Shown: in pieces, positions 1-64,000 of the stretch | How the letters are laid out: each line of letters opens with the position of its first letter | Numbering within the stretch: position 1 is the stretch's first letter | NCBI GenBank assembly: GCA_021513695.1 | Contig: CP084166.1 | Location: forward strand, 2,720,001-2,784,000 | DNA from: Candidatus Heimdallarchaeum aukensis | Lineage (GTDB): Archaea; Asgardarchaeota; Heimdallarchaeia; Heimdallarchaeales; Heimdallarchaeaceae | Direction: 5' to 3' | DNA length: 64,000 nt | Notes under the pieces: generated by a model | What the model saw: the letters and a program-made list of their open reading frames with translations, nothing else | Told to the model about the DNA's origin: nothing | The model's database searches: none | Translations under genes and position numbers: made by a program

Positions 1-1523
1 GAACTTAATTTGTGTGTTTTTTGATATTTATCTGCTAAAATGCCTACAACTATTTTTCCATCTGTAACAAATTCTAACAATCTAGGTATAGAACTGTTTA
101 TGTCCAAGTAGAAAGCTTCTTCAGGAATAATTGAAATGATGGGAAGATCTTTGGTTTTCTCAAGGAACAAGTAATTGAACTTTGTAAGGGCAATAATTGG
201 GTCTAAAAGTTCTGTAGGATAACTAACATTCTCTTCAGAAATAAACGTTGTTGGATTCTCTTCTTTTTCTTGAGACTGAATAAGTGCTGTAATTGCAAAA
301 TTATCTTCTCGGTAAGAATCATATACTTCTATTCCTGGTTCTATACCTGAAACGCTGTTATAAAGCATCTCTTCCAGAAACAAGTTGTTCCATCTTTCAA
401 AATCTTTAGTTATAGTCACTGACTTTACAAATAAAGCTTTTATCTTTGAAAAGAAACCTTTAGATTGTTTTTTAGTTTTTGTTTCAGTTTCAAGTGGATC
501 TAATATATGATCTTTGTTTTTGTATAATGAAAGGAGGGTGGAAATTTTATTTTTCATCATTACTTCTAATTTTGTTAAATTTATGTCATCGATAGTACTA
601 CTAATTCCTATCCATCCATATGAGTCACCCTTGTTTGCACAAACAATTATGAAGTTTAATGGGGCTGATTCTTCGAGTTTACATTCCATCCTACAGTATT
701 TCAACATATGAGGTTGATTCTCTGATACTTTAAGTTTTGATGCGCTATCTATGAATGCTTTTTTAATCTCTTCTATTTTCTGTTTGTTATCGATATTTGA
801 ATCAAAGAATTTCTTTTTCTTCCCATTGACATTAAGTTCATAATAGTGAAATATATCTGTTTCATTTACATAAGGAACAGGAACTGTATCATTTCTTTCT
901 CCTATTAATTCATTCTCTGCTTTCAAAACTATCAAGTAACTTGCATAATCTATGTCTTCTATGTCTAATAATTTTAGACTCTCTGGAACTTGAGAAAGTG
1001 TTTTAGAAAATATAGACTGATAAAGAGCTGTTTCAATTAACGCTGCCCACCAAAAAATAGGTACTACTGGGCTTTTTTTATTTAGAAATTCAAATAAATA
1101 GCGTATGAAATAACTAGCAAGTCTAAAGGAAGCTATCTTTTTTGGTATTCCCTTATCTAATTGGAAATAATATCTTTTTCTTAAAATAGAAGCAATATGA
1201 TAAATAAAAGCTACCAAATGAGTAAAATCTATCCAATTATCAATATCATGGTAAGGTAAACATAACCAATATTCAATTATTTCTTTTCTTCTAGCTTCAT
1301 CATCAAGTTCCACCTTTACTTCTGACGACATAATAATGTAATCAGATGTATAAAGAGCAGAGCTTATTAATTCTTTAACTAATGTATATTTCTTCTGATA
1401 TTCATTTATTATAGATTTGAACAAAGGTAAGGAGTCATACCTGTTAAAATGAGAATTAATTTTATGTGTTCGTACAATATTTTGAAATTCATTTTCAAAA
1501 AATTGAAGTATAGTTTTATCCAT
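1..1523 (-). CDS. hypothetical protein, 3' end truncated by window edge (at least 507 codons)
   Basis: Hand translation of the reverse strand from ATG at 1523..1521 (MDKTILQFFENEFQNIVRTHK...) runs to position 1 without a stop. An in-frame stop lies just upstream at 1562..1560. It is absent from the ORF track, presumably because it has no in-window stop. No recognisable family. Confidence 0.6.
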   Translation of the reverse strand, partial: MDKTILQFFENEFQNIVRTHKINSHFNRYDSLPLFKSIINEYQKKYTLVKELISSALYTSDYIIMSSEVKVELDDEARRKEIIEYWLCLPYHDIDNWIDFTHLVAFIYHIASILRKRYYFQLDKGIPKKIASFRLASYFIRYLFEFLNKKSPVVPIFWWAALIETALYQSIFSKTLSQVPESLKLLDIEDIDYASYLIVLKAENELIGERNDTVPVPYVNETDIFHYYELNVNGKKKKFFDSNIDNKQKIEEIKKAFIDSASKLKVSENQPHMLKYCRMECKLEESAPLNFIIVCANKGDSYGWIGISSTIDDINLTKLEVMMKNKISTLLSLYKNKDHILDPLETETKTKKQSKGFFSKIKALFVKSVTITKDFERWNNLFLEEMLYNSVSGIEPGIEVYDSYREDNFAITALIQSQEKEENPTTFISEENVSYPTELLDPIIALTKFNYLFLEKTKDLPIISIIPEEAFYLDINSSIPRLLEFVTDGKIVVGILADKYQKTHKLS

Positions 1524-1702
1524 ATCAGAAACATCTTTTAGATTAGATATAAATGTTTTTCAAAAAAAGATTTAATAAACTGAAAACAATTTTGGTTTTA
1601 AATGAAAGCGTTGAGATGATGATGGTTTTACCGTTTGAGGAAAAACCGATGAAATGAACTGGCACACTGATCACGCTTTTCTTTTTTAAAAAATAAAAAA
1701 AA

Positions 1703-3064
1703 TTATAGTAAAAGCTTTGCTGCTTTATTTTGTTTTTTCCAATATTGGTTATATAGAATCACAGGTTTCTTTAAAGGAGTACTTGCTTCAATTTTTTTTA
1801 TCCACGTTTTTGTTTTTTCTACACTTAATGTAAAAGCTTTTTTCGTAATCTTTTTTAGCTCTTCTTTGTCTTTTTTGGATAATTTTCCTGTAATTTTACT
1901 TATTTTCTCATAGGTTTCTTGTATAAATTGTCTTTCTAATTCATCACGTTCAGATCTATACATATTTAATCGATTGACATAGTCCGTTAATACGAGTCGG
2001 TGTAGTTTTTCGTGAATCCACCAAAGATTATCAGGATCGTAAGTAGAGCTAATAGCTTTTTTCTCATTTTCTTTTCCAATACCCGGTAGAAAAATAGGTT
2101 TAAAGATACTAGTACACGGAGCTGACGTTCCAGTAACCCAATGAATCTGTATATTCTCTTTTAAATGTGAAACCATTGAGCCAGTACTCTGGCTGGGTGT
2201 CATCATTGAAGTTGCATGTAAACAAGGACTTTTCATTGAACTTTTGTGTGGAGCCCATTTTTCTTCTTTTTTTGATTGGATGTTATGATCTCGTAAAACA
2301 CTCATTACTATTTCAGGAGTAATCTCTCCTTTATGTTTTTCAAGAAGGAATTGAGTTCTTTTTTTTCTCTTTTTACCCATGGCGCCAATTTGATTAATAT
2401 TTAATTTTTGAACAAAACATTTGGTAAAATCAAAATCTTCTTCTGATTTGCAGTAACCCTTTTTTACAGCGTAATCAACCAATTCTGGGTGTATAAGATC
2501 ATATTCTTTTCCAATTGTAATGGTGTTAGAGATTGTTCTAACTCCTTTTACTTTTTCAGCAATCCAAAATTTATCTGCTGTCTCTAGAACCCATGCTTCT
2601 TTTTTATCTGCAATGATGAAAGAATTGTGATAAAAGAGTTTCTTATCGGTATAGCCTCCTGGACCTCCTTGACCATATTCTTCTAACAATTTAGTGATTA
2701 AAGTCAAAGCTTCAGAAGCAGTTTTTGTACGTTCTAAAGCTAAACGCATCAGATCCATTCCTAAAAGACCTATTTTTCTATAGGGCATTTTAGTCCAAAC
2801 AGCTTCATTACCTATAGTTACTCCAAATTCATTACTCCCCATTTCGCACCCCCAAATCCAGAAGGGTTTGAGGAGTAACACTTCATATGTTTCCTCTACT
2901 TGAGGGATGTTAAGATAAGTTGTTCTAACAGTTTCCTCTTCATGTTTCTTTCTGGGATAATATTCAATAACATGAACTTCATTTGGTTCTCTATCAGAAT
3001 TTTTTCCAAATATTACACTCCCATCCTTCGTTGCATCTCCAATAGCTACAATTGTATCGCACAT
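1703..3064 (-). CDS. secernin-like / peptidase C69-family Ntn-hydrolase (dipeptidase)
   Basis: The N-terminus MCDTIVAIG has Cys2 as the putative N-terminal nucleophile. VIFGKNSDREPNEV, FWIWGCEMGSNEFGV, LLGMDLMRLALER and LLEEYGQGG align closely with the animal secernin / bacterial C69 dipeptidase consensus as I recall it. Confidence 0.7.
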   Translation of the reverse strand: MCDTIVAIGDATKDGSVIFGKNSDREPNEVHVIEYYPRKKHEEETVRTTYLNIPQVEETYEVLLLKPFWIWGCEMGSNEFGVTIGNEAVWTKMPYRKIGLLGMDLMRLALERTKTASEALTLITKLLEEYGQGGPGGYTDKKLFYHNSFIIADKKEAWVLETADKFWIAEKVKGVRTISNTITIGKEYDLIHPELVDYAVKKGYCKSEEDFDFTKCFVQKLNINQIGAMGKKRKKRTQFLLEKHKGEITPEIVMSVLRDHNIQSKKEEKWAPHKSSMKSPCLHATSMMTPSQSTGSMVSHLKENIQIHWVTGTSAPCTSIFKPIFLPGIGKENEKKAISSTYDPDNLWWIHEKLHRLVLTDYVNRLNMYRSERDELERQFIQETYEKISKITGKLSKKDKEELKKITKKAFTLSVEKTKTWIKKIEASTPLKKPVILYNQYWKKQNKAAKLLL

Positions 3065-3108
3065 ATTATTAGAAATGAATATTGAAAAAATAAAAAGATT
3101 GTGAAAAG

Positions 3109-4449
3109 CTATCTGTATTTCTCGATAAGATAAGCGATAAGTTCCATTCCTTTAATCCAGTCTTCGACAAATATGTTCTCATTTGGAGCATGAGCATTAG
3201 AATCAGCATGACCTGTCCCTATTGATACACAAGGAATATCCTTAAACAGATACATAGGACCAGATCCTCCCACAATTGGCCAACAAATTGGATCGTGGTT
3301 ATAAACCTCTTTTATAACAGAAATAACTTTTTGGGCAAATTCATTTTCGATAGGAGTAACAGCTGCAGGATAACCATCCCATGAAGTTATCTCAATATGA
3401 GAAAAGTTTTGTTCATCTAAGTAAGTTCTAATTTTTTTAACTAAATCGTCTGGATTTTGTCCTGGAACCAATCTACAATCTACTTTAGCAAATGCTTCAT
3501 TTGGTGTAACGGTTTTACTTCCTTGTCCTTGGTATCCACTCCATATTCCACAAATATTAAGAGTAGGTTCGAGGAAATATTTTTTCTTTAAATCCATTCC
3601 TGATAAATTCATTCTGAATTTTTCAATCCCAAATGACTCTTTTAGATGTTCTTCTTTAATTTTAAATTCTCTTATTGTCTTCATCTCTTTCTCAGAGGGG
3701 GGTGTTATATTTTCATAAAAACCAGGAACAAGTATTTTGTCTTTTCTATCTTTGAGTGAACTTAAGGCCCAAACCAGTTCATAAGCTGCATTATCGACAA
3801 ACTGTGTATATCCAGAATGAATATCTCGTCCTATTGTTTTTGTATGAAAATGTAGGTATAGAATTCCTTTAACTCCTAAATTTACTTGCTGGATTCCATC
3901 CTTGTCCTTTCCTCCAAACTCCCAAATAATGCCATCTGTGTTTAGAGCAAAATCTTTGTTTTTCTCTACAAAATATCCTAAATTGGGGCTACCTATTTCT
4001 TCTTCTCCTTCTAATATAAATTTAATATTGACGGGTAACTCTCCAAAGATTTCTTTATAAGCTTTTATTGCTTGTAGCCTACAAATTATTTCTCCTTTAT
4101 TATCCGCGACACCACGAGCAAAGATCTTTCCTTCTCGAATAGTAGGTTCAAATGGAGGACTTTCCCATAATTCTACTGGGTCTTCAGGTTGAACATCATA
4201 ATGATCATAAAAACTGATTGTTTTTTCTGCTCCTGAATTTAACTCTGCACAAAAAACAGGGTTACCTGGTGTTTCTGCAACAAAGAAGTCAAATCCCGCT
4301 TCTTTAAAAATTTTCGTTAGAAAATCGATCGCTTCTTCTGTCCCTAATTTTTTTGCTGCAACTGTAGGGATTCTTAAAAATTCAAATAACAAGTCAAGAG
4401 ACTTTTCTTTATTTTGGTGAATAACTTTTGAAACATCATGAGAAGACAT
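3109..4449 (-). CDS. M20 family metallopeptidase (ArgE/DapE/ACY1/dipeptidase-like)
   Basis: The HADSNAHAPNE metal-binding region and overall M20 layout. The ORF track starts at 4554, but the N-terminal 35 residues look non-coding. The likely start is ATG at 4449 (MSSHDVSK...). Confidence 0.75.
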   Translation of the reverse strand: MSSHDVSKVIHQNKEKSLDLLFEFLRIPTVAAKKLGTEEAIDFLTKIFKEAGFDFFVAETPGNPVFCAELNSGAEKTISFYDHYDVQPEDPVELWESPPFEPTIREGKIFARGVADNKGEIICRLQAIKAYKEIFGELPVNIKFILEGEEEIGSPNLGYFVEKNKDFALNTDGIIWEFGGKDKDGIQQVNLGVKGILYLHFHTKTIGRDIHSGYTQFVDNAAYELVWALSSLKDRKDKILVPGFYENITPPSEKEMKTIREFKIKEEHLKESFGIEKFRMNLSGMDLKKKYFLEPTLNICGIWSGYQGQGSKTVTPNEAFAKVDCRLVPGQNPDDLVKKIRTYLDEQNFSHIEITSWDGYPAAVTPIENEFAQKVISVIKEVYNHDPICWPIVGGSGPMYLFKDIPCVSIGTGHADSNAHAPNENIFVEDWIKGMELIAYLIEKYR

Positions 4450-4586
4450 GATTAGTAATTGTTTGTTTAATTTATAAACTCTTTCGTTAAAATTAAGCTT
4501 TAAACTATTGATTATAAAAATTAAGAAAAATAGGATAAAACGTCTTTTAGGCAAATATTTAAGAGAGAGAGAAAAAGAAAATTCTT

Positions 4587-5774
4587 ATGGAAAAAAGAAA
4601 GTACAAGTTTGATACTTTATCAGTTCATGCTGGAGAAAACGTTGAAAAAACAGGAACTATAGCTCCTCCAATTTATCAGTCTGTTGCATACCCCTATTAT
4701 TCTGCAGAATACGCTGCAAAGTTGTTTAGATATGAAATAGAAGGATATATGTATGGAAGAATGGATAATCCCACAAATGCAATGTTTGAAGAAAGAATTG
4801 CAGCGTTAGAAAATGGTGAAAAAGCTGTTGGAACATCATCTGGTATGTCTGCTGAATTTTTAGCTTGTCTTCACTTGTTAGAGCATGGGGATAATTTTGT
4901 TACTGCTGGAAAAATATATGGAGGTACAAATCAACTCTTTACTGTAACATTACCCAAGATGGGCTTTAATCCTAAATTTGTATATGAACCAGATAATTTA
5001 GAAAATTGGGAAAAAGAAATTGACAAGAGAACAAAATTTCTTTATTTAGAAACACCCTCAAACCCCAATTTATTTGTTGGAGATATATCTGGTATAGCTA
5101 AACTTGCTCATGAACACGGAATTCCTCTAATTGTAGATAATACTGTAGCTTCTCCTGCTTTACAGAAACCTTTGAATCTTGGAGCAGATATAGTGGTTCA
5201 TTCAGCAACAAAATATCTTAGCGGAAATTCGACATGTATTTCGGGTGTAATAGTGGGTAAAGCTGATTTTATTGATGGAATAAGAGAAAAAGAGTACAGA
5301 AACATTGGTCCATCTATTAGCCCATTTAATAGTTGGTTGTTACTATTAGGGATGGAAACACTAAGCCTAAGAATGGATAAGCACAGTAAAAATGCTTTAG
5401 CTATTGCTGAGTTTTTAGAAGACCATTCAAAAATTGTTTCTGTTAACTATCCTGGTTTGAAGAGTCATCCTCAACATGAACTTGCGAAAAAACAAATGAA
5501 AGGATATAGTGGGCTATTATCCTTTGTAACTAAAGGAGAACTAGATGATGCGAAAAACGTTCTAAATAGTTTTCAGCTAATTATCCACACAGGACATCTG
5601 GGCACTACAAAAACACTAGCGACCCATCCAGCTTTTACTACACATCAGCAACTATCACAAGAAGAGAGAGAAGCAATAGGAATACCTGATACTATGATCA
5701 GAATGTCTGTAGGAATAGAAGATGTTGATGATTTAATAGAGGATTTAGATCAAGCCTTAACAAAGATTAAATGA
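4587..5774 (+). CDS. PLP-dependent Cys/Met-metabolism enzyme (O-acetylhomoserine sulfhydrylase / methionine gamma-lyase family)
   Basis: SATKYLSGNS PLP-lysine motif, with family-typical N-terminal DTLSVHAG and C-terminal regions. ATG start preceded by a purine-rich stretch. Confidence 0.8.
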   Translation: MEKRKYKFDTLSVHAGENVEKTGTIAPPIYQSVAYPYYSAEYAAKLFRYEIEGYMYGRMDNPTNAMFEERIAALENGEKAVGTSSGMSAEFLACLHLLEHGDNFVTAGKIYGGTNQLFTVTLPKMGFNPKFVYEPDNLENWEKEIDKRTKFLYLETPSNPNLFVGDISGIAKLAHEHGIPLIVDNTVASPALQKPLNLGADIVVHSATKYLSGNSTCISGVIVGKADFIDGIREKEYRNIGPSISPFNSWLLLLGMETLSLRMDKHSKNALAIAEFLEDHSKIVSVNYPGLKSHPQHELAKKQMKGYSGLLSFVTKGELDDAKNVLNSFQLIIHTGHLGTTKTLATHPAFTTHQQLSQEEREAIGIPDTMIRMSVGIEDVDDLIEDLDQALTKIK

Positions 5775-5801
5775 AAATAATATGAGTTTAGTAGAGAATA
5801 A

Positions 5802-6629
5802 TTAGAATAATTGCTTTAATTGTTCAATTTTTTCTGCAGAATAATTATTTCTTTTCATTATTTTAAGAGCTTTATCGTAATATTCCTGTGCTTTTTTCTT
5901 CTTTTCTAGTTTAAGATATATCTTTGCTATTTGCATAACTATTGTAACCAGAAAGTCATCTTGTTTCTTATGTTCAAAATAAGACATTGCAGATAGAAAG
6001 TAATTTAATGCATCTTTTTCATTTTCTGTTGAGAGAGAAAGTAAAGCTAAGTCTATCTCTGCTAATGCTTTTTTTTCTTCAGCTTTTGCCTTCTTAAACA
6101 ATTGTATTGCTTTTTGATAAGCCAACTTAGTATTTTGAACAGAATTAGGGTTCTGTACATCTTTTAAAAGAGTATTTCCTATTTCTTTCCACGAATCACC
6201 TAAATGTTCTATAGATCCTATATCTTCAAAAAGTTCCTTTGAAATATCTAAAAATTTTATACTTTTTTCTATATTTTTGCATTCTCTGTGAAGAGAACCC
6301 ATCTTTAATGCACATTCAGCAGCCTTCTCAATATTTTGAATTTCAGTGAACTTAATGAAAGCTTCATTGAGAGACTTTAAGGCATAGTTCATCTGGTTCA
6401 AATTTAAGTATGCATGACCTAAAATAAACATACTTTCCGCAGCTAATTCCTTTGAATTTAAAGTTGAAAAAAGACTCTCTGCAAACTGTAGGTCTCTTAC
6501 ACACTTTTCATAATTCCCTTTTTCAAAATTAATTTTACCTTGATTAAAATACATGTTTGCTTGAGCTTTATGCGGATTAGCTGCTTCGACCATATGTGTA
6601 CTATTTGATTTTTCTTTTTTTAAATTCAT
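5802..6629 (-). CDS. TPR-repeat protein
   Basis: Repeated 34-residue helical units with the TPR pattern (A/G/Y/L spacing). The track start at 6641 is TTG; the nearest ATG is at 6629. Confidence 0.6.
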   Translation of the reverse strand: MNLKKEKSNSTHMVEAANPHKAQANMYFNQGKINFEKGNYEKCVRDLQFAESLFSTLNSKELAAESMFILGHAYLNLNQMNYALKSLNEAFIKFTEIQNIEKAAECALKMGSLHRECKNIEKSIKFLDISKELFEDIGSIEHLGDSWKEIGNTLLKDVQNPNSVQNTKLAYQKAIQLFKKAKAEEKKALAEIDLALLSLSTENEKDALNYFLSAMSYFEHKKQDDFLVTIVMQIAKIYLKLEKKKKAQEYYDKALKIMKRNNYSAEKIEQLKQLF

Positions 6630-6920
6630 GGATAGTACCAATTAGAAATTTTAATAGAAACGTAATACTCTCGATTTTTTTGAGAAAAGAGTAATTAAAA
6701 ATTAATGGAAAATGGATAAACTACAGTTTAATAATTAATCCTCTTTTGGTTTTTGTTATTAAAAAGTTTAAACTTATTTAAGCTATTCTCTATTTATATA
6801 GTTGTCATCACCTAATTTTGACAAGGAATCTATAAAAAAAGAAAAAAAAGAAAAAAATTTAGGCGCGAAATAGATAATTTTTGCTAGCTAAAGAAAAAGA
6901 AATAATTAAATTAGAAAAGC

Positions 6921-6928
6921 TTTATAAA
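6921..6928 (+). promoter_or_regulatory. candidate archaeal TATA box (tttataaa) upstream of tbp
   Basis: TATA-like octamer about 25 nt upstream of where a transcript for the 6977 start would begin. Motifs of this kind are ambiguous in AT-rich DNA. Confidence 0.25.
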
Positions 6929-6976
6929 GGCTATAAAGAAATCGACATGAATTTAAAAAAAAGGTGTTTAAAACCA

Positions 6977-7552
6977 ATGACAAAATTAGATTTTGGTATA
7001 GTAATACAAAATGTAGTAGCAAGTATAAATCTGTACTGCACTATTGATTTAGTGAATGCTTATCAGATGCTTATTGATGACGATCAACTTTTTGTTTCTT
7101 ACAACCCTGAAACTTTTCCTGGTTTGATTCTTAAAATTAAAAAACCAAAAATTTCTTCTCTAGTTTTTTCTAGCGGCAAACTTGTTTTAACTGGCGCTAA
7201 ATCCACTGATATGGTAAATAAAGGCGTTCAACAGATGATTAAAATACTAAGATCTGTTGGCACAGAGATTACTGAAGAGCCTGAAATTATTGTTCAAAAC
7301 ATTGTTGCTAGCGGACATTTTAACAACCGTTCTATTAACTTAGAACTTGCTTCTTTATGGTTAGACCATTCTATGTATGAACCTGAACAATTTCCAGGTT
7401 TAATTTATCGTTTAGCTGAACCAAAAACAGTCTTACTTCTTTTCCAGAGTGGTAATCTTGTTTGTACTGGAGCTAAAACTGAAGAGCAAGTGCGGCAAGC
7501 AGTTGAAAATACGTATAACCACTTAGACGAAATTAATGCCTTTGAATTTTAA
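6977..7552 (+). CDS. tbp: TATA-box-binding protein
   Basis: Two direct repeats carrying NVVASINL.. and NIVASGHF.. plus (S/T)GKLV(L/C)TGAK, the hallmark of TBP. The track ORF begins at a TTG at 6881. The spacing to the first repeat favours ATG 6977 (MTKLDFGIV...). ATG 6947 is an alternative. Confidence 0.9.
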   Translation: MTKLDFGIVIQNVVASINLYCTIDLVNAYQMLIDDDQLFVSYNPETFPGLILKIKKPKISSLVFSSGKLVLTGAKSTDMVNKGVQQMIKILRSVGTEITEEPEIIVQNIVASGHFNNRSINLELASLWLDHSMYEPEQFPGLIYRLAEPKTVLLLFQSGNLVCTGAKTEEQVRQAVENTYNHLDEINAFEF

Positions 7553-7636
7553 TTTTATTTTTCACTTATTTTTTTATTATACTTCTACATCACGTAAAAT
7601 CTTTGTTACTAAATTAATAACTTAATTCTTTTTTCT

Positions 7637-9223
7637 TTATTTTTCTATAATTGTTAAATAGTTCTTCTGTACATTTTCACTTACTGATACAATTTCCACC
7701 TTCTTGAATTTTTGAGGAGACTTTATCAGCTCATATATTAATAAAATATCAAATTCTTCAAAATGCTTCTGTCTTACTACTGAATCAGGTACTATATGTC
7801 CTATTATTTGATATCCATCAAAAATTCTTTTTTTCTTGTTTAACGATTTCTCGTTTACAGTTGAGCCTGATAACAGTAGAGAACACATCTCATTTTCATA
7901 AGTTATTGCATTTATTAACAAAATCTCTATATTTTTTATTATTTCTTCGTTTTTCTTTTCATGTGTTATTGAACTTATTGCAGGGGTTATATGAATAACA
8001 TCTTTTAGATTTTCTATGATTTTTTTCTTGATATCATTTCTTTTCAAACCAAATATTGCATCAGAATCGGTTATTGCGGATCGATATTTGTAAACTCCGG
8101 GTTTTCCAAGCAAACTATCAGAATCTGTTTTAATCTTTAGATTTTTTAATTTAACAATGTCACTAGAAGATGAAGCAAGGTCGTAAACCATAGTAATATT
8201 TATTGCATTAGCCAACAAGTAAGCATAGTTTTTTCTTATTCGTTGTTGTTCATCATCTGTCAACTTTTTAGTATTTTTCAAAGCTTCAGGAAAAATGGAT
8301 AGAGCTTTAGAATATCCTTTATAATCACCTAATCCATTTGCGATAGCAGCATAAAGAATAGATTTTTTAGTTGTTTTATGTTGTTTTACAAAGTCTAAAA
8401 GTAAGGGTAGAATTCGCTCTACTTGCTCATCAGAAATCTTGCTCATCATTGTTAGAATGGATAACCTTTTTGCTATTTCGTTAGGATTTTTAACTTTAGA
8501 GAGTGTACGTAGAACTAGATTAACTCCATCTACAACCATTGATTTATACTTAGGTGCAACTATTAATCCTTGATTTTCGCTAAAAAGGTGAAGAAAAAAG
8601 TCTGAGGCCATATGTAGTTTTGTAGATGAATAAGCATTATCTTTAACTATTTCTATTACTTTCTTACATGAGTCTGCAGCATCGTTGATTTTTTTGTTAA
8701 ACATATGCATTAATCCGATATTTACTTCTGTGTATACCAAATTTTCTACCATGTTGTTTTTTTCTGCTATTTGCTTCGATTTAATGAGATATTCAAGAGC
8801 TTTATCCTTTTCCAGAGTTCTATAAATGGCAAACAGAAGATTTAAGGACTTAACTATCAATTCGGGGTTATTTATTTTATATGCCATATTTTTTGCTTTT
8901 TCTGCAGCTTTTCTTGCCCCTTCATATTCATTGTTTATCATAAAAGAATTAGCTAAGTTTAGGTAAAACCTAACATAATTCTCTCTTGAAGATAAAGGAA
9001 TTAAAGGTTTTATTCTTTTAAGGAGAATTAAAGCTTGAGAACGTTTTTCTTCTAATAACAATTCATATGTTTCGGATAAAAGAAAATCAACAAAACTGCT
9101 GATATCCATCTCTCTCTCGATTTCAAGATCAGATAATAGTTGTTTTCTCTTTTTATTATCTACGACAATTTCCTTTAACTCATCGACGCTAAAAGCTCCA
9201 ATGTACTTAACTACATCGCTCAT
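7637..9223 (-). CDS. hypothetical protein with TPR-like helical repeats
   Basis: Long ORF with ATG start, co-directional and immediately downstream of hisS. Helical-repeat character in the central part. No confident family. Confidence 0.5.
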   Translation of the reverse strand: MSDVVKYIGAFSVDELKEIVVDNKKRKQLLSDLEIEREMDISSFVDFLLSETYELLLEEKRSQALILLKRIKPLIPLSSRENYVRFYLNLANSFMINNEYEGARKAAEKAKNMAYKINNPELIVKSLNLLFAIYRTLEKDKALEYLIKSKQIAEKNNMVENLVYTEVNIGLMHMFNKKINDAADSCKKVIEIVKDNAYSSTKLHMASDFFLHLFSENQGLIVAPKYKSMVVDGVNLVLRTLSKVKNPNEIAKRLSILTMMSKISDEQVERILPLLLDFVKQHKTTKKSILYAAIANGLGDYKGYSKALSIFPEALKNTKKLTDDEQQRIRKNYAYLLANAINITMVYDLASSSSDIVKLKNLKIKTDSDSLLGKPGVYKYRSAITDSDAIFGLKRNDIKKKIIENLKDVIHITPAISSITHEKKNEEIIKNIEILLINAITYENEMCSLLLSGSTVNEKSLNKKKRIFDGYQIIGHIVPDSVVRQKHFEEFDILLIYELIKSPQKFKKVEIVSVSENVQKNYLTIIEK

Positions 9224-9241
9224 ACTTCACCACTACCACTT

Positions 9242-10744
9242 TTATTCTGTGTTAACTATTTTTCTTAGTTCGTCCTCTATTCCTTCAATTGGAAGTAATG
9301 TTTGTTCTCCTGTTTCAAGGTTTCGTAGAGTTACTTTATTTTGCTCTAGTTCTCTTTTTCCAACTATTATCATGTGTTTAATTTTTCTAGCAGCTGCATC
9401 TTCTAATTGGTTGGATAATTTCCATCCAAAAGGGTTGAACAAGACTCTAAACTCTTTTCTTAGTCTTGCAGTTATATCTGCCGCTTCCTTTATAACTTTC
9501 TTATTTACAGGAGCAACATAAAAATCTACTTTTTGACAATAAGTAGGTAACCTTCCCAAATCTTCTAAGATTGCCATTAATACGGTTTCTCCCATCCCTA
9601 TTCCAGTTGCAGGTATCTTTTCTCCACCGAAACTTGAGACCAATTGATCATATCTTCCACCACCAGCTATGGCTCTTACAACAGAACCAGTACGATCAAA
9701 AAATTCATAGACAATACCCGTATAATAATCTAAACCTCTAGCAATTGAAGCATTATATTCACAATTATTGATAACTCCAAAATATTCTAAATAAATAGCT
9801 AGTTCTCTTAATTTTTCTAATGCTAAACTAGCTTTCTCTCCCAAATCCAATTTTGAAATTTCTTCGAGGAAGAAAGAAGGCGTCCCTTTAGTTTTTGAAA
9901 AAAAGTATACCTTCTCTGCAATTTCTTCATCCAACCCTATTTTTATGAGCGTTTCAATGATTTTCTGTTTCTCTATTTCTGGGGAAAGTTCGTAATAATA
10001 ATTTATGTACTCCTTATCTTTATTGGATAAGTTTGGGAACTCTTTCTCTTTTTTTTGCTTTTTTAGTCTAACAAAAGTTGCAATTTCTTTTGCTTTAGAA
10101 GCAGTAAATTTTTTTTCTAAAAGTTCTTCTACAATAAAATCTTGGATGTACTTCTCTTTTGAATCTAAAACTTTGATTACATCAAGGTAATTTTCAATTC
10201 CTAAGTATTCAATATAACTTTGAACTAACTCTCTACTATTTATTACACAGATAAATTCTCCATCTTTTAATCCACTAGTTTTAATAATGTTACATGTTAA
10301 AGCAATAATTTCTGCATCAGCTGCAGGGTGATCGACACCTATAATATCTGCATTAAATTGAAAAAATTCTCTTACTCTCCCTTTCTGAGGAGTTTCATTT
10401 CTAAAAATTCTAGGTATTGAAAACCAGCGGATTGGTTTAGGATAACGTTGTTGTTCATTTACAATCATTCTAGCTAAAGTGGGTGTTTGCTCTGGACGAA
10501 GAACAAGTTTTCGATCATCTTTACCTTTAACAATAAAAGTCTCTTCTAATATTTCCTCACCTGATTTAATCTCAATTAATTTTGCATATTCTAAAGAAGG
10601 GCCTTCGTATTCCTCATAACCAAAACTTTCAGAGACTTTTTTCATAATATCTAGAATGTAGTTTACCTTCGCAAAATCTGCAGGATAATAATCTCGAAAA
10701 CCTTTAATTCCTTTTAGTATCTCCTTAAGTACTCCGTCATCCAT
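9242..10744 (-). CDS. hisS: histidyl-tRNA synthetase (class II aaRS)
   Basis: N-terminal KGFRDYYP, class II motifs, GGGRYD and the C-terminal anticodon-binding domain. About 80 extra K/E-rich residues sit in the insertion domain. Confidence 0.9.
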   Translation of the reverse strand: MDDGVLKEILKGIKGFRDYYPADFAKVNYILDIMKKVSESFGYEEYEGPSLEYAKLIEIKSGEEILEETFIVKGKDDRKLVLRPEQTPTLARMIVNEQQRYPKPIRWFSIPRIFRNETPQKGRVREFFQFNADIIGVDHPAADAEIIALTCNIIKTSGLKDGEFICVINSRELVQSYIEYLGIENYLDVIKVLDSKEKYIQDFIVEELLEKKFTASKAKEIATFVRLKKQKKEKEFPNLSNKDKEYINYYYELSPEIEKQKIIETLIKIGLDEEIAEKVYFFSKTKGTPSFFLEEISKLDLGEKASLALEKLRELAIYLEYFGVINNCEYNASIARGLDYYTGIVYEFFDRTGSVVRAIAGGGRYDQLVSSFGGEKIPATGIGMGETVLMAILEDLGRLPTYCQKVDFYVAPVNKKVIKEAADITARLRKEFRVLFNPFGWKLSNQLEDAAARKIKHMIIVGKRELEQNKVTLRNLETGEQTLLPIEGIEDELRKIVNTE

Positions 10745-10863
10745 TTAATTTCAAAGACAATTTCCAGAGGAGTTTAAATAATTTAGCTTCTTTAAGATAT
10801 TTCTAGATATATGCCAGTAGAAAAATTAAGGAAAAAAAAAGAATAAATGTTAAAATGATCTAT

Positions 10864-11844
10864 CTATTCATCTTGAAAATCTCTTATTAGGGTAACTTCA
10901 AAGAGTGGTGCAGCTTTTACAGACCAGAAAACTTGTTTATCTATTATATTGCTTAGAAGGTAACGCGTTATTTCAGTTTCAGTTAAACCTGTTTTTGTTT
11001 TCTTGATACCTTGTAAATCCTTCACAAATTCTATCAACAATTTCGTTAATAGATTTGTAGATCTTATTTGTTCCATTCTGGTGGTAACTAACCAACACGA
11101 AACAGAATCATCAGCAGCCATGATAAACTGACGGTCTCTATATTTCAAAATTTCAATTATAGGAAAATGACTAGAAGAAAATTTACACTGAATGACTGGA
11201 GATAAAATATCAGAGTTCAAATTAGATTGAGGAGTAGTTAATCTCATCTCGTAAACTCCCTTATCAGTTTTGATGTAAGAAATAAACATCTCAACAGTTA
11301 TTTTGTCAACTATTAATTGTTGGATAATGCTTGAAGCTAACCAATTAATTGTTCTATCAAAATTTTTTCCTGAACTAAAGGATGTGCTTAAATACTCGAT
11401 GTTTTTTTTTCTTACTCCATCTGAAAATTTCTTAACTATGGATTTTACTTCAGAGTTAGAGAATTCTTCATCTCTCATGTTAAATAATACTAAAACAGGA
11501 TTTTCTTCTTTTAACCAATTTAAAGAGCGAGTAAACCACTTTTTAGATTCATGTAGCTGATCTTTTTTAGTAATATCTGTAACATAAATAAGTGCATCAG
11601 AGCGAGAAATAAAACTCTTCCATAAGGTCTTTCTAAAAGAAGGAAGACCACCTAAATCAGTAATATCTAATATTATACCATCGGCATTATATAACTCGTG
11701 GTTAACTCCCATTGTAGAAGTGATAATGGTGTTGTTGTAACCTAATAGACGGTTAATGAAATAAGTTTTGCCAGAATTTTCTAATCCAGCAACAGTAACA
11801 GAAATATCACGTTTCAAATAATAATAATTCGGTGACACATCCAA
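10864..11844 (-). CDS. small GTPase with C-terminal roadblock/longin-like domain (Rag/Gtr- or MglA-like)
   Basis: P-loop GLENSGKT, switch II DLGG and an NMRD (NKxD-like) motif lie in the first ~175 aa. The following ~150 aa form an alpha/beta domain. The start codon is TTG. Confidence 0.55.
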   Translation of the reverse strand: MDVSPNYYYLKRDISVTVAGLENSGKTYFINRLLGYNNTIITSTMGVNHELYNADGIILDITDLGGLPSFRKTLWKSFISRSDALIYVTDITKKDQLHESKKWFTRSLNWLKEENPVLVLFNMRDEEFSNSEVKSIVKKFSDGVRKKNIEYLSTSFSSGKNFDRTINWLASSIIQQLIVDKITVEMFISYIKTDKGVYEMRLTTPQSNLNSDILSPVIQCKFSSSHFPIIEILKYRDRQFIMAADDSVSCWLVTTRMEQIRSTNLLTKLLIEFVKDLQGIKKTKTGLTETEITRYLLSNIIDKQVFWSVKAAPLFEVTLIRDFQDE

Positions 11845-12274
11845 TCCCCAGCAATAGGTAACCCCGAAACGATCTTCATCGTAAGTAGATGTAAATTGAA
11901 TATTAAGAAGAAATACTTCTTAGTATATTCAGATTTTTAACATCCAATGAAGATTGTTTATTAAACTAGTATTAACAATATAAATATATAATTATATCGT
12001 TTTTAGTTTAAATGAACTTCTTTTAAAGTTAAAATCGTTGAAAAAAAAATTAGAGGATTGAATTAGATGAAATTACAAGAAAAAAATCAAAAAAGAGGAA
12101 GAAAGAAAAACAAAAAAAAAGCTTTTAGTTAAATTGGGAGACTGCTACTTAAAAAGAATTATCTGAACCTATAAATAGAAAGTAATGCTTATAAATGCGT
12201 CTGGTTTTCGTTGTTATAGTTAGTATAAGGAAATTTATTGTTCAAAGTGAACAAAAAGAAAAAGGTGAAATTAT

Positions 12275-13282
12275 TTGAGTTTAAAAGGATATATACTCAG
12301 ACGAACAATCTACATAGTTCCTATTATGCTTGCAATTACACTAATGAACTTTACACTGATTAACATCAGTCCAGGAGATCCTGTTTTAGTAAGATTAGGA
12401 CTGATTAAATGTGAAACACCTGAATGTTACAACGCAGCGTACAACAAAGAAGCAATAGAAATGGGACTACTAGATAATAGTTTATACACTGTTCCATGGT
12501 TCGAAAGATATATAGATTTTGTAAATGATCTATTGCATTTCGACCTAGGAAAAAGCTGGTCATATACCCAAGCAGGAGAAGGGATACCGATATCGAAAAT
12601 AATTGGAGACCACGCAGTTTATACGGTGGTGCTAAACTTACTATCATTTGTTTTATCACTATTATTATCAACAGCAATAGGGGTAGTATCAGCAACAAGA
12701 CAAAACAGTTTCTGGGATAGAACACTAACAGTAGCAATGCTATTAGGATATTCTATGCCTTTGTTCTGGTTAGCAAAATTGTTAATGCTAGTGTCCTATT
12801 ATTTATTTAACTTTACAGGAGTAGCAAACAAATCGGCGTTTAACAAACCGTTAATACTGAACCCGATGTTCTATAAGTTCTTAATATTACCAACATTGTC
12901 ACTAACACTGGGTGGACTAGTGTTCATGGCAAGGTTAATTAGATCACAACTGCTGGAGATATTAAGACAAGATTACATAACAACTGCAAAATCAAAAGGA
13001 TTAGATAGAAGAGCAGTAATATACAAACACGCGTTCAGAAATGGTTTATTGCCTATAGTAACAATTATAGGAAATTCACTACCAGGATTACTATCCGGGT
13101 CAGTAATGGTTGAGTCAGTCTTCGGATGGCCAGGATTAGGAACAATATTCCTAGAAGCTGCATTTATGAGAGATTATCCAATGATGATGGCAACAAACAC
13201 AATATTTCCATTCCTGTTCCTAATAGCAAGATTGCTGACAGATATAACCTATGTCTTTATAGACCCGAGAATAAAATACTAA
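12275..13282 (+). CDS. dppB: ABC peptide transporter permease, DppB/OppB type
   Basis: Characteristic N-terminus YILRRTIYIVPIMLAITLMNF...SPGDPV and the BPD-transport core. TTG start 7 nt after GGTGA. Confidence 0.85.
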   Translation: MSLKGYILRRTIYIVPIMLAITLMNFTLINISPGDPVLVRLGLIKCETPECYNAAYNKEAIEMGLLDNSLYTVPWFERYIDFVNDLLHFDLGKSWSYTQAGEGIPISKIIGDHAVYTVVLNLLSFVLSLLLSTAIGVVSATRQNSFWDRTLTVAMLLGYSMPLFWLAKLLMLVSYYLFNFTGVANKSAFNKPLILNPMFYKFLILPTLSLTLGGLVFMARLIRSQLLEILRQDYITTAKSKGLDRRAVIYKHAFRNGLLPIVTIIGNSLPGLLSGSVMVESVFGWPGLGTIFLEAAFMRDYPMMMATNTIFPFLFLIARLLTDITYVFIDPRIKY

Positions 13283-13301
13283 AAGAGGAGAGTAAAGAAA
13301 A

Positions 13302-14363
13302 ATGGCAACAGTTGATAAAAAAGCAGTAGAAGAGGAAGGACCAATTCTAGATGAAACAACTTTAAAAGAAATTGAAAGCATGAAAGGAGCAGGACAATGG
13401 TCTATTGTATGGAGAAGATTGAAAAAGGATACAATGGGAATGGTAGGATTATACATTGTAACATTCCTAATATTGATGGCAATAGTGTCCTGGTTCTTAC
13501 TAATGTACGATAAATGGCTATTTAATAATGTAGCACTAACAAGAGATCCAGATAATCCATACTCACTAGCTAATCTATATGTAGACTTCTGGCTACCTGG
13601 AATGAAGGAACCAATAATACTGTTCCAACATCCAGAATGGCAATTCGCAGATCAAGTAAAATTGCCACCAAGCATTGAACACCCATTTGGAACAGATAAA
13701 AACGGAAGAGATATGTTCTCAAGAGTGTTCTTTGGAGCTACAATATCAATGGCTCTAGGTTTCATTGGACAAATGACAACCGTAATCATCGGAACAATTT
13801 TAGGATCACTTTCTGGATATTATGGTGGATTATTTGACGACATCCTACAAAGAATAGTAGAATTACTATACTCAATGCCTGGATTTATCTTGCTAGTGTT
13901 CGTAATCGTGCTATTCGAAAATACAAATATACCAGGAGGAAGATACGCAGTAGTAGTAATATTCTTCTCACTAATAAGCTGGGGAGGAACAGCACTTATA
14001 GTAAGATCGAACTTCTTCTCGCTAAAACAACAAGACTTTGTAGAAGCAGAAAAAGCACTAGGGGCAGCAGACATGAGAATAATATTCAGACATATACTAC
14101 CAAACTCACTAGCACCACTGATAATTATAATAACGCTAGGTATAGCAGGAACAATATTCACATTCGCAGCACTAGCATTCTACGGATTCGGAGACCCAAA
14201 CGTCGTTTCCTGGGGTGACGACCTTAACCGCTGGCAAAATGATCTCATGACTTATCCGTGGATGCCCATGTTTCCCGCTCTAATGATATTTTTCACAGTG
14301 TTGGGTTTCAACTTACTTGGTGACGCCCTTCGTGATGCTCTTGATCCTCGTTTGAAAGATTAA
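13302..14363 (+). CDS. dppC: ABC peptide transporter permease, DppC/OppC type
   Basis: EHPFGTDKNGRDMFSRVFFGATISM motif and six predicted TM segments. It follows dppB by 19 nt. Confidence 0.85.
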   Translation: MATVDKKAVEEEGPILDETTLKEIESMKGAGQWSIVWRRLKKDTMGMVGLYIVTFLILMAIVSWFLLMYDKWLFNNVALTRDPDNPYSLANLYVDFWLPGMKEPIILFQHPEWQFADQVKLPPSIEHPFGTDKNGRDMFSRVFFGATISMALGFIGQMTTVIIGTILGSLSGYYGGLFDDILQRIVELLYSMPGFILLVFVIVLFENTNIPGGRYAVVVIFFSLISWGGTALIVRSNFFSLKQQDFVEAEKALGAADMRIIFRHILPNSLAPLIIIITLGIAGTIFTFAALAFYGFGDPNVVSWGDDLNRWQNDLMTYPWMPMFPALMIFFTVLGFNLLGDALRDALDPRLKD

Positions 14364-14710
14364 ATTAATTCTTTTTTTCCTTTTTCAATTATTTTTTCAA
14401 CTATTTCTAAAAATAATAATACTTTGAGTTTAGATAGACTCTTGTAACTTTTAAGGAAGTAGAAGCGCTAATTTATCTCTTTCAATAAAATTATTCCAGA
14501 AAACAATTGACATTTATTTCCTATCCTGTTGTTCATCAAGCAGAATTTGAGCAACCTATGCTTATATAGCATGTGGAAAAGCTTATACAGAAGGCAGAAA
14601 AGCGACATAATTATTATAAATATCTGTAAGAAAATATAGTCGCTCAACTAGTGGAAAATGTAACAAGGGAGATAAAAAAATCATGCCTAAATTACTTAGG
14701 AAAAAAAATT

Positions 14711-15340
14711 ATGTATAAATTGCTGGGAAAATTATTAATACTAATATTACTGCTTCCAATACTTATTTTTCATGGTGTGTTATCAATTAGAGGTGCTCAA
14801 CCTGTTCTCGCTTCTAGAATTTCTGAGATTACTGAAATCACAATTTCTGAATCTACTGATAACCCTTTATTTGAAAATTATACTGCTTTTAAAATCGAAG
14901 CTGAAGTAGAGATCTTAAATAGAGCTGATGAAAATCAAACAGTTATTTCTCCTGATCTTAAACTTATGATTAATGCAAGCTTGGTTAATCAATCATTGAA
15001 GTTGGTAGTGGAAGCAATGGGTTCTTGTATGGTTACTTACGACACCTATTCTCCTGGTATCACTATTGAAAATCACTCTCTTAAATTCTATATTAATCAA
15101 ACGGATTTAAGTTATCTCCCTGATGGTAATTATACTCTCTGGAGACCTATTAATGGGGGAGAAGAATTACCTACGATTATTATAATTAAATCTGGTATAA
15201 TGAATATTACTTACAGTAGTTTTGGCAATCAAGAGACTGAAGCGGTGAGCTTTTTCCTTCTGTTTCCTTTAATGTTATTCCTTCCACTCTTTTCATATGT
15301 GATTGTCTTTTCTAAATGTAAAAAGTCAGAGATTGCTTAA
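14711..15340 (+). CDS. small secreted/surface-anchored protein (N-terminal signal/TM, C-terminal TM anchor plus basic tail)
   Basis: MYKLLGKLLILILLLPILIF hydrophobic N-terminus and a C-terminal FLLFPLMLFLPLFSYVIVFSKCKK anchor. Several N-x-S/T sequons. The track start at 14651 adds 20 non-hydrophobic residues. Confidence 0.5.
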   Translation: MYKLLGKLLILILLLPILIFHGVLSIRGAQPVLASRISEITEITISESTDNPLFENYTAFKIEAEVEILNRADENQTVISPDLKLMINASLVNQSLKLVVEAMGSCMVTYDTYSPGITIENHSLKFYINQTDLSYLPDGNYTLWRPINGGEELPTIIIIKSGIMNITYSSFGNQETEAVSFFLLFPLMLFLPLFSYVIVFSKCKKSEIA

Positions 15341-15385
15341 AAGTTTCTTAGAAAAAAAACCTTACCATTTTTTGTTAAATTTTTG
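15289..15385. repeat. ~95-bp direct repeat, copy 1 (3' end of the 14711..15340 gene plus downstream spacer)
   Basis: atgtgattgtcttttctaaatgtaaaaagtcagagattgcttaaaagtttcttagaaaaaaaaccttaccattttttgttaaatttttgcc matches 19472..19565 at about 90% identity. Confidence 0.8.
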
Positions 15386-15539
15386 CCTTTGTAATCATCT
15401 TATGTGCTCTTTAGGAATTATTTAAGAGATTATATGCGACAAAGGAGTTTTGTACTGACGTGGATGAAGAAGTACATAAATTTTTTAATGTTTTTGGGAA
15501 TATGATTTAAATCTTTATAATTGGAGGAAAATTGTTCTC

Positions 15540-16484
15540 ATGTTATCAGCTAGCAATATATCAAAAACATATCCGAATGGTATTAAAGCATTGCAAGACG
15601 TAAATCTTGAGGTTTCCGAAGGAGAGATAATGGGATTTATTGGCCTAAATGGTGCAGGAAAGACTACTTTTATTAAAATTGCGAATGGTGTGCTGCAAAA
15701 TGATACAGGTAACATTACGATATGTGGTATGAACCCCATATCTGAATTAAAAAAAATAACTCGTAAAATTGCTTGGATTCCTCAAGATGGTCTAAGAAAA
15801 TTCAACACATTTCTTTCTGGTCGTGATAATATAATCTATTTTTCAAGACTGAAGGGTATGAATTCCTTGCAGATTAATCAAAAGTTAGATGAACTCTTGG
15901 AGCATCTATGTCCAGCAAAGGATTTTATTGATAAGAAAATTTCAATTATGAGTGGAGGACAAAAGCAATTGTGCAATCTGTTAACGGGTTTTGTGTTAGA
16001 TAGCGAGTTTCTATTTTGTGATGAAATTTCAGTAAATATTGATCCTATAACCTTAGATAAGATCTACTCTTATTTGCGAGAATATGCATCAGAAGGTAAG
16101 TCTGTATTATTAACCTCACAAAATCTCCATGAAATTGAAGAGTTGTCAAACACTATCGCACTATTACACAAAGGAAAGATTATGCAGGTAGGAAAACCAA
16201 AGGACATATCCAATAAACTTCTAAAATATGAAATAATCGACATAGGGTTTGAAGAAAGAATGAAGGAACTGAATTCAATAAAAGATTTTAGCTTAAAACT
16301 GGAATCAATAGCTGATAAAATAATTATTGATAATGAAAAAAATTTGATACGTATTTATTGTGAAGATTCACTGAGCCTTTTACCTCAAGTAGTTGAGTTT
16401 CTAAAAGAGTATAACTTTGCTGCATCTATAGAAAGTGGTAAAGCTGATTTAACTAATGCAATTATAACTTTAGCGGGGAGATAA
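15540..16484 (+). CDS. ABC-2 type transporter ATP-binding protein
   Basis: Walker A GLNGAGKTT, signature MSGGQKQ and Walker B LFCDE. GGAGGA sits 10 nt upstream of the ATG. Confidence 0.85.
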   Translation: MLSASNISKTYPNGIKALQDVNLEVSEGEIMGFIGLNGAGKTTFIKIANGVLQNDTGNITICGMNPISELKKITRKIAWIPQDGLRKFNTFLSGRDNIIYFSRLKGMNSLQINQKLDELLEHLCPAKDFIDKKISIMSGGQKQLCNLLTGFVLDSEFLFCDEISVNIDPITLDKIYSYLREYASEGKSVLLTSQNLHEIEELSNTIALLHKGKIMQVGKPKDISNKLLKYEIIDIGFEERMKELNSIKDFSLKLESIADKIIIDNEKNLIRIYCEDSLSLLPQVVEFLKEYNFAASIESGKADLTNAIITLAGR

Positions 16485-16486
16485 CT

Positions 16487-17326
16487 ATGAAAACGTTTAT
16501 TGCGAACTTTATAACACAAATAAAATATTTTACTGGCCTCAGAGTCATATGGATTTCAAGGATCGTTTATGTTTTTGTATCCTTACTCACCTCATTTACA
16601 ATGGGTATGGTGTATAAATTTAATGAAGCAACACAAAATTTGATAGGTGTCCAAAATGTTGCTATATTTGTTCTTACTGGCTTTTTCTTGCAATTTTTAA
16701 TGAATGCAAGTTCAGGTTATACACCAGCAGCAGTTAGGGAGATGATACAAAATGGAAACCTTGAGTATTCAGTACATTGTGGAGCTAATATTGTTCAACA
16801 AATATTGGGTATATACATCGCTTCATATCTCTTCGATTTCGTTATTTGTTTGCCTTTCATTGTTACTTTGTCTCTCTTAACCATTAATACAATTTCAGTT
16901 TACGCTTTATTGTCTTTTATAGGTTTTCTCTTTATTTCAGGTTTGTGTCTTTTTTCTATAGGCTTTCTGTTTTCTTCTCTTTACGTTCTGAGCAAGGGAT
17001 TTCTTGGTTTTCATAGTGTGATTGCAAACATAGTCTACTTTATCTGTGGGGTCTATTTTCCAATACAAGGCTATTTAACTCTATTCGGTTCTGTGGGTGG
17101 CTGGATTGCCATAGCTATTGTGTCTATTTTTCCGTATACATATGTATTTGACCTATCACGTTATATGATTTTTCTCGGGCAAAATTATCAAACGTTTTTA
17201 CCTTTTGGTATTGAATTGATAATATTCATTTGTTCTTCAATTTTAATAATGCTTATTGCAATGCAACTATTCAAGTTAGGATTTAAAAGAATGAGAAAAA
17301 AAGGTTTCATAAGTTTTATCTACTAA
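16487..17326 (+). CDS. ABC-2 type transporter permease
   Basis: Polytopic membrane protein of six TM segments, translationally coupled to the upstream ATPase by a TAACTATG junction. Confidence 0.7.
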   Translation: MKTFIANFITQIKYFTGLRVIWISRIVYVFVSLLTSFTMGMVYKFNEATQNLIGVQNVAIFVLTGFFLQFLMNASSGYTPAAVREMIQNGNLEYSVHCGANIVQQILGIYIASYLFDFVICLPFIVTLSLLTINTISVYALLSFIGFLFISGLCLFSIGFLFSSLYVLSKGFLGFHSVIANIVYFICGVYFPIQGYLTLFGSVGGWIAIAIVSIFPYTYVFDLSRYMIFLGQNYQTFLPFGIELIIFICSSILIMLIAMQLFKLGFKRMRKKGFISFIY

Positions 17327-17451
17327 TTCTAAATTTTCATTTTTCCCTTATTTTTTCTTATTCTTCCTTTTTCTTGATTTTTAGATTGTTTTTACTGCAA
17401 CTTATTAAGTAACAATTAAAAATAATAAAACTAATTATCTCTTGATTAAAC

Positions 17452-19464
17452 GTGCGTGATAATTTTTTCTTTCTTAGAAGGTTAAATCTTTTGGGTAAAC
17501 TTGAGAAGTTCGATAAATATTTTTCTTCTATTGATTGGACTTCTATTTTGGATGAAATCAATGAACGCTTGTTTTTTTTTGGTGGAGGTTATAGTCGCAT
17601 TCTTGATTTATTTTCTGCTACTCTCATTGAACGTGGTATTTGGTTTGATTCTCGTTATTATATGAGCAATAAAGTTCTTAAAATTGTCTTTAAGGTTTTA
17701 TCTCAGTTTGCAGATAACAACCTTATTTTTTCTTTAGTTTCTGCTTTGGATGACTACGATTCTGATGTTCGTGCTGCTGTTGCTGAGCTGTTAGGTCTAA
17801 TTGGCCATTCTCTTGCTGTTGACCCCTTAATCAAATTACTCAAAGATGAGAATTGCTTTGTTCGCAGTAGTGTTGTCATAGCTTTGGGTAAGCTTGGTGA
17901 TCCTCGCTCCATTGCTGCATTTAATGATATTGCCTTATATGATGATTCCCAGGGTGTGCGTGCCGATGTTATACGATCCTTGAGAGAGATAGGTGATCCT
18001 CTTGGTGTTTCCCTTCTAATCGAAGCCCTAAAAGATGAGGATAGTATTGTTGTAAGAGCTGCTTTAGAAGTCTTGCTAGAATTGGTTGATTCTGGTTCTG
18101 TTGAGTTATTAATAGAAGCTCTAAAAGATAGGCATTGGTTTGTTCGCAGTAGTGTTGCAGAAGCGTTAGGCAAAATAGGAGACCCTAGAGCCATTGACTC
18201 CCTAGTAGCTGCCTTGAAAGATAAGGATTATTTTGTTCGCAGTAGTGTTGCAAAAGCTTTAAGTAAAATGGACGATTCTAGAGCCATTGACTCCCTAGTA
18301 GCTGCCTTAAAAGATAAAGATTTGCGAATGCGTCGTATTGCTGCAGAAGTGTTGGGAGAAATAGGTGACTCTAGGGCAGTTGAACCCTTAATAGATGTAG
18401 CTCTAAAAGATGAGGGTTTTTTTGTGCGTGAAAAAGCTATAATACTGTTAGGTGAACTAGGTGATTCTAGAGCAGTCAAGCCCTTAATAGAATTACTAAA
18501 AGATGAAGATTGGGAAGTGCGTCGTAATGTTGCAACAGCGTTGGGTAAAATAGGTGACCCTAGAGCCATTGAACCATTAATCAATGCAACTCTATATGAT
18601 GGTAATTGTGAAGTGTGTTATTTTTCTAAAGAGTCACTGATAAAAATAGGTGATATGAGTGCCGTTGAACCTCTAATAGAAGGACTGAAAGATAAGCATC
18701 CTTCTGTTCGTTGTGTTGCTGCTGAAGTGTTAGGTGAACTAGGTGATTCTAGAGCTGTCAAGCCCTTAATAGAATTACTAAAAGATGAAAATAGGAAAGT
18801 GCGTTGTGATGCTGCAGAAGCGTTAGGTAAAATAGGTGACCCTAGAGCCATTGAACCATTAATCAATGCAACATTATACGATGATGTTTTTCATGTGCGT
18901 AATAATGCTGCCTCGGCACTGAGAGAAATAGGCGTTTCTAGTGCTGTTGAACCATTAGTTAAACTAGCCTTATATGATGAAGATTCAGAAGTGCGTAAAA
19001 ATGCTGCTTATGCTTTAGGTGAAATATGTAATCCTAATGTCGTTGACCCATTAATCGATGCAGACCTATATGATGATGAGGAAGTGTGTGAAAATGCTTC
19101 CTCTGAGTTAGGTTTAAGATGTGATCCTAGTTCAGCTGAATTATTAGTAAATTTAACACTCTATGAGGAGGATTCAGTAGTGCGTGCAAGAGCTTTAAAT
19201 TTATTGGTTCAAATACGTGATTCAATTGCAATAGAAAAATTAATCAATATAGTGCTGTATGATGAAGATTCAGAAGTGCGTAAAAATGCCGCAAAAGCCT
19301 TAGGTGAGATAGGTGATACAAATTCATTTGAAACATTAATAATGAATGCCCTAGATGATGACGAGGGGAAAGTGACTAAAAATGTTGAAGAAGCTGTAAG
19401 AATAATGGGCGATCCTGAATTAATTGAATCACTAGAAGATGCCCTATTAAATAAGAGTTGGTAA
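17452..19464 (+). CDS. HEAT-repeat (PBS-lyase HEAT-like) protein, about 18 tandem repeats
   Basis: About 31-aa units such as VRxxAAEALGKIGDPRAIEPLIxALKDxD reiterate from residue ~95 to the C-terminus. The start is uncertain: GTG at 17452, with the first in-frame ATG far downstream. Confidence 0.8.
   Translation: MRDNFFFLRRLNLLGKLEKFDKYFSSIDWTSILDEINERLFFFGGGYSRILDLFSATLIERGIWFDSRYYMSNKVLKIVFKVLSQFADNNLIFSLVSALDDYDSDVRAAVAELLGLIGHSLAVDPLIKLLKDENCFVRSSVVIALGKLGDPRSIAAFNDIALYDDSQGVRADVIRSLREIGDPLGVSLLIEALKDEDSIVVRAALEVLLELVDSGSVELLIEALKDRHWFVRSSVAEALGKIGDPRAIDSLVAALKDKDYFVRSSVAKALSKMDDSRAIDSLVAALKDKDLRMRRIAAEVLGEIGDSRAVEPLIDVALKDEGFFVREKAIILLGELGDSRAVKPLIELLKDEDWEVRRNVATALGKIGDPRAIEPLINATLYDGNCEVCYFSKESLIKIGDMSAVEPLIEGLKDKHPSVRCVAAEVLGELGDSRAVKPLIELLKDENRKVRCDAAEALGKIGDPRAIEPLINATLYDDVFHVRNNAASALREIGVSSAVEPLVKLALYDEDSEVRKNAAYALGEICNPNVVDPLIDADLYDDEEVCENASSELGLRCDPSSAELLVNLTLYEEDSVVRARALNLLVQIRDSIAIEKLINIVLYDEDSEVRKNAAKALGEIGDTNSFETLIMNALDDDEGKVTKNVEEAVRIMGDPELIESLEDALLNKSW
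17750..19330. repeat. DNA-level tandem ~93-bp repeats encoding the HEAT units
   Basis: Nearly identical nucleotide blocks recur, for example ggtgaccctagagccattgaaccattaatcaatgcaac at about 18560 and again at about 18836. They produce long spurious antisense ORFs. Confidence 0.7.
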
Positions 19465-19471
19465 ATGTGAT

Positions 19472-19565
19472 ATGTGCTTGTTTTTTCTAAATGTAAAAAA
19501 TCAGAAACTGCTTAAAAGTTTCTTAGAAAAAAATCTTACCTTTTTTGTTAAATTTTTTCTTTTCT
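19472..19565. repeat. ~95-bp direct repeat, copy 2
   Basis: atgtgcttgttttttctaaatgtaaaaaatcagaaactgcttaaaagtttcttagaaaaaaatcttaccttttttgttaaattttttc matches 15289..15385. Confidence 0.8.
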
Positions 19566-19597
19566 CTTTCCTTTCTCTTCTTTTTTGCTAACTTTTG

Positions 19598-19810
19598 TTA
19601 ATACCTGAATCTTTCTCTAGATTTTAAATAAATTTCCATCAGTTTTGGTTTTTTTGACGCTCTATCCATTAGTTCTTCAATTTCTTTCTTTGGTTGTCCT
19701 TTTTCTGCTTTAATTCTTGATGTAGTAACGATCACATAAATTAACATCGCAGTAATAGCTAAAAAACCTCCAAAAACGATTATACCGAAGGCTACTATTA
19801 CTATATTCAT
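19598..19810 (-). CDS. small single-TM membrane protein (70 aa), paralogue 1
   Basis: MNIVIVAFGIIVFGGFLAITAMLIYVIVTTSRIK..., a TM helix plus a K/E-rich tail. About 75% identical to the ORF at 20082..20297. Confidence 0.5.
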   Translation of the reverse strand: MNIVIVAFGIIVFGGFLAITAMLIYVIVTTSRIKAEKGQPKKEIEELMDRASKKPKLMEIYLKSRERFRY

Positions 19811-19860
19811 CGAATAATAATAGCTTTCAACAATTAAATACTTTTGGAAAAAAGGTATAA

Positions 19861-20080
19861 TTAATTATCTCTTAATTTTTTGTTCATATGCCTTCATTAG
19901 TTCCTTAAAGCTTCTTCTTTTGTAATATCTTTTGGATTTAAGGTAAGTGTTCCATCGTTTATCGCTTTTTCTGTTATTTCTTCTAGCTGTTCTTCTTTTT
20001 CTCCCTCCTCTTTCAATGTTTTTGGTAATTTTGTTAATTAACCTTTCTTGAAGTTCTTCTACTTTTTTTTACTGACTTAT
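19861..20080 (-). pseudogene. decayed duplicate of the 3' end of the Fe-alcohol-dehydrogenase gene
   Basis: The nucleotide sequence parallels 20341..20560 (adh C-terminal ~70 codons) at roughly 85% identity, but in-frame stops break the ORF. Confidence 0.6.
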
Positions 20081-20081
20081 G

Positions 20082-20297
20082 TTAAAACCATAATCTTCCC
20101 TTATACTGTAAATAATTTTCCATTAATTTTGTATTTTTTGCTGCTCTATCCATTAATTCTTCAATTTTCTTTTTTGGTTGTCCTTTTATTGGTTTGATTC
20201 TTGATGTCGTAGCAATTAGATAAATTAATATCGACATAATAGCAAAAAAGCCTACAAAAACAATTACTCCAAAGGCTACTATTAGTGAACTCATCAT
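20082..20297 (-). CDS. small single-TM membrane protein (71 aa), paralogue 2
   Basis: MMSSLIVAFGVIVFVGFFAIMSILIYLIATTSRIK..., immediately downstream of adh on the same strand. Confidence 0.5.
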   Translation of the reverse strand: MMSSLIVAFGVIVFVGFFAIMSILIYLIATTSRIKPIKGQPKKKIEELMDRAAKNTKLMENYLQYKGRLWF

Positions 20298-20360
20298 ATA
20301 ATAATAGTATTCGACAGTTATATACTTTTGGAAAAAGGGTATTAATTATTTCTTAATTTT

Positions 20361-21542
20361 TTATTCATATGCCTTCATTAGTATCCTTAAAGCTTCTTCT
20401 TTTGTTACATCTTTTGGATTTAAGGTAAGTGATCCATCATTTATCGCTTTTTCTGCTATTTCTTCTAGTTGTTCTTCTTTCACTCCTGCTTCTTTCAATG
20501 TTTTTGGTAATTTTATTAGTTCATTTAACCTCTCTTGAAGTTCTTCTATTTTTTCTATGAACTTTCTAGCTCTTTCTTTTTCTTCAGTTTTTACATATAT
20601 TTCTTCTCCCGCTAGTGGTAAAAGTAGTTCTTTTAACTCTTCTTTAATCTCTTCGTAGTTGAATTTAAGCACATGTGGTAGAAATATGTTCATTGCTACT
20701 CCATGAGGAATTTTTGCTACTGCTCCTGCAGCGTGTCCTAAACTATGTACTAGACCGACCATAGAATTAGAAAAAGCTACTCCTGCCATTGTTGCTGCTA
20801 TTGCCATTTCTAATCTTCTTTCTTTGTCCTTTCCATTTTTCACTAGTTCAACGATGTTTTTACTAATTAATTCTATAGCCTTCCATGCATAGACGTCGCT
20901 AAAGAGGTTTTTTTGTAAACAAGTATATGCTTCTATAGCGTGAGTTAGTGCGTCCATAGCTGTTAAAGCTGTTATATAAGCTGGTAGGGTAATAGTCATT
21001 CGTGGATCTATTACTGCTACGTCAGGCATAAGATATCGTGAAGTAAATAACATTTTAGTTGCAGACTTGTCATCTTTTATCACAGCAACTGCTGTTACTT
21101 CTGAACCTGTACCTGCAGTAGTAGGAATAACAAAAAGAGGTCTAAGCGGACGTTTTAATCTTTCTGCTCCAGCAAATTCTTTTAGATCTTTTCCTTTTTC
21201 TGAAACTAAGATATTTACTCCTTTTGCTGTATCTATTACTGATCCTCCGCCTATTGCTATTATCCCATCACATTTTTTTTCATTATAGATTTCTGCTATT
21301 TTATTTACTTCCTCGGTTGAAGAATCTTGAGGTATGTCATCTATTATAGCAGGGAATATTACATCTGCTCCTCCACATGCTTTAATTACTTTATCTACCA
21401 ACCCTGCTTTGTTTACTCCTCTATCAGTGAGAATGATAGGTCTTTTTACTCTGAAATTATCAAATTCCGAAGGCAAGTTTTCTAAAGCTTTTTTGCCTGC
21501 TAATATTTTTGTCTTATTCTGAAATTCAAAATATTCTTTCAT
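20361..21542 (-). CDS. iron-containing (group III) alcohol dehydrogenase
   Basis: GGGSVIDTAKG, the HGVAMNIFLPHVLKFN metal-site region and the Fe-ADH fold. The track start at 21551 is GTG; the likely start is ATG 21542 (MKEYFEF...). It lies 5 nt downstream of aor. Confidence 0.85.
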   Translation of the reverse strand: MKEYFEFQNKTKILAGKKALENLPSEFDNFRVKRPIILTDRGVNKAGLVDKVIKACGGADVIFPAIIDDIPQDSSTEEVNKIAEIYNEKKCDGIIAIGGGSVIDTAKGVNILVSEKGKDLKEFAGAERLKRPLRPLFVIPTTAGTGSEVTAVAVIKDDKSATKMLFTSRYLMPDVAVIDPRMTITLPAYITALTAMDALTHAIEAYTCLQKNLFSDVYAWKAIELISKNIVELVKNGKDKERRLEMAIAATMAGVAFSNSMVGLVHSLGHAAGAVAKIPHGVAMNIFLPHVLKFNYEEIKEELKELLLPLAGEEIYVKTEEKERARKFIEKIEELQERLNELIKLPKTLKEAGVKEEQLEEIAEKAINDGSLTLNPKDVTKEEALRILMKAYE

Positions 21543-21556
21543 TTTTTTCACCTTTA

Positions 21557-23935
21557 TTAAATGTTAAAAGGAATTGAGAATAAATATAGGTAAATTCTAA
21601 CAATATATCTCTTCATTAAATTAATAGTAGGTATTTTTCGCATTATTCTTTTTGCAATAATTCTTGGAAAAAGATAGGTTTCTGTGATATTTAGGCAACG
21701 TATTAGAGACATAGCAATTTGAGTATCTCCTTTAACTTTTATTGCATTAGATGCATAAGCATGATGTATGCCTTTCTGAGCAGTCATTAACTCAAAAGCA
21801 GCGTCTATAGTTCTAAAAGTAATAACTAGATCTGCTTGTTTTTCTGGAATCTTTTGAGGATTTAAGACTCCTTTTTTATTCTTTAAAAGCCCTAAACTAG
21901 TTTCATAGTTATCTACATTAAATAAAATCTTGAAATTTGTTGGCCAAGATCTAATCTCTTGCTTAATATTAGAATCAATAGTTGATAATGTCTTCATTGC
22001 TCTTCCTAAAATTGTAAAAACTAAAGATACTATTCTTTCTTTAATTCTCTTAGGTTTAGGTTGGAATCCTTCTTCTATTCCTAACTTTTTCATGACCTTT
22101 GCTGTTGGGACACCGTTTCTTGAATAACCTCTAATCTTGTAATACTTTTCTTGCATCTCTTCTAAGGGGACAACTTTTTTCTTTTTATCGCTCTCTCTTC
22201 CTTCATTTAGGAATCGTTCAGGAAGAGTATCATCTATTCTTGAGACACCTATCAAGGTGTTCATATATCTTTCTAGAATATGAATTCTTTCACCTGCTTT
22301 GAGAAAATCACGAGAACTTTGTTTTATTCCAGTTACAGTTTCAAATAATTTAGAGTAAATACTTATATCTAATACTTTTTGCGTTATTCTTGGAAAATAG
22401 CTAATAAAGATTTTCAGAAATATTTTTGGCGGATACTTTGCTATTGGTGCTTCTAACATAAAGGCATAAGAAGTAAAAATACATAATTGTAGTGAATTAA
22501 TTGCTGAAAAGAGATTTTCCATGTAATAAACAAACTGTGCTTTAGCTCGCTTCGATTCTCCTTTAAGAAAATTGAAAAATGCTTCTAGGGTGAATAATGA
22601 TGCAGAAAGGTGACACGCTCCTCTATTTGCAACACTGTAGGATAGCCCTTGTCCCCAACATCCTCTTGGATCATATCCTGAAAATTCTAGACCTTTAATA
22701 TTCATTGCAAATCCTTTTCCACCATATTTTTCTGCTAGCCTTTTAGTTCCAAGGGCTAACTCTTCTCCTATTCCTTTTCTGTATGCAATGTCATAAAGTA
22801 TTTCAGAAACTCCTTCTGGAGAACCAAATTTTAGTGGAAAAGAAAAGAGATTTTTCTCATTAGCTTCTATGGCATATGCTAATGTTACAGATATAGAAAT
22901 AGTATCTAATCCTAATCTTGAACAAATTTCATTCCATTCAGCAATTTTTTCAGCATCATATATCTCTAGATTAGAACCAAATAAACTTGTGGTCTCATAT
23001 TCTGGAGCTTGAATTAATTTACCGTTGAACATTCCTTTATGTCCACAGAGGATTGCACAGTTCCTGCAAGAGCTGTATTTCTTATAGAATTCGGACTTTA
23101 ATCTTTCACCATACAGTTCACTAGCTTTTTCGCTCATACCTTTTGTGAAATTGCGAACTGGTAAGATCTTTTTTTCGTTACATATCCTAAAACCAGCGTT
23201 TGTGCCATAATTTCTGTATAAATCTGAAGTATATTCGTTTCTATTAATATACTTAATTGCTTTTCTTTTTATTTTCATGTATTTCTTTTCTTTTTTTGGT
23301 TTTATTCTGAAAGAACCTTTTTCAACAACAATAGCTTTAAGGTTTTTAGCTCCAAAGACAGCTCCTATTCCTCCTCTACCAAAAAATCTGTGTCCAGAAG
23401 CTACATTGGCATAAAGAACCCTATTTTCTCCTGCAGGACCAATAACTAGATTCCCTTTATTTTTTGCTTCTAGTAATTCTTGAGTCTCAAAGATATCTTT
23501 ACCCCAAATTTTAGAAGCACTGTTAAATGAAACACCGTTTTCTGTAATAGATAGATAAGTTGGTTCTTTTGCTTGCCCTTTTATTATTACTCCGTCATAA
23601 CCTACAGATTTCAAGAAAAACGCAAATGACCCTCCACAAGATGAAGAAACTATTAAACCTGTAAGCGGAGATTTAGTAACAGCAGCAAAGCGAGAAGAAT
23701 TGGGTGCACCAGTTCCAACCATTACTCCACCAAAGATGGCAATAATGTTATCTTCACCTAAAGGGTCACAAGACAGATCCATCTTTTTATATAGATAGTA
23801 AATGGCTAATCCCTTTCCTCCGAGATAAAGTTTTCTTTCTTCATTACTTATAGAAACTGTTGTAAAAGCTTTCTTTGTAAGATCAATCTCAAGTAGTTTG
23901 TTGTGAGACCCTAAAATCAACCTAGGACTAGTCAT
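21557..23935 (-). CDS. aor: tungsten-type aldehyde:ferredoxin oxidoreductase with C-terminal SCP2 sterol-carrier-like domain
   Basis: N-terminal LGGKGLAIYYLY...APNSSRFAAVTKSPLTG and the CRNCAILC 4Fe-4S motif. The FETVTG...KAGERIHILERYMNT...DTLPERFLNEG segment also matches the AOR family. Residues ~630-760 (NPQKIPEKQADLVITFRTIDAAFELMTAQKGIHHAYASNAIKVKGD) match the SCP2 fold consensus (ADxTITMxDxDFLALMTGKLNPQxAFxxGKLKIKG). Confidence 0.85.
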   Translation of the reverse strand: MTSPRLILGSHNKLLEIDLTKKAFTTVSISNEERKLYLGGKGLAIYYLYKKMDLSCDPLGEDNIIAIFGGVMVGTGAPNSSRFAAVTKSPLTGLIVSSSCGGSFAFFLKSVGYDGVIIKGQAKEPTYLSITENGVSFNSASKIWGKDIFETQELLEAKNKGNLVIGPAGENRVLYANVASGHRFFGRGGIGAVFGAKNLKAIVVEKGSFRIKPKKEKKYMKIKRKAIKYINRNEYTSDLYRNYGTNAGFRICNEKKILPVRNFTKGMSEKASELYGERLKSEFYKKYSSCRNCAILCGHKGMFNGKLIQAPEYETTSLFGSNLEIYDAEKIAEWNEICSRLGLDTISISVTLAYAIEANEKNLFSFPLKFGSPEGVSEILYDIAYRKGIGEELALGTKRLAEKYGGKGFAMNIKGLEFSGYDPRGCWGQGLSYSVANRGACHLSASLFTLEAFFNFLKGESKRAKAQFVYYMENLFSAINSLQLCIFTSYAFMLEAPIAKYPPKIFLKIFISYFPRITQKVLDISIYSKLFETVTGIKQSSRDFLKAGERIHILERYMNTLIGVSRIDDTLPERFLNEGRESDKKKKVVPLEEMQEKYYKIRGYSRNGVPTAKVMKKLGIEEGFQPKPKRIKERIVSLVFTILGRAMKTLSTIDSNIKQEIRSWPTNFKILFNVDNYETSLGLLKNKKGVLNPQKIPEKQADLVITFRTIDAAFELMTAQKGIHHAYASNAIKVKGDTQIAMSLIRCLNITETYLFPRIIAKRIMRKIPTINLMKRYIVRIYLYLFSIPFNI

Positions 23936-24078
23936 TTTTTTTAAAAGAAAAGAACTTGTTTAAATTTTTTTGTACTGGTAACGGAAATATTATGGTTTTC
24001 TATATTGGTAGAACTCAAAGAGAGAAAGTGAAAAAAAATGAAGAAGCAAACAAAAAAAGAAAAAAGAAAAAAAGGAGT

Positions 24079-27021
24079 TTAGTTAGTTTTAGCGAAAACA
24101 AGACCTTTTTTCTTGAGTAATAGCAGTATTACTGTAATAAGACCAATGCCGCCCACTGCAGCTAGAGGAATAATATACATTAATGGATTAATTTCTTTTT
24201 CTACACTGTAATTTATTTCAAATATTTCAGTTTCTGTAGTTAAAGATGAGTCATCAGTTGCACTTATCTTGAAAATTAAGGTTCCTGATTTTTTGGGTAA
24301 TTCTATGTCAAAGAAGTAACAATCTGTCTCATTGTTGTAAAGCATTGTTTCAACCATCCATTCATCTTCTGTAGCAAATTTGTAAGAAAACAGGACATTT
24401 GTTATATTTCCATCATCGGTCACATTAGCTCTGATTCTTATCGCTTTTTCTTCTAGGACTAAAGGAGAAGAGAATGACGTATCTAACACGATAATTATTG
24501 GAGCTAAAGCTTTTGTAAACTCTATAATGGTAATATTAGATTCTGAAGAAAATCCAGCAAGATCATATGCTCTTACTTTGTATGTCAAGTTCCCTGAAGA
24601 AATAATGACCGGTATCGAAACTGTGTATAAAGATATAGAAGAGTCATATTTCATTGAAAGTATTTTCCAATCGCTTTCTTCATCAAATGTGTAATAAACT
24701 TCTACTGTAAGTAATCCTCCTTTATCTGTGACATTTGCTTGAACTTCAATATCATAACCCCCAGCTAGGTCAAGAGGACTTGTAATAGGAATTAGACTAA
24801 TATTTGGAGCTAATCCATCTGAATAATAACTAAAGGTAGAACTATTAACTGAGTTATCTAATGCGTCAGTTAAGGTAATATAAAATAGAACATCTGTATC
24901 CATATTTGTTCTGGGGATAGTAGAAATAAATTCATAACCTATTGGAATAGTATAATGCTTTAATACAATCTCATAATTTATTACAGAACCAGAATATAAA
25001 TCAGAATAATCTGTAATTTTTAGAGTGAAATTAGCTTCTGTGAAGTCAGATTGAGTTAACCCAAGTTCTAGTAAGTCGATGCTTAAAGTAAAACTTGTTG
25101 GTCTAGTTTCTCTATCAAAAATCAAAAATTCTCTTCCATCATCTAATTCTAACCAGATTCTAATATCTGCAGATTTCTCGTGAGTGATGTCAACGTTTAG
25201 TGTTGCTTCTGATACTCCTCCTCCTCTTTCAACATTTAAAGTTACAAGTGTTGTACTATTGTCTTCAATTAAGGCAGGTAAGTCTACAGCAGTAAAAGTT
25301 TCCATATAATCCATAAAAGAATTGTAGTTTATGACATAGGATATTGTGTTGTTCCACGTTATTCCTCCATCTGTACTATACCAAACAACAGAAGTTTTAA
25401 GGTCTGTGTAGTCGGTCGCATTAAATAACACTTGGACATCGGTAATATTTGAGATTACTGGGGGGTTAACAAGTAGTTTGCCCAAAATAGGTGCTGCACC
25501 ATCAGCATAATAGAAGTTGACTGAAGTGTTCCCCACATTGTCAAAAAAGTCATAAGTTTCAAAGAAGTACTCAACAAACGTTGTTTCGTTTGTTTCAGGT
25601 AGAATAACTGTAAAAGTTGTGGGGGATGTTCCTTCTTCTATTGGCGTTGTATTGACCATCTGTTTTCTTAAGAAAGTTGTTCCGTTAGGCATTGAGTATA
25701 AAATATCAACTCTTTTTGTTCCTGAAGGGTCAACAAATTTTGCAGTAATATTAACTTCTGAACTTGTTAATGTTACATTTTCTATTCCTGGAATAGATAT
25801 TCCGCCATAAATTGAAATTGAATTTACTCTGGGATTCATGTTATCTACTATGGCGGTTTTTAATCCAGATGATCCCTCTCTTCCTTTTTTAGAGTCAACT
25901 ATATCTGAAGCATTTATCATGTATAGAAGATTAGCTTCTACATTAGAAATATCGTCTATTTGAAGTGTTGTACGGTAACTTGCCGCTGTACTACTTAAAT
26001 CTGTCAAATATTCAAAGTTTTGCGATTTATAGTCTTCCTCACCTTCAATCTTATAGTATAAAGTTACACTAGTATCATTAATCGTTTCTACTCCATCATA
26101 ATCCGTAACTGTGACATTAAATACAAAACCAGTGTCTGCATTAATAACTGTTGGTACTTCATGAATGGTAATCTTGGGGGTCCAATCCATAAGAAATGTG
26201 TATGTTTCACTGGTCATTGAATTATTGAATAGATCAAACGAGGTAACATAATATTCAACCCAAGTGGGAGTGTTAGTTGTGACGCTAGGTGGAGTTATAT
26301 CTCCACTAAAATATTCTTCATATATACGCAAGTAATTAAATACTGGGTCATTTACATTAGGATGATCTCCAATATGTGTGATCGCAAATATCTTATATCC
26401 TAATACAGATTCTGTGCTATCATAATCTACAGGAAATGGTGAAACTTCTTCTGTCCCTCCATATGATCCATCAATATATCTTTGTTCCCATGTTTCTGAA
26501 GTAATATTAAAGGCTTCAATTGAGACATAGACAAGATTGTTACGACTTGTTTCCTTATCAATTGAGCAATATATTCTCTTTATTACATCTCCTTCATTAG
26601 CTATGAAAATGTATTCACCATATCTCCATTCTGTTTTATCATTCGTTTTGATTCCAGTGTCAGTTATGTATCCTGTTGATTCAAACTCTGTCTCATCCAC
26701 AACTAGTTGTAAATCTCTACTCATCGAAGCGTTAAACAAAGTATCGTTTAGTGAAATATACTTCCACCACAGAGTAGCATTCCTTATTTCATCTGAATCA
26801 CTTATTGTCAAAGAAACCGTTGCTGTTTCATTGCTATTTGGAGCATCAGGACTAACCTGTGGTGTTCCGAAGAAACTATATTCTGAACTGAATTTTATAG
26901 GTGTTTCTCTGTCTAAAGTTCGGTTTGAAGATAAGTAAATATTCAGCGATACTTCTACACTAGCAGTTATTAAGACAGCTGTAATTAAAATAATTTGGCT
27001 AAATTTCTTTAATTCTTTCAT
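24079..27021 (-). CDS. large cell-surface (S-layer-like) glycoprotein, N-terminal signal peptide and C-terminal TM anchor
   Basis: A signal-like N-terminus FSQIILITAVLITASVEVSL, dozens of N-x-S/T sequons, and a C-terminal LMYIIPLAAVGGIGLITVILLLLKKKG TM plus basic tail. No enzymatic motifs. Confidence 0.6.
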   Translation of the reverse strand: MKELKKFSQIILITAVLITASVEVSLNIYLSSNRTLDRETPIKFSSEYSFFGTPQVSPDAPNSNETATVSLTISDSDEIRNATLWWKYISLNDTLFNASMSRDLQLVVDETEFESTGYITDTGIKTNDKTEWRYGEYIFIANEGDVIKRIYCSIDKETSRNNLVYVSIEAFNITSETWEQRYIDGSYGGTEEVSPFPVDYDSTESVLGYKIFAITHIGDHPNVNDPVFNYLRIYEEYFSGDITPPSVTTNTPTWVEYYVTSFDLFNNSMTSETYTFLMDWTPKITIHEVPTVINADTGFVFNVTVTDYDGVETINDTSVTLYYKIEGEEDYKSQNFEYLTDLSSTAASYRTTLQIDDISNVEANLLYMINASDIVDSKKGREGSSGLKTAIVDNMNPRVNSISIYGGISIPGIENVTLTSSEVNITAKFVDPSGTKRVDILYSMPNGTTFLRKQMVNTTPIEEGTSPTTFTVILPETNETTFVEYFFETYDFFDNVGNTSVNFYYADGAAPILGKLLVNPPVISNITDVQVLFNATDYTDLKTSVVWYSTDGGITWNNTISYVINYNSFMDYMETFTAVDLPALIEDNSTTLVTLNVERGGGVSEATLNVDITHEKSADIRIWLELDDGREFLIFDRETRPTSFTLSIDLLELGLTQSDFTEANFTLKITDYSDLYSGSVINYEIVLKHYTIPIGYEFISTIPRTNMDTDVLFYITLTDALDNSVNSSTFSYYSDGLAPNISLIPITSPLDLAGGYDIEVQANVTDKGGLLTVEVYYTFDEESDWKILSMKYDSSISLYTVSIPVIISSGNLTYKVRAYDLAGFSSESNITIIEFTKALAPIIIVLDTSFSSPLVLEEKAIRIRANVTDDGNITNVLFSYKFATEDEWMVETMLYNNETDCYFFDIELPKKSGTLIFKISATDDSSLTTETEIFEINYSVEKEINPLMYIIPLAAVGGIGLITVILLLLKKKGLVFAKTN

Positions 27022-27297
27022 TATTTTAACCTTTTATAGTTTACTAGTACATAGTTACTTTTCTTACATATATAAGGTAACTTCTCCAAAAAAGTAAAGT
27101 TTGTCTCTTAAACGAAGAAAAATAAGTAAAGTGGAATAATTCCTTAAAAAACTAGTATATTTTTATTTTCTAATTAAAGTAAATTATTAATAAGATTACT
27201 ATCTTTCAAAAAAGTTATAAAGTTCTGTAGTTTTTACGTTTATAACAAGGTAAAGCATTAAGATAAACTTATGCAAATGAAAATTTAAAGTGATTTT

Positions 27298-28347
27298 ATG
27301 AGTGTAAGAGCACCGGAAGATATTCTACTAGAAGTAAAAGGCTTAAAAACCTACTTCTTTACAGAAGAAGGAGTAGTGAAAGCTATAGAATCAATTAATT
27401 TTGTTGTTTATAAATCAGAAACATTAGGGCTAGTAGGAGAATCTGGATCTGGAAAAAGTGTAACTGCTCTAAGCATCTTAGGAATAGTACCGGACCCACC
27501 GGGAAAAGTCCTTGAAGGTGAAGTTATTTTCCATGGTCAAGATTTACGTAAATTAAGCCCTGCTGAAATGCGCAAAATCAGAGGAAACCAGATTGCCCAA
27601 GTATTTCAAGATCCAATGACCTCTTTGAACCCTGTTTTCACTGTTGGAGACCAAATCGGAGAAGCTATTATTCTTCATCAACAAGTTTCAAGGAAGGAAG
27701 CTAGAGAAAAAGCTATCAAAATTATGTCTCTTGTTGGTATTCCTTCTGCAGATGAACGTGTTGATAACTATCCCTTTGAGTTCTCAGGAGGTATGCGCCA
27801 AAGAGTTATGATTGCTATGGCTCTCAGTTGTAATCCTGAGCTTCTCATCGCAGACGAACCTACAACAGCTTTAGACGTAACTATTCAAGCTCAAATTCTC
27901 GAGCTTCTAAAAGCAACCAGTGAAGAGTTCGACATGAGTATTATTCTTATTACACATGATATGGGTGTTATTGCAGAGATGTGTGATCGTGTAGCAGTCA
28001 TGTATGCAGGGTATATTGCTGAAGTTAGCGACATAATGACTATTTTCAAGTCTCCTTTGCATCCTTATACCAAAGGTTTGCTCGGAGCTATTCCTCGTCC
28101 TGATGCGAAAAGAGAAGACTTGACGATTATTAGAGGAAGTATTCCTAATCTTATTAATCCTCCATCTGGATGTCGTTTCCATCCTCGATGTGATTACTGG
28201 ATTAAAGGCTTATGTGAAGTGAAAGTTCCTGAGTTTATAGAAATTGAACCAGGACATGAATTAATGTGCCACTTATACACTGAAGAAGGTAAAGCTTATC
28301 TGGAAGCTCACAAAGACCACCCCAGAATATCTTATGCAGCAAAGTAG
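27298..28347 (+). CDS. dppD: ABC peptide transporter ATP-binding protein DppD/OppD type
   Basis: Walker A GESGSGKS, signature FSGGMRQR, Walker [13 protein letters not shown] and the C-terminal oligopeptide-ABC Cys-rich extension. Confidence 0.9.
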
Positions 28348-28358
28348 GTGAATAAAGA

Positions 28359-29564
28359 ATGTCAACACCATCTATTATAGAAAAATTACAAGCAAAAAAA
28401 GGAAAAGATGCAAGAATTAAAACTAAAGAACTCGAGGAAGATGTTGTTCTCGAAGTTGAAAATTTAGCTAAATACTTTAAAATCCCTAATCCTATGGATA
28501 CAACTTGGTTCTTAGTTGCTTTTGTAGCCTCATTAGTAATATTCGCATTTTTCAAAATTATTGGACTTATTCTTATAGGATTGATTATTCTAGCTTATTT
28601 CATTATACCTTATATTCCACCATTCAATAAAAGACCAAAATTTGTTTATCTGAAAGCAGTTGATGGTCTAAACCTTAAAATTAGAAAACAAAAAATTGTA
28701 GGTCTTGTAGGAGAAAGTGGATGTGGAAAGAGTACAGCAGCTAGAACTATTTTACGTCTTCTCGAACCAACCAAAGGTTCTGTTTATTTCAGGGGTATAG
28801 ACATCAACAGATTAACTTCTGATGAATTAAAAGAAATGAGAAGATATATGCAGATAGTGTTTCAAGATCCTTATGCCAGTCTTAACCCAAGAGCAACAGC
28901 TTTTGATATTATATCTGAACCATATATCATTCATGGAGTAGCTTCTGGAGACGAAATAAGTATTAATGTTCTCAGATTGTTAAAGGAAGTAGGATTAGCT
29001 CCTCACCACGCTTACAGATATCCTCATGAGTTCTCTGGTGGTCAAAGACAAAGAATAGGAATTGCTCGTGCTTTAGCTTTAGAGCCTGATTTCATCATCA
29101 TGGACGAACCTGTAAGTAACTTAGACGTTTCTGTAAGAGCAGCAATTATTCAACTAATTCTAAAATTACAACAAAAAATGGGTTTGACTTATCTATTTAT
29201 TGCTCATGATCTTGCACTAGTTCGTATCCTCTGTGATGAAGTAAATGTTATGTATCTCGGAAAACTAATGGAAGCTGGAACAAGCGATGAAATCTTCGAG
29301 GATATGAAGCATCCTTATACAAAAGCTTTAGTTTCTGCAGTTCCAATAGCTGACCCAACAAAAAGATCTAAGAAAATATTCTTACAAGGAGATATTCCTA
29401 CACCAATTAATCCTCCACCAGGTTGCCGTTTCCAAACTCGATGTCCTCTTGTGAGTGACATCTGTCGAGCTGAAGATCCTAAACCTAAATATTTCAGTAA
29501 AACACATGTTGTATATTGCCACAATGTTGAGGGTGGAGAAGATTCTCCAAACGCTTTTGAATAA
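28359..29564 (+). CDS. dppF: ABC peptide transporter ATP-binding protein DppF/OppF type with ~55-aa hydrophobic insertion
   Basis: Walker A GESGCGKST, FSGGQRQR and IIMDEPVSNLD. Residues ~44-97 (TTWFLVAFVASLVIFAFFKIIGLILIGLIILAYFIIPYIPPF) are inserted between the first beta-strand and the P-loop. Confidence 0.85.
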   Translation: MSTPSIIEKLQAKKGKDARIKTKELEEDVVLEVENLAKYFKIPNPMDTTWFLVAFVASLVIFAFFKIIGLILIGLIILAYFIIPYIPPFNKRPKFVYLKAVDGLNLKIRKQKIVGLVGESGCGKSTAARTILRLLEPTKGSVYFRGIDINRLTSDELKEMRRYMQIVFQDPYASLNPRATAFDIISEPYIIHGVASGDEISINVLRLLKEVGLAPHHAYRYPHEFSGGQRQRIGIARALALEPDFIIMDEPVSNLDVSVRAAIIQLILKLQQKMGLTYLFIAHDLALVRILCDEVNVMYLGKLMEAGTSDEIFEDMKHPYTKALVSAVPIADPTKRSKKIFLQGDIPTPINPPPGCRFQTRCPLVSDICRAEDPKPKYFSKTHVVYCHNVEGGEDSPNAFE

Positions 29565-29653
29565 AACTTTCTTTTTTCCTTTTCAACCTTTTTTAAATAT
29601 AGCATAATTCTTATATTACTTATTATTATATTTCAATTGTTAAAATAAAATGC

Positions 29654-30421
29654 TTGGTGACCAAGTCAATGAGTAAGGTAAATGTACAAACAGCTCTAAA
29701 TAATATTGAAAGAATAAAGTCAGAATTAGAAGAATTAACTCAATTAGTTGTTGGGTTGAAAGAAGATCTTAATTATTCTGTAGAAAATAGTAAAAATTCA
29801 TTGTCAAGTATACTAAAAAAAATAGAAGAGAAAAGTGAAAATATAACCAATCTTGAAAATTCTAGAAAAGAATTACAACGTCAAATTAGCGAAAAAACTG
29901 GTGAATTAAACGAAAAGACATCAAAGAAGGATATTTTGGCCTCTGAAATACAAAGTAAAAGGCAAGACTTAGAAAAGCTTAATTCTGTCATTCTCACAGA
30001 AGAAAAGAATAAAACAGAACTGCAAACCGAAACAGTTGGAAAAGAGGAGAAGTTACAATCACTTAACAGAAAAATAGAAGAGAATCAAGTCTTAATTGAA
30101 GCAACAAAAGAAGAAACAGAGAAAGAAATTTTAGCCAAGAATCAAGAACTTATGAAATTAAGTGATGAAAAAGATAAAATTATTTCAAGAGCTAAAGCGC
30201 TAAAATATCTCCTGAAGAAAAACATTATCAGCTTACCAGAGATCAATGTAATCAGAAGTCTAAATGTACCAGGAGTAGATACTGAAGAAAACATTAGAAA
30301 AACTTCTGGCGTTTCTGACCAGATTGTAAGGAAAATTTTGATGGATCTGGATGAGAGAGGAATTATAACCTATGAAACATTATCGGGGAAGGTGCAAAAA
30401 CTAACTAGAATAGATATTTAG
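29654..30421 (+). CDS. coiled-coil protein with C-terminal winged-helix-like domain (paralogue A)
   Basis: About 180 aa of heptad-rich E/K/L/Q sequence, then LPEINVIRSLNVPGVDTEENIRKTSGVSDQIVRKILMDLDERGIITYE, which looks like a wHTH. No enzymatic motifs. Confidence 0.5.
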   Translation: MVTKSMSKVNVQTALNNIERIKSELEELTQLVVGLKEDLNYSVENSKNSLSSILKKIEEKSENITNLENSRKELQRQISEKTGELNEKTSKKDILASEIQSKRQDLEKLNSVILTEEKNKTELQTETVGKEEKLQSLNRKIEENQVLIEATKEETEKEILAKNQELMKLSDEKDKIISRAKALKYLLKKNIISLPEINVIRSLNVPGVDTEENIRKTSGVSDQIVRKILMDLDERGIITYETLSGKVQKLTRIDI

Positions 30422-30432
30422 GAGGAATAAGA

Positions 30433-31197
30433 ATGCAAGAAGTTGAACAACTTAGGTCTCATTTAGACAGAATTAGAGAATCAATAGACAACTTGAGCAA
30501 TAAGCTCAATAATAAAATCAATACAATTCGTTCTATTTCTTCTTCTACTGATGAAGAAATAAATGTAATTCCTGGATTCTTCGAAGAACTAGAAAAAAAA
30601 GAAAATGAACTAAATGAAGAAATCAAAAAACTAAAAGAAGACCTTCAAAATTTAGTAGATAATATACAAAAAACTGAAGAAGAAATCTCTCTCAATGAGG
30701 TTGAACTACAGAAGTTAAAAGAAAAAGAAAATGAAAAAAGAGAAGAGAAAGATAAGATTATTTCTGAAATAGCTGAGTTGAAAAACAAGAATATTCTTTT
30801 AGATACTCAAATAGAGGAAAAAACAAAAGAACTTGAAACATTAACAGAACAATATTCACAAGTACAAATTAATTCAAAACAACAGATAGAAGAACTAACA
30901 GCAAAAATTAGCGCACTTGAAGAGGAACTAAAGAAAGCGAAAGAAGATAATAAACTTATAGTTTACTTGATGGACGCAGGATTGATGGATGTTCCTGAAG
31001 CTGAAATAATCTCGGTAATTGCAGCAAGTACTGATGGATTAACATTAAACGAAATAAAGGAAAAAGTTTCTATCCCTAGCGTAAGAGTACAACCTACACT
31101 AAATAATTTACTTGAAAAAGTCTTAACTTATGATGCAAGAAGAGAGAAATACCAGATTAGTTCAATAGTACAAGAAGAAATGAACAATAGATCCTAA
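30433..31197 (+). CDS. coiled-coil protein with C-terminal winged-helix-like domain (paralogue B)
   Basis: Same architecture as the upstream gene, 11 nt downstream and preceded by GGAGGA. C-terminal DGLTLNEIKEKVSIPSVRVQPTLNNLLEKVLTY. Confidence 0.5.
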   Translation: MQEVEQLRSHLDRIRESIDNLSNKLNNKINTIRSISSSTDEEINVIPGFFEELEKKENELNEEIKKLKEDLQNLVDNIQKTEEEISLNEVELQKLKEKENEKREEKDKIISEIAELKNKNILLDTQIEEKTKELETLTEQYSQVQINSKQQIEELTAKISALEEELKKAKEDNKLIVYLMDAGLMDVPEAEIISVIAASTDGLTLNEIKEKVSIPSVRVQPTLNNLLEKVLTYDARREKYQISSIVQEEMNNRS

Positions 31198-31222
31198 AAT
31201 TCTATTGTTCATTAAACTTTAT

Positions 31223-32182
31223 TCATTTTTTCTTAGATTCAAAATTCTTCTTTATTTCATAATAATCTTTATTGTTAAAAGGACAGACCTTTAAACATAT
31301 GCTACATCCGTATTCATTAGTAAAATGTGGCATACATTTTTCCTGTATAATATGAGTTATTCTTCCTGAGCTGTGAATAATTGGTTCATCTAGAATTGCT
31401 TTACCTGGGCAAGAACGAATACATTTTCTACATTTTTTACAATAATCCTCTATCCAAGAGTGCTTATTCTCTTTCGCAAAAGGTAAATTTTCAATATTTG
31501 TATATATTGCTGATATTCTAAATCTAGGACCAAACTCAGGAGAAATCATTAATCCGGAGTAACCGATCCAAGCTAATCCCGCAGCTTGTGCTAAAGGTGG
31601 ATATAGAGAAATCCCTCCTAAAGGGTGTCCTGCATGAGCTGAAAAGCCTAGCTTTCTTAAATATTTAGTTAATTTGTTTGTTAAGATGCCAAGTTTGTTA
31701 TAAGTGTGCATTACTTCTTTAATTGCTTTAAAGCTGGGGGATGTATCCATTTTTTCTTTATTCATTTCCATTCCTAAAACAATAGCATTTTTGTACAAAA
31801 CGCATTTTTCCTTGAAAATGTTTTGTGGTTCTACTTTTGCATAACCAATGAGGTCAATACCTATCTGTTTTGCATAATTTTCAACATCTTTTAATTCTGC
31901 TTTTGTAATTCTTTTCTTAGGATTAGAAGGGTTCTTCTTTAATGTATCAATTGCCTTGTGTAAATTAATTACATTAGAAATTACTATTGGAGATAAACGA
32001 ACTAATCCTCTAAGTCCTTCAGGTCTATATTTAGCACTTTCTTTAGGTATAAAGAATCTTTCAATGGAATCTTCATTGTAACTGACACTAGTTTCATATC
32101 TACAAACATTGTTCTCTTTCTTAAAAAGAGGATTCATAGCTCTATCTAAAAAAAATCCTTGAATTTTACCAATGATTTTCAT
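31223..32182 (-). CDS. QueG-family (epoxyqueuosine-reductase-like) Fe-S protein
   Basis: AAGLAWIGYSGLMISPEFGPRF matches the QueG GLGWIGKN..L(I/L)TPEFGSW signature. Two 4Fe-4S motifs follow: CKKCRKCIRSCP and CSICLKVCPFN. Confidence 0.6.
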   Translation of the reverse strand: MKIIGKIQGFFLDRAMNPLFKKENNVCRYETSVSYNEDSIERFFIPKESAKYRPEGLRGLVRLSPIVISNVINLHKAIDTLKKNPSNPKKRITKAELKDVENYAKQIGIDLIGYAKVEPQNIFKEKCVLYKNAIVLGMEMNKEKMDTSPSFKAIKEVMHTYNKLGILTNKLTKYLRKLGFSAHAGHPLGGISLYPPLAQAAGLAWIGYSGLMISPEFGPRFRISAIYTNIENLPFAKENKHSWIEDYCKKCRKCIRSCPGKAILDEPIIHSSGRITHIIQEKCMPHFTNEYGCSICLKVCPFNNKDYYEIKKNFESKKK

Positions 32183-32375
32183 TTTTACATTACTCGTTTT
32201 TTGTTTATTTTCAACATAAATAATTCATTAAATTCTTAAAAATTTTTGAGGTAAACGGCTATTTTCTTTTTAAAATCTTAAATTTTGTTTTAACTTTATT
32301 CTAATTTTGAAATGAATTAGATTTAAATGCTAGATATTAATAATCACTTACTCCTTGAAATTTAAATAGTTGAAA

Positions 32376-33038
32376 TTAAACTAATGAGGTATTTATTAAA
32401 TAAGTAGAGAAAATAGCATTCATTAATTCATTTCTTTCTCTGATTAACTCAGTGATGATTTCTCCAAATCTTTCGTCTCTTATTTCTTCTCTAACTTCAT
32501 TCAACAGTATTTCGTTAAGTCCTTTGTTTAAACATAAAGTTATTTTATTGCATTTATACAAGATTGCTAGTAATAGTTTGGTGTGCATGGTTGCTTTTTT
32601 CGAATTAATTATAGTCTCTTGTAATTGATGCATTAGTTCAATTTTTACGCGTTCTTCTGTACAGAAAATTTTTCTTCTTTTAAAAAATAGAAACCTTTTT
32701 TCAGATTTAGTTAGTATTCCGCTCTTAATCATAACTTCAATAAAAGATTCAAGTATTTGATTTGATTTTATGCCTAATGATCTTATCCAAAACCTAATAT
32801 CGCTTTCATGTTCATTTTGCATTTCTTCAATAATATTCTTAAAAATAGGTTGTGTAGTTTCTGATGAAATAATCTCTATCTTATTATCATCTCTAATTTT
32901 TATTAAGTTTAACATCTCTAAATCGATAATTATAGATGAAGGTAAACCATAAAAAATAAGGTCACTACTACTTTTTTCTATCCTTCCTCTCCTTTGATCA
33001 ATTAACAAGATTATTAACTTCTCTGTTAGTAATAACAT
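32376..33038 (-). CDS. GPP34 (GOLPH3/Vps74-like) family protein
   Basis: The N-terminal LLLTEKLIILLIDQRRGRI...YGLPSSIIIDLEMLNLIKIRDD follows the GPP34 pattern (LxEELLLLALDDxxGK...LAGAxLAELxLxGRI). The FWIRSLG...SGILTKSEKRFLFFKRRKI and LLLAILYKCNKI blocks are also in family order. Confidence 0.45.
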   Translation of the reverse strand: MLLLTEKLIILLIDQRRGRIEKSSSDLIFYGLPSSIIIDLEMLNLIKIRDDNKIEIISSETTQPIFKNIIEEMQNEHESDIRFWIRSLGIKSNQILESFIEVMIKSGILTKSEKRFLFFKRRKIFCTEERVKIELMHQLQETIINSKKATMHTKLLLAILYKCNKITLCLNKGLNEILLNEVREEIRDERFGEIITELIRERNELMNAIFSTYLINTSLV

Positions 33039-33730
33039 TCAAATTAAAATTAACTATTTCACCCTAATATATTTTGCTTTCTAGTAAATAAAATAATCGT
33101 AAAATTCAAGATTCATTAAAGCATCAACTAGATTTTTGTACGCTAATCTTGCTTATGAAGTAAAGGAGAGAAGTCCTGTACTACCCATCATTTTTTTTAT
33201 AGTTAGATTGCCAGTCCAGTTCTTGTTTTTGGCTAGTTTTATACGATTTCTAACTTGAACTATTTTGATGTATTCTAGAAAAAAAAGGAAAAAGGTAATT
33301 ATACTTTTGAACTATCTTTTGAGTAATAGTAAATATGAAATGAAACCAACAGCAATTGTTCCAATTACCAGGGCAACAATTCTTGTAGTCATGAAGAATA
33401 GAGCAGTAGCAAGAATTTTCCTATATGTTGTCTTAAGGTTACCTTATTGTATGGGGCACAATCTAATAACATAGTATGTTCTTAACTTTTTTACTAAGTT
33501 TTAGTCCTTTTATAGAAATATGTATTTTTAGCCATTAAAATCAGATCTCTAAATTAAAGCCTATTTTATACAACAATAATACTAAATAATCTAATTGTTT
33601 GCTATTTTTTGTTAAGCCATACAAAAAACCAATCTGTTGTTACAAGGATAGACGCTGTGATTCTTTAGAAGGAGAATATTTTTTTCTATTAAAATGGCTA
33701 AACTTTTTATGAACTGGAAGCTTAGTCAAG

Positions 33731-34762
33731 TTGCTAAGTCTCTTGAATGAAATGAAAAACGAAAGAAAGGTAAAGAAAATGGTTGAATTTTTAAAAGTGA
33801 AAGAAGGTAAAAAGGATAATGTTGATTGGGCTTCATTTCAATCCTCAAAGCGTGAGATAATGAATCTTTATTTTGAAAAGAAGTATGAGGAAGGTTTGAA
33901 GAAGTCCCAACAACTAATAGAAAAATTTCCAGAGTTTCCTGAAACTACATATTTCTACACTGCTTGTTTTTATGGATTATTAAATAAAAGAGAAGAAGCA
34001 CTAAATTCTCTTAAAATGGGTATGGAAAAAGGGGCTTGGTGGACTTCTCAATTTTTAAATTCAGAAACAGATTTGGATCTCTTAAAGGACGACCCTAGAT
34101 TTATTGAACTAGGAAAGAGAGGAGATCAAATATTAAGAGAAGAAGAGACATCACCTGAATTATTAATAAGTTACTCTGATAATTACAACTTAAACGAAGA
34201 GTACATTGTTTTATTAATTTTGCATTGGTTTAGTGGCAATAATCTTGAAACACGTTTCTTTTGGGACACTTTACTTAAACTAAGAAATGACTTAATACTT
34301 TGTTTCTTACAATCCTCTCAAATTTGCGGAAAAAATCGTTATTGTTGGGATAATTGGGCTATGACCAGAAAAGAAGTGCTGAAAGCATACAACTACTTGA
34401 AAACAAATCTTAGAATCAAAGAGACAATTTTAGCAGGAGTATCACAAGGTGCAACAGTTGCATTTAGAATGACATTCAATAATTTTATTCGAGCCGACAG
34501 ATTAATTTTAGTTATACCTTCAATTAAGTCGAAAGAGCAGATTAGCGAAATAATAGAAAATGTAGAACAAGATGTACAGGAGATATCTACACTTATTTTT
34601 GCTGGACAGAAAGATACATTTTATCAAGGAGCTCTTCAACTAGATCAGTATATAAAAGAAAAAAGACTAAAGAGCAAAATTTACTCCTACTCTAATTTAG
34701 GTCATTCAATACCCGAGGATACTATAGAAAAAGTAAATGAATTTATTGAAAAAAATAATTAG
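33731..34762 (+). CDS. alpha/beta-hydrolase-fold esterase with N-terminal helical (TPR-like) region
   Basis: GVSQGA (GxSxG nucleophile elbow) after a beta-strand and a C-terminal LGHSIPED candidate catalytic His. The N-terminal ~150 aa are helical. Confidence 0.5.
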   Translation: MLSLLNEMKNERKVKKMVEFLKVKEGKKDNVDWASFQSSKREIMNLYFEKKYEEGLKKSQQLIEKFPEFPETTYFYTACFYGLLNKREEALNSLKMGMEKGAWWTSQFLNSETDLDLLKDDPRFIELGKRGDQILREEETSPELLISYSDNYNLNEEYIVLLILHWFSGNNLETRFFWDTLLKLRNDLILCFLQSSQICGKNRYCWDNWAMTRKEVLKAYNYLKTNLRIKETILAGVSQGATVAFRMTFNNFIRADRLILVIPSIKSKEQISEIIENVEQDVQEISTLIFAGQKDTFYQGALQLDQYIKEKRLKSKIYSYSNLGHSIPEDTIEKVNEFIEKNN

Positions 34763-34873
34763 TTAAATGTGTTTAGTTCCTCTAATCTCTTCGAGAGATA
34801 AGAAGTAATTGGTTCAGTCAAGCTTGTTATGGCAAAATTATTTAATGTCTTATGTTAGACGACTTGAAGTCAA

Positions 34874-35464
34874 ATGATTGTTAATGAATATGTTGTGATG
34901 AATTTTTTCCTCGAACAGATGTCTCAAGATAAAATTGCTTTTTTAGCAGATAGTCCAGAGAAAAAAGAAAAAATTCGTGAAAAAATAACTTATTTGACCA
35001 AGTGTAATAATCTTCACGATCAAATATTAGCAGCAAAAAGCCTATGGAAAATGCTCTTTGAGAGTGCAATGAGTTTTATTGATGAAAATAAAAGAGGTTA
35101 TGATGACCTTTTCTCTTACTTTGATGCTTTTGTTAATTTTGAAGAGTTGATTTTTGCTTCAGATTCGTTTTATAGAGATCATACTTTACATAGTCTTTGG
35201 GTTTATTTTCTTGGTGAATATCTATTTAGAGCACAGGAATTTCAACCTCTTTGGACGAATTTTAACTATCCATTCCGTGTTTTACTAAAAGCTCAAAAGA
35301 TTCTTGAACATTTAGATTGTCCTGAGGTTTTTGACACTTATTCAAAAACTCTTGATGCTATCATTCCTTTTATTAATTTTGAAGATTCTATCCGCTGTAT
35401 TGCTCCTCTAACGCATCATTTAAATTCTTTAGTGAAATTATTACTGATATTCCTTTTTTTTTGA
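34874..35464 (+). CDS. hypothetical protein
   Basis: ATG-initiated ORF with non-repetitive composition and no recognisable motifs. Confidence 0.4.
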   Translation: MIVNEYVVMNFFLEQMSQDKIAFLADSPEKKEKIREKITYLTKCNNLHDQILAAKSLWKMLFESAMSFIDENKRGYDDLFSYFDAFVNFEELIFASDSFYRDHTLHSLWVYFLGEYLFRAQEFQPLWTNFNYPFRVLLKAQKILEHLDCPEVFDTYSKTLDAIIPFINFEDSIRCIAPLTHHLNSLVKLLLIFLFF

Positions 35465-35625
35465 ATATTTAGTTTCAATATCTTCAATTTGAAAGATTTT
35501 TTCTATTTTTTCTTTTTATATACTCTTTTTTTGATATTTTTTGAATTATTTGTAAAATCTGCCTATCTCTTCACTGTAACCTTTTAGAGATATTGTTAAC
35601 CCTTCATATCGGAATATTTAAATTT

Positions 35626-36603
35626 ATGAATGTATTTTTTCCCCCCATGTCGGATAAAACTCTATTTAAAAAACAATTATTGTTTAAGTATTTACCTGTA
35701 ACAATTTTACTTATTGTTATTGGTATAATCGAACTTCTTTCTATTCTTTTAAATTTTAACCGCCCACAAGATGCTCCTGAGCTGACATGGTTTTTAATTA
35801 TTATTTTGTTAATCGTAGGTATTACAGCAGGTTTTCTAGGCGGTATTATTGGTACTGGTGGTTGCAGTGTTATGCTTCCAATATTACACTTTTGGTTGGG
35901 TTTCCCTGCTCCACTTGCAGTTGGTACAACATTATTTGCTGTTATTTTTACTGCCATATCTGGTGGGTATGGACACTTAATCCGAAAAAATGTAGATAAA
36001 AGAGCATCCATTATCTTAGGATTATCGGGTATTGCTGGTGTCGCTCTTGGTTCTTGGTTATTTACTATGCTGACTGGAGAAAACACAGTAAGATATTTGA
36101 GTTTGATTCTTGGTATTGTTTTTATATGGCCCGCAATTAGGATGACTTGGGAAGGAATAAGGGGCAAGATAATAGATAAAAAAGGTTCTACGGAAATAAA
36201 AACAGAGACTAAAGAGCAGGTAATTAAAGGATCAGTTAAATGGTTAAGTGTATTTGGTTTTATTATTGGAATAACTACTGGCTTAATTGGTCTTGGAGGT
36301 GGTTATGCTCTTGTTCCTGGACTTATATATCTGTTTGGAGCACCTGTTTATATAACAATGGGTACTTCTTTGGCTATTATGATACCTTTAGCTTTAACTG
36401 GTGGGTTGATTAAATTATTCCAAGGATATGTTGTTCTTGACGCCGCTCTGCTTCTTGCAGCAGGAACAATTATTGGTGCTCAAATAGGTTCTGCTGTGAT
36501 TAAAAAATTCAGACCTTATTACTTGAAGCTCATATTTGGTCTGTATTTTGTTTACGTTTCATTAAAGTTCATATTCTGCTTTTTTGGTTTGAGAATATGG
36601 TAA
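35626..36603 (+). CDS. TauE/SafE (DUF81) family sulfite/sulfo-compound exporter
   Basis: Two 4-TM halves, each with G-rich motifs (GFLGGIIGTGGCSVMLPIL and LIGLGGGYALVPGLIYLF). The track start is TTG 35593; candidate ATG starts are 35626 or 35647. Confidence 0.7.
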   Translation: MNVFFPPMSDKTLFKKQLLFKYLPVTILLIVIGIIELLSILLNFNRPQDAPELTWFLIIILLIVGITAGFLGGIIGTGGCSVMLPILHFWLGFPAPLAVGTTLFAVIFTAISGGYGHLIRKNVDKRASIILGLSGIAGVALGSWLFTMLTGENTVRYLSLILGIVFIWPAIRMTWEGIRGKIIDKKGSTEIKTETKEQVIKGSVKWLSVFGFIIGITTGLIGLGGGYALVPGLIYLFGAPVYITMGTSLAIMIPLALTGGLIKLFQGYVVLDAALLLAAGTIIGAQIGSAVIKKFRPYYLKLIFGLYFVYVSLKFIFCFFGLRIW

Positions 36604-36855
36604 AAATTAATCAAAATTTAAATATTCTTTTTTTTCTTTTCATTAATAATAATTAAAATGATTAACAGTGTATTTTTGAGTTGAAAAATTACTAAATATC
36701 TGATTATTTAACGTTTTTAACGATTATACATTTTTAGGTACGCTGCAGGTTCTTTTTCTCATTATCAATTAGAATCTCAAAATTTTTTTGTAATTATTAA
36801 GTTGATGAAATAGTTTAATAGAAAAAGGATTCGAATATACTATAAAAATTGATTT

Positions 36856-37977
36856 TCACATTTTCTTTTGGCCATCTATTAACATAAGTACACTTTGTTC
36901 TTTGGGTTTTTCATAGCCCCATTTGTTAATAAATTGCTTCCAACGAGAGTAGATCTTTAATTTATCTGCTTCTGATATTCGATATGAACCTGGTTTGTAA
37001 TCTTTTGTTTTTTCTAAATATTTGTCAAACATGGGTTTAGCATCGTTAAATCCTGGTAAAGATAAATCTTGATAAATTCCTTCTAATACTTTAATCGGAT
37101 TCTTTACAAATTCTTCGTATCTAATTTCAACATAGTTCTCTTTAGGTATTAAATCTAAATCTTGGTAAAACTTGTTGTACATCTGCTCAAAGTTTGATAG
37201 AACGAACTCATCTAGGTCTTCTTCTCTTTCTTGTAATTGAAGCAAACTAATAAGTTTCTTGTGCATTCTTTTTGTTGAAAAGAAAACTTTGTATGGATCT
37301 CTAATTATATGGATAAATTTAGCTTTAGGAAAAAGTTCTGTTAGCAAATCTACCCTTGCAGTATCAATTGGACTTTTCATTACTAGTGTTTTATCTTGCT
37401 TCTTAATTTCTAGTTTTTTGATCAAATAAAGAATACTTCTTTTTAGTTTTCTTTTCTCTTTTTTTGAGACATTCTTGAAAGTTACATACCTGTTGTAATA
37501 GTCTTGATTAGTTGGAAAATAAGCTCCGGTATAAGGAGACATTGTACAAAGATTAGCTATCGCGAAATCATGTTCACTTGGAGAATCAGCTTTAATTTTC
37601 ATATTATCTTGCGGTCTTTTTTCAGGTAAAAATAAAGATAAAAGCCAATTAAAGAAACGAGAAAAACCTAGAAAATAATAGGGAAAGACACTTTCAGTTA
37701 AAGTTATGAATTCGTGTTGGGGGTCACTTACTAATAATTCGTGCAAAAATGTAGTCCCTGTTCTCCAATGACCTAGTATAAAAATTGGTTGTTTCTTTAT
37801 TTTATGCTTAGATATTTTGCGATCAAAAAGAATCTTTTCTATGAGTATTAAAGGACTAAAAATAAATGTAAGAAAAGTTATAATTATTGCTCTTAAGCTG
37901 TATTTCCATGAGATTTTAAATCTATTTTCAAAAAGCAATTTCATCCATTTAGCAAAACTAGTTCCAACTACAAACAT
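36856..37977 (-). CDS. membrane-anchored sulfotransferase (PAPS-dependent family), paralogue 1
   Basis: 5'-PSB P-loop ILGHWRTGTTFLHELL and the 3'-PB region IHIIRDPYKVFFS. An N-terminal hydrophobic segment (AIIITFLTFIFSPLILIEKILF) precedes the catalytic domain. Confidence 0.75.
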   Translation of the reverse strand: MFVVGTSFAKWMKLLFENRFKISWKYSLRAIIITFLTFIFSPLILIEKILFDRKISKHKIKKQPIFILGHWRTGTTFLHELLVSDPQHEFITLTESVFPYYFLGFSRFFNWLLSLFLPEKRPQDNMKIKADSPSEHDFAIANLCTMSPYTGAYFPTNQDYYNRYVTFKNVSKKEKRKLKRSILYLIKKLEIKKQDKTLVMKSPIDTARVDLLTELFPKAKFIHIIRDPYKVFFSTKRMHKKLISLLQLQEREEDLDEFVLSNFEQMYNKFYQDLDLIPKENYVEIRYEEFVKNPIKVLEGIYQDLSLPGFNDAKPMFDKYLEKTKDYKPGSYRISEADKLKIYSRWKQFINKWGYEKPKEQSVLMLIDGQKKM

Positions 37978-38163
37978 TTTCTCTCTTCCAGCTCTTTCTT
38001 CTAATTAAACAATGGTGTGAAAATACATGATACTTTGTGTGAAACGAAGATTGTGTTTATAAAGCTCTGAGTGAAACAATGATATTTACATGAAAATAAT
38101 AAATTCTGGTAAGAATCATTCAATAATTAAAATGACCTTTAGGCTTTTACCATTTCTTTCTTT

Positions 38164-39039
38164 CTAATCTCTAAGTGAAAATTTGCAGTTAGTGTCTCCT
38201 TTTGCTCTACATTCTGTCTCGCTTACATTTATTTTAGGGTTGTTTAATGCACCCTCAATGAAACCTGTAAAAAAGTCGCACATTGGTTCATCTGATGAGT
38301 AACCTCTACATATTGGGCAGAGTTTCATTACAAATTGATTGTTTTTTTCATCGAAGTCTACTACTGAAATTTCGGATAGCAAATTATAAACATCTTTAGG
38401 GCTAATTACAAGTTTCTTTGAGTAATTTTTTTTAGCTAGCTTATAGCCAAAATATTTTCCAATAGATTCTAGCACATTTTTCTTTATATTTTCATCGTAC
38501 TTAGAATATAGTTCTCTTGCTAACTTTACTGTTCGTTCAGGATAATCATCTAGTAAACCCTTCTCCAGTTCTACTGATTCGAGTAATATAGTTAATGGTA
38601 AATTAGGATCAAAGATATTAAAAAATTCAGGGTTGGTTTGATAAAGATGATATAATTGGTCGTATAATTTTTGAGCCTTTACACCAAAAGTCTCAAAAAT
38701 AGATTTTTCAATATAAGTAATATCTTGGGTTTCAAAGAAATATGAAAAATCTTTCAAAAATTCAATTTCTATTTGCTTAACAAGAAATTGCCCCAACTTT
38801 ACATCTTCTTTTTCAAAGGCATGAACAACAAAAATCAATCCATGCTTTGATGAATAAATGAGGGTTCCATCTTCTGTTTGAATAGCGTAAAGGTTTGAAT
38901 GACCTAATTCTTTTAAGAATAGATCGATTGCACTAGAAACGCCAGCAAAAAGAATTTCATCAATATCTTGTTTTTTGTCAATTGAGAATTTGAATACTGG
39001 TAACCCTGTTAAATGAAAGATGTAAACAGCTTTAATCAT
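38164..39039 (-). CDS. longin-like N-terminal domain plus C-terminal V4R domain protein (TRAPP Bet3/Trs-like)
   Basis: The C-terminal CPICRGY...CDFFTGFIEGALNN...ETECRAKGDTNCKFSL matches the V4R consensus (C..C...G..xG....ETxCxAxGxxxCxF). The N-terminal ~120 aa (MIKAVYIFHLTGLPVFKFS...) have a roadblock/longin-like pattern. Confidence 0.5.
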   Translation of the reverse strand: MIKAVYIFHLTGLPVFKFSIDKKQDIDEILFAGVSSAIDLFLKELGHSNLYAIQTEDGTLIYSSKHGLIFVVHAFEKEDVKLGQFLVKQIEIEFLKDFSYFFETQDITYIEKSIFETFGVKAQKLYDQLYHLYQTNPEFFNIFDPNLPLTILLESVELEKGLLDDYPERTVKLARELYSKYDENIKKNVLESIGKYFGYKLAKKNYSKKLVISPKDVYNLLSEISVVDFDEKNNQFVMKLCPICRGYSSDEPMCDFFTGFIEGALNNPKINVSETECRAKGDTNCKFSLRD

Positions 39040-39097
39040 TGATAATCTACTTTTCTTATGCTGCTTTTTTACTTTTTGGTTTTTTTTGTTTGTTAAA

Positions 39098-39457
39098 TCA
39101 TTCTTCTCCTAGTAATCTTTTTGATAATTGATAAAATTGGAAAAACATAACCACTAGTAAAATAATTGCTATTACCATTAAACCTAATTTGGTTGGTTTC
39201 CAAATTTGGTCATAAAAGGATTTTGGGTTAAACCAGAAAAACTCATCATAAGCATTCATTAATGAACTGAGTGTTCCAAGTATTCCAAAACTTAATAGTG
39301 GATAGAAAATTTTCTTTTTTTCAAAAAGTGGAAAACGTTTTCTAAGTATAAATATTATAACTACTAAAAAAATAAAAGTAACAAATAGCAATACATCAAA
39401 AATTGCCTTCAAAATAGCTAAAATATTATCAGGCAAGTGAAGAATTACTGAAACCAT
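39098..39457 (-). CDS. small polytopic membrane protein
   Basis: Three predicted TM helices, with an ATG start one nt after the stop of the upstream ORF. Confidence 0.4.
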   Translation of the reverse strand: MVSVILHLPDNILAILKAIFDVLLFVTFIFLVVIIFILRKRFPLFEKKKIFYPLLSFGILGTLSSLMNAYDEFFWFNPKSFYDQIWKPTKLGLMVIAIILLVVMFFQFYQLSKRLLGEE

Positions 39458-39458
39458 T

Positions 39459-39788
39459 TCATAAACCCCATTGTTTTTTTCCTTCAGTAGAAGTTAACAG
39501 TAATCCAATTGCAATTAAAGCTATTGCAGTGAAAAAGAATAGTCCGTCAAAAAGATCGAACCAATCACTCAAATTTCCAAAATCAAATGTGTCAAAGATA
39601 TCGAACAAACTATGTAAAATCCCACAAAATAAACCAACTTGAATAACAATCCAACTCTTTGTGCGAGAAATTTTAGGATAGTTTTTACTTAATATTGAAG
39701 TCATAAAGAATGATGTTGAAAAACCTAAAAATGAAATTATTTCAAATATGAATAAATAAATGTCTGGAGCTTCAAATATTGCCATCAA
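39459..39788 (-). CDS. small polytopic membrane protein
   Basis: Hydrophobic ORF with ATG start. Its TGA stop is separated from the next ATG by one nt (TGAAATG). Confidence 0.4.
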   Translation of the reverse strand: MMAIFEAPDIYLFIFEIISFLGFSTSFFMTSILSKNYPKISRTKSWIVIQVGLFCGILHSLFDIFDTFDFGNLSDWFDLFDGLFFFTAIALIAIGLLLTSTEGKKQWGL

Positions 39789-40000
39789 ACAAAATGTCTT
39801 ATCCTTATTTTTAAGATTTTTGGGTTCAAGAATTAAAAAATGAAAAAAAGCGATGAAATTTTTGGTAAATTCTCGAATTTTTTAAACTTATATCTCCACG
39901 AATTCTATTGCTTGATATAACAATTCTTTTCTTAACGCTTTCCAAAAAGAATTTCAAAGGTTTTATTTTCTCTTCATTATTTTTATCGGTTCTTCACAAC

Positions 40001-40010
40001 ATTTAAATAT
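40001..40010 (+). promoter_or_regulatory. candidate TATA box (atttaaatat) for the nuo operon
   Basis: TATA-like decamer about 185 nt upstream of the nuoJ ATG, followed by an unusually GC-rich palindromic leader. Confidence 0.3.
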
Positions 40011-40036
40011 GCAACTGTAAAAATTACTCGTCGATT

Positions 40037-40110
40037 GTGTGCAGTTGTGTCATTAGTGCGCACAAAGTGCATAACCATGCACAGCGGTTCTAGATAGACA
40101 CTCTGTACAG
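40037..40110 (+). promoter_or_regulatory. GC-rich nested inverted repeats in the nuo leader (candidate operator or structured 5'-UTR)
   Basis: The outer imperfect inverted repeat is TGTGCAGTTGTGTC ... GACACTCTGTACA. Inside it are the palindrome GTGCGCAC and the perfect inverted repeat GTGCAT-aacc-ATGCAC. Local GC is far above the intergenic background. Confidence 0.4.
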
Positions 40111-40194
40111 ACAAAATAAGAATAATTGTGAATAGAATGATGAAAACGGAAAGAAATTCTGACTTCTTCTATAATTTATTTTTTGGTGATAACA

Positions 40195-40728
40195 ATGGTT
40201 AATGTTTATGCAATTGACTATATCATTATGGCTGTGCTTATTATAATAAGCGCAATAATGGCTCTAGAAGCAAGAGAAATAGTCTATGCAATTTTTTTCT
40301 TTGACCTGTTTACAATAGGCATTGGAGGAATGTTTCTTTTATTCAACGCTGGTTATGTGGCAATGTTTCAGTTGGCAGTCTATGCTGGTGCTGTGGCAGT
40401 AACAGTGTTGTTTGCAGTAATGCTTACAAGACGAACTGCGACAGGAAAAGAAATTATCTCTTTTGCATCAATACGAAATAAAATTGCAAGTCTTGTTTTA
40501 GCTCTCAGCATTGCAGCATTAATGCTTATTCTAGTTTCGAGATATGATTGGGCTACTCCTGCTGGTGATTATCCTGATCCATTAGGTGGTGGAGCGATAT
40601 TTACAAGTATAGTTACGAACTATGTTGTACCTTTTCTAGGAATTAGTCTAATTCTTGCTGCTTCTTTGGTAGGAAGCGTTGCATTGCTAAGAGAAGAGAG
40701 AAGTAAAAAGGAGGTTGCCAGTAAATGA
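40195..40728 (+). CDS. nuoJ: complex I subunit J (ND6-like)
   Basis: YAGAVAVTVLFAVMLT and the NuoJ TM pattern. The track start at 40183 is TTG; the likely start is ATG 40195, 5 nt after GGTGA. Confidence 0.8.
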   Translation: MVNVYAIDYIIMAVLIIISAIMALEAREIVYAIFFFDLFTIGIGGMFLLFNAGYVAMFQLAVYAGAVAVTVLFAVMLTRRTATGKEIISFASIRNKIASLVLALSIAALMLILVSRYDWATPAGDYPDPLGGGAIFTSIVTNYVVPFLGISLILAASLVGSVALLREERSKKEVASK

Positions 40729-41087
40729 CAGCAGTTCCAACAGAGTGGACAGTTTATTTGTCAGTAGTAATTTTGTCGATAGGTCTCTATGGTATTTTTA
40801 CTAGACGAAGTATGATACGCATTCTCCTTGGAGTAGAATTAATTTTAGGTGCAGCGACGCTGAATTTTATTGTATTTTCAATGTCTGTGCTAAATGGAGA
40901 TGTAGTAGGTCACATTCTGACCTTATTCGTTATAGCTCTAGCTGCAGCTGAAACAATTATCGGGTTAATCTTGCTTATTATGCTTTACAAAGATGTTGGC
41001 TCTATTGACATTTCTTTAGCAAGTGATGTAAAAGCGGAAGAGCAAGATGAAAATAAATTAACAAGAGGTGAAAAAGAAGATGGGTAA
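40725..41087 (+). CDS. nuoK: complex I subunit K (ND4L-like)
   Basis: LSIGLYGIFTRRSMIRILLGVELILGAATLNF is typical of NuoK. Its ATGA start overlaps the nuoJ stop. Confidence 0.85.
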   Translation: MTAVPTEWTVYLSVVILSIGLYGIFTRRSMIRILLGVELILGAATLNFIVFSMSVLNGDVVGHILTLFVIALAAAETIIGLILLIMLYKDVGSIDISLASDVKAEEQDENKLTRGEKEDG

Positions 41088-41580
41088 ATTTGCAGATTTT
41101 TTTAAGAAATGGGCTCGTAGTTCCTCTATTTGGCCCGTCAGATATTGTGTAGCCTGCTGTTCTACAGAAATGGCGGCAGCAATGGCTTCAAGATTTGATA
41201 TGGAACGTTATGGTGTGATGCCAGTTTGGGGACCTCGTCAAGCTGATTTTCTCATGATTGGTGGAATTGTTACTAAAAAAGCAGCAACAAGAATAAAAAC
41301 AATTTATGAGCAAATGCCTGAACCGAAGTATGTACTAGCTTTAGGTGCTTGTACAAGTGGTGGAGGACCTTATTATGATAGTTACAATGCAGTTCAAGAT
41401 GTAAGTGAGATTGTTCCTATTGATGTATATGTTCCTGGTTGCCCTCCTAGACCAGAAGCAATCCTAAGAGGAATTGAGATGATACAAGAAATGATTAAGA
41501 AAGGAATTAGAGCTGATGCTCCTCTACAAGTCGATGAAAAGACCAAATTGAAGGAGGTTCTAAAGTCATATGAACGTTGA
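41080..41580 (+). CDS. nuoB: complex I subunit B (PSST, N2 cluster)
   Basis: The CCSTEM, GACTSGGGPY and VPGCPP cysteine motifs. The track start at 41068 is GTG; the likely start is ATG 41080 after GAGGTGA. Confidence 0.9.
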   Translation: MGKFADFFKKWARSSSIWPVRYCVACCSTEMAAAMASRFDMERYGVMPVWGPRQADFLMIGGIVTKKAATRIKTIYEQMPEPKYVLALGACTSGGGPYYDSYNAVQDVSEIVPIDVYVPGCPPRPEAILRGIEMIQEMIKKGIRADAPLQVDEKTKLKEVLKSYER

Positions 41581-42040
41581 AGAGTTAAAAAAGAAGTTTC
41601 TAGACAATATAAAAACGGCTCAAGAAGAGAAAATTCAAGATAATCAGATTTTTATTAAAATCGACAAAGAGGATATCAAAACTGTTTCTAAATTTATCAA
41701 GGAGCAATTTGATGACGTAAATAAAATACTAGAGCAAGTTTTTGCTATAGATTTTCCTGATAGAAATGAAATGGAAATGATTTACACCTGGTGGTTTATC
41801 GAATATCATGCCTTAGTTCATTTTCGTGTAATCTTACCATATGATGATCTGAAAGTTGTATCTATTCAAGATGATTGGGTCGCTGCTAATTGGCATGAGC
41901 GAGAAACTTGGGAAATGTTTGGGATAGATTTTGAAGGACATCCAAACTTAAAGCAATTTTTGCTCTCAGACGAACTTTTCGGTAAACATCCTATGAGGAA
42001 ATCTTTCAAAATTGAGCATAATCCGGAGGAAGCAAAATGA
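41570..42040 (+). CDS. nuoC: complex I subunit C (30 kDa)
   Basis: NuoC-like length and conserved WHERETWEMFGIDFEGHPNL block. AGGAGGT upstream. Confidence 0.8.
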   Translation: MNVEELKKKFLDNIKTAQEEKIQDNQIFIKIDKEDIKTVSKFIKEQFDDVNKILEQVFAIDFPDRNEMEMIYTWWFIEYHALVHFRVILPYDDLKVVSIQDDWVAANWHERETWEMFGIDFEGHPNLKQFLLSDELFGKHPMRKSFKIEHNPEEAK

Positions 42041-43152
42041 CAGAAAATAAAGAAAGAAGTTCAAGTTTAGTTTCTTTTAGCTATGGTCCTCAACATCCTG
42101 GAACACATCCTTATTCCTTACTTTTAACTGTTGATGGAGATCGAATAGAAAAAGTAGAAGCACAGATTGGTTATGTTCATAGAGGATTAGCTAAACAAGC
42201 TGAATCAAGAACATTTATCCAAGCTTTACCAATAATGGAAAGATCTTGTTTCATTGATTCAGTTAACCATCAATTTGGTTATGTCATGGCAGTGGAAAAA
42301 TTAGCCGGTATAGAAGTACCAGAAAGAGCAGAATACCTTAGAGTTATTGCTGCTGAATTATCACGCATGAACTCTTTGATAAGCTGGTTTGGTGGTTACG
42401 CAGCTGAAACTGGAATTAACTCAGCTTTCATGTGGGCTTGGAAAGATAGAGAAATGTTTCTTGACCTATTTGGCCATCTTGCAGGAAGCAGAGTTTCTGT
42501 AATGTACTTAACTATCGGAGGAGTTAGGTGGGATTGGAATGATAAGCTAACCAATTTAACTTGGGAAATTATTGATTATATGGAAGAGAGACTAAAAATA
42601 CACAAAAAGCTGGTTATGAAGAATTCAATATTCAAAAAACGAACTAAAGGTGTAGGAGTCGTTTCAAAAGAGAAAGCACTAGAATATGCATTTACAGGGC
42701 CTAACTTAAGAGCTTCAGGAGTACAAGGCGATATTAGAATTTTAGAACCCTATAGTGTTTATGATCATTTCAAATTTACTCCTAAAGTAATGACTGAGGG
42801 AGATAACTGGGCTAGAACCATGATTCGTCTACACGATATTGAAACTAGTATGGAGATTCTAAAACAAGCTCTTCCAGAGATTCCCGAAGGAGAATACAAG
42901 ACTAAAGTTCCTCTAAAATTAAGAGCTAATGCTGGCGAGGCATATGCAAGAGTAGAGTTGTCTAGAGGAGTCATGGGTTATTATATTAGAACAGTGGAGG
43001 ACAAATCAACAAAACCCTATAGAGTTAAAATAAGAGGACCTTCATTCTCACACTTCCAAATTGTAGAAGATATTCTAGTTGGAACACATATGGCTGATAT
43101 TCCAATAATCAAAGGTTCTCTAGATGTATGTCCAGCAGATTTAGATAGATAA
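42037..43152 (+). CDS. nuoD: complex I subunit D (49 kDa), no NiFe-binding cysteines
   Basis: SFSYGPQHPGTHPYSLLLTVDGDRI and the RGxEK-like core. The N- and C-termini lack the RxCGxC and DPCxxC motifs of hydrogenase large subunits. Confidence 0.85.
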   Translation: MTENKERSSSLVSFSYGPQHPGTHPYSLLLTVDGDRIEKVEAQIGYVHRGLAKQAESRTFIQALPIMERSCFIDSVNHQFGYVMAVEKLAGIEVPERAEYLRVIAAELSRMNSLISWFGGYAAETGINSAFMWAWKDREMFLDLFGHLAGSRVSVMYLTIGGVRWDWNDKLTNLTWEIIDYMEERLKIHKKLVMKNSIFKKRTKGVGVVSKEKALEYAFTGPNLRASGVQGDIRILEPYSVYDHFKFTPKVMTEGDNWARTMIRLHDIETSMEILKQALPEIPEGEYKTKVPLKLRANAGEAYARVELSRGVMGYYIRTVEDKSTKPYRVKIRGPSFSHFQIVEDILVGTHMADIPIIKGSLDVCPADLDR

Positions 43153-43165
43153 GAAGGTGAAAGTA

Positions 43166-44140
43166 ATGAATACAGATTTTCTATTTATAAAAGTCGCAGT
43201 ATTTCCTGGTGTCCTTTTCGTACTATTTGGATGTCTTTATTTGATGTATTTCGAAAGGAAAACAATAGCGAGAATTCATGGAAGAATAGGGCCACAATAT
43301 GTAGGCTATGGAGGTTTGTTACAAACAATAGCTGATCTAATGAAATTAATGTTTAAGGAATGGATATTCCCAAAAACAGCAAAGAAAGCAGCTCTATTTC
43401 TAACCCCTATTGCTCTATTTCTACTTGCTTTTCTACCCCTATCGGTTGTTCCATGGGGAGAAAATTGGTATGTAGCAGATTTCAGTGTTACATTGATCTT
43501 TGCATTTGTGGTTATAGCTGCTATTCCTTTCTTAAGCCTTCTACTTGGTTGGTCCTCAGGAAGTAAATATTCTTTGATAGGCGGATACAGAGCTGCATCA
43601 CAACAAATTGTGTTTGAGGTTCCTTTATTTCTTTCTGCATTAACTCCTGCTATACTTGCAAATAGTTTGAGTTTAATGGATATTACAAAAAATCAGAAAA
43701 TATGGTTCCTTGTACTGAATCCAATCGCTGCTTTCGTCTTTTTCGTTTCTATGCTTGCAATGATGGAAAGACAACCTTTTGATATTCCTGAAGCAGAATC
43801 CGAATTAGTATTTGGTTGGAAAACAGAGTTAAGTGGTATTTTCTTTGGTTGGTCAATATTCGCTGGTTACACTATTATGATCGGAGGAAGTGCTCTATTT
43901 GTTGTTTTATTCATGGGTGGTTTTAACGGGCCAGGAAATAATTTAGGTGTCCTATGGTTTATGCTCAAACTAGCTTTGATATGGCTTATTCTTTTCGCTA
44001 TGAGAGCAGTTTTACCAAGATATAGAATGGATCAGATACTAAGAATGTCTTGGAGGTTGATGATACCACTTTCTTTGGTCAGTATTGGCTTATCAATCGG
44101 GTTACTATTTGCATTCCCCAATTTCTTCAGAGGTGTATAA
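43166..44140 (+). CDS. nuoH: complex I subunit H (ND1-like)
   Basis: The ERKTIARIHGRIGPQYVGYGGLLQTIADLMKL region and eight TM helices. The track start at 43157 is GTG; the likely start is ATG 43166 after AAGGTGA. Confidence 0.85.
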   Translation: MNTDFLFIKVAVFPGVLFVLFGCLYLMYFERKTIARIHGRIGPQYVGYGGLLQTIADLMKLMFKEWIFPKTAKKAALFLTPIALFLLAFLPLSVVPWGENWYVADFSVTLIFAFVVIAAIPFLSLLLGWSSGSKYSLIGGYRAASQQIVFEVPLFLSALTPAILANSLSLMDITKNQKIWFLVLNPIAAFVFFVSMLAMMERQPFDIPEAESELVFGWKTELSGIFFGWSIFAGYTIMIGGSALFVVLFMGGFNGPGNNLGVLWFMLKLALIWLILFAMRAVLPRYRMDQILRMSWRLMIPLSLVSIGLSIGLLFAFPNFFRGV

Positions 44141-44183
44141 TTTGGCAGATAAAAACTTTCTAACTAACATAAGATCGTTATAC

Positions 44184-44627
44184 ATGGCTATTGCACAGAT
44201 GTTCAAGAAACCATTCACAACAAAGTATCACACAACAAACAAAGAAAGAATAGTGGAATACGACAGATTGCGTGGAGAACTTATAATGAACTTACCCAAA
44301 TGTGTGGGTTGTACACTATGTGTTCAAGCTTGTCCTAATGCTGCATTGAAAATGGTTTCATATGACAATGGAAATCCAAGAAACAAAAAGAAACATGTTC
44401 CTTCTTTTAATTTAGGACTCTGCAGTTTTTGCGCTTTATGTGTAGAAGCTTGTCCTTATGATGTCCTAGAAATGGGTAAAGTGTACGATAGAGCCTATGC
44501 CACTATGGAAGATATGCTTCGTTCTCCTGAGGAGATGTATGAGGATTGGATTGAACAGAAAGGAGAAGAAGATGAAATAGATCCTGAAGAAATTGAAACT
44601 GACAAAATCGATATCGAGGAGGATTAA
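44184..44627 (+). CDS. nuoI: complex I subunit I (2x[4Fe-4S] ferredoxin-type)
   Basis: CVGCTLCVQACP and CSFCALCVEACP. The track start at 44085 overlaps nuoH; ATG 44184 avoids the overlap. An acidic C-terminal tail. Confidence 0.8.
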   Translation: MAIAQMFKKPFTTKYHTTNKERIVEYDRLRGELIMNLPKCVGCTLCVQACPNAALKMVSYDNGNPRNKKKHVPSFNLGLCSFCALCVEACPYDVLEMGKVYDRAYATMEDMLRSPEEMYEDWIEQKGEEDEIDPEEIETDKIDIEED

Positions 44628-44628
44628 A

Positions 44629-46086
44629 ATGGTTGTTAGTACAGTTTTGTTATTAATTTCTATAATAGCTCCTTTAGTTATAGGATTCTTATTATTCATT
44701 CCATTCCTTCAAAAATATGCAGGGTGGATAACAGCTGGAGTATCTACTGTCGTTTTAGCCTTCTTAATTACTGCTTCTGTTCCAATATGGAACAGTTCTG
44801 TAACAAAAGTGGAACTCCAATGGGCTCCAGCAGCTGGTCTGTTAATGGGATTCTTGTTGGACAATCTATCAGCACTTATTGCATTATTGATAGCAGTTGT
44901 TTCTACCTTAACAGCTTTCTATTCCATAAAATATATGGAGCATGAAGAGAGAAAAGGATTATACTTTAGCTTATACAACTTCTTCTTTGCAGGTATGCTC
45001 GGAGTAGTTCTATCTACAAACCTCCTAGAGTTTTTCTTCTTCTGGGAACTTATGCTAATTCCTAGTTACTTAATGATTGTTTATTGGGGTACTAAAGCTA
45101 AAGCAGCAAAAGTTGCATTGAAGTATTTCTTCTATACTCAAGTGGGTTCTATTGGAATAATTGTTAGTTTTGCAATTATTGCCTTTTATGGTAACAGTTT
45201 AAACATTGCAGAAATTGCAACTAATCTCTCAATATCTTCACTTCCAAATGCTATACTCTACTTAACCTTTATACTACTGATGATAGGTTTAGCTGTAAAA
45301 CTCGCTATCTTTCCTTTCCAAAATTGGTTACCTGATGCTCACGGAGAAGCTCCAACACCAATAAGTGTATTGCTCTCTGCAGTTATGATCGAAACAGCAG
45401 CTTATGCAATAGTTCGTATTGCTATGCAATTTTATGGAGAGATTTTCGAAACATCTAGGATTGTCTTTGAGAGTGTAGGAGTATTTACCCTCTTGTATGG
45501 AGGCTTCTTAGCTTTAAGGCAAACAGATGTTAAAAGACTACTCGCTTATTCTTCTGTAAGCCAAATGGGTTATGTCTTTATTGGTTTATCAACATACAAC
45601 CAATTTGGTGTTTCAGGAGGATTATTCCACATATTAGCTCATGGATTTGGAAAAGGGATACTCTTCATGACTGCAGGAATTCTCATACATGAAGTGAAAA
45701 CTAGAGATATTACTGCAATGGGTGGATTAGGTAGAAAAATGCCTTTCACTGCTATAATTTCATTTATTGCAGCATTAAATCTCGCTGGAACACCCCCACT
45801 AAGTGGATTCTTCAGTGAATGGTTTATCTTTAGTGGCGCATTCTATCAAGCAACAACAGAGTTTGTAATTCTAGGTATTTTTCTATTACTAGGTTCAATA
45901 TTAAGCGCAGCTTATATGCTACGTTTTCTGTGGAAAGTGTTCCTTGGTCCTTTACCAGGAGAACTAGAAAAGACAAAAGAAACAAAGCTATTACTTTGGG
46001 TTCCAGGAGCGATTTTAGCACTATTGGCTATATTCTTCGGTATCTTTGCTAATGTTGCAATTGAACTTTTCAGTACAGTGATTTGA
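44629..46086 (+). CDS. additional antiporter-like subunit, NuoM/ND4-like (or MrpD-like)
   Basis: WLPDAHGEAPTPISVLLSAVMIETAAYAIVRI is a NuoM-type motif. The ATG at 44629 directly follows the nuoI stop, and GAGGAGGA lies upstream. Confidence 0.75.
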   Translation: MVVSTVLLLISIIAPLVIGFLLFIPFLQKYAGWITAGVSTVVLAFLITASVPIWNSSVTKVELQWAPAAGLLMGFLLDNLSALIALLIAVVSTLTAFYSIKYMEHEERKGLYFSLYNFFFAGMLGVVLSTNLLEFFFFWELMLIPSYLMIVYWGTKAKAAKVALKYFFYTQVGSIGIIVSFAIIAFYGNSLNIAEIATNLSISSLPNAILYLTFILLMIGLAVKLAIFPFQNWLPDAHGEAPTPISVLLSAVMIETAAYAIVRIAMQFYGEIFETSRIVFESVGVFTLLYGGFLALRQTDVKRLLAYSSVSQMGYVFIGLSTYNQFGVSGGLFHILAHGFGKGILFMTAGILIHEVKTRDITAMGGLGRKMPFTAIISFIAALNLAGTPPLSGFFSEWFIFSGAFYQATTEFVILGIFLLLGSILSAAYMLRFLWKVFLGPLPGELEKTKETKLLLWVPGAILALLAIFFGIFANVAIELFSTVI

Positions 46087-46095
46087 GGTGAAAAA

Positions 46096-48126
46096 ATGGA
46101 AGCTATAATAATTACAGTATTACTAACAGTTTTGGTTCCTCTTGTAGGAAGCTTGATAAGTCCATTATTAAATAAAATATTGAAAGAGAAAATACACTTT
46201 TATGCTATAGCCATAGCAGTTATAACTGCTGCACTTGGAATAACTTCTTTTTCAATTGGTTTAAGAATGGAGGAAATAGAGCCTTGGACATTCAATTGGA
46301 TTAAAGATCTATTAAATCCTGGAGAGTTTATACAAGGAGGAATTTTTCTAGATAAATTCTCGTTACTTATGCTAATGCTTGTTTCAGTAATAGCCATGTT
46401 GATTGTAATCTTTAGCCATGATTATATGCACGGTGATGATGCTTTACCAAGATATTATTTCTGGATACTATTCTTTATTGGCAGTATGCTAGGGCTAATA
46501 GTATCAGACAACTTGATTCAGTTGTTTATATTCTGGGAAGGTGTAGGATTAGCCAGTTATGGACTAATTGGTTTCTGGAACAGAGAAAATGAAAATGTGA
46601 AGAGTGGTACAAAAGCTTTTCTTGTTACAAGAGCTGGAGATATGGGTTTACTTGCTGCGATAATATTGATTTACTTTAATGTAGGAACACTAAGTTTCTC
46701 TGAATTCACCTCTGATTTTGGAAATATTTTAGGTGAAAGTAAATTAATAGTGTTAGTAGGAGTCTTAATACTCGTTGGAATTGCAGGTAAATCTGCTCAG
46801 TTTCCTTTGCAGTTCTGGTTACCGGAAGCTATGGCAGGTCCTTCAACCGTATCGGCTCTCATCCATGCAGCAACAATGGTTAAAGCTGGTATTTATCTCG
46901 GAGGAAGATTCTTACCTTATTTCTTAACCGCAGCGCCTTTATATGCTGAGCAATTAGAAGTTCTCTTCTTAATAATTGCAGCTGTTGGAGTATTCACAGC
47001 TTTTCTTGCAGCATCTATAGGCATGGCAGCGAGAGAATTCAAAAAAATACTGGCTTTTTCAACTATTTCGCAATTAGGATACATGTTGCTTGCAATTGGT
47101 GTTGCTGGTCTGCTTCATAATGGAGAAGATGCTCTATTTGCTTCTATCTTCCACATGACCTCCCATATGTTCTTCAAAGCATTACTCTTCCTTGGTGCAG
47201 GAGCTATCTTACATTCTGTAACAACTACGAAGGATATCTTTGAAATGGGAGGACTGAGAAAATATATGCCTAAAACAACATTGTTGTTCAGTGCAGGAGC
47301 ATTATCTTTAGCTGGAATACCTCCTTTTGCAGGTTTCTTCTCCAAAGAGACAATATTTTCAAAAATTATTGAGTATATTGAAGAAACTTCATCAGTATGG
47401 GGGTGGATATTCCTGTCATTAGCAGTAATTGCAGCGATAATGACATTATTTTACACGATGCGAATGATAGGTGTAGTTTTCTTTGGAGAAAGTGGAGAAC
47501 ATGTAAAAGAAGCTGAAAAACATGGACATCTTCATGATCCTAGTTGGTTTATGATGGGCCCTTTACTAGTTTTAGCAATAGGATCAACAATATGGGGATT
47601 CTTTGGCGGATTAATAGAACATTGGTTTTATCACGGAGATCAAACCTATGGAGAATGGATAGGCCATATCTTCAGAAATGGATGGGGATGGTTAATATTA
47701 GCTATAATTGTAATTGTTGGTGGAATACCAGGATACCTAATTTACTTTAGAAAAGTAAACAATACTTTCTTTGCCAACTCGTTCTTACAGAAGTTTCTGT
47801 ATAATCGTTGGTATTGGAATTCCTTAATGTTAACTGTTTTCGTTGACGGAACAACAAAAGTTGGAGATCTGCTTCAATATCCAGAAAAAGCACTTGATCA
47901 TGGAACAAACTCCCTTGCAAGTGGAGTTCTTGCTACTGCTAATGCTTTCGAAGTTCTTGATCGCAAAATAGTTGACGGTGCAGTAAACAAAATAGCTTAT
48001 GGTTTCCAATGGATGGGGATGAAACTTCGAAGATTCGAAACAGGCTTCATATCTCAATACCTGTGGATAGGAGCATTTGGTTTTGTTATTCTATTAATTG
48101 GAGTAACACTTGCTATTATATTGTGA
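46096..48126 (+). CDS. nuoL: complex I subunit L (ND5-like, with long C-terminal extension)
   Basis: WLPEAMAGPSTVSALIHAATMVKAGIYL, 676 aa with the C-terminal region typical of NuoL. GAGGTGAAAAAATG start context. Confidence 0.85.
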   Translation: MEAIIITVLLTVLVPLVGSLISPLLNKILKEKIHFYAIAIAVITAALGITSFSIGLRMEEIEPWTFNWIKDLLNPGEFIQGGIFLDKFSLLMLMLVSVIAMLIVIFSHDYMHGDDALPRYYFWILFFIGSMLGLIVSDNLIQLFIFWEGVGLASYGLIGFWNRENENVKSGTKAFLVTRAGDMGLLAAIILIYFNVGTLSFSEFTSDFGNILGESKLIVLVGVLILVGIAGKSAQFPLQFWLPEAMAGPSTVSALIHAATMVKAGIYLGGRFLPYFLTAAPLYAEQLEVLFLIIAAVGVFTAFLAASIGMAAREFKKILAFSTISQLGYMLLAIGVAGLLHNGEDALFASIFHMTSHMFFKALLFLGAGAILHSVTTTKDIFEMGGLRKYMPKTTLLFSAGALSLAGIPPFAGFFSKETIFSKIIEYIEETSSVWGWIFLSLAVIAAIMTLFYTMRMIGVVFFGESGEHVKEAEKHGHLHDPSWFMMGPLLVLAIGSTIWGFFGGLIEHWFYHGDQTYGEWIGHIFRNGWGWLILAIIVIVGGIPGYLIYFRKVNNTFFANSFLQKFLYNRWYWNSLMLTVFVDGTTKVGDLLQYPEKALDHGTNSLASGVLATANAFEVLDRKIVDGAVNKIAYGFQWMGMKLRRFETGFISQYLWIGAFGFVILLIGVTLAIIL

Positions 48127-48135
48127 GGTGAAAAA

Positions 48136-49605
48136 ATGATAGGAATATTAACTACTTTAATAACTGTTCCCCTTATAGGAGCAATAATTGTGTTCTTGAT
48201 TGGAACAAAAAATAAAAAACTTTCAAGACTTTTAGCTCAATTTATAACATTTGCTGAGTTATCAATCTCTTGGAGTTTATTCGCTTTCTATGATAGAATT
48301 AATAAAAGGCTCAATATTGAGGATGAATTTGTACGATGGATAGATTCTTTTTCTATTCATTTTTCGCTCAGCATTGATGGAATAAGCTTTGTGCTAGTAC
48401 TACTCTCAACTACCATCGTATTTCTAGTTGCTCTCCAATCTACATTCGTAATAGAAGAAAATGAACATTTATACTATACTTTGCTTTTACTATTTGAGAC
48501 AGGAATTTTAGGAGTCTTCTTGGCTTCAAACTTAATAATATTCTACATTTTCTGGGAATTAGTTTTAGTTCCAATGTTCTTTCTTATAGGTGAATGGGGT
48601 GGAGAAAGAAAACGTTATGCTGCAGTCAAGTTCTTCATATTTACACATGTAGGAAGCTTGTTTATGCTACTAAGTTTTCTGTATCTATTCATTAACATGA
48701 AAACATTTAGTATTATAGAGTTAAGTCAAAAGGATATACCTGAAATTGTTCAAACCATTGCAGCAATCGGTATCTTCCTTGGAGTGGCAGTAAAACTACC
48801 CGCTGTTCCAATACATTCATGGTTACCTGATGCACATGTAGAAGCTCCAAGTCCAGTAAGTGTATTACTCGCAGGTCTATTGCTAAAAATGGCAGGATAT
48901 GGTTTTCTTAAACTAGGATTGAATATTGTCCCAGAAGGAATAAAAGTCCTGCGTCCTGTTCTTATAACCTTAGGTGTAGTTGGAGCTTTTTATGCTGCTT
49001 TTGCTGCTATAGCACAAAAGGATCTCAAGAGAGTTATTGCTTTTACTTCAATTAATCACATGAGTTTTATCATGATCGCAGTAGCAGTTGCAACACCCCT
49101 TGCAATTATTGGAGCAGTATTTCAAATGATAAGCCATGGAATAATCATAGGGCTAATGTTCTTCCTCTCTGGTATAATACAACACCATGTAGGAACCAGA
49201 GAAATAAACTTACTTGGAGGAATAAAAAAGAAACCTGTTTTAACTGGTTTCTTAATTGTTGGCTCTATAGCTGCATTTGGCGCTCCTCCAATGAGTGGAT
49301 TCATTGCAGAAATGATGATATTCTTTGCTTCGATTCCAGTATATCCTTGGGTAATGACTGTGGCTGCTTTCTCAATCGTAATAACCTCTGTTATTTACCT
49401 TTGGTTACTAACTAGAGTACTATTTACTAATAAAGCAGAAGAAGTAGTTTTTGAGGACCTAGTATCTCATCAGAACTACTTAAAATATGAATTATCAATA
49501 GTTGGTCTCTTATTTATACCTATATTCGTTCTTGGATTCTTTCCAAATTTGTTAGTATCAATTATTGAACAAGCTGTGAACCAGCTTCTTAAAATAATAG
49601 GGTGA
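48136..49605 (+). CDS. nuoM: complex I subunit M (ND4-like)
   Basis: WLPDAHVEAPSPVSVLLAGLLLKMAGYGFLK. GAGGTGAAAAAATG start context. Confidence 0.85.
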   Translation: MIGILTTLITVPLIGAIIVFLIGTKNKKLSRLLAQFITFAELSISWSLFAFYDRINKRLNIEDEFVRWIDSFSIHFSLSIDGISFVLVLLSTTIVFLVALQSTFVIEENEHLYYTLLLLFETGILGVFLASNLIIFYIFWELVLVPMFFLIGEWGGERKRYAAVKFFIFTHVGSLFMLLSFLYLFINMKTFSIIELSQKDIPEIVQTIAAIGIFLGVAVKLPAVPIHSWLPDAHVEAPSPVSVLLAGLLLKMAGYGFLKLGLNIVPEGIKVLRPVLITLGVVGAFYAAFAAIAQKDLKRVIAFTSINHMSFIMIAVAVATPLAIIGAVFQMISHGIIIGLMFFLSGIIQHHVGTREINLLGGIKKKPVLTGFLIVGSIAAFGAPPMSGFIAEMMIFFASIPVYPWVMTVAAFSIVITSVIYLWLLTRVLFTNKAEEVVFEDLVSHQNYLKYELSIVGLLFIPIFVLGFFPNLLVSIIEQAVNQLLKIIG

Positions 49606-49610
49606 AAAAA

Positions 49611-51041
49611 ATGGAAGTAATTATTTATCCTTTAATCGCACTCCTTGTTGGTATTGTGTTAAGTTTAATAACTGGAACACTAAAAAAAGGAGATGTTGCA
49701 CGTACAATAAGTATCTTAAGCCTTATAACAGCGATATCTTTGCTTGCGGTTTTCTATCCTTTCAACGGTCAAAGACTATTCAGTGACACAATTGTTCTAG
49801 ATAATTTTGGAGGATTTTTTGTTTTTCTATTCTTATCTCTCGCTGTATTTATTCTACTTGGAAGCACAAAAGTGTTGGATGAACATCCTGAAATGCCGGC
49901 ACTTTTACTTCTTTCTACAATTGGGATGGCTTTAATCGGAATTACTGATAACTTAGTGATGATCTTTGTAGCTTGGGAATTAATGAGTTTGACAACATAC
50001 GTATTAGCAGGTCTTGGAAAAAGAGAACAATCAACAGAAGCGGCCATGAAATACTACATTTATGGAAGTGTTTCTTCTGCCCTTATTCTATTCTCTATTA
50101 GCTTGATATACGGTATAACTGGCTCTATGCAATTGTCCATAATAGCTACTGTTGCATCTTCACTAGACACAACGGCAATAGGTGTTCTGCTTTTATCTGC
50201 AACAATATTCATCTTTGGTTTTGGATATAAAGTAGGAATAGTTCCATTCCATCTTTGGTTACCAGATGTGTATGAAGGAAGCCCCGCTCCAGTAAGTGGG
50301 CTTCTAGCAGGTGTATCAAAGAAAGTAGCTATTGTCGCAACAGCTAGAATCTTTTTGACTGGATTTGAGAGTGTAGACTTTAATTGGAAAATCCTTTACG
50401 CAATTATAGCTGTAATAACTATGACTGTTGCTAATATTGCTGCTTTATCTCAAAGAAAAGTTGTAAGAATGTTTGCATATAGCTCGATCTCTCAAATAGG
50501 ATACATGATTGTCGGATTTGCTATATTTTCTCCTGAAGGATTGGCAGCAACGATGATGCAACTAACTGTTCATGCAGTTACAACCGTTGGAGCCTTTATC
50601 ACAATAGGTATTATAGCAAAGAAACTAGATCTCAGGACATATGATGACTATAAAGGTTTAGGAGCTAGAAAACCTGTGTTAGGACTAGGTTTGACAATAA
50701 TGATGTTGTCTTTAGCTGGCATTCCTCCTCTTGCAGGATTTGTCAGTAAATTGTTCTTGTTTACTGAAGCAGTAAGAGCTAATTTACTGTGGTTAGCAAT
50801 CGTTTTAGTTTTGAACAGCGTTTTATCGCTTGGTTACTATCTCCCTCTCATAAGAAACATGTATCTTGAGAAACCAGAGAAAACAACAGAAGGCGAAGAA
50901 ACGAAAAAAGAAAAATTCGACACTAGGACTATAGGTCCTATAATGGTCAATATTATGACTACATTAGCTATTGTAATTATACCAATCTTTGCACAAAAGA
51001 TTTTCGACATAATCACTGAAGCAGCTAAAAATGTAATATAG
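49611..51041 (+). CDS. nuoN: complex I subunit N (ND2-like)
   Basis: FHLWLPDVYEGSPAPVSGLLAG. The track start at 49602 is GTG overlapping the nuoM stop; the likely start is ATG 49611 (MEVIIYP...). Confidence 0.85.
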   Translation: MEVIIYPLIALLVGIVLSLITGTLKKGDVARTISILSLITAISLLAVFYPFNGQRLFSDTIVLDNFGGFFVFLFLSLAVFILLGSTKVLDEHPEMPALLLLSTIGMALIGITDNLVMIFVAWELMSLTTYVLAGLGKREQSTEAAMKYYIYGSVSSALILFSISLIYGITGSMQLSIIATVASSLDTTAIGVLLLSATIFIFGFGYKVGIVPFHLWLPDVYEGSPAPVSGLLAGVSKKVAIVATARIFLTGFESVDFNWKILYAIIAVITMTVANIAALSQRKVVRMFAYSSISQIGYMIVGFAIFSPEGLAATMMQLTVHAVTTVGAFITIGIIAKKLDLRTYDDYKGLGARKPVLGLGLTIMMLSLAGIPPLAGFVSKLFLFTEAVRANLLWLAIVLVLNSVLSLGYYLPLIRNMYLEKPEKTTEGEETKKEKFDTRTIGPIMVNIMTTLAIVIIPIFAQKIFDIITEAAKNVI

Positions 51042-51054
51042 AGGTGAAAAAAAG

Positions 51055-51432
51055 ATGATGTTATTTGATGCAATAATTCCAGTACTCGCATTGGGCCTAG
51101 CAGGTATGATTTTCGTAGGTATAATGATGACTTTATCAGTCTTGACTAAACCTAAAGGAGAAAAAACAAAGCTAAAGTTACAAACCTATGAAAGTGGAGA
51201 AGTTCCAGTAACTGACCGTTTAGGATTCCAATTTAATTATCAATACTTTGTTTATGCTATAGTTTTCACTGCTTTGGACGTTATGTCTATTTTCTTATAT
51301 GCGTGGGCTGTTGATTCTGCCCGTTTAGAAACAAACACCTTACTAACGATACTTGGCTTTATCACAATTTTATTCTTGGGCTTTGTTTATGTATCTGTAG
51401 CAACAAGAGAGTGGAAGAAAAATATAATGTAA
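51055..51432 (+). CDS. nuoA: complex I subunit A (ND3-like)
   Basis: YESGEVPVTDRLGFQFNYQYFVYAIVFTALDVMSIFLYAWAV is the NuoA signature. GAGGTGAAAAAAAGATG start context. Confidence 0.85.
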   Translation: MMLFDAIIPVLALGLAGMIFVGIMMTLSVLTKPKGEKTKLKLQTYESGEVPVTDRLGFQFNYQYFVYAIVFTALDVMSIFLYAWAVDSARLETNTLLTILGFITILFLGFVYVSVATREWKKNIM

Positions 51433-51555
51433 ATTAAATTACAGCACAAAAGTGTTGTATCTCTTTTTTTTATTATTTTGAAATTGTTTATTTTAAATTC
51501 AATACATATTCATTCAAGGAAACAGTTTAAAACAAGCAAATTATCTTTATAATCA

Positions 51556-52218
51556 ATGAAAAAAGATTTGTATTTAACAGAGGAAAATCGAAAAGAAAAA
51601 TCTGTTCAATGGTTAAAAGAATGTAGAAAATACAAAAAAACTAATCCTTTTAACTTTAATTTGAAAACCGCTGCTTTAGTTGTTTTAGATATGCAAAAGG
51701 TTTTTCTCGAAAAAGATTCACACGCTTTTATTCCTTCAGGGGTTACTATTATACCGATCATTAATAAAATAGTAACAAAATTCAACGAATACAAACGTCC
51801 AATTATCTTTTCTAGACATATTTTTCCAGAGAGCAAAGAGTCTCTTTTGTACAAAATTTGGAGAAATTCTATAGATCTTAACCAAGAAGAGTCAGAACTA
51901 GTTGAAGAAATAAAAAGTGGAGGAATTATTCTAATAAAAAGGAATTATAGCGCATTTAGGAAAACTAACCTAGAAACAATTTTAAGAAAAAACAAAGTCA
52001 AACAACTAGTTGTAACAGGGTTAATGAGCCATCTTTGTTGTGATACAACAACAAGGGATGCTTTTATGTTGGGATATGAACCATTTTTTGTTGTTGATGC
52101 TACAGCTACCTATAATGAAACTTTACATTTAGGAACACTAAGAGCGCTTTCTCATGGATTTTCAGTACCTATTGTTTCGGAGGAGATAATTAATTGGAAA
52201 GAAAATCCAAAAATGTAG
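51556..52218 (+). CDS. isochorismatase-family cysteine hydrolase
   Basis: AALVVLDMQKVF (Asp), the Lys region and VVTGLMSHLCCDTTTRDA (catalytic Cys). Confidence 0.75.
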   Translation: MKKDLYLTEENRKEKSVQWLKECRKYKKTNPFNFNLKTAALVVLDMQKVFLEKDSHAFIPSGVTIIPIINKIVTKFNEYKRPIIFSRHIFPESKESLLYKIWRNSIDLNQEESELVEEIKSGGIILIKRNYSAFRKTNLETILRKNKVKQLVVTGLMSHLCCDTTTRDAFMLGYEPFFVVDATATYNETLHLGTLRALSHGFSVPIVSEEIINWKENPKM

Positions 52219-53093
52219 ACATATTACTAGTTGGTGGAGGGCCTGCTTGTTGTTCTGCCGCAATTCAATTAGTAAGAAGTAAAAAAAACATTTTACTGAT
52301 TACTAAAGAAATAGGCGGTTTAGTTAAAAATGCCAACTTAATAGAAAATTTATTGGGTTTTCCTAATGGAATTAGAGGAAAAGATTATGCTTCATTGATG
52401 CAAGAACAATTAAAGAAAATCAAAGTACCAGTGCTTATAGATGAAGTAAAAAAAGTAGAGAAAGTAGAAGAGCATTTCGTTATAACAACTTCAAATAAGA
52501 AATTTACTGCAAATTATGTTATTATTGGTTCTGGAACTATTCCTAAAAAACTAGAAATTTCAGGAGAGGAGAAGGCATATCAAGATAAAAAATTATTTTA
52601 TGAAGTCTATGAAGCAAAAGAATTTCTAGAAAAGAAAGATGATGTAATTATAATTGGAGGAGGAGATGCAGCTTATGATTATGCTTTAAACATATCGAAT
52701 CAAGTTAAACAAATTAGAATTTTGCAAAGATCAGAAAATGCAAAATGTTTGCCTTTATTATTAAAACGAGTTAAAAAAAAGGAAAATATACAAATTATAA
52801 AAAATGTAACTCCTTCAGAGATTAGTTTTTATTCAAACAAATTATTATTAACTGTTAGAAAATCAACAAATAATTTTCTAGACTTATTGACTGATAAAAT
52901 TTTGATAGCAGTAGGTAGAACACCTAACATTTCTTTTATTGAAGAAGGTTTATTAACATCTGAAAACTTACAAAGCACAGACCGAAGATTAATCCTAATC
53001 GGCGACATTAAAAATAAACGACTTAGACAAATTTCAATTGCAATTGGAGATGGTCTTAAAGAAGCAATGAAAATAATTGAAGAGAATGAGTGA
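52194..53093 (+). CDS. FAD/NAD(P)-binding pyridine-nucleotide-disulfide oxidoreductase family protein (thioredoxin-reductase-like, no obvious CxxC)
   Basis: Two Rossmann dinucleotide motifs: VDILLVGGGPACCSAA and VIIIGGGDAAYDYA. It overlaps the upstream gene by 25 nt. Confidence 0.65.
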   Translation: MERKSKNVDILLVGGGPACCSAAIQLVRSKKNILLITKEIGGLVKNANLIENLLGFPNGIRGKDYASLMQEQLKKIKVPVLIDEVKKVEKVEEHFVITTSNKKFTANYVIIGSGTIPKKLEISGEEKAYQDKKLFYEVYEAKEFLEKKDDVIIIGGGDAAYDYALNISNQVKQIRILQRSENAKCLPLLLKRVKKKENIQIIKNVTPSEISFYSNKLLLTVRKSTNNFLDLLTDKILIAVGRTPNISFIEEGLLTSENLQSTDRRLILIGDIKNKRLRQISIAIGDGLKEAMKIIEENE

Positions 53094-54045
53094 TAAAATG
53101 GAAATAATCGGTAAATACGGAAAAGATGATTTAGCGATATTATATATAGCAAAGATGGATAATGGACAGATTCTAGAGTTTGTTGAAAGTACCCAACCAC
53201 CCATCCCCAGAGAGAAAAAATGGGTACTAATAATCTCCACAATGTTTGGTTGTCCAATTCAATGCTTAATGTGTGATGCAGGAGAATATTATGCTGGAAA
53301 CATTTCAAAAGAACAAATGCTAGAGGAAATTGATTTCTTAATAAAGAGTAGATTTCCAGATACAAAGTACATAGATGTTCCTAAATTTAAAATTCAATTT
53401 GCTAGAATGGGTGAACCTGCTTTAAATGATGATGTACTTGAGGTAATAAGAGAACTTCCTTCAATCTATGATGCTCCTGGACTAATGCCGTGTATAAGTA
53501 CTGTTGCACCAAGAACTGCAGGAGAGTTTATGGAAAAATTATTGGTTATAAAAGACCAATTATACTCTAATGGAAAATTCCAGCTTCAATTTTCTATTCA
53601 CTCCACAAATGAAGAAATAAGAAAGAAATTAATGACTTCAAACATCTGGACATTGGAGGAAATAGCAGAATATGGACAACGATGGTTTAAAGAAGGAGAT
53701 AGAAAAATTACTCTAAACTTTGCAGTAGCAGAGGACTATGAAATTGATCCTTCGGTTTTGAAAAGAATTTTTGATCTATCAAAATACATGATAAAAATAA
53801 CACCTATCAACCCTACAAATAAAGCTATAGAGAATAATCTTGAATCAGCGATAAAGGAAGAAAATGAACATTATTTTCCACTGGTTGAAGAATTAAGAAA
53901 AGAAGGATTTGAAACTCTAATTAGCATAGGAGAATGGGAGGAAAATAAAATAGGTACAAACTGTGGTCAATTTGCTACAAAGTATAATAAAGGACAAGTT
54001 GAGATAAAAGAAACTTACTTAACCACACAATATAAATTAAATTGA
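53077..54045 (+). CDS. radical SAM enzyme, RlmN/Cfr-like family
   Basis: A CPIQCLMC (Cx3Cx2C) cluster motif. The blocks MGEPALN, STVAPRTAG, FSIHSTNEEIR, ITPINP and C-terminal NCGQ are in the same order as the RlmN blocks MGEPLLN, STSG, SLHAPNDEIR, LIPWNP and CGQ. Confidence 0.55.
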   Translation: MKRMSDKMEIIGKYGKDDLAILYIAKMDNGQILEFVESTQPPIPREKKWVLIISTMFGCPIQCLMCDAGEYYAGNISKEQMLEEIDFLIKSRFPDTKYIDVPKFKIQFARMGEPALNDDVLEVIRELPSIYDAPGLMPCISTVAPRTAGEFMEKLLVIKDQLYSNGKFQLQFSIHSTNEEIRKKLMTSNIWTLEEIAEYGQRWFKEGDRKITLNFAVAEDYEIDPSVLKRIFDLSKYMIKITPINPTNKAIENNLESAIKEENEHYFPLVEELRKEGFETLISIGEWEENKIGTNCGQFATKYNKGQVEIKETYLTTQYKLN

Positions 54046-54062
54046 AAAAAAAGAAAAAGAAG

Positions 54063-55199
54063 TTAGTTACTGGTACTAGAAGGTTCTATTTTTTCATATC
54101 CCCAATGATCTCTGTAGTCTGACCAGTATTTATTCACTCTTTCTATCACATCATCTGTTATTTTGTGTACATTAGGTTTATATTCTCTTTTTTGTGTTTC
54201 TGCATATTTTCTCATGTTTTCTCTATATTCTTCTTTTAGCTCTAAACCAAGCTCTGAGTATATTCTATCAATATGTTTCATTGGTTCCTCAATGAATTCT
54301 TCATATTTTACATGTACAATATTACCTTCAGGAATAAGTTTGATATCTCGTTCTAGATATTCATAAAGAGTTTTGTAGTTGCGTAGAATATCCAATTTCA
54401 TTTTTTCATCATCCCAAGTTTGTAAGGTATAAATTGCAAAAACTTCATCAAAGAACTTGTATGTACTAGGATAAACTTCATAGGGATTTCTATAAGTATG
54501 AATGAATTTTGCGTTAGGAAACATTTCTAGAATATGAGGAATTCGATAACTATTAGTGGGATTTTTAAAAATCATCTGTCTTCCTTCATATTTTAAGGTC
54601 ATTTTCTGAACAAAGTAGTAATAGATTTTTTTCCATTTCTCCAGATCCTTGGGTAAACCCTCAAAAGTCAAGTAACGAGTATATTGGTCAAAATTTCTTG
54701 GAAAAATAAATCCATTATAATAACCATATTTAGACATAGCTCCAATTGAGTACTCTTCTTCTGTTGGTTCTTCTGCTCCCATCGGAACGTTATCCATTGG
54801 TCTTACATCTGGCAAAGACATATCAATCAGTGCTTTAGTAATTTTAGGGAATGAAAGGAAGAAGTGTGGAGCATAACCCTCTAAGTTTGAAACATAACCT
54901 CTATCTTTATCCATAGATAATAAAGTCATTAGGTATGTTGTTCCAGTCCTATAATGACCAATTACAAAAATTGGGTCGGTTTTTATTTCTGTTTTCTTTA
55001 TTTTTCTATGATATAAAATTCTCTCTATAACCCTCATTGGAGCAGTAATTGTAGCTAGACCAATCGCATACCAGAATCTCAAATAATATTTGGGGTGAAT
55101 CCTGAATTTATTTTCCCATAGCAATCGAAAAATATTTGTAAAAGACATTCCAGCCAAAGGCTCTTCTTTGCAAATCAACCAAGTTTTTTTGTGTGCCAT
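54063..55199 (-). CDS. membrane-anchored sulfotransferase (PAPS-dependent family), paralogue 2
   Basis: VIGHYRTGTTYLMTLL and IHTYRNPYEVYPS. It aligns along its full length with the 36856..37977 product, including the N-terminal hydrophobic segment. The track start at 55238 is GTG; the nearest ATG is 55199. Confidence 0.75.
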   Translation of the reverse strand: MAHKKTWLICKEEPLAGMSFTNIFRLLWENKFRIHPKYYLRFWYAIGLATITAPMRVIERILYHRKIKKTEIKTDPIFVIGHYRTGTTYLMTLLSMDKDRGYVSNLEGYAPHFFLSFPKITKALIDMSLPDVRPMDNVPMGAEEPTEEEYSIGAMSKYGYYNGFIFPRNFDQYTRYLTFEGLPKDLEKWKKIYYYFVQKMTLKYEGRQMIFKNPTNSYRIPHILEMFPNAKFIHTYRNPYEVYPSTYKFFDEVFAIYTLQTWDDEKMKLDILRNYKTLYEYLERDIKLIPEGNIVHVKYEEFIEEPMKHIDRIYSELGLELKEEYRENMRKYAETQKREYKPNVHKITDDVIERVNKYWSDYRDHWGYEKIEPSSTSN

Positions 55200-55351
55200 A
55201 AAATCACTCTCGTCCTCTAGATCCTCAAAGAAAAGCACTTGGTTATAAAATTAATTCTAAAACGAAAAAGAAAAGAAACATTTTACTGTTTTACCCCAGC
55301 TTAACTCATATTTAAGGTGCTGCTTTTTTCTTAAAAAAATGAGCTGAAAAT

Positions 55352-55714
55352 TTATCTTTTTTTGGTTGAAGCAATAATGTAAATTATTCCTGCAATTACA
55401 ACTATTAATCCAGGAAGACCTATACCAATAATGCCTAATATTATCAATATGATTCCTAACAGAAAATCTGACAATTTAGAAGAGGGTAAAGCAATGGCAA
55501 GTATTCCTAGGACTATGGTTATAATTGCAATTATGAAATCATGAGTAATGATTCTTAATAAAAATCCTTTTGCAATAAGGTCAAGTTCAAGAGTCCCCAT
55601 ATTAAAGCGGAGTAAAATATGTAAAATTAAAAACACTCCTCCTAAAATATATAAAACCCCTCCGATAATTGAAAGAGCTTTTCCCCATTTTTCTAATTTA
55701 CTTTTTCGAGCCAT
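55352..55714 (-). CDS. small membrane protein (3 TM)
   Basis: G-rich hydrophobic helices (IIGGVLYILGGVFLILHILL...) with an ATG start. Confidence 0.4.
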   Translation of the reverse strand: MARKSKLEKWGKALSIIGGVLYILGGVFLILHILLRFNMGTLELDLIAKGFLLRIITHDFIIAIITIVLGILAIALPSSKLSDFLLGIILIILGIIGIGLPGLIVVIAGIIYIIASTKKR

Positions 55715-55757
55715 ATTTTTTTAAACAGTAAAGCAGTATTTTAGTTTTTCCACAGAT

Positions 55758-56129
55758 TTAGCATGTAAGATGAAGTAAAGCAACGATATGCTGTTTTTGT
55801 TTAATTGCAGAATTTATTTTGGATATTATTTTTGGTGTTGTCTCTTCTATAATTTTAACTTTAGAATTTTCTAAAATTCTTCTTGTCTCTGATGGAATAG
55901 GTAAAACGCCAAATTGCCCTTTTCCAATAAAGAATATTTCAGGTTTATATGATAATAGAAATTCAGCTTCTTTTTCACCAAAGCAAGTGTGACCTTTTAC
56001 TTTGTAGGATAATTCTTTTTTTCTTTTTTGAATAATAAACTCTTCATTCTCTGAAATAATATAAATATCGTTAGAATACTTTTTACCATCAATAACTATT
56101 TGACCAAAAGAAGTTTTCTCAATTTTCAA
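55758..56129 (-). CDS. Mth938-like (DUF498) domain protein
   Basis: SFGQIVIDGKKYSNDIYI ... KPEIFFIGKGQFGVLPIPSETRRILENSKVKI follows the Mth938/NDUFAF3-like pattern (FG.I.IDG..Y..D...G.G.....E.L...G). TTG start, 4 nt after GAGGTGA. Confidence 0.45.
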   Translation of the reverse strand: MKIEKTSFGQIVIDGKKYSNDIYIISENEEFIIQKRKKELSYKVKGHTCFGEKEAEFLLSYKPEIFFIGKGQFGVLPIPSETRRILENSKVKIIEETTPKIISKINSAIKQKQHIVALLHLTC

Positions 56130-56205
56130 CGAATCACCTCAATTTATTTTGTTTCTTGCTTATTATTCCAGTAATTTTTAAATATTAATTGTTTTTCGTT
56201 AAATT

Positions 56206-57597
56206 ATGGGTAGTATTCGAGAAAACTTTATGATTCTCGCTATTGTTTCTCTAACTTCTTTTACTATTTCATTCGGTGGCTCATCATTAAATCTTGCTAT
56301 TCCTATAATGCAAATTGATCTTCAAGCAGATTCTTCCACTATGAGTTGGTTTGTTACAATCTATATTTTAGCAACAGCTATGTTTCAAATACCTTTTGCT
56401 AAACTTTCTGACATTTTCGATAGAAAAATAATTTATTTGTTAGGACTATTCATTTTTTCCATTTCCTGTATTATGGTAGTATTAACAAAAAATATCTCAT
56501 TATTACTTATACTTCGTTTTCTCCAAGGTTTTGGTGGAGCTCTAATTTTTGCTACTGGGACTGCAATTTTAGCTAATACCTTTTCACCAGAAATTAAAGG
56601 GAAGGTTTTTGGGATTAATATTTCTTCAGTTTATTTTGGATTGACAACAGGACCTGTGATAGGTGGACTGATTGTTAGTTTTTTTTCTTGGAAAGGTATA
56701 TTTGTAGTAACTGCTTCTTTAGGTGCTCTTTCATTAATTCTTCTTTTGATAAAAGTAGATATCAGACAAGAGAGAATTTCAAATGAAAAATTTGACTACT
56801 TAGGAGCATTGTTTTATACTCTTACACTTTTCACTCTCCTATATGGCTTTAGAATATTACCTAATAATGTAGGATATATTCTCATAGGAGGTTCAGTTCT
56901 TTTTAGTATATTTTTTATTTTCTGGGAAACACGAGTTACCAGCCCTCTAATTCAACTATCTATATTTAAAAATAACAGATTTTTTACATTTGCTAATCTT
57001 ACATCAATAACCTATTATACTTCAGTAACAGCTATAGCCTTTTTAATAAATTTATTTTTACAAAATGTAAAAAATTTTAGCCCTCAGTTTGTAGGCTTTA
57101 TTTTACTCACACGCCCTTTATCACAAGCTCTTGTTTCTCCCTTTGGTGGGCTACTCTCAGATAAGATTGAGCATAGAATATTAACAACTATAGGAACTAT
57201 TTTAGGAGCTATAGGTCTATTCATTTTCATATTTCTTAATGCTAATACTCCTCTATATCTAATTCTCTTAAGTTTGGTAATAGGAGGTGTTGGTTTCGGT
57301 CTGTTTTCTTCTCCAAATACAAATTCAATTATGAGCGGCGTAGAAAGAAAATATTATAACACTGCCTCTGCTTTAATCGGAACTATGAGAACGATAGGAC
57401 AAACGATGTCTATGGGAATAGTTACAATCACTTTTTCAGTTCTAATTGGAAAAGAGCAAGTTGGTTCAAACATCTACAATGAGAAACTTATTTACAGTAT
57501 TAATACCTTATTTACTATATTTCTCGGAATATGTTTAGTTTCCTCAATATTCTCTTATCTAAGAGGAAAACAACTTACAAAAACCGGAATAGAATAA
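56206..57597 (+). CDS. MFS transporter (14-TM, DHA2-like)
   Basis: MFS signatures: the LSDIFDRK-type loop between TM2 and TM3, LQGFGGALIFATGTAIL, and 14 hydrophobic segments. Confidence 0.7.
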   Translation: MGSIRENFMILAIVSLTSFTISFGGSSLNLAIPIMQIDLQADSSTMSWFVTIYILATAMFQIPFAKLSDIFDRKIIYLLGLFIFSISCIMVVLTKNISLLLILRFLQGFGGALIFATGTAILANTFSPEIKGKVFGINISSVYFGLTTGPVIGGLIVSFFSWKGIFVVTASLGALSLILLLIKVDIRQERISNEKFDYLGALFYTLTLFTLLYGFRILPNNVGYILIGGSVLFSIFFIFWETRVTSPLIQLSIFKNNRFFTFANLTSITYYTSVTAIAFLINLFLQNVKNFSPQFVGFILLTRPLSQALVSPFGGLLSDKIEHRILTTIGTILGAIGLFIFIFLNANTPLYLILLSLVIGGVGFGLFSSPNTNSIMSGVERKYYNTASALIGTMRTIGQTMSMGIVTITFSVLIGKEQVGSNIYNEKLIYSINTLFTIFLGICLVSSIFSYLRGKQLTKTGIE

Positions 57598-57633
57598 ATT
57601 TTAAGAAATAATTAAATATAATTAGTTTTTTCT

Positions 57634-59070
57634 ATGTTCAGAATGAGTGTTAGAAACTATTTAACTAATGTAAAAGAGAGTTATAATAGAGCAAAAGAAG
57701 GAGAAGGATTTTCCTTTCTTTTTACAGTTGTGATTGGTTTAGGCTTTTTTACAACCGCAATTACATGGGCAATGTATAATGTTTACATTCCTACTTATTT
57801 GGACGAGTACTTATTTTTGAATTGGGGAGAGCTGCCTTTTGCAAGCACAATTATTGGTTTCATCATGGTACTTGACAATATCGTTGCTGTGATAATGCAA
57901 CCTTGGATAGGTCATATTAGTGATCGAATATGGAAAAGATACTCTCCAAATAAATGGGGAAGAAGAATGCCTTTTATTGTAATTGGAATACCCTTAGGTG
58001 CTATATTTTTTACAATGTTAGGGTTGTTTGGTACTGATAACTTTACAGGTAGTCCCATGACAGGTTTCATTCTTTTACTGTTAACCATTGGAGGATTCAA
58101 TATTTCGATGGCTTTGTATCGTTCTCCTGTTGTAGCATTAATGCCCGATTTAGTACCAAAAGAGTATCGTAGCAGAGGAAACGGTTTGATCAACTTAATG
58201 GGCGGAGTAGGAGCCCTAATGGCTTTGTTTATTCTACCAATTGTATATCGAAAAAATCCTTTACTAGCTTACCTTATTGTAAGCTTAGTGATGATTTTCT
58301 GCTTGGTTATCTTATACTTTACAATAAAAGAACCTGAAGTACTTAAAGACAAAGAAGAAAAAGAAAAAGTGAAAATTATTGAGACTGTAAAAGAATTCTT
58401 TGCTCAAGAAGATAAAAGCATGATTTTTATCTTGTTTGCTATTTTCGCTTGGTTCTTGGGTTATAATGTCATAGAAACGTTTTTCTCGTTATACGGTGTT
58501 AACATCCTCCAAATAGAAAAAGAAGATGCAAGCACTATTTTAGGGGTACTAGCTTTAATGTTTATTCTCTCCTCTGTACCTGCTGGTTTTGTAGCCAAGA
58601 AGATTGGTAGAAAAAGAACGATCTTAGTTGGACTCGGGATAATTCTAGTTGCTCTAGTAATTGCTGCAATCTTTTCGGTAGTAACTATTCCAAGCTTACA
58701 AACTCGAACAACATTTTTAGGAATGGATGTTCCCTATACTGCTTTCATTATACTAGGTTGCTTCTTCTTTAGTGGAATTGGTTGGGCCTTTGTTAACATT
58801 AATAGTATAGTAATTGTCTGGACTTTAGCTGGAAAAGAGCGTGTAGGTGCTGGAACAGGAGTATATTATTTCTTCTCTGCTTCAGCAGCTATAATTGGAC
58901 CCGTTTTAGTAGGTGGAATATTTGATTTAATCAAATATATATTCGGTCTTCCAGCGGGATTACAATACAAGACTTTATTCTTCTTCTCTGCTTTCTTCTA
59001 TTTAGTAGCGATGGTCCTTACTCTCTTTGTTAAAACTACTGGAGTAGAAGGAGAAAAAGAAGAAGAGTAA
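57634..59070 (+). CDS. MFS-type transporter (12-TM; possibly GPH/sugar-cation symporter-like)
   Basis: 12 predicted TM segments with a central hydrophilic loop and an MFS-like GxxxDRxGRR region (HISDRIWKRYSPNKWGRR). Confidence 0.6.
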   Translation: MFRMSVRNYLTNVKESYNRAKEGEGFSFLFTVVIGLGFFTTAITWAMYNVYIPTYLDEYLFLNWGELPFASTIIGFIMVLDNIVAVIMQPWIGHISDRIWKRYSPNKWGRRMPFIVIGIPLGAIFFTMLGLFGTDNFTGSPMTGFILLLLTIGGFNISMALYRSPVVALMPDLVPKEYRSRGNGLINLMGGVGALMALFILPIVYRKNPLLAYLIVSLVMIFCLVILYFTIKEPEVLKDKEEKEKVKIIETVKEFFAQEDKSMIFILFAIFAWFLGYNVIETFFSLYGVNILQIEKEDASTILGVLALMFILSSVPAGFVAKKIGRKRTILVGLGIILVALVIAAIFSVVTIPSLQTRTTFLGMDVPYTAFIILGCFFFSGIGWAFVNINSIVIVWTLAGKERVGAGTGVYYFFSASAAIIGPVLVGGIFDLIKYIFGLPAGLQYKTLFFFSAFFYLVAMVLTLFVKTTGVEGEKEEE

Positions 59071-59086
59071 AATCACTTTTTTTTTC

Positions 59087-62065
59087 TTATTCTTCATTAG
59101 TAGAAGGTAAAAAAACCATTCCTTCTTTTCTTTTTGCGTCAACTCTTACAATTAAGGGTACATCTGTTTGTACATGAACAACATAATCCCCTTCTTCAAT
59201 AATTTTTTGACTTTTTAACCATTCCCAGTTTATAACATGTTTCTCTGAATTGTGTTTTATGTATAGATAACCTAAATTTCCAGCAACAATAGAAGAGAAA
59301 AAGTGACTTCCTTGGCTAAAATCCACACTGAAATCTGATGTTGAAGCTTCAATAATAGCTATAGCACCGTTAATATTTGTCCATTTTACAGGAATACCTA
59401 AAAATCTATCAGCGGTTCCCCATCTACCAAAGCCAATTAGGATATAAGGTGCGTTTTTCTCTCGTAGAATAGCGTTTAATTCATCTATTTCTTGAACAAT
59501 TTCAAGTGTTTTTGTCTTATCAAAAGTCTCTGGCCTAACATAAATAATGTCATTAATATCTTTTCTAATTAAGTTACCACTTACCGTGTTTGAAAAAAGA
59601 ATAATTTTGTCTTTCTGAATCATAGAATAATCTTCAAATTCTAATTCTTCTTGCAACAAAAATGGTCTGATTTGTAGCATATAGAATTGATCTTTTTCTT
59701 CCTTACCAGACTTGAAATTGCCTGCAAATTCTATTTCAATAGGCGAACCCATCGCTTTTTCTCCTATTTCCATCATTGTACTAATTATTTTTGCAAGAGG
59801 AAAGGTTTCTAATTTTAGTTGTTGGTTAAAAGTTATAACTGGAGAACCTTTTTGGTAATATCCTGTCTTCAATGCTTCAGAATTAAAGTCATATGTATCG
59901 GCTATTTTTGTCAAAGATCCGTCTTTTATTGCATGAATTAAGTTATACTTCTTCACATAAGGGTCAGTCGTCTCAATGTCGAATTCGTCTTTTTCCATAT
60001 CTATAGCATAAAAAGTATTTTGGCTTTGTTCAAGAAGTTCTTTAATGTCTGCATAGTAATTAACCTTTGGGTATTTTGGGCTAAATCGAATTGATTGTCC
60101 TCCTTCTACAACATATCTTCCTAGACCTAAAGCCACACTGGCTATCCTATCTTCAGATTTCATATAGTGACCTATTGGATAGAAATTGAAGGAAGAAGCT
60201 GTTCCGCTAAAATTAGGATAGTATCTCCCATCATATCGTTTTCCTACAACTTCTTGTATAACTACAGCCATTTTAGATTGTTCTACAGTCATGTCAATTA
60301 ATTCTGCGTATGTTCGTGCGAGTTTCAAAAAGGGGGAGGCATAGACTAATTTTATTGCCGTACATAATTGATTTAGACGTTTTTTAATATCTGAACTATT
60401 ATTGGGCAACATATAAGTCTCAAAAATTCCTGCAAATGGTTGATAGGCAGAATCTTCTAATAAACTTGAAGAACGAATGGCTAAAGGTTTTTTCAAATCT
60501 TTAAGCAAAAACTGCAAGTCTTCACGTAAACTAGATGATAATTTAGCTTTAACGAACTTTTCTTTTATTTGTTTGTCTGTTATATCTGGTTTGTGAGCAA
60601 ACTCATACAAATTGTTTTCAGCCATAAATTTATCAAATTCATCAGTTCCTATTACAATAGTTTTTGGTATTGTGATTGTAACGTTAGGAAATAGATCTTG
60701 AAGCTTGAATGAATGGATTAAGAACATTATAAAAGCTACTCCTCTCCCCTTTCCTCCTAATGAACCTGGACGAAGTCTTAAAAAAAGTATCTCTGGATGG
60801 TAGCTGTCTTTATTAAAATCATTTACTATCCCTTTGGTTTTCTCTACCACTATTCTTCTAAAATTCTTCAGTAAAAATTCTCTTAATTCTTCGTCTGTGA
60901 ACTCTGAAACTTTTCTGGGCTTAAGTGCTTCTGCTACATCGAACTCTCCTCTAGCATTTAACCATCCAGAAAAATGGTCATTTTTTCCATGATATTTTAA
61001 CGATTCATATGGAATTACCTTTAATTGTTCATAGAATTCAATTATATCTTTTGCTCTTCCCAGTTCTTTTCCTTTTTCATCTCGAAAAATAAATTCACCA
61101 AAACCAACGCATTCTAACAACCATTTATTAAGAGCACTTAAGACCTCGTGACTTCCTTTGTATATGAAGAAACAAGCTAGTTCATCTGCAAGTTTTTTAT
61201 ATTCCTTCTTTGAGGATTGCAAAATTACAGGAAGATTTTTTGTTTCTTTTTTTATTTGTTTTATAAAATCAATTCCTGCATTTTTGTCTAATACTCCATT
61301 TCTCGGGAATTCAACATCAGTAATTACTCCTAAAACATTGCTCTTATACTTAGAAAAATACTCCATCGCTTCTTCGTAAGTTTCAGCAAGTAATATTTTT
61401 GGCCTTATCCTCATCTTAAGTAGATCTAAATAATCGTTTGAACCTTCAAGTATTAATTGATGTGTCTGCTTCATTATGGCCCCATAAAGCTCTGGAAGAA
61501 GGAGTGAATAATGACGAATAGAATCCTCTACAAAAATGAAAACTCTAACATTTGCTATTTTAATATCATTATCAATATTTAATTTATCTTCCAAATGTTT
61601 AACAATTGCTACAAATAGTTTTGAATCACCATTCCAAACAAAAATACGATCAACATTTTTTCTTTTAGATTTTTCAGGTAAATATTTAATTTCTACAACA
61701 CTATTTAAAAGTAGAACTACAGGAATGTTTTTGATTTTCTTTACTTTTTCACCAAAAGTAAAAGGATTAATATCTCCAACCCGACTCATAGTTATTACTA
61801 AATCAAAATCTTCTTTTTTTATTAGCTCTAAAGCCTCAGAAGCTAATGAAACGCGGGTTATTCTTGGAAGAGTTCTCAAGTTAAGGTTCCGAAACTCTTC
61901 ATAAACTTGGTCGGATAACCTCCCATCCTCTTCTAAGAGAAAACTATCGTAGATTGAACTTACAATTAATATATTTTTCATCCTAATTTTCATTAATTCG
62001 TGAAATACTTTGTATCTAGGTTTGTATTCTGAGAATAACTGATTTGAACCTCTTATAAAATCCAA
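59087..62065 (-). CDS. multidomain signalling protein: two receiver (REC)-like domains plus a PEP-synthase/PPDK-type ATP-grasp domain, with a C-terminal domain possibly related to a degenerate PEP-utilising swivel
   Basis: The REC-like 1 (ILIVSS...DLVITM) lacks the acidic pocket. The REC-like 2 (IFVEDS...LGVITDVEFP...PVILQSS) retains a candidate phospho-Asp. LRPGSLGGKGRGVAF and PLAIRSSSLLEDSAYQPFAGIFETY match the PPDK_N nucleotide-binding signatures (GGKxxxL ... RSSAxxEDxxxxSFAGQxxTY). The C-terminal LIGFGRWGTADRFLGIPV resembles a His-less version of GGRTSHAAIxARELGIPxVVG. TTG start; the first ATGs are at residues 25 and 29. Confidence 0.65.
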   Translation of the reverse strand: MDFIRGSNQLFSEYKPRYKVFHELMKIRMKNILIVSSIYDSFLLEEDGRLSDQVYEEFRNLNLRTLPRITRVSLASEALELIKKEDFDLVITMSRVGDINPFTFGEKVKKIKNIPVVLLLNSVVEIKYLPEKSKRKNVDRIFVWNGDSKLFVAIVKHLEDKLNIDNDIKIANVRVFIFVEDSIRHYSLLLPELYGAIMKQTHQLILEGSNDYLDLLKMRIRPKILLAETYEEAMEYFSKYKSNVLGVITDVEFPRNGVLDKNAGIDFIKQIKKETKNLPVILQSSKKEYKKLADELACFFIYKGSHEVLSALNKWLLECVGFGEFIFRDEKGKELGRAKDIIEFYEQLKVIPYESLKYHGKNDHFSGWLNARGEFDVAEALKPRKVSEFTDEELREFLLKNFRRIVVEKTKGIVNDFNKDSYHPEILFLRLRPGSLGGKGRGVAFIMFLIHSFKLQDLFPNVTITIPKTIVIGTDEFDKFMAENNLYEFAHKPDITDKQIKEKFVKAKLSSSLREDLQFLLKDLKKPLAIRSSSLLEDSAYQPFAGIFETYMLPNNSSDIKKRLNQLCTAIKLVYASPFLKLARTYAELIDMTVEQSKMAVVIQEVVGKRYDGRYYPNFSGTASSFNFYPIGHYMKSEDRIASVALGLGRYVVEGGQSIRFSPKYPKVNYYADIKELLEQSQNTFYAIDMEKDEFDIETTDPYVKKYNLIHAIKDGSLTKIADTYDFNSEALKTGYYQKGSPVITFNQQLKLETFPLAKIISTMMEIGEKAMGSPIEIEFAGNFKSGKEEKDQFYMLQIRPFLLQEELEFEDYSMIQKDKIILFSNTVSGNLIRKDINDIIYVRPETFDKTKTLEIVQEIDELNAILREKNAPYILIGFGRWGTADRFLGIPVKWTNINGAIAIIEASTSDFSVDFSQGSHFFSSIVAGNLGYLYIKHNSEKHVINWEWLKSQKIIEEGDYVVHVQTDVPLIVRVDAKRKEGMVFLPSTNEE

Positions 62066-62273
62066 TTTTTTCTCTCCTTTTGTTACTATTACACTATTTT
62101 GTTTTCTTCCTATTATTATTTTCCTTAGATTTTTAAAAAAAATTGTTTAACGCTGTATGACTGATGTTTTTTGTTTAGACTCTATTAGTTTTTACTTTTT
62201 TTGCTTTTTTAATGATTTTAACTTAAATTATCTCCAAATTTTTAGAGAAAATATATAGTTTCAAAGGAAAAAG

Positions 62274-62283
62274 TATTTAAATA
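62274..62283 (+). promoter_or_regulatory. candidate TATA box (tatttaaata) upstream of alba
   Basis: It lies about 55 nt upstream of ATG 62338, and the AAGGTGA Shine-Dalgarno sequence sits 7 nt before the ATG. Confidence 0.3.
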
Positions 62284-62337
62284 AAGTATTAGACGAACTC
62301 TTACGTAACTAAGTTACTTATTTACAAGGTGAAAAAA

Positions 62338-62628
62338 ATGTCTGAAGGAGAAAATCAAGAAAGCGTAATTTTTATTGGCCGAAAATCGACTATTTCTTAT
62401 GTGTTGGTAGCTGTTACCATACTAAATAAGAATGATACTTGCAATATTCAAGCTCGTGGAAGACAAATTTCCAAAGCTGTTGATGTTGCAGAAATTACTC
62501 GACGCAAATTCCTTGCTGATCAAGTCGTTGTTGACAATGTCACAATCTCATCAGAAGAATTGCCTTCTGATAATGGAGAAGGAACAAAAACCGTAAGTAC
62601 AATTGAAATTACTCTCAAAAAGAAATAA
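62338..62628 (+). CDS. alba: Alba DNA/RNA-binding chromatin protein
   Basis: VIFIGRKSTISYVLVAVTILNKN...IQARGRQISKAVDVAEITRRKF matches the Alba consensus (IGKKPVMNYVLA..T.L......I.ARGRAISKAVD..EI.R..F). The track starts at GTG 62329; ATG 62338 follows GGTGAAAAAA. Confidence 0.9.
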   Translation: MSEGENQESVIFIGRKSTISYVLVAVTILNKNDTCNIQARGRQISKAVDVAEITRRKFLADQVVVDNVTISSEELPSDNGEGTKTVSTIEITLKKK

Positions 62629-62810
62629 TCTATGAGAGTAATCTAACTCAGAGATTTTTCCAATAATTTTTCTTTTTGTTTTATTTTGAAACTATTTTTT
62701 TGCTCACATAATTCTAAAGTATCGTATTGTAGAGTATAATATAGTTTCGTGTAAAAAATGTGCGCTATTTCAAAATATTATTATATCCAAACTTTAAACA
62801 TTTATAAACA

Positions 62811-64000
62811 ATGAATATCCGAACTAAAAGTGATTTTATTATAGTAGCAATTAGCGTGCTTGTGTTCTCTACAACAAGAGTTATCTATAGCCTTTTAATA
62901 ATAAATTGGAATAATTATGAAAAAGGGAATGTTACACCTTCATTTTTATTTTGGATAGATTTTATATCCTATTTTGTGGTTTTTTTCTTGTATTTGCTCT
63001 ATGGGTGGTATATTCGAAGGAAACTTGTTAAAAAAAATCAAGATAAAGGAGATTATTCCTTACATTATATTATTAGAATATTTATTACTATTTATGCCCC
63101 CATTTTCCTCATATCTTTTGTTATTTCTTTTATAAAACAAATTGATTTACGGATATACTATACTGCATCGATATTTAATGAAACAGTTCAAATGATGTTT
63201 TTTAGTACACTAGTGGGTATTCTTCTATATAATCAAATTGAGCAATTTTTCTCTAAAGTTTTTAAATCTTCTAATTATCAAAAATATTCTTCTGAAGAGT
63301 TGACTTTTCTTGAGCAATCAATAGTCAAAACAATTAACCGTTTTTGGAGTTATGCGCTTTACACAGTTCTATTTTTTGTTTTTTTAGCAAATTTTTTGGT
63401 TTTAGTAATCTATCCAAGTATCCCTACAGAATACGATTCTAGTATCAAATTAATTATAGCCTATCCAAATTTCTCTTTTACCTTTAATAAAGAAACAGGT
63501 TTTCATCAAGAATTTTTTACTTATCTTGCACTAGATTATACAAAGTTTCTTAACTGGAAATTAATTCAGTCTTTACTCTGTATTCTTTTTATTTTAGCAA
63601 TAGCACTACTTTATTATCTTCCTTTGCATAAAAAAGAAAACGAACCTTTAAACAATGTAGAAAAACAAGAGATTGCAGAAATAAAATCTAAAACAGAAGA
63701 AGTTCAAAGCACAGAAAAAGGAATACTCAAGCAAAAAGATACAACAAAGTTAAACAACACAGGTCTACAACAAGAGATTGATTCCATCGTTTTCCTAAAC
63801 ACTGAAAATGATTATTATACTCCAATAGGTTTTATTAAGAAAAGAAACAGAAAACTTGAAAAATTGTTGTCTCAAATGAAAAAAAGTGATATTATCCCTG
63901 TGATGAATCTTGCTGCTTTGAATCTGGGTTTAGCTATGGTTTTTGTTTATTTTGTTCACTTATTTGTTCCATTAGCATATTCAAGTTACACATTATCAGA
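62811..64000 (+). CDS. polytopic membrane protein, 3' end truncated by window edge
   Basis: ATG at 62811 (MNIRTKSDFIIVAISVLVFS...). I read it in frame to the end of the window without a stop. Multiple hydrophobic helices and a central charged coiled-coil-like segment. Confidence 0.5.
   Translation, partial: MNIRTKSDFIIVAISVLVFSTTRVIYSLLIINWNNYEKGNVTPSFLFWIDFISYFVVFFLYLLYGWYIRRKLVKKNQDKGDYSLHYIIRIFITIYAPIFLISFVISFIKQIDLRIYYTASIFNETVQMMFFSTLVGILLYNQIEQFFSKVFKSSNYQKYSSEELTFLEQSIVKTINRFWSYALYTVLFFVFLANFLVLVIYPSIPTEYDSSIKLIIAYPNFSFTFNKETGFHQEFFTYLALDYTKFLNWKLIQSLLCILFILAIALLYYLPLHKKENEPLNNVEKQEIAEIKSKTEEVQSTEKGILKQKDTTKLNNTGLQQEIDSIVFLNTENDYYTPIGFIKKRNRKLEKLLSQMKKSDIIPVMNLAALNLGLAMVFVYFVHLFVPLAYSSYTLS

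Follow-up and report, generated by a model that had tools for sequence, protein, structure and literature searches.

The reverse strand of the analysed window, a 64,000-nucleotide stretch of the Candidatus Heimdallarchaeum aukensis genome, encodes a small GTPase with an additional C-terminal domain of about 150 residues. The first-pass annotation had placed this protein beside the Rag/Gtr GTPases because of its architecture, and the locus raises the question of which GTPase family and which platform fold are combined in it. In this study, the protein is shown to combine an Arf-family G domain of the ArfR class with a longin domain at its C-terminus. Its likeness to Rag/Gtr is one of architecture, a G domain joined to a platform domain, and not one of family.

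The mechanical open reading frame (10864..11844, reverse strand) begins at TTG 11844, which had been taken as the start codon. This start is probably wrong by two codons. The annotated orthologues, including GenBank UJG40556.1 from Ca. Heimdallarchaeum aukensis, start with GTG or ATG two codons after the TTG, which is not kept in H. endolithica, where TTA is found instead. A Shine-Dalgarno-like string, GGGGAT, also lies 5 nt upstream of GTG 11838. On these three grounds GTG 11838 is favoured as the probable true start, giving a coding sequence at 10864..11838 on the reverse strand with the stop codon at 10864-10866. The product of 324 aa is identical to UJG40556.1 at 324 of 324 positions. The reading frame itself stands, and the three motifs quoted for it before, GLENSGKT, DLGG and NMRD, are all present in the translation. 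The intergenic region 11845-12274 (430 nt) is very AT-rich with long poly-T and poly-A runs, and separates the GTPase gene from a divergent oligopeptide-type ABC permease operon (12275-14363).

Full-length relatives of 311-347 aa, 31-98% identical, fall into at least 29 clusters at 90% identity in a collection of 5.8 billion proteins. The score falls steeply after this ArfR-longin family, from 428 to 94 bits, where generic single-domain Arf-like proteins begin. A total of 25 full-length orthologues were found by scanning one genome per GTDB species, and all of them come from MAGs labelled Heimdallarchaeota or Heimdallarchaeaceae, except for a few evident mislabels. Both the orthologue searches and the species-genome scan therefore agree with the Asgard origin proposed earlier, and narrow it to Heimdallarchaeaceae. 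The orthologues share invariant residues and motifs in both halves of the protein, which argues that the two-domain protein is under purifying selection; so many full-length orthologues with such motifs at 31-98% identity also place the reading frame far beyond chance. Identity among the relatives is 31-54% in the G domain, compared with 54-68% in the neighbouring HisRS.

The G domain occupies residues 1 to about 177 in the 324-aa numbering (11308..11838, reverse strand). Residues 11-172 match the Pfam Arf model PF00025 with 68.4 bits (cut-off 22.3, E=7e-19), and the scores of MMR_HSR1 (31 bits), Roc, Ras and SRPRB are far below this value. Gtr1_RagA gave no match to the window protein at E<=1. 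Each of the 14 members tested had Arf as its best-scoring family. Among families of specific identity SRPRB came second, matching 13 of the 14 (best 2.7e-13), with the window protein at 22.8 bits under the cut-off of 25. Matches to Gtr1_RagA were weak and restricted to five of the 14 members, the best being 1.5e-9, and were far under the Arf scores of the same proteins. Three Asgard Rag-like control proteins, taken from the species-genome scan, scored 64.6-98.8 bits on Gtr1_RagA, each above its own Arf score, so the test discriminates and the ArfR-longin family lies on the Arf side.

Searches against solved proteins point in the same direction. In the PDB, the sequences matched most closely are those of human Arl8A/B (8e-15), followed by two Asgard ArfR structures, 8OUM and 8OUK (about 1e-13). 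In the Foldseek comparison that had been proposed as a check, the G domain of the full-length model matched Arl8b (5.6e-12) and HodArfR1 (3.7e-11), and the Rag-like 8yl2_B was also aligned over the full length. AlphaFold confidence reaches 87-96 per 10-residue block over residues 61-160, and is lower in the first ten or so residues and in the switch I/interswitch residues 31-60 (69-74). An orthologue with 88% identity, RLG13289.1, is entered as 'ArfR, Heimdallarchaeaceae' in the accessible part of Table S1 of Vargová et al. From its sequence, the G domain is assigned to the Arf family and, by the listing of this orthologue, to the ArfR class within it. The earlier view of a eukaryote-like small GTPase of the Ras superfamily was thus borne out, and its Rag/Gtr reading was not.

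The nucleotide-binding motifs were located by the HMMER alignment to Arl8, which places them at the P-loop, switch II and G4. The P-loop GLENSGKT (11764..11787, reverse strand), read from the sequence, has both glycines, the lysine and the threonine invariant in the family. Switch I carries the TxGxN motif as STMGVN. Switch II reads DLGG followed by Leu (11644..11658, reverse strand), and this Leu falls on Gln75 of the Arl8 DIGGQ motif, which is the catalytic Gln position of Arf and Arl proteins; the orthologues have R, K, S or D there. The G4 motif NMRD (11470..11481, reverse strand) is a degenerate form of the canonical NKxD. Its family pattern is N[MKTQ][RWK][DTKN], with examples such as NMRD, NKWT, NKWK and NQWN, and Asn alone is invariant. 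Over the 31-98% identity range of the family, no change is seen in the P-loop GxxxxGKT, the switch I Thr, DxxG or the G4 Asn; the invariance of the first three argues that binding of nucleotide and Mg2+ is probably retained.

The N-terminus ahead of strand b1 consists of 11-19 hydrophilic and poorly conserved residues. Its hydrophobic moment (muH) is 0.19-0.46, compared with 0.70-0.77 in Arf1 and Arl8b, and the AlphaFold model gives this stretch a pLDDT below 50 and no helix. By both hydrophobic moment and model, the amphipathic N-terminal helix of Arfs is absent. This helix is described as the defining Arf feature by Vargová et al., who nevertheless predicted it in only 45 of 94 ArfRs, so its loss does not exclude membership of the ArfR class. 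The protein has lost three Arf features, namely the catalytic Gln, the N-terminal amphipathic helix and the strict NKxD motif.

The remaining residues, about 178-324 (10867..11307, reverse strand), form an alpha/beta domain of their own in both AlphaFold models, that of the full-length protein (pLDDT 79, pTM 0.73) and that of the C-terminal domain only (pLDDT 80, pTM 0.79). The alignments behind the models are shallow, with 13-18 sequences. The domain model contains the elements E9-17, E21-28, H36-39, E54-60, E63-69, E73-80, H85-108, H114-127 and E139-147, and is read as b1-b2-(short helix/loop)-b3-b4-b5-a-a-b6. Helix a1 is a short element within a loop of low confidence, and E139-147 forms an extra C-terminal strand, b6. 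According to Tran et al. 2024 (PMC10933270), a longin domain is arranged as bb-a-bbb-aa around a five-stranded sheet, without an N-terminal helix and with two C-terminal helices, while a roadblock domain has one helix at each end (a-bb-a-bbb-a). In the model the N-terminal helix is missing and two helices stand towards the C-terminus, which is the longin order and not that of roadblock; the helix-first roadblock order was not found in the model of the C-terminal domain.

The domain also resembles solved longin structures, with scores of 8.9 for NPRL3, 8.8 for Sec22b and VAMP7, 8.7 for TRAPPC4, 8.4 for Lst4, 8.1 for NPRL2 (yeast Npr2) and 8.0 for the Lokiarchaeal longin 8yqg. Sequence comparisons gave no such relatives. 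A profile of the C-terminal domain (residues about 176-326) recovered only family members from 1.84 billion representative proteins and nothing from the PDB sequences, and Pfam and PDB searches with 13 C-terminal domains at E<=10 returned only noise (E 0.05 or above). The domain is therefore described here as a divergent longin domain, as predicted by the models, without detectable sequence relatives. The separate C-terminal domain of the roadblock/longin superfold expected by the first-pass annotation is thus supported by the modelled fold and the structural matches, in its longin form. Catalytic GAP longins are marked by a GP motif directly before strand b2 and by an arginine finger (PMC12290439). 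The GP motif is missing in the ArfR-longin family, where the b1-b2 loop reads K-T-x-x-G followed by V, I or L (TDKG-V in the window protein), and a catalytic GAP longin of the FLCN/SMCR8/NPRL2 type was rejected for this reason. An R or K is conserved at residue 238 in the family.

The GTPase gene had been described as standing alone. This holds in so far as no roadblock, longin or second small-GTPase gene was found near it, and no second copy occurs in the window. It does not hold for the wider neighbourhood, since the gene belongs to a conserved cluster with HisRS and two TPR proteins. The HisRS gene (9242..10744, reverse strand; Pfam tRNA-synt_His and HGTP_anticodon) follows 119 nt after the GTPase stop codon, and is itself followed by the gene of a 528-aa TPR-like protein, TPR-530 (7637..9223, reverse strand), with weak TPR matches in Pfam and PDB. 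The genes of GTPase, HisRS and TPR-530 follow one another in this order, without interruption and on the same strand, in 24 of 25 species genomes. In the remaining genome (MAG 18H4_34) the GTPase and HisRS genes are separated by an inserted cassette of about 4.5 kb (L016 6982-11447), which is the sole break of the cluster. Judging from the translations, this cassette has three genes resembling a BcrAD/HgdC-type ATPase/activator and dehydratase-like proteins, together with a short reverse-strand ORF. The trio is intact in a separate contig carrying a family member of 31% identity. The upstream flank of the GTPase gene varies, with an ABC permease, Cpn60 or a short-chain dehydrogenase at this side.

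The window gene of TPR-530 is 100% identical to K9W45_12060 of the H. aukensis genome, and homologues of TPR-530 were found in Heimdall genomes only. The protein begins with a TPR-like region, and for its C-terminal part of about 190 aa PDB and Pfam profiles gave no detectable family or solved relative; a comparison with the longin domain by hhalign indicated that the two are unrelated. The C-terminal region contains the strongly conserved motifs MVYDL, DSDA, SLLxxGST, GYQIIGHxxP and KHxEEF. By tblastn, a SNAP-like TPR protein of about 265-279 aa is encoded directly after the TPR-530 gene in 22 of the 25 loci, in 21 of them on the opposite strand. The window copy, of 279 aa (5802..6641, reverse strand), matches Pfam SNAP with 33.8 bits (cut-off 25) and TPR models. 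Despite this score, a true SNAP identity was not backed by the PDB sequence search, which gave only generic TPR proteins.

The gap 10745-10863 contains a TATA-like element about 30 nt ahead of the ATG of HisRS. This element is common within clades and differs between clades, reading TGAACAATAGTGTTAAATATTTTTCA in many MAGs and AAGCTAAATTATTTAAAC in Heimdallarchaeum (gaps of L012-L034). A TATA-like element, likewise common within clades, is also found about 30 nt upstream of the TPR-530 ATG in most genomes; the second common element, ahead of this gene, is CAAAACAGATTTATTT. Downstream of the GTPase stop codon, the window has a run of T. The TATA-like elements suggest separate promoters, so that HisRS and TPR-530 appear, from their upstream sequences, to have promoters of their own despite the conserved adjacency. 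A strict operon was considered for the three genes, and this reading is weakened by the TATA-like elements ahead of HisRS and TPR-530 and by the synteny of other housekeeping genes nearby.

Several further features of the neighbourhood were recorded. A gene for TATA-binding protein (6881-7552, forward strand) lies between the TPR-530 and SNAP-like TPR genes in Heimdallarchaeum genomes only, and is present in public records with two starts, giving 191 aa and 223 aa. In distant MAGs the TPR-530 and SNAP-like TPR genes are directly convergent with no such gene between them. The HisRS of 500 aa has a long lysine- and glutamate-rich insertion between stretches of its catalytic core, and tRNA-synt_His matches in two separate stretches; the length of the insertion is conserved across Heimdall orthologues (498-504 aa).

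Longin and roadblock domains are placed next to small GTPases in several systems, among them the C-terminal dimer of Rag proteins, SRbeta-SRX, TRAPP, Mon1-Ccz1 and GATOR1. By analogy with these, the mechanism we favour, with a probability of roughly 60%, is that of a GTP-binding switch with slow or partner-dependent hydrolysis, in which the longin domain would act as a platform for dimerisation or partner binding. Motif conservation suggests that the protein would very probably bind nucleotide and Mg2+ and switch its conformation. It would not cycle on and off membranes like classical Arfs, because the three Arf features are lost, and GTP hydrolysis would be slow unless a partner or a second copy supplies the catalytic residues. 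The longin domain may dimerise or dock a partner, hold the G domain in a complex and couple the nucleotide state to the partner. TPR-530, encoded two genes downstream, would be the leading candidate for this partner, and the link to HisRS may have a function or may reflect gene position only.

Other explanations were weighed against this mechanism. A Rag/Gtr orthologue would have a Rag-type G domain and a roadblock domain, dimerise with a paralogue and report the nutrient status. The two-domain architecture, an adjoining aminoacyl-tRNA synthetase gene, the weak Gtr1_RagA matches of five members and a Foldseek alignment of the full-length model to LokiRagO 8yl2_B over 312 columns (E 3.7e-11, 17% identity) all fit such a protein; the window protein, however, does not match Gtr1_RagA where the Rag-like controls reach 65-99 bits, its C-terminal domain is of longin type, and its 88% identical orthologue appears as an ArfR in the part of the Vargová et al. 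table at hand, so that this reading is largely refuted and very improbable. Still less probable, and refuted by the family scores, is an ordinary prokaryotic ribosome-associated GTPase such as Era, EngB or a '50S ribosome-binding GTPase'. The database names of orthologues and the 31 bits of MMR_HSR1 would suggest one, but MMR_HSR1 is a generic G-domain model, far outscored by Arf, and the NCBIfam scores are only 22.7 bits for Era (cut-off 237) and 13.4 bits for EngB/YsxC (cut-off 124). The protein also lacks a KH domain and ends in a longin-like one. On these scores the names 'GTPase Era' and '50S ribosome-binding GTPase' given to orthologues are misleading.

The two other alternatives accept the domain composition and differ in how the protein would work. 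A degenerate pseudo-GTPase would be a structural scaffold without nucleotide cycling, retained only for protein-protein binding. The lack of the catalytic Gln throughout the family, the unconserved Lys and Asp of G4 and the faster evolution of the G domain relative to HisRS are in line with this idea, which is nevertheless distinctly unlikely, since the invariant P-loop, switch I Thr, DxxG and G4 Asn mark a protein that has kept its binding of nucleotide and Mg2+. Also unlikely is an SRbeta-SRX analogue contained in one chain. In such a protein the longin domain would bind the switch face of its own Arf/SRbeta-like G domain in cis, in the way SRbeta-GTP is bound by SRX, the longin-fold domain of SRalpha, and would make the protein auto-regulated, possibly with a link to translation or targeting. 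Against it, the longin domains of NPRL3, Sec22b, VAMP7 and TRAPPC4 score higher than SRX, the SRPRB score of the window protein is below the Pfam cut-off, and an N-terminal membrane anchor is absent. The partner-dependent switch with a longin platform is thus kept as the preferred mechanism. An extension of it, in which the GTPase, TPR-530 and HisRS would form a signalling module whose Arf-family switch, lacking a catalytic residue of its own, reads aminoacylation or amino-acid status, or would parallel SRbeta-SRX at the translation machinery, is a long shot.

Among known systems, the Asgard ArfRs (Vargová et al., bioRxiv 2024 / Nat Microbiol 2025; 8OUK HodArfR1, 8OUM GerdArfR1) share the Arf fold and the TxGxN and DxGG motifs with the window protein, and also include its Heimdallarchaeaceae lineage. 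They differ in that the ArfR-longin protein has no amphipathic helix, no catalytic Gln and a degenerate G4, and has two domains through the extra 150-aa longin, whereas those ArfRs that have been characterised consist of one domain and 160-220 aa. The same principle of a G domain joined to a platform domain is found in the Asgard GTPase-longin/roadblock fusions (Tran et al. 2024, PMC10933270; LokiRagO 8YL2), and both domains of the window protein are aligned to 8yl2_B by Foldseek. Those fusions are Lokiarchaeial and Rag-like, and comparable proteins tested here score best on Gtr1_RagA; the ArfR-longin proteins are ArfR-like, carry the longin at the C-terminus in a domain without sequence relatives, and occur in Heimdall MAGs only. 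Two of the Rag-like GTPases from Promethearchaeota/Helarchaeota MAGs (L036 4535-6058; L037 5986-6897) score 76-99 bits on Gtr1_RagA and have an intact WDLGGQ. One of them, 507 aa long, has its G domain flanked by extra domains at either end, and the other has 303 aa with a C-terminal domain and is encoded directly upstream of a 600-aa aIF5B-like GTPase gene.

Eukaryotic Rag/Gtr proteins (RagA-D, Gtr1/2) likewise have a G domain followed by an alpha/beta platform of about 150 aa and a similar overall length. Their platform is a roadblock domain. The ArfR-longin protein departs from them in a G domain that is not Gtr1_RagA, in its longin platform, and in having no nearby paralogue and no catalytic Gln. 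In eukaryotes SRbeta and the SRX longin of SRalpha belong to different proteins, SRbeta being anchored in the membrane by its N-terminus; in the ArfR-longin protein the anchor is absent and SRX is not the best-matching longin. The GAP longins of FLCN-FNIP, GATOR1 NPRL2/3 and C9orf72-SMCR8 (PMC12290439) are set apart by their GP motif, in place of which the window protein has the TDKG-V loop.

Fusions of GTPases to platform domains are already documented in Asgard archaea. Of the 74 GTPases of MK-D1, 26 carry a fused longin or roadblock domain (Tran et al. 2024), N-terminal longin domains are known on some Asgard Arfs (Zhu et al. 2025), and ArfRs with extra domains were noted by Vargová et al. 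The ArfR-longin family is a lineage-restricted form of such fusions, and the finding extends a published theme without opening a new one. The family, its C-terminal longin, the loss of the Gln and the helix, and the HisRS-TPR neighbourhood were found undescribed in the searchable literature. The result corrects the database names taken from ribosome-associated GTPases, and shows how a 'Rag-like architecture', if judged only by the order of domains, can conceal another combination of families.

Arf-family GTPases and longin or roadblock platforms belong to the core of eukaryotic membrane traffic and nutrient signalling, and their Asgard versions serve to reconstruct how the eukaryotic machinery arose. 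If the doubtful signalling module were real, it would represent a functional parallel, or even a forerunner, of eukaryotic systems such as Rag-Ragulator-GATOR and LeuRS-Rag, where small GTPases placed on longin or roadblock platforms communicate with aminoacyl-tRNA synthetases and nutrient sensors. In the Heimdallarchaeaceae-specific arrangement described here, an ArfR G domain has lost its membrane helix and catalytic Gln and has gained a fused longin domain, which can serve as a natural model of a GTPase-longin pair in one chain, and an obvious candidate partner is encoded nearby.

Follow-up and report, generated by a model that had tools for sequence, protein, structure and literature searches.

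Probable stepwise growth of the spacer between the dppBC and dppDF halves of an ABC importer locus in Candidatus Heimdallarchaeum aukensis

The question raised by this locus is why the genes for what appears to be one ABC importer lie in two halves, 12.9 kb apart, in the genome of Candidatus Heimdallarchaeum aukensis. The locus was analysed within a window of 64,000 nucleotides (contig CP084166.1, positions 2,720,001 to 2,784,000), for which an initial annotation had described dppBC and dppDF as co-oriented, in canonical order and separated by unrelated genes. Pfam and NCBIfam searches bore out this description, and the four transporter genes and their downstream neighbours were assigned as follows:

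12275..13282, plus strand: dppB-like permease, 335 aa (Pfam BPD_transp_1, E=3.8e-34)
13302..14363, plus strand: dppC-like permease, 353 aa (Pfam OppC_N and BPD_transp_1)
27298..28347, plus strand: dppD-like ATPase, 349 aa (Pfam ABC_tran and oligo_HPY)
28359..29564, plus strand: dppF-like ATPase, 401 aa (Pfam ABC_tran and oligo_HPY)
29654..31197, plus strand: orf255 and cc254, coiled-coil proteins after dppF (tblastn 36-45% identity, same position in relatives)

All four dpp genes are intact, no stop codon being present in any of them, and 12,934 bp separate the end of dppC from the beginning of dppD. The split is not an assembly artefact, as both junctions of the intervening block were reproduced at 100% identity by independent short-read assemblies (contigs L001 and L051, equivalent to window positions 3302-18214 and 25462-29795, respectively). 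The genes resemble the Opp/Dpp/Nik systems (PepT, TC 3.A.1.5; E. coli dppABCDF/oppABCDF) in specifying two BPD_transp_1 permeases, one with OppC_N, and two ATPases with an oligo_HPY C-terminal region, in the order B-C-D-F on one strand; the NCBIfam Opp/Nik/Dpp B models match dppB, each below its equivalog cut-off, and no equivalog cut-off is reached by any of the four. DppB is 99.4% identical to its counterpart in H. endolithica (dN/dS 0.009), and the corresponding dN/dS for dppC is 0.036, while dppC orthologues in other Heimdall-group lineages show 74-79% identity; dppD is 82-88% identical to that of relatives and 100% identical at amino acid level to that of contig L044 (dN/dS 0), and dppF shows 75-78% identity to relatives (dN/dS 0.11). 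Purifying selection acts strongly on each of the four. As part of the overall explanation favoured below, dppBCDF likely specify the membrane components and ATPases of a single Opp/Dpp/Nik-family (PepT) importer, and the set was likely passed on vertically within the Heimdall group. Unlike E. coli dpp/opp, the Heimdall-group loci carry orf255 after dppF in all 8 relatives whose contigs run beyond that gene, with cc254 present in 6 of these 8; both genes belong to the conserved DF unit.

The synteny comparison suggested in the initial annotation was performed for the lineages in which a single contig covers both halves (L005, L007, L008, L010-L013, L054, L055 and L058), and in all 10 of these other Heimdall-group lineages the order B-C-D-F was observed with a C-to-D gap of 0.36-4.3 kb. 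The gap measures 0.36 kb in three lineages. In five others it is 1.3-1.5 kb wide and holds a single conserved ORF of 262 aa, and it reaches 2.7 kb in one to which a DegV gene was added and 4.3 kb in one to which two surface proteins were added. Insertions at the dppC-dppD spacer are demonstrably derived elsewhere, since L055 and L058 fall within a group of lineages whose spacers measure 1.3-1.5 kb. The spacer is probably a recurrent insertion site. The order and strand of BC, DF-orf255-cc254 and a 992-aa PPDK-like gene are kept across all clades, with a span from BC to the PPDK-like gene of about 11 kb in relatives as compared to about 50 kb in H. aukensis. The large gap is shared only by the congeneric sister H. 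endolithica, with partly different content; the dppD side of that species was seen only through L044, a contig with 95% DNA identity to H. endolithica over adh-aor, and not in the PR6 genome itself. A shared set of intervening genes, named in the initial annotation as the mark of an ancestral layout, was not found in the distant relatives.

Two features at the edges of the block bear on whether an operon was ever split:

14372..14397, plus strand: oligo-T tracts T7, T5 and T6 directly downstream of dppC, putative archaeal terminator for BC
27215..27221, plus strand: TTATAAA, TATA-box-like, about 80 nt ahead of the dppD start codon (ATG), putative promoter

Each of the 12 lineages compared has similar T-runs in the first 30 nt or so after dppC, TTATAA before dppD is invariant in 8 of 8 aligned lineages whatever the upstream DNA, and a GTGAT Shine-Dalgarno-like motif precedes dppD in the same proportion (8/8). 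We infer from these sequences that the oligo-T tracts would act as a terminator and the TATA box as a promoter, and, since both are conserved, that BC and DF were probably transcribed as two neighbouring units even before the spacer expanded, in which they would appear to differ from E. coli dpp/opp. The split, and the near-adjacency of the halves in relatives, are upheld, while the designation of the ancestral arrangement as an operon is probably too strong.

The block between dppC and dppD contains 10 genes, and the small surface protein, ABC-2 transporter, HEAT-repeat protein, two membrane ORFs, adh, aor-SCP2 and 980-aa protein reported in the initial annotation were all recovered, as were its internal direct repeats and tandem duplication:

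14651..15340, plus strand: sp229, 229 aa, with hydrophobic N- and C-terminal segments as read from the translation, probably a surface-anchored small protein
15295..15390, plus strand: direct repeat copy 1, covering the last 46 nt of sp229 and about 50 nt downstream
15540-16484 and 16487-17326, plus strand: ATPase and permease of an ABC-2 type exporter pair (Pfam ABC_tran, NCBIfam drrA-like)
17452..19464, plus strand: HEAT/PBS-lyase repeat protein, 670 aa (Pfam HEAT_2, E=7e-114)
19470..19563, plus strand: direct repeat copy 2, directly after the HEAT stop
19573..20554, minus strand: tandem duplication of about 484 bp (19573-20067 versus 20057-20554)
19598-19810 and 20082-20297, minus strand: sm70 and sm71, paralogous membrane ORFs of 70 and 71 aa
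20361..21551, minus strand: adh, iron-containing alcohol dehydrogenase, 396 aa (Pfam Fe-ADH and ADH_Fe_C)
21557..23935, minus strand: aor, aldehyde:ferredoxin oxidoreductase with a C-terminal SCP2-like extension, 792 aa (Pfam AFOR_N and AFOR_C; SCP2 match weak)
24079..27021, minus strand: surf980, 980-aa surface protein with N- and C-terminal TM helices, divergent to dppD

For the direct repeats, of about 95 nt, two matches were obtained in 0 of 100 shuffles, and the repeats bound a 4.08-kb ABC-2/HEAT module (15390-19470) which is present in H. aukensis only, as compared to H. endolithica, where the repeat is single-copy (L004 15421-15514), the ABC-2 pair is absent from the site and a HEAT copy of 47% identity lies inverted on the other side of sp229. 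The HEAT gene itself contains 93-nt intragenic repeats (TRF period 93). The tandem duplication is common to both species; copy 1 comprises sm70 and a decayed adh 3'-end pseudo-fragment (19903-20037), and copy 2 comprises sm71 and the real adh 3' end. The sp229 gene, for which no Pfam or NCBIfam match was obtained, is likewise found in both Heimdallarchaeum species, with 87% amino acid identity in H. endolithica, and no relative of it was seen in the loci of other lineages or in viral contigs. Gene flux is ongoing between the two Heimdallarchaeum species.

Several of these modules have relatives in other surroundings. Relatives of aor (57-65% identity) lie downstream of SHMT in other Heimdallarchaeaceae (contigs L123 and L124), followed on L123 by adh at 65% identity, while L124 ends inside aor. 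Homologues of surf980 occur in varied contexts, one being on L043, another contig of the L123 assembly. The ABC-2 homologues (about 46-51% identity) are in unrelated contexts, among them contig L120, from the same MAG as L012, on which the dpp genes lie near-contiguously. Rather than one island, the block is a mosaic, and the insertion or series of insertions proposed in the initial annotation is supported by synteny, with a series fitting better than a single event because the modules differ in history and in their homes in relatives. The compositional and codon-usage breaks sought at 14.4 and 27.2 kb were not found; GC3 of the block (0.18-0.28) is like that of the rest of the window and its codon usage is native, and therefore the inserted DNA looks native, not foreign.

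The explanation that we consider probable for the locus as a whole is stepwise growth of the boundary spacer in Heimdallarchaeum, leaving both halves intact. The starting point would have been a dppBC unit ending in oligo-T, followed by dppDF-orf255-cc254 transcribed from its own TATA-box promoter, with 0.36 kb or more of non-coding DNA between them as a spacer; because this spacer lies between two units, DNA could enter it without breaking either, and different lineages would have filled it with different genes. In the lineage of the Heimdallarchaeum ancestor it would have grown in steps, presumably by recombination, as native genes relocated to it and duplications arose locally, until it measured about 12-13 kb. 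The additions would have been the aor-adh pair (after SHMT in relatives), the multi-Ig surface protein, sp229, a HEAT-repeat gene and a small membrane-protein gene, the latter subsequently duplicated in tandem together with the adh 3' end, while the 4.1-kb ABC-2/HEAT module with about 95-nt direct repeats at its ends would have been acquired in H. aukensis only. The dpp halves would presumably stay functional, each on signals already present.

It is conceivable, albeit unlikely, that the wide gap was already present in the Heimdall-group ancestor and that short spacers arose by deletion during genome streamlining, as operons formed by loss of intervening genes are documented (Price et al., PMC1480536). 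Branching among the three clades is not resolved in the DppBC tree, so that the polarity of insertion is not proven by it and parsimony alone is compatible with an ancestral wide gap and deletion elsewhere: under the topology with Heimdallarchaeum sister to all others sampled (43% bootstrap) a single deletion and a single insertion are equally parsimonious, whereas the grouping of Heimdallarchaeum with the clade carrying the 262-aa ORF (55% bootstrap) would need two independent deletions. Nor can B-C-D-F adjacency be assumed from outgroups, since the nearest bacterial outgroup loci (L017 and L022) have B-C without D-F nearby. Against deletion, parts of the block have other conserved homes (SHMT-aor-adh, and surf980 in four other contexts), the ABC-2 pair occupies another contig of a MAG in which the dpp genes are near-contiguous, the block content differs even between the two Heimdallarchaeum species, and no remnants of block genes were seen in the spacers of other clades. 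Insertion here rather than deletion elsewhere is accordingly the reading that we favour.

Still less likely is that the 12.9 kb landed in the operon in one event, as a mobile genomic island or as an integrated element of which a remnant is left. Heimdallarchaeum genomes contain many transposases, integrases and integrated elements, including HeimV1/V2, HeimM1/M2 and aloposons (Wu et al. 2022, PMC8813620), and the block resembles these in being lineage-specific DNA that differs between two closed genomes and in having one sub-module, of 4.1 kb, whose direct repeats overlap a gene 3' end in the manner of an att duplication. It is also more conserved between the species (92.8% at nucleotide level) than the left flank (85.4%) or the genome-wide ANI of 88%. 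Unlike those elements, however, the block lacks an integrase, a transposase, a tRNA target, viral genes and giant ORFs, as well as any intergenic gap long enough to hide a recombinase gene; its outer boundaries show no repeats, target-site duplication, att site or recombinase, and its cargo consists of ordinary metabolic and surface genes of native composition. Its modules sit at separate locations in relatives, and the two proteins tested against a viral contig collection, the ABC-2 permease and sp229, had no relative there.

The initial annotation had noted that no substrate-binding protein gene is evident in the window, and SBP_bac_5 indeed gave no match among the ORFs of at least 150 aa that were Pfam-scanned, or Pfam-annotated in the fetched contigs, a set to which six window ORFs of 156-196 aa (34874-35464, 35604-36167, 40183-40728, 41068-41580, 41570-42040 and 44085-44627) do not belong. 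In contrast to E. coli dpp/opp, neither the window nor the flanking DNA retrieved for relatives whose dpp genes lie near-contiguously (up to 10 kb per side, less at contig ends) yielded a family-5 binding-protein gene, and these flanks also lack surf980. The protein, which had been raised as a candidate for the family-5 binding component, gave no Pfam, NCBIfam or PDB sequence match; its AF2 model (pLDDT 78.7) is all-beta, with no alpha/beta two-lobed domain, and the Foldseek top 50 consist only of multi-Ig/FN3/macroglobulin-domain proteins. On this model surf980 is a predicted membrane-anchored string of Ig/FN3-like beta-sandwich domains, and as a family-5 binding protein it was rejected. That surf980 or sp229 serves as the binding part of the importer in an undisrupted, functional layout is therefore effectively refuted, despite the predicted extracellular, membrane-anchored state of surf980 (like archaeal binding proteins), its head-to-head position with dppD and the lack of a family-5 gene among the window ORFs scanned, as 6 of 6 contexts examined for its homologues outside Heimdallarchaeum are also without an Opp/Dpp-type transporter.

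Stepwise growth of the spacer would be a known kind of event, namely ordinary gene-order evolution. Among split operon pairs of E. coli, 11 of 66 were ascribed to insertion ('dead operon pairs'; Price, Arkin and Alm 2006, PMC1480536), and as in such pairs the neighbours seen in relatives are here both kept, near and co-oriented, with unrelated genes between them. The present case differs in its archaeal host, in the size of the gap (12.9 kb, 10 genes) and its several steps, and in that the split lies at an apparent terminator/promoter boundary and therefore may at no time have broken up a transcript. In L038 and L040, two distant lineages, a surf980 homologue adjoins Fe-ADH, an SCP2 protein and AOR, which are only 31-33% identical to those of the window; this arrangement is a hint that some of the block's genes may have been associated for longer than inferred here.

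Four genes of the Opp/Dpp/Nik family, labelled dppB, dppC, dppD and dppF, occupy the window as two separated pairs:

12275-13282, + strand: dppB-like permease (Pfam PF00528, above the gathering score)
13302-14363, + strand: dppC-like permease (PF00528 and PF12911, the OppC N-terminal transmembrane segment, above the gathering score)
27298-28347, + strand: dppD-like ABC ATPase (PF00005 and PF08352, the oligo_HPY C-terminal region)
28359-29564, + strand: dppF-like ABC ATPase (PF00005 and PF08352, the oligo_HPY C-terminal region)

Opp/Dpp/Nik (PepT) importers have two BPD_transp_1 permeases and two oligo_HPY ATPases, a set also present here; the top NCBIfam models for the four proteins are Opp2B, Opp4C, OppD and DppF-like, and as every score falls below the equivalog cut-off the name 'dpp' serves as a family label and not as a substrate assignment (dipeptide, oligopeptide, nickel or opine). 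The ORF listing coupled with the Pfam and NCBIfam scans established that dppC and dppD are 12,934 bp apart with all four genes on the + strand, in agreement with the initial annotation, and each of the ten genes in between was recovered, as were the direct repeats and the tandem duplication listed there. Both junctions are matched at 100% by independent short-read assemblies (contig L001 over window positions 3302-18214, L051 over 25462-29795), and the wide gap is therefore not an assembly artefact. The dN/dS values, 0.009 for dppB and 0.036 for dppC (window versus the sister species Ca. H. endolithica) and 0 for dppD and 0.11 for dppF (window versus the metagenome contig L044), were obtained at a synonymous divergence reaching 0.44 across the dppBCDF comparisons, and together with the absence of stop codons they indicate that the four genes are maintained by selection. 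Owing to this strong purifying selection on all four genes, the label 'disrupted' is also wrong.

DppC scans of genome and metagenome contigs retrieved 18 Heimdall-group loci, the nearest other genome to the window being that of Ca. H. endolithica PR6 (CP084167.1), which has an ANI of 88% to H. aukensis (PMC8813620). The order B-C-D-F on a single strand is found in every such locus whose contig is long enough. The coiled-coil gene orf255 lies 3' of dppF in all eight such relatives with sufficient contig and a second, cc254, comes next in six of these eight. The synteny comparison suggested in the initial annotation supports its reading of a split, as dppBC and dppDF are near-adjacent in ten related lineages, in which the dppC-dppD spacer measures 0.36-4.3 kb:

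L007, L008 and L054: about 0.36 kb, a spacer without a gene
L005 and L010-L013: 1.3-1.5 kb, a single conserved 262-aa ORF
L058: 2.7 kb, the 262-aa ORF and a DegV gene
L055: 4.3 kb, the 262-aa ORF with genes for a DUF2341 surface protein and an anchored protein of 227 aa

Outside the window a large gap occurs only in H. endolithica (L004) and in contigs L044-L046, the latter showing 95% DNA identity to H. endolithica across the adh-aor genes. Their layout is dppC, an interval, then sp229 (a small surface protein gene), the small genes sm70 and sm71, adh, aor and surf980 (encoding a 980-aa surface protein), followed by dppD-dppF-orf255-cc254. No homology was detected between sp229 and the 227-aa protein of L055, or between surf980 and the 582-aa protein of L055; the cargo of different lineages is thus unrelated, which argues for independent insertions. 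A tandem duplication of another kind is seen on metagenome contig L057, where a partial dppB copy (2-901) sits directly upstream of a complete dppB (1161-2165).

Archaeal promoters carry TATA and BRE elements, and archaeal transcription terminates at oligo-dT. Runs of five to eight T residues are present no more than about 30 nt after the dppC stop codon in 12 of 12 lineages, and when the 160 nt preceding dppD were aligned across eight lineages, just two elements proved invariant, regardless of the sequence further upstream. In the window the features concerned are:

14372-14397: oligo-T after dppC (T7, T5, T6), putative terminator
27215-27220: TTATAA box about 80 nt before the dppD ATG, invariant in the eight-lineage alignment
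around the dppD start codon: AAAGTGATT-TATGAGT, invariant in the eight-lineage alignment

From the conserved oligo-T and TATA box, read in the light of archaeal transcription, we infer that the gap arose between neighbouring units, dppBC and dppDF-orf255-cc254, that were separate from the outset. The initial annotation had described an insertion into an ancestral operon; insertion is favoured, whereas 'operon' is probably too strong a word, as the conserved motifs suggest no ancestral co-transcription. A spacer between separate units could take up DNA without polar effects. The dppC-sp229 spacer was also scanned with bacterial-type promoter and terminator models, which are uninformative for an archaeal host.

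The block itself is a mosaic of modules with separate homes in relatives, as expected from the series of insertions that had been proposed. Window positions 15390-19470, which encode an ABC-2 ATPase, its permease and a HEAT-repeat protein, are missing from H. endolithica in the DNA comparison, and the edges of this module are direct repeats of about 95 nt (15295-15390 and 19470-19563) that are single-copy in that species. The dppC-sp229 interval of H. endolithica is 3.2 kb long and holds an inverted HEAT gene, 47% identical to the window HEAT gene, whose neighbours are 87-99% identical to the window. The repeat sequences offer too few diagnostic sites to tell insertion of the 4.1-kb module here from its deletion in H. 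endolithica. Both Heimdallarchaeum species have in common a tandem duplication of about 484 bp, which yielded sm70 and sm71 as well as a second, degraded adh 3' end. Orthologues of aor (57-65% identity) are located downstream of SHMT on two Heimdallarchaeaceae contigs; on L123 adh (65% identity) comes next after aor, and L124 stops within aor. The surf980 homologue of the assembly that contains L123 is on a separate contig (L043), between TldD/PmbA and a GH38 gene, and other homologues adjoin GPP34 and a HEAT gene, or a beta-lactamase-fold gene, all of these being non-dpp contexts. The ABC-2 pair (46% identity) resides on contig L120 of MAG JAEOSZ01, whose dpp genes (L012) are near-contiguous. 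In two distant lineages, L038 and L040, a surf980 homologue has genes for Fe-ADH, SCP2 and AOR proteins as neighbours; a reading of this as movement of the block as a unit was considered and dropped, since these enzymes are only 31-33% identical to those of the window and the closer orthologues follow SHMT, and the likeness is treated as a family-level resemblance and a mild caveat.

The gap probably arose by stepwise insertion at a pre-existing boundary between the dppBC and dppDF units. Insertion is favoured because the parts of the block have other homes in relatives, because block content differs between the sister species, because the insertions of L055 and L058 into the same spacer are demonstrably derived, and because the short spacers hold no remnants of block genes. 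It is on these grounds that an ancestral separation of BC and DF, closed by later deletions, appears unlikely, even though it is compatible with the DppBC tree and with parsimony on the tree alone. The DppB+C neighbour-joining tree recovers three clades, namely Heimdallarchaeum, a short-spacer clade and a clade with the 262-aa ORF (including AB_125), with bootstrap values of 55% versus 43% for the two main alternative branchings when rooting with bacterial outgroups was tried. The nearest bacterial outgroups, which also agree with an ancestral wide gap, are without D-F beside B-C: the bacterial MAG contigs L017 and L022, the nearest bacterial DppC relatives (38-41% identity), carry B-C pairs, and no DppD/F-type ATPase was found downstream of these in about 10 kb (L017) and about 4.6 kb (L022).

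The locus points to no new mechanism or biology. The dppC/dppD spacer could in principle be a genuine recombination hot spot of the Heimdall group, at which an unrecognised recombinase-independent mechanism, perhaps acting via the ~95-nt repeats, which overlap the 3' ends of genes, would repeatedly deposit mostly membrane and surface genes, and the binding-protein-less DppBCDF-orf255-cc254 might then have a non-canonical, surface-linked role; we regard this as unlikely. Acquisition of the 12.9 kb as a single island is improbable, as the block has no recombinase, end repeats, tRNA target or atypical composition. The ORFs of 40 aa or more in 14300-27300 include no recombinase, Pfam assigns no such domain to the annotated genes, and every non-coding gap in the block is below 300 bp. 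No repeat pairs the outer ends at 14.4 and 27.2 kb, the ~95-nt direct repeats bounding only the internal 4.1-kb module and not the whole block. The tRNA scan of the window gave no gene, the Rfam scan of the whole window gave no match, and neither the ABC-2 permease nor sp229 had relatives among the viral contigs scanned. Block GC (0.31-0.37) and GC3 (0.18-0.28) are within the window range, and GC, GC skew, GC3 and codon-usage distance run through 14.4 and 27.2 kb without a discontinuity, so that the breaks in skew and codon usage envisaged in the initial annotation are not there; the skew shifts track gene orientation. The most atypical codon usage among the 44 window genes compared is that of dppB and dppC, whose GC3 (0.30) is the highest or near-highest.

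A match to SBP_bac_5 was absent from the window ORFs of at least 150 aa that were scanned or Pfam-annotated (six ORFs of 156-196 aa aside), so the earlier remark that no substrate-binding protein gene is evident holds for the ORFs checked, and no such gene lies near dpp within the fetched flanks of the relatives examined. The gene for the cognate binding protein may lie at another place in the 3.08-Mb genome. The protein encoded by surf980, identical (100%) to K9W45_12125, gave no match in sequence scans against Pfam, NCBIfam and the PDB. Its AF2 model, built with 12 homologues as input (mean pLDDT 78.7), has a transmembrane helix at each terminus and an unbroken series of beta-sandwich domains between, and in Foldseek against the PDB the best 50 matches are all strings of Ig, FN3 or macroglobulin domains. 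It had been raised that this protein might be the cognate family-5 binding protein; sequence scans, AF2 and Foldseek were all negative in this respect, and with no SBP_bac_5 signature and an all-beta model without the two-lobed alpha/beta fold this candidate was ruled out, leaving a functional layout in which surf980 acts as the transporter's binding protein with next to no likelihood. The products of orf255 and cc254 (29654-31197, + strand) are coiled-coil proteins with weak SMC-like matches; one or both of the genes are seen in L005, L007, L010-L013 and L055, and the fetched flanks of the lineages examined are devoid of a binding-protein gene.

Insertion between two conserved neighbouring genes that both stay close by is a known mode of operon death, to which 11 of 66 split E. 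coli pairs are attributed (PMC1480536). As in that mode, the present orthologues are near-adjacent in relatives, both halves are kept in order and strand, and the intervening genes are probably derived at the site, having other locations in relatives; unlike the E. coli split pairs the locus is archaeal, and only three traits make it notable, namely size, a stepwise history and recurrence at one spacer. Wu et al. 2022 (PMC8813620) do not discuss this dpp locus. The locus illustrates the erosion of gene order among Asgard archaea, here in a lineage that is being studied for its genome expansion, and an annotation or reconstruction of transport capacity from 'complete operons' would overlook the dppBC/dppDF transporter.

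The whole region is stretched at several inter-unit boundaries. In relatives, genes for GDH and for a PPDK_N/response-regulator protein of 992 aa come within about 3 kb after cc254, whereas this PPDK-like gene is 28 kb past cc254 in the window (59087-62065); the backbone of BC, DF-orf255-cc254 and PPDK-like gene has thereby grown from about 11 kb to about 50 kb through native genes dropped at transcription-unit boundaries. Positions 31198-59086 form a second, larger expansion of the conserved backbone (about 28 kb), in which the GDH gene is absent and which contains fer319, GPP34, sulfotransferase, TauE and MFS genes and, at 40-51 kb, a complex-I-like operon with four antiporter-like subunits. 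Two flanking genes are eukaryote-like, an Arf-family small GTPase gene (10864-11844, - strand) directly upstream of dppB and the GPP34 (Golgi phosphoprotein 3) homologue (32376-33038, - strand). In other clades dppB is preceded by an ABC ATPase gene and not by the Arf gene, and the left flank has thus also been rearranged in Heimdallarchaeum.

Divergence within Heimdallarchaeum is itself a mosaic. Between the window and L044 (L044/L047), DNA identity is 80-90% over surf980 (dS 0.61) and 93-97% over adh-aor, where the closer match of L044 is H. endolithica and not the window, and from about 27175 on, from dppD to cc254, it switches sharply to 99-100% (dS 0.007-0.05); this pattern suggests homologous recombination among Heimdallarchaeum populations, the breakpoint being in the surf980/dppD spacer (about 27175). 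Against L004, window positions 3312-25021 have dS values of 0.68-0.85 for the TPR, HisRS and Arf genes of the left flank and 0.40-0.44 in dppBC; in the stretch from sp229 to adh the between-species values are 0.09-0.33, and surf980 has 0.61, the reference for aor and surf980 being L044 and not PR6. The window AOR (792 aa, with a C-terminal SCP2-like extension that is not confined to Heimdallarchaeum) is one of a subfamily whose members have about 800 aa, and its closest named matches beyond Heimdallarchaeaceae are bacterial (Anaerolineaceae, Thermodesulfobacteriota and Desulfosoma; 44-49% identical across 99% of the length), possibly reflecting an inter-domain transfer.

What the first reader, a model, noticed from the sequence alone, without database searches (positions are those of the whole stretch)
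15289..19565. ~95-bp direct repeats bracket an ABC-2 transporter + HEAT-repeat protein cassette
The last ~50 nt of the 14711..15340 gene plus ~45 nt of downstream spacer (15289..15385) recur at about 90% identity, immediately after the HEAT-repeat gene stop (19472..19565). The second copy is a non-coding remnant. The three genes between the copies (ABC-2 ATPase, ABC-2 permease, 18-repeat HEAT protein) therefore look like an inserted or duplicated segment flanked by a long target duplication, or a recombination product.
Basis: seen in the sequence. Interest (0 to 1): 0.55.

Follow-up and report, generated by a model that had tools for sequence, protein, structure and literature searches.

The report
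Old insertion scar with 95-bp duplication
In the Asgard archaeon Ca. Heimdallarchaeum aukensis, a 4.1-kb three-gene segment sits between two diverged copies of a 95-bp stretch that is single-copy and uninterrupted in the sister species, so this is a real but old, ordinary rearrangement scar and not an active mobile element.

Summary
Window 15295-15390 and 19470-19563 align at 86/96 (89.6%, two 1-nt gaps, E 4e-30), and these are the only two copies in 64 kb. Three independent short-read assemblies reproduce both junctions.

The window is Ca. Heimdallarchaeum aukensis. In the sister species Ca. H. endolithica, the predicted empty site exists. Gene A is followed directly by the small ORFs, adh and AOR, and one 94-bp stretch aligns to both window copies. 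The 4,079 bp between the copies (a DrrA-like ABC ATPase, a permease and a HEAT-repeat gene) is therefore lineage-specific.

I found no integrase, transposase, tRNA, terminal inverted repeats or structured RNA. The 23-nt repeat core occurs once in the complete H. endolithica genome and in no related sequence in the collections scanned.

There is one twist. The HEAT gene has an ortholog in H. endolithica on the other side of gene A, on the opposite strand. The "cassette" is therefore at least partly local DNA reshuffled within a variable island that splits an opp operon.

The copies differ about as much as the two species' intergenic DNA, so the event is old.

The most likely cause is a one-off illegitimate insertion (staggered break or template switch). 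Integration of a circle cannot be excluded. Interest is low to moderate.

The parts
14711..15340 (+). Gene A: 209-aa membrane-anchored protein of unknown function, with N- and C-terminal hydrophobic segments. The family was found only in Heimdallarchaeia-type MAGs.
   Evidence: ORF. No Pfam, NCBIfam or PADLOC hit. 95 homologs; every one that a source names is Heimdallarchaeota/Heimdallarchaeaceae or 'Asgard group'. 88-91% aa identity to H. endolithica K9W46_13055.
15295..15390 (+). Repeat copy R1: the last 46 nt of gene A (functional, includes the stop codon) plus 50 nt of T-tract-rich spacer.
   Evidence: Aligns to L001 10585-10678 with 8 substitutions.
15391..19469 (+). Lineage-specific segment of 4,079 bp, absent from the orthologous position in H. 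endolithica.
   Evidence: GC content is like the flanks.
15391..15539 (+). 149-bp leader upstream of the ABC ATPase gene, origin untraceable.
   Evidence: No similarity to any part of L001 or to other loci beyond chance.
15540..16484 (+). ABC transporter ATPase, DrrA/NodI-like (ABC-2 type).
   Evidence: PF00005 at 2.8e-22. TIGR01188 drrA at 167 bits, below the cutoff. 45-48% identity to ATPases that pair with the permease homologs in L003-L007.
16487..17326 (+). Membrane permease partner (279 aa).
   Evidence: Only 5 relatives among 5.8 billion proteins. One is identical: Ca. H. aukensis K9W45_12095. The other four are 47-51% identical; one carries PF12698 and one PF01061, the latter marked weak. 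None is from H. endolithica.
17350..19476 (+). HEAT unit (promoter region, gene, and 12 nt past the stop). It is homologous to an inverted unit at L001 9516-7382, on the other side of gene A in H. endolithica.
   Evidence: BLASTN at 69-76%. Boundary alignments.
17452..19464 (+). HEAT-repeat protein (670 aa): a roughly 95-aa N-terminal non-repeat domain followed by about 18 repeats of 31 aa.
   Evidence: PF13646 at 373 bits. Period 93 nt. 47% aa identity to the H. endolithica 677-aa protein, with a conserved N-terminal domain. dS 0.60, dN/dS 0.61.
19470..19563 (+). Repeat copy R2. Its left 46 nt are a non-coding relic of the end of gene A. Its right 48 nt are the original spacer, contiguous with the small-ORF region as in H. 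endolithica.
   Evidence: 11 substitutions against L001, 7 of them in the ex-coding half.
19470..19476 (+). Right junction. ATATGTG can be aligned both to the sequence after the HEAT stop in H. endolithica and to the end of gene A, giving 3-7 nt of possible microhomology.
   Evidence: Weak: short, and in AT-rich sequence.
19598..19810 (-). Small membrane ORF (70 aa), convergent with gene A in the empty-site genome and with the HEAT gene here.
   Evidence: 96% aa identity to the H. endolithica ORF.
19573..20540 (.). Neighbouring 484-bp tandem duplication (small ORF plus a relic of the adh 3' end at 19902-20039). It starts 10 nt after R2 and is shared with H. endolithica.
14558..14608 (+). Relic of the 3' end of an upstream S8-peptidase-like gene. 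It marks the left edge of the block shared with H. endolithica.
   Evidence: the gene end is intact in L008.

Best explanation
**What it is.** The two repeats are the scar of a single old rearrangement in the Ca. H. aukensis lineage. A 4,079-bp piece of DNA (ABC-2-type ATPase, permease and a HEAT-repeat gene) was placed in the convergent terminator region between gene A and a small membrane ORF. In the process, 94-96 bp of the target was duplicated: the last 46 nt of gene A plus about 50 nt of spacer.

**What is shown.**
- The target is single-copy and uninterrupted in the sister species.
- The segment carries no recombinase, no terminal inverted repeats and no second copy.
- Its HEAT gene is a resident gene of this neighbourhood. 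The ortholog lies on the other side of gene A in the sister species, on the opposite strand.
- The two copies have diverged by about 9% in substitutions plus 2 indels.

**What is inferred.**
- The event was an illegitimate, non-site-specific one. The candidates are a double-strand break with about 94-nt staggered ends that were filled in and joined to the incoming DNA, or a replication template switch that left the template at 15390 and re-entered 94 nt upstream at 15295 through a few bases of microhomology (ATATGTG).
- It happened within a rearrangement-prone island that splits the opp operon.
- R1 stays under selection because it finishes gene A. The left half of R2 is a decaying relic. The T- and A-tract half of R2 now lies where transcription of the HEAT gene and the convergent small ORF would end.
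- The structure is not an active mobile element. The 25-nt identical core could still allow loss of the segment by homologous recombination.
For: - **Repeat is real.** It is unique within the window, and both junctions are confirmed in three independent assemblies.
- **Empty site.** Both flanks are collinear at 91-93% in H. endolithica, and L001 10585-10678 matches both copies.
- **No mobile-element features.** There is no integrase or transposase in the segment, nor in 42 of the 47 ORFs of 150 aa or more in the window that I scanned. There is no tRNA, no Rfam match and no significant RNA structure. The segment ends show no inverted repeats.
- **Repeat core is not multi-copy.** The 23-mer core occurs once among 185,579 representative genomes, in H. 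endolithica. The 21-mer scan of JGI metagenomes gave only an unrelated chance hit, and the viral contig scan gave none.
- **Segment is not viral.** No relatives of the permease or of gene A were found on viral contigs.
- **HEAT gene is local.** The ortholog is adjacent to gene A but inverted in H. endolithica and in a second endolithica-like population. Its dS of 0.60 is similar to neighbouring vertically inherited genes: OppB 0.47, OppC 0.40, Arf 0.83.
- **Junction.** Possible microhomology at the right junction.
- **Age.** The three-way alignment is star-like, with 3-6 private changes per sequence. R1 and R2 differ at 8/94 positions; R1 vs endolithica 8/94; R2 vs endolithica 11/94. Interspecies intergenic divergence in this region is 5-33%.
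- **Other scars in the same island.** These are an adh 3' relic inside a tandem duplication, a peptidase 3' relic upstream of gene A, and the separation of OppBC from OppDF.
Against: - A 94-bp duplication is unusually long for a simple break-and-fill event, and I observed no intermediate.
- The microhomology is only 3-7 nt in AT-rich DNA.
- The source of the ABC-permease pair is unknown. The nearest relatives are 45-51% identical, and H. endolithica has none.
- No trace of a former HEAT gene remains between OppC and gene A in this window. Moving the HEAT gene therefore needs at least one further event.
- Polarity is not proven, because outgroups have entirely different contexts around gene A. 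The segment and the duplication could predate the species split and have been lost in H. endolithica.
- I could not scan the rest of the H. aukensis chromosome for further copies.
Confidence: 0.55

Rival explanations
1. **Integration of a circular intermediate at an att-like site.** A circle carrying leader, ABC ATPase, permease, HEAT gene and an R-like segment recombined with the chromosomal R. This could have happened by homologous (Campbell-type) crossover or through a recombinase supplied in trans. The result is an attL/attR-like pair in which the element's copy completes gene A and the displaced native end stays as a relic. Under this model the 10% divergence partly predates integration.
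For: - The direct repeats overlap the 3' end of a gene, and the intact gene end lies at one junction with the relic at the other. This is the usual layout of integrative elements.
- A 25-nt perfectly identical core (TGCTTAAAAGTTTCTTAGAAAAAAA) is flanked by diverged arms.
- There is a weak trend for R1 to match H. endolithica left of the core (3 of 4 informative sites) and for R2 to match it right of the core (3 of 5).
- An 8-mer, TATGTGCT, occurs only twice in the window, at 15401 and 19471, both within 11 nt of a junction.
Against: - No integrase was found in the segment or in the 42 ORFs scanned.
- The segment has a single copy, and R occurs nowhere else.
- The site pattern is not significant (about p = 0.5 by my own count).
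- The HEAT gene is a resident, vertically inherited neighbour, not cargo from elsewhere.
- Integrated elements described in Asgard archaea carry their own tyrosine integrase, and the one att motif given in the text is 11 bp (PMC11529989).
Confidence: 0.22
2. **Ancestral structure, secondary loss.** The segment and both repeats were already present in the common ancestor, or in the shared gene A-AOR block. H. endolithica lost the segment by homologous recombination between R1 and R2, so its 'empty site' is a deletion product. The scar still originated as an insertion with duplication, but earlier.
For: - The three sequences form a star, and R1-R2 divergence is no smaller than either copy's divergence from H. 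endolithica.
- H. endolithica lacks any ABC-permease homolog, which fits loss.
- Direct repeats of about 94 nt could mediate such a deletion.
Against: - The single H. endolithica copy shows no clear R1-like-left, R2-like-right mosaic. Informative sites are interleaved.
- H. endolithica has its own HEAT ortholog outside the block, in a different place. Under this model the ancestor would have needed two HEAT genes, or a further relocation.
- Measured against typical synonymous divergence (dS 0.4-0.8), the 9% R1-R2 divergence looks younger than the species split, if R evolves neutrally.
Confidence: 0.13
3. **Two-step origin.** R2 is what is left of a second full-length copy of gene A that once followed the HEAT gene. 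Either the gene A unit was duplicated upstream of the ABC operon, or a small tandem duplication of R formed first. A later deletion, or an insertion exactly between the copies, then produced today's layout.
For: - Small duplications that leave gene-end relics do occur in this island. There is a 484-bp tandem duplication with an adh 3' relic 10 nt from R2, and a roughly 30-nt mini-duplication at the start of gene A.
Against: - It needs two or more events whose breakpoints coincide: the deletion must end within 5 nt of the HEAT stop, or the insertion must fall exactly between two tandem copies.
- No other fragment of a second gene A exists in the window.
- The left edge of the gene A unit is essentially the same in both species, within about 13 nt. 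That would be a coincidence if the unit had been copied to a new place in only one of them.
Confidence: 0.08
4. **Generic element or artefact.** R is a generic multi-copy intergenic or terminator element or a structured RNA, or the repeat is an assembly error.
For: R contains T- and A-tracts typical of archaeal termination regions.
Against: - Two copies in 64 kb, and one in the complete H. endolithica genome. There are no related copies in metagenomes or viral contigs.
- No Rfam hit, and folding energy is no better than shuffled sequence (z = +0.85, -1.1 and +1.1).
- Half of R is coding sequence of gene A.
- Both junctions are reproduced at 99.8-100% by three independent assemblies.
Confidence: 0.02

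Closest known systems
Duplications flanking rearrangements made by staggered breaks or template switching (the staggered-break model for inversion breakpoints; FoSTeS/MMBIR-type insertions).
   Same: A one-off event with no recombinase. Tens to hundreds of bp of single-copy target are duplicated at the junctions. The junction shows a few bases of possible microhomology. The inserted DNA is at least partly drawn from the immediate neighbourhood. Other scars cluster nearby.
   Different: These models were worked out mostly in eukaryotes and bacteria. Nothing is known experimentally for Asgard archaea. Here the duplication is direct and flanks an insertion, and no intermediate or donor copy survives.
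Integrative elements with att direct repeats that overlap the 3' end of a target gene (tyrosine-recombinase islands and proviruses, including HeimV1 at tRNA-Gly in H. endolithica; PMC8813620)
   Same: Direct repeats bracket a lineage-specific segment. The repeat includes the 3' end of a gene. That gene is kept intact at one junction, with a relic at the other. There is an identical core of 25 nt.
   Different: There is no integrase in or near the segment, no tRNA target and no evidence of a circular form. The segment is single-copy, the cargo includes a resident neighbour gene, and the repeats are 10% diverged.
Transposon or IS target-site duplications, and Heimdallarchaeum aloposons (PMC8813620)
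   Same: A duplicated target flanks inserted DNA.
   Different: Target-site duplications of transposons and IS elements are typically a few bp to about 15 bp and of fixed length (general knowledge). Here there is no transposase, no terminal inverted repeats, none of the giant aloposon genes, and only one copy.
Integrated mobile elements of Atabeyarchaeia (PMC11529989)
   Same: Lineage-specific integrated segments of 1.3-40 kb in Asgard genomes, defined by comparing filled and empty sites.
   Different: Those described in the text carry their own integration machinery. The example given, Yucahu-i, has an 11-bp att motif and shows excision in read data. None of this holds here, although read data could not be examined.

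Membership tests
Transposon / insertion sequence with target-site duplication | Transposase (or TnpB-type nuclease) encoded in the element | tested here: not met
   Pfam on all three genes shows only ABC_tran and HEAT families, and nothing for the permease. NCBIfam and PADLOC give only generic domain hits.
Transposon / insertion sequence with target-site duplication | Terminal inverted repeats at the element ends | tested here: not met
   No inverted-repeat pair joins the 15391 and 19469 ends. Direct reading of the ends agrees.
Transposon / insertion sequence with target-site duplication | Short target duplication of fixed length, and multiple copies per genome | tested here: not met
   The duplication is 94-96 bp. 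The segment is single-copy in the window, and the permease has one cluster in H. aukensis. The rest of the chromosome was not scanned.
Integrative element (site-specific recombinase, attL/attR) | Integrase gene inside the element, next to an att site | tested here: not met
   No integrase in the segment or in 42 of the 47 large ORFs of the window.
Integrative element (site-specific recombinase, attL/attR) | Direct repeats with an identical core at both junctions, overlapping the 3' end of the target gene | tested here: met
   A 25-nt identical core lies within the 96-nt repeat. R1 completes gene A, and R2 is the relic.
Integrative element (site-specific recombinase, attL/attR) | Excised circular form, or an empty site within the same population | not testable with these tools
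   Raw reads cannot be searched. The three Logan assemblies show only the filled arrangement.
Campbell-type integration by homologous recombination | Mosaic repeats: R1 is host-like to the left of the crossover, R2 host-like to the right | tested here: inconclusive
   9 informative sites: 3 of 4 on the left favour R1, and 3 of 5 on the right favour R2. Not significant.
Illegitimate insertion with duplication (staggered break / template switch) | No recombinase, a single-copy target duplicated, and microhomology at a junction | tested here: met
   The microhomology is short (3-7 nt), so this feature is only weakly met.
Illegitimate insertion with duplication (staggered break / template switch) | Inserted DNA copied or moved from nearby sequence | tested here: inconclusive
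   The HEAT unit has an ortholog next to gene A in the sister species. The origin of the ABC-permease pair and the 149-bp leader is untraceable.
Multi-copy intergenic repeat / terminator element or structured RNA | Many copies per genome, or a conserved structure | tested here: not met
   One copy in the complete H. endolithica genome and two in this window. The only metagenome hit is unrelated, and viral contigs gave none. No Rfam hit, and folding z-scores of +0.85, -1.1 and +1.1.
   The ATPase's best match is TIGR01188 drrA at 167 bits, against a cutoff of 312. The permease has no Pfam hit of its own. Of its four homologs, P0097 carries PF12698 and P0099 carries PF01061, the latter marked weak.

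The most novel reading that the evidence does not exclude
R is a genuine attachment site. Under this reading, the 3' end of gene A would be a protein-gene integration target in Heimdallarchaeum, and the ABC-permease-HEAT segment would be a non-autonomous cassette. It would move as a circle and be integrated or excised by a recombinase encoded elsewhere in the genome. The relocation of the HEAT gene from one side of gene A to the other would be a trace of such excision and reintegration. That would be a new integrase-less, att-bounded cassette type in Asgard archaea, with an unusually long (about 95 bp) att.
Probability: 0.08. Interest if true: 0.6.

Novelty: new member of a known kind. Interest (0 to 1): 0.3.

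Why it matters
On its own this is a routine piece of genome archaeology. It is a clean filled-site/empty-site pair between the two circularised Heimdallarchaeum genomes. It shows that a 4-kb gene segment can be placed in an Asgard archaeal chromosome without any recognisable mobile-element machinery, leaving a roughly 95-bp duplication.

It would matter more if a whole-genome comparison showed that many lineage-specific segments in these genomes carry similar long duplications. That would point to a general, recombinase-independent route of gene shuffling in the archaeal group closest to eukaryotes.

The locus also gives a small, well-defined case for three further questions:
- How fast a resident HEAT-repeat protein evolves: 47-53% aa identity, depending on the alignment, against a genome-wide AAI of 90%.
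- How an operon (opp) tolerates a 13-kb variable island.
- Whether patches of recent gene flow between the species stop at structural differences.

Tried and rejected
- **More alleles of the locus.** The closest gene A relatives beyond H. endolithica (L002 and L008 at 80-83% aa; L017 at 56%) have completely different neighbours, so they cannot polarise the event.
- **A recurrent breakpoint.** I briefly thought homology in L002 broke at the left edge of R. L008 showed this is just a divergent C-terminal tail plus a small deletion. Dropped.
- **A donor for the segment.** The four permease relatives (L003-L007) have the ABC-permease pair followed by unrelated genes, with no HEAT gene and no gene A. 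The HEAT search was swamped by generic HEAT proteins. Its only useful hit was P0101 (L010), which belongs to an endolithica-like population with the same layout as L001.
- **Relics in H. endolithica and in this window.** I looked for relics of the ABC-permease pair in H. endolithica, and for relics of a former HEAT gene between OppC and gene A in this window. I also compared the window-specific spacers (14407-14570, 15391-15539) with the endolithica-specific spacers (L001 6648-7381, 9517-9890). BLASTN (word size 7), tblastn and tblastx found nothing beyond low-complexity matches.
- **Flanking repeats in H. endolithica.** There are no direct repeats around the endolithica-specific 3.2-kb segment.
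- **Copies of R elsewhere.** Viral contigs gave nothing, and the metagenome scan gave only an unrelated chance hit.
- **RNA features.** Rfam, tRNA and RNA-folding checks of R were all negative. The sigma-70 and intrinsic-terminator scan does not apply to archaea and found nothing useful.
- **Defence-system reading.** PADLOC hits are generic domain matches only: mad3 for the ATPase and HEAT-ARM for the repeats.
- **Inverted-duplication model.** I considered a model in which an operon on the other side of gene A is copied in reverse and the original is then lost. It explains the change of side and strand of the HEAT gene, but no sequence trace supports it, so it remains speculation.
- **Exact-sequence look-ups.** Look-ups of the GTG-start gene A and HEAT ORFs failed. 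The public annotation probably uses other start codons.

Full report
**1. The observation**

The repeat is real. The repeat finder reports 15295-15371 vs 19470-19546 (77 nt, 86% ungapped), with a continuation at 15370-15390 vs 19543-19563. Gapped BLASTN merges these into one alignment, 15295-15390 vs 19470-19563. It has 86/96 identities, two single-base gaps, and E = 3.8e-30 against the whole 64-kb window.

Nothing else in the window matches this stretch above noise. A self-comparison of the window finds only three items outside the internal HEAT repeats:
- this pair;
- an adjacent 484-bp tandem duplication;
- a 51-nt motif shared by paralogous Proton_antipo_M genes (Pfam assignment).

Copy 1 (R1) is the last 46 nt of the gene at 14711-15340 (gene A) with its stop codon, plus 50 nt of spacer. 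Copy 2 (R2) begins 5 nt after the stop of the HEAT gene and is non-coding, because TAA and TGA precede it in frame.

Short-read contigs assembled independently from three sequencing runs match the window at 99.8-100% across both junctions, so this is not an assembly artefact.

**2. The organism and the empty site**

The permease between the repeats is identical to K9W45_12095 of Ca. Heimdallarchaeum aukensis. This is one of two circularised Heimdallarchaeum genomes. The two genomes share 88% ANI and 90% AAI (PMC8813620).

The sister species, Ca. H. endolithica, has the orthologous locus (L001, CP084167.1). The gene order there is Arf-type GTPase, OppB, OppC, a 677-aa gene on the minus strand, gene A, then directly two small ORFs, adh and AOR.

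| Window | L001 | Identity |
|---|---|---|
| 14571-15390 | 9891-10678 | 91% |
| 19470-25021 | 10585-16163 | 92.8% |

The 94 bp at L001 10585-10678 therefore align to both R1 and R2, and window 15391-19469 (4,079 bp) has no counterpart there.

**3. What R is not**

- **Not a multi-copy element.** The invariant 23-mer core occurs once among the representative genomes of 185,579 species, in H. endolithica. A 21-mer version finds only an unrelated sequence in JGI metagenomes and nothing in viral contigs.
- **Not a known or structured RNA, and not a tRNA target.**
- **Not bounded by mobile-element features.** The segment has no integrase, transposase or terminal inverted repeats. None turned up in 42 of the 47 ORFs of 150 aa or more in the window.

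**4. What lies between the repeats**

- **149-bp leader.** Its origin cannot be traced.
- **ABC ATPase.** Its best NCBIfam match is DrrA, below the cutoff.
- **Permease (279 aa).** It has only four other relatives in 5.8 billion proteins, at 47-51% identity, and none in H. endolithica. In those genomes the ATPase-permease pair is followed by unrelated genes.
- **HEAT-repeat protein (670 aa).** It has a roughly 95-aa N-terminal domain and about 18 repeats of 31 aa.

The HEAT gene is not foreign. The 677-aa minus-strand gene to the left of gene A in H. endolithica is its homolog. The two share 47% aa identity, a clearly conserved N-terminal domain, and homology that extends about 100 nt upstream and 12 nt downstream. 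A second, endolithica-like population has the same arrangement (L010, 96.6% nt identity to L001).

Synonymous divergence of the two HEAT genes (dS 0.60) is in the range of the neighbouring vertically inherited genes: OppB 0.47, OppC 0.40, Arf 0.83. Non-synonymous divergence is very high (dN 0.36, dN/dS 0.61). So this is a fast-evolving resident gene. It sits on different sides of gene A, and on different strands, in the two species.

The "cassette" is thus composite, and at least partly a local reshuffle.

**5. The neighbourhood is a rearrangement hot spot**

- OppB and OppC (12275-14363) are separated from OppD and OppF (27298-29564) by 12.9 kb.
- That island contains the R duplication.
- Ten nucleotides after R2 is a 484-bp tandem duplication carrying a relic of the adh 3' end. 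It is shared with H. endolithica.
- Just upstream of gene A is a relic of the 3' end of an S8-peptidase-like gene. That gene end is intact in a third lineage.
- At the start of gene A is a roughly 30-nt mini-duplication.
- Collinearity with H. endolithica breaks again at window 25021.

Gene-end relics at breakpoints are therefore the local norm.

**6. Age**

| Comparison | Substitutions |
|---|---|
| R1 vs R2 | 8/94, plus 2 indels |
| R1 vs H. endolithica | 8/94 |
| R2 vs H. endolithica | 11/94 (7 in the ex-coding half, consistent with relaxed constraint) |

Alignable intergenic stretches between the species differ by 5-33%. Site by site, the three sequences form a star, with no clean mosaic.

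The duplication is therefore old. It is of the same order as the divergence of this region between the two species. If R is neutral and is measured against typical dS, it is somewhat younger than the species split.

Divergence along the shared block is patchy. The gene A body, adh and the 5' part of AOR differ by 2-4%, with dS of 0.09-0.18. Divergence rises next to the insertion on both sides. This pattern would fit recent inter-species recombination in patches that stop at the structural difference. I note it but did not test it.

**7. Mechanism**

Shown: an insertion-type difference with a 94-96-bp duplication of single-copy target, with no recombinase, no inverted ends, no extra copies, and a resident gene among the inserted DNA.

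Inferred as most likely (about 0.55): a one-off illegitimate event. The candidates are a staggered double-strand break with fill-in of about 94-nt overhangs, or a replication template switch that re-entered the original template 94 nt behind where it left. At the right junction, ATATGTG (19470-19476) can be aligned both to the sequence after the HEAT stop in H. endolithica and to the end of gene A. This is compatible with microhomology-mediated joining, but it is short.

The rivals:

| Rival | Confidence | Main points |
|---|---|---|
| Circle carrying an R-like segment, integrated by homologous or site-specific recombination | about 0.22 | For: the 25-nt identical core and the 'gene completed / relic left' layout. 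Against: no integrase, no copies, and local cargo. |
| Segment ancestral and lost in H. endolithica through R1 x R2 recombination | about 0.13 | Changes the timing, not the nature of the scar. |
| Two-step duplication and deletion | about 0.08 | Needs coinciding breakpoints. |
| Generic repeat or artefact | about 0.02 | Rejected. |

Moving the HEAT gene across gene A needs at least one more event under every model. I found no sequence trace of it.

**8. Consequences (inference)**

R1 keeps gene A complete. The spacer half of R, with its T-tracts on the plus strand and an A-tract that reads as T8 on the minus strand, is the convergent termination zone of gene A and the small ORF in the empty-site genome. 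After the event, gene A and the HEAT gene each have a copy of this zone downstream. The 25-nt and two 17-nt identical runs could still support loss of the segment by homologous recombination.

**9. Comparison with known systems**

- It behaves like the duplication-flanked rearrangements attributed to staggered breaks or template switching.
- It resembles an att-bounded integrative element in layout, but fails the defining test of carrying an integrase.
- It fails every defining feature of a transposon target-site duplication.
- Integrated elements described in Asgard archaea carry integration machinery or giant genes, and the one att motif given in the text is 11 bp (PMC8813620, PMC11529989).
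- The locus falls below the repeat threshold used in the genome paper (100 bp and 95% identity). None of the passages of that paper returned by my term search mention this locus.

**10. Verdict**

It is a new example of a known kind of genome scar, of low to moderate interest (0.3).

The most novel reading still open is a non-autonomous cassette using a roughly 95-bp att in a protein-coding gene. I put that at about 8%.

Noticed in passing
window 12275-14363 and 27298-29564: The oligopeptide ABC transporter operon is split. OppB and OppC are separated from OppD and OppF (both with the oligo_HPY domain) by a 12.9-kb variable island holding gene A, the ABC-2 pair, the HEAT gene, two small ORFs, adh, AOR and a 980-aa ORF. 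No substrate-binding protein gene was seen next to OppB.
   Followed up: partly
window 19573-20056 / 20057-20540: A 484-bp tandem duplication starts 10 nt after R2. Each unit carries a 70/71-aa membrane ORF (64% aa identity to each other). The distal unit holds a relic of the adh 3' end (19902-20039, 91% identical to 20384-20521). It is shared with H. endolithica and is therefore older than the shared block.
   Followed up: partly
window 14558-14608; L008 2-142: A relic of the last ~15 codons of an S8-peptidase-like gene (..YAYIACGKAYTEGRKAT*) lies just upstream of gene A. The gene end is intact in a third Heimdallarchaeaceae lineage. H. aukensis keeps about 13 nt more of it than H. endolithica, and the sequence to its left differs between the two species.
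   Followed up: partly
window 17452-19464 vs L001 7395-9428: The HEAT-repeat orthologs of the two sister species are 47% identical by BLASTP and tblastn, or 53% over MAFFT-aligned columns (genome-wide AAI is 90%). dS is 0.60 and dN/dS 0.61. Inside the gene, a 282-nt block (three repeats) is duplicated at 83% identity. This looks like a fast-evolving, internally recombining repeat protein.
   Followed up: partly
window 14711-15294, 20361-22300 vs L001: Divergence from H. endolithica is patchy. The gene A body, adh and the 5' part of AOR differ by 2-4% (dS 0.09-0.18), whereas OppB and OppC, at 99% aa identity, have dS 0.40-0.47. Divergence rises next to the insertion on both sides. This would fit patches of recent gene flow between the species that stop at the structural difference.
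   Followed up: partly
window 14684-14720: A roughly 30-nt insertion or mini-duplication (repeated AAATTACTT(A)GG) at the 5' end of gene A puts a stop codon in the frame of the start used in H. endolithica. It moves the likely start to the ATG at 14711.
   Followed up: no
window 15401-15408 and 19471-19478: The 8-mer TATGTGCT occurs only twice in the 64-kb window on either strand. One copy is 11 nt inside the left end of the inserted segment, and the other is at the first bases of R2. After allowing for the many 8-mers one could have looked at, this is marginal (about p = 0.04). Its meaning is unknown.
   Followed up: partly
window 24079-27021 (-) vs L001 15230-16891 (-): The ORF after AOR is 980 aa here and 553 aa in H. 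endolithica. Only the C-terminal ~310 codons are homologous, and collinearity of the two genomes ends inside the gene at window 25021. It has no Pfam, NCBIfam or PADLOC hit.
   Followed up: no
L001 19387-20630: A TnpB/Cas12f-like gene (PF07282) lies about 3 kb beyond the end of collinearity in H. endolithica. It is the only mobile-element-type gene seen near either version of the island.
   Followed up: no
window 10864-11844 (-) and 32376-33038 (-): Two eukaryote-like proteins: an Arf-family small GTPase with a roughly 150-aa C-terminal extension, and a GPP34 (Golgi phosphoprotein 3) homolog (PF05719, 2e-18).
   Followed up: no
window 45325-45375 and 48820-48870: A 51-nt direct repeat (86%) lies in two of four consecutive paralogous Proton_antipo_M (Nuo/Mrp-type) genes. 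It is a conserved paralog motif, not a rearrangement scar.
   Followed up: yes

Follow-up and report, generated by a model that had tools for sequence, protein, structure and literature searches.

Why does an aldehyde:ferredoxin oxidoreductase (AOR) gene of Candidatus Heimdallarchaeum aukensis encode a protein of 792 aa, and what might the additional residues do next to an alcohol dehydrogenase? The gene is located in a 64,000-nucleotide segment of contig CP084166.1 (positions 2,720,001 to 2,784,000 of the forward strand), which is the whole stretch of DNA analysed and is referred to here as the window; all coordinates refer to it. The initial annotation, made from the sequence, read the protein as an AOR carrying a C-terminal SCP2 sterol-carrier-like domain and followed by an iron-type alcohol dehydrogenase (Fe-ADH). 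Our analysis confirmed this architecture, in which the AOR core leads into a C-terminal SCP2-fold domain and a co-directional Fe-ADH gene comes next. The features of the region are as follows.

21557..23935, minus strand: AOR::SCP2-like fusion gene, one unbroken frame of 792 aa plus stop codon (ORF list)
23321..23899, minus strand: AFOR_N domain, residues 13-205 (Pfam PF02730, E = 1.6e-68)
22076..23272, minus strand: AFOR_C domains 2 and 3, residues 222-620 (Pfam PF01314, E = 1.8e-109)
23045..23068, minus strand: CxxCxxxC motif (C290, C293, C297) of the [4Fe-4S] cluster (aligned to Cys288/291/295 of 1aor)
22337..22456, minus strand: helical, hydrophobic, clade-specific insert of ~30 aa, residues ~494-533 (phmmer alignments, AF2)
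22049..22075, minus strand: junction of the fusion with its short linker EEGFQPKPK, residues 621-629 (ends and starts of homologues)
21671..22048, minus strand: SCP2-fold domain, residues 630-755
21560..21670, minus strand: conserved C-terminal tail of basic and hydrophobic character, residues 756-792 (charge, hydropathy, motifs, AF2)
20361..21551, minus strand: iron-type (group III) alcohol dehydrogenase, co-directional (Pfam Fe-ADH and ADH_Fe_C)

The solved AORs are 604-633 aa long and their alignment to the protein ends at residue ~620, so that about 172 residues extend past the AOR core. Both the Pfam matches and the alignments to solved AORs thus agree with the excess of ~170 aa over canonical AORs that had been estimated initially, and the coordinates then given for residues 630-760 (21656..22048) were arithmetically correct.

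An extension of this kind could be an artefact, if two genes had been merged by a sequencing or assembly error, be it a frameshift or the loss of a stop codon. Homologues of the extension are indeed separate genes in many genomes, and at one locus (L017) the AOR and the SCP2-like gene are parted by a single in-frame stop codon. Against this, the exact 792-aa protein is also encoded on an independently assembled 53-kb Logan contig, and the complete genome of Ca. Heimdallarchaeum endolithica contains the same 2379-nt frame at 94% nucleotide identity, with 126 substitutions and not a single indel. The dN/dS ratio relative to the H. endolithica orthologue was 0.13 for the core and 0.26 for the extension, values which indicate that the extension is under purifying selection. 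Finally, about 65 other clusters of fused homologues were identified, one of which comes from an isolate genome. For these four reasons the frameshifted read-through, named in the initial annotation as the outcome that would speak against a fusion, was rejected, and the indel-free frame in H. endolithica bears out a genuine fusion. We assign next to no probability to an error of sequencing or assembly.

The AOR core was recognized by the Pfam profiles AFOR_N and AFOR_C with scores of 230.8 and 366.9 bits (cutoffs 29.8 and 27). Its alignment to the Pyrococcus furiosus AOR (1aor) had an E value of 3e-106, and the best PDB sequence matches overall ranged from 1e-96 to 1e-107. In the 1aor alignment, C290, C293, C297 and C485 pair with the cluster cysteines Cys288, Cys291, Cys295 and Cys494, and all four were invariant in a set of 92 homologues. 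E314 and H442 are the equivalents of Glu313 and His448 of the P. furiosus enzyme, and in the same set H442 was invariant and E314 conserved in at least 90% of the sequences. The two proteins also have in common the motif LGLDTIS with the invariant D344, which may correspond to the pterin/Mg-binding Asp338 motif of 1aor. Asn480, invariant in the clade, is located where 1aor has Asp489 in its pterin/Mg-binding region. With its cofactor and catalytic residues intact, the AOR part is predicted to be a catalytically competent family enzyme with a metallopterin and a [4Fe-4S] cluster, and the metal would be tungsten or molybdenum. The AOR scored far below the NCBIfam equivalog cutoffs (154 bits versus 868 for NF007354 and 31.5 versus 1300 for the GAPOR model NF040818). 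It is an AOR family member from an uncharacterised clade, and by these scores none of the named enzymes is its equivalog.

Directly after the fourth cluster cysteine, the protein contains an insert of about 30 aa, at which the phmmer alignments break in 5 of the 9 matched solved AOR-family chains (from 493->534 in the query versus 497->508 in 9mqx, for example). AF2 modelled the insert as helical with a pLDDT of ~92. It was present in 120 of the 120 closest homologues, whether fused or unfused. A strict tie between the insert and the SCP2 partner was rejected since every member of the clade has the insert, including AORs without a partner; at locus L027, for instance, an AOR of the same clade with the same insert has neither an SCP2-like gene nor an ADH nearby.

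The sequence evidence for the SCP2 assignment of the extension is borderline. The SCP2 profile PF02036 matched residues 669-747 with 20.2 bits in the whole protein and with 22.4-22.7 bits in the isolated extension, compared to a gathering cutoff of 21.3, and the second-best profile was the related Alkyl_sulf_C (17.8-21.4 bits). None of 10 other fused homologues reached the PF02036 threshold when tested as whole proteins, and 23 of 78 family members matched this profile at E <= 0.01. When the PDB was searched with a profile built from the family, human and rabbit SCP2 came out on top (E = 0.008), and the segment said initially to parallel the SCP2 core aligns to these two proteins.

The predicted structure, in turn, clearly indicates an SCP2 fold. 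In the AF2 model of the extension (pLDDT 93.2, pTM 0.86), two helices at the N-terminus precede a five-stranded sheet, which is accompanied by two short helices, and a long helix follows at the C-terminus. All of the top 44 Foldseek matches were SCP2, UbiJ-SCP2 or alkylsulfatase C-terminal domains with a probability of 1.0. The full-length protein was modelled with similar scores (pLDDT 93.2, pTM 0.83), its least confident part being the linker at residues 621-629 (pLDDT 61). This pTM is equally compatible with an SCP2 domain docked firmly on the AOR core and with one that is not. The SCP2-like fold proposed at the outset is therefore upheld by AF2 and Foldseek in agreement, as well as by a PF02036 match, though a borderline one.

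The tail at residues 756-792 was likewise described correctly as hydrophobic and basic, in that it contains 8 lysines and arginines and no aspartate or glutamate, giving a net charge of +8. AF2 predicted helices at residues 758-764 and 773-790, past the canonical SCP2 fold, and the motifs YLFPxxIA and a terminal R...Y..G.P.G are kept across the family. These hydrophobic helices and the one-sided charge of the tail, where conservation within the family is highest, might point to a membrane tether, by which the terminal helices would hold AOR and ADH against the membrane on its cytoplasmic side without carrying substrate. Such a tether could place the enzymes near membrane-bound complexes that oxidise ferredoxin, and a stand-alone SCP2-like gene at locus L029 does adjoin an Rnf operon. 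However, no transmembrane segment was predicted, and no 19-residue window exceeded a KD value of 1.6 (maximum 1.44), which is below the hydropathy of the transmembrane type. Transmembrane anchoring was rejected since the most hydrophobic helix is the first helix of the SCP2 fold and carries a conserved, nearly invariant Gly-Arg pair in its middle. The AF2 model packs the tail helices onto the domain (pLDDT 77-91) without a membrane, and a tether would need less than a full SCP2 fold. Taken together, we find a role restricted to membrane tethering improbable.

The extension belongs to an unnamed family of stand-alone proteins of ~175 aa with 508 cluster representatives (~500 clusters at 50% identity). 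Since many genomes encode its homologue as a gene apart, the extension represents a Rosetta-stone gene fusion rather than a novel appendage. Word-index searches with the extension only return stand-alone proteins; the fused forms were retrieved with the full-length query and by an exhaustive HMM search. With the full-length query, about 65 of the 120 best AOR homologues were fusions of 795-841 aa at 99% query coverage, from Anaerolineaceae, Thermodesulfobacteriota and the isolate Desulfosoma caldarium. A survey of homologues, as proposed initially, recovered the architecture in the genome of the other Heimdallarchaeum and across dozens of lineages of bacteria, in each case with the Fe-ADH downstream.

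The ends of the unfused proteins bracket the junction. Unfused AORs of the clade stop 1-4 residues past the LGI motif, and the stand-alone SCP2-like proteins start about 10 residues ahead of a conserved P-x-x-K-x-x-K; the linker comprises ~9-12 residues, with a length that varies between clades. Fused and unfused forms were interleaved in rough neighbour-joining trees of both the AOR core and the SCP2 domain, indicating that fusion or fission has occurred repeatedly. The SCP2 domain of the window protein was nearest to fused archaeal-type proteins and then to stand-alone proteins of Heimdallarchaeota.

The architecture is common in databases and widespread among anaerobic bacteria, yet unannotated. 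Databases give only "AOR family protein" because the SCP2 match scores just under the Pfam threshold, and the domain has been overlooked by current annotation. In the literature searched, we found no description of an AOR combined with SCP2 or a sterol carrier, no mention of such a fusion in a 2025 review of tungsten enzymes or a 2019 paper on AOR subfamilies, and nothing relevant on AORs with long-chain aldehyde, fatty aldehyde or fatty alcohol substrates. The initial remark that the architecture is undescribed holds for this literature, but the architecture is not rare given its frequency among the best homologues.

The neighbouring Fe-ADH is a protein of 393-396 aa encoded on the same strand and identified by the Pfam domains Fe-ADH and ADH_Fe_C (E values of 1e-48 to 1e-52; 163 and 177 bits). 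Among proteins of solved structure, it comes nearest to methanol, 1,3-propanediol and lactaldehyde oxidoreductases. Neither the Fe-ADH nor the SCP2-like extension reached any NCBIfam equivalog cutoff. The distance of 5 nt to the fusion gene given previously applies to a start at GTG 21551; a start at ATG 21542, preceded by GGTGA and yielding 393 aa, agrees better with the homologues and with an independent gene call, so that the gap is more likely 14 nt.

The pairing with the Fe-ADH is conserved. In all of the ~25 distinct loci for which downstream DNA was available, the SCP2-like gene or domain was directly followed by an Fe-ADH orthologue (49-61% identity), and these loci span Heimdallarchaeota, Chloroflexota, Desulfobacterota, Syntrophomonadales, Spirochaetota and others. 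The SCP2-like and Fe-ADH genes are the constant core. At roughly every second locus an AOR is added to it, either adjacent or fused (window, L005, L007, L010, L016, L017, L023, L025, L028 and L030). At three loci (L018, L019 and L031) the cluster contains an AOR of a second, distant clade, with 26-28% identity to the window AOR in L018 and L019; L018 and L031 also have a polyferredoxin. When the ORFs of 14 loci were clustered all against all, no neighbours recurred other than SCP2/AOR, the Fe-ADH and generic two-component regulators, and no lipid-indicating neighbour, for instance a gene of beta-oxidation or of lipid transport, was consistent across them. A FadR/GlpD/FAD-oxidase set at L025 and an acyltransferase at L023 were not recurrent.

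Such a tight association raises the question of whether the SCP2-like domain is an adaptor, clamping the Fe-ADH onto the AOR for direct transfer of a reactive aldehyde, possibly a short-chain one, from one active site to the other, with no lipid as cargo; the complex would then be a functional analogue of the bifunctional AdhE. It is to the ADH that the SCP2-like gene is linked most tightly, at every locus and with short or overlapping gaps, and the domain has been fused to the other enzyme of the pair; moreover, two unrelated AOR clades have been recruited to one SCP2-like/ADH pair. Several charged residues are invariant in the family (D34, E40 and R126, numbered from the start of the extension). 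This is uncommon among passive lipid carriers and could instead reflect a protein-protein interface, as could the highly conserved tail (AMSLIRCLN...YLFPxxIA). On the other hand, every structural relative of the domain binds a lipid or an alkyl chain, and no ADH::SCP2 fusion was found among the top 150 family representatives. We therefore think that a pure adaptor is unlikely.

It is the relatives of the SCP2 fold that suggest hydrophobic substrates, since they serve enzymes which act on such compounds. SCPx, MFE-2 (1ikt), the alkylsulfatase SdsA1 (2cfu) and UbiJ are all cases in which SCP2 domains go with enzymes of hydrophobic substrates, and SdsA1 was crystallised with 1-dodecanol in 2cfz. 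The domains of all four were among the Foldseek matches of the extension. We lean, by a little, towards a conserved alcohol-aldehyde-acid module in which the SCP2 part handles hydrophobic substrates. In such a module, the domain would bind a poorly water-soluble substrate and shuttle it between both active sites on one side and the membrane or the solution on the other. Candidates are alcohols, aldehydes and acids that are aromatic, isoprenoid or aliphatic with a medium or long chain. The enzyme pair would run alcohol <-> aldehyde (Fe-ADH, with NAD(P)) <-> acid (AOR, with ferredoxin), while the basic and hydrophobic tail plausibly docks the domain on membranes or on a partner. Within this proposal we infer that a ligand is bound, that the substrate is hydrophobic, which way the flux runs and that there is physical contact with the ADH. 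The initial suggestions of lipophilic aldehydes as substrates or of recruitment to membranes are likewise tentative. The AOR and ADH pairs of other anaerobes use short-chain substrates such as ethanol and acetaldehyde, for which no carrier is needed, and this analogy counts against hydrophobic substrates. The partnerless AORs of the same clade, as in L027, the lack of a consistent lipid neighbour and the borderline PF02036 match weigh in the same direction.

A more far-reaching version, which we regard as tentative and rather doubtful, is that the trio constitutes a pathway dedicated to lipophilic substrates, linked to ferredoxin and NAD(P) and equipped with a built-in lipid chaperone, running from acid to aldehyde to alcohol or in the sense of alcohol oxidation. 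Fatty or isoprenoid acids would then be reduced to alcohols, or long-chain or isoprenoid alcohols oxidised, by a pathway that would be widespread in anaerobic bacteria and present in Heimdallarchaeia. If true, no AOR clade before this one would have had a defined class of hydrophobic substrates, and fatty alcohols for wax or ether lipids could possibly be supplied without CoA or ATP.

Most clades of the AOR family are without a known physiological substrate, and a partner with a lipid-carrier fold, which has been fused repeatedly and is always paired with one ADH orthogroup, provides a testable hypothesis for one large clade. The ~175-aa "hypothetical proteins" of the ~500 clusters become putative SCP2-fold accessory proteins of an alcohol/aldehyde module. 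For the biology of the Asgard archaea, the module is a candidate route for hydrophobic alcohols, aldehydes and acids in Heimdallarchaeum, with near relatives in anaerobic bacteria. AORs acting on long-chain acids, if such they are, would be of biocatalytic interest as an ATP-free route from acid to alcohol.

Compared to the solved AORs (P. furiosus 1aor, 9mqx and 9g7j), the window protein has the same three-domain AFOR_N/AFOR_C core, four cysteines and Glu/His residues, but adds ~30 helical, hydrophobic residues after the fourth cysteine, has an Asn at the Asp489 position of 1aor, and carries a 172-aa SCP2-fold extension that is present in none of them. A catalytic domain followed by a C-terminal SCP2 fold is also found in SCPx (thiolase-SCP2), the peroxisomal MFE-2 with its SCP2-like domain (1ikt), SdsA1 (2cfu), YjcS (4pdx) and Pisa1 (2yhe), the domains of which were among the top structural matches of the extension. 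However, the catalytic partner in the window is a tungsto- or molybdopterin oxidoreductase, a combination undescribed in the literature searched, and the domain has ~40 extra conserved C-terminal residues and an identity of 11-24% to these fusions.

UbiJ/UbiT (6h6o), accessory proteins of ubiquinone biosynthesis and likewise among the top fold matches, resemble the extension in being small SCP2-fold proteins encoded beside the enzymes that they serve and in having a C-terminal extension past the fold. They differ in that the partners here are an Fe-ADH and an AOR, that no ubiquinone biosynthesis genes are located near the window module, and that there is no significant sequence match. Acetogens and hyperthermophiles use an AOR and an alcohol dehydrogenase in a route from acid via aldehyde to alcohol, with reduced ferredoxin and NAD(P)H. 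This route and AdhE, the ADH domains of which are matched by the Fe-ADH, share with the window module the two chemical steps, the enzyme classes and their being encoded together. In the acetogen and hyperthermophile route as in AdhE, the substrates are short-chain and soluble and a carrier domain is absent; AdhE, moreover, uses a CoA-dependent ALDH in the place that is taken by the AOR in the window module.

The AOR gene of the window is followed on the same strand by a gene for an iron-type alcohol dehydrogenase (Fe-ADH). The features of the pair are listed below, with residue numbers of the fusion protein.

21557..23935, minus strand: AOR-SCP2 fusion gene, a single uninterrupted ORF of 792 aa (ORF list)
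Residues 13-205, minus strand: AFOR_N domain (Pfam, E 1.6e-68)
Residues 222-620, minus strand: AFOR_C domain (Pfam, E 1.8e-109)
C290, C293, C297 and C485: [4Fe-4S] ligands, equivalent to Cys288, Cys291, Cys295 and Cys494 in an alignment to the P. furiosus AOR structure, 1aor
E314: active site, equivalent to 1aor Glu313 in the same alignment
H442: active site, equivalent to 1aor His448 in the same alignment
22337..22456, minus strand: hydrophobic helical insert of ~30 aa (residues ~494-533), immediately C-terminal to the fourth [4Fe-4S] cysteine
Directly downstream of the fusion gene, minus strand: group III iron-type alcohol dehydrogenase (Pfam Fe-ADH, E 6e-48; ADH_Fe_C, E 4e-52)

The AOR-family enzymes with solved structures measure 604-633 aa and their alignments to the window protein stop at about residue 620, so that ~172 residues are extra, in agreement with the excess of ~170 aa over canonical AORs proposed in the initial annotation. 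Across 92 aligned close homologues, the cluster cysteines, E314 and H442 were either invariant or conserved to at least 90%, and the alignments show an intact AOR active site, with Asn480 at the position of Asp489 in 1aor. The ~30-aa insert was present in 120 of the 120 closest homologues, SCP2-fused or not, whereas most solved AOR-family structures lack it, the alignments of 5 of the 9 matched chains breaking at this point; it could shape the substrate channel or offer a surface to a partner. No NCBIfam equivalog cutoff was reached by the window AOR, which, judged by sequence, is a member of an uncharacterised clade of the AOR family that has the tested defining features without being an equivalog of any enzyme characterised so far.

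Since the first homologues of the extension were all stand-alone proteins of 176-179 aa, a read-through error needed testing. A Logan contig of 53 kb, assembled independently, codes for a protein of 792 aa identical to that of the window, and the Ca. Heimdallarchaeum endolithica PR6 complete genome (CP084167.1) contains the same 2379-nt frame without any indel, with nucleotide identities of 94% in the core and 97% in the extension and dN/dS values of 0.13 and 0.26, respectively, so that the window's source is closely related to this organism. About 65 of the 120 best matches of the full-length protein were 795-841 aa in size and covered 99% of the query, originating from Anaerolineaceae, Thermodesulfobacteriota, Desulfosarcina and the cultured Desulfosoma caldarium, while the rest were unfused and ~620 aa in size. 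A Leptolinea MAG contained a fused frame of 813 aa from stop to stop, and in an Anaerolineales MAG the AOR and the SCP2-like gene were parted by one stop codon. Read-through or a frameshift, a concern of the initial annotation, is excluded by the Logan contig, the Ca. H. endolithica frame, the fused best matches and the Leptolinea frame. That homologues are separate genes elsewhere would favour an artefact, but with the frame kept in a second genome and ~65 other fused clusters this explanation has a negligible probability.

Unfused AORs stop 1-4 residues past an LGI motif, and the window protein runs through EEGFQPKPKR directly into the N-terminal residues conserved in the small protein, a very tight junction as compared to the linkers of 14-20 residues in most bacterial fusions. 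Word-index searches with the 172-aa extension or the family profile returned stand-alone proteins only and none of the many fused ones, which were recovered solely by the full-length query and by the exhaustive HMM search; a finding of no fused homologues from a word-index search would therefore mislead. Fused and unfused forms were mixed in the neighbour-joining trees of both the AOR core and the SCP2 domain; these trees are rough, distance-based and have no meaningful root. The window clustered with other fused archaeal-type sequences (the homologues P0231, P0233, P0083 and P0234), and its SCP2 domain was next nearest to stand-alone proteins, one of them from a Heimdallarchaeota MAG. The interleaving of the forms and the variation in linkers indicate that fusion or fission took place several times independently, a pattern well known for proteins that function together.

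The assignment of the extension to SCP2 is borderline by sequence. Pfam SCP2 (PF02036) scored 20.2 bits over the full protein and 22.4-22.7 bits over the extension alone, at a cutoff of 21.3, and the related Alkyl_sulf_C scored 17.8-21.4 bits. A single-sequence search of PDB sequences placed SCP2 on top at an E value of only 0.7, a profile of 78 family members reached E 0.008, its three best matches being human and rabbit SCP2, and 23 of the 78 members matched PF02036 at E <= 0.01. On the structural side the evidence is clear: the AlphaFold2 model of the extension, built from the 78-sequence alignment (mean pLDDT 93.2, pTM 0.86), has the element order H-H-E-E-E-E-H-H-E-H followed by two extra helices, and the first 44 Foldseek matches in the PDB were all of SCP2 fold with probability 1.0, namely SCP2, SCP2-like proteins, UbiJ-SCP2, the MFE-2 SCP2-like domain and alkylsulfatase C-terminal domains. 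The extension is thus predicted to have an SCP2 fold, as had been suggested from the sequence. The full-length model had a pLDDT of 93.2 and a pTM of 0.83, with a pLDDT of 61 for the linker.

The last ~37 residues reach past the canonical SCP2 fold and are hydrophobic, with 8 K+R and no D/E. A conserved tail of this basic and hydrophobic character might serve as a peripheral membrane tether, but no 19-residue window reaches transmembrane hydropathy (maximum KD 1.44), and we consider such a role improbable.

The Fe-ADH was described as starting 5 nt downstream. It is indeed codirectional and directly adjacent, but the 5-nt gap holds for a GTG at 21551, while the ATG at 21542, which is preceded by GGTGA and fits the homologue N-termini and an independent gene call (393 aa) better, gives a gap of 14 nt. 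With either start codon the two genes are an operon-like pair, and the overall claim of an AOR fused to an SCP2-like domain beside an Fe-ADH is confirmed as an observation and supported in its structural interpretation.

Elsewhere in the window, a tandem direct duplication of ~510 bp (19573..20078 and 20057..20564, 84% identity) spans minus-strand genes, each copy containing an Fe-ADH gene 3' end and a 70/71-aa ORF (19598..19810; 20082..20297) that has a single hydrophobic helix at its N-terminus. Of the ADH pieces, the distal one (19897..20016) is a dead fragment, and the same remnant is found in Ca. H. endolithica (locus L005, 8019..8195). Directly upstream of the AOR gene is a 980-aa ORF (24079..27021, minus strand) with hydrophobic segments at both ends, many N-x-S/T sequons and no Pfam match, which is probably a surface protein. 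A 670-aa ORF (17452..19464, plus strand) consists nearly entirely of ~31-aa repeats, by eye of HEAT / PBS-lyase type (GDPRAIEPLI..LKD.D..VR..AA.ALG). The G+C content is low throughout (27-36%) and its level does not shift around the AOR-ADH pair, and ARAGORN identified no tRNA or tmRNA genes in the whole 64-kb window.

The exhaustive HMM search yielded 508 cluster representatives (50% identity) of the SCP2-like family at E <= 1e-3, 380 of them at E <= 1e-10. Nearly all members are 150-210 aa, a single one of the top 150 being fused (P0083, 807 aa), and their source names are "hypothetical protein" apart from one "SCP2 sterol-binding domain-containing protein". Across 18 genome loci, three metagenome loci and further look-ups, every locus for which sequence was available downstream had an Fe-ADH orthologue (49-61% identity to the window ADH) immediately after the SCP2-like gene or domain. 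The cluster included an AOR of the window's clade in the window itself and in the comparison loci L005, L007, L010, L016, L017 (AOR and SCP2-like gene split by a stop), L023 (D. caldarium), L025, L028 and L030, in the order AOR-SCP2-ADH or SCP2-ADH-AOR. At three other loci a distant AOR clade takes its place, with 26-28% identity to the window AOR in L018 and L019, and with a polyferredoxin gene beside it in L018 and L031.

L018, 7717..10150; L019, 3502..5508; L031, 7844..10181: second-clade AOR regions in Levilinea, Desulfatibacillum and another bacterium

With this second clade, an AOR has been recruited to the module independently. No further recurrent partner emerged when all neighbouring ORFs were clustered. 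The SCP2-like unit is shown to be obligatorily paired with one Fe-ADH orthogroup, and its association and fusion with AOR are frequent. Downstream of the ADH in an Anaerolineaceae contig (L025, 10966..14421) come genes for a GntR regulator of FadR type, a GlpD-like dehydrogenase and a FAD-linked oxidase of 579 aa, and a PlsC-type acyltransferase is located nearby in D. caldarium (L023, 12207..13172). Such neighbours hint at a metabolism of glycerolipids or ether lipids, but none of them is recurrent among the loci. The Heimdallarchaeota MAG with the stand-alone SCP2-like gene contains, ~2.5 kb upstream of it, fragments of an IS605 OrfB / Cas12f-like TnpB gene (L001, 5096..5704).

Known ligands of SCP2 domains are fatty acids, acyl-CoAs, sterols, alkyl chains or isoprenoid quinones, and the domains occur attached to, or alongside, enzymes that act on compounds of these kinds, as in SCPx, MFE-2, SdsA1 and relatives, and UbiJ/UbiT. 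We somewhat favour a function in which the SCP2 domain would capture a poorly soluble alcohol, aldehyde or acid and present it to the ADH and the AOR, which would run the alcohol <-> aldehyde <-> acid route with NAD(P) and ferredoxin. An adaptor or channel that couples the ADH to the AOR for passing on a reactive aldehyde would be an alternative in keeping with the invariant charged residues and the strongly conserved tail, but the structural relatives are all lipid or alkyl-chain binders and we regard this as unlikely, if less so than a membrane tether. The functional reading of the fusion as a domain that hands over substrate is a plausible hypothesis.

We found no description of the AOR-SCP2 fusion or of the SCP2-like/Fe-ADH pairing in the limited literature searched, and both are absent from a 2025 tungsten-enzyme review and a 2019 AOR-subfamily paper. 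The fused proteins are named by their sources only as AOR family proteins, and none of 10 other fused proteins tested passed the Pfam SCP2 threshold; the architecture is common in sequence databases yet invisible there. The fusion of an enzyme to an SCP2 domain is a known design, which the window's AOR shares with SCPx, MFE-2 and SdsA1.
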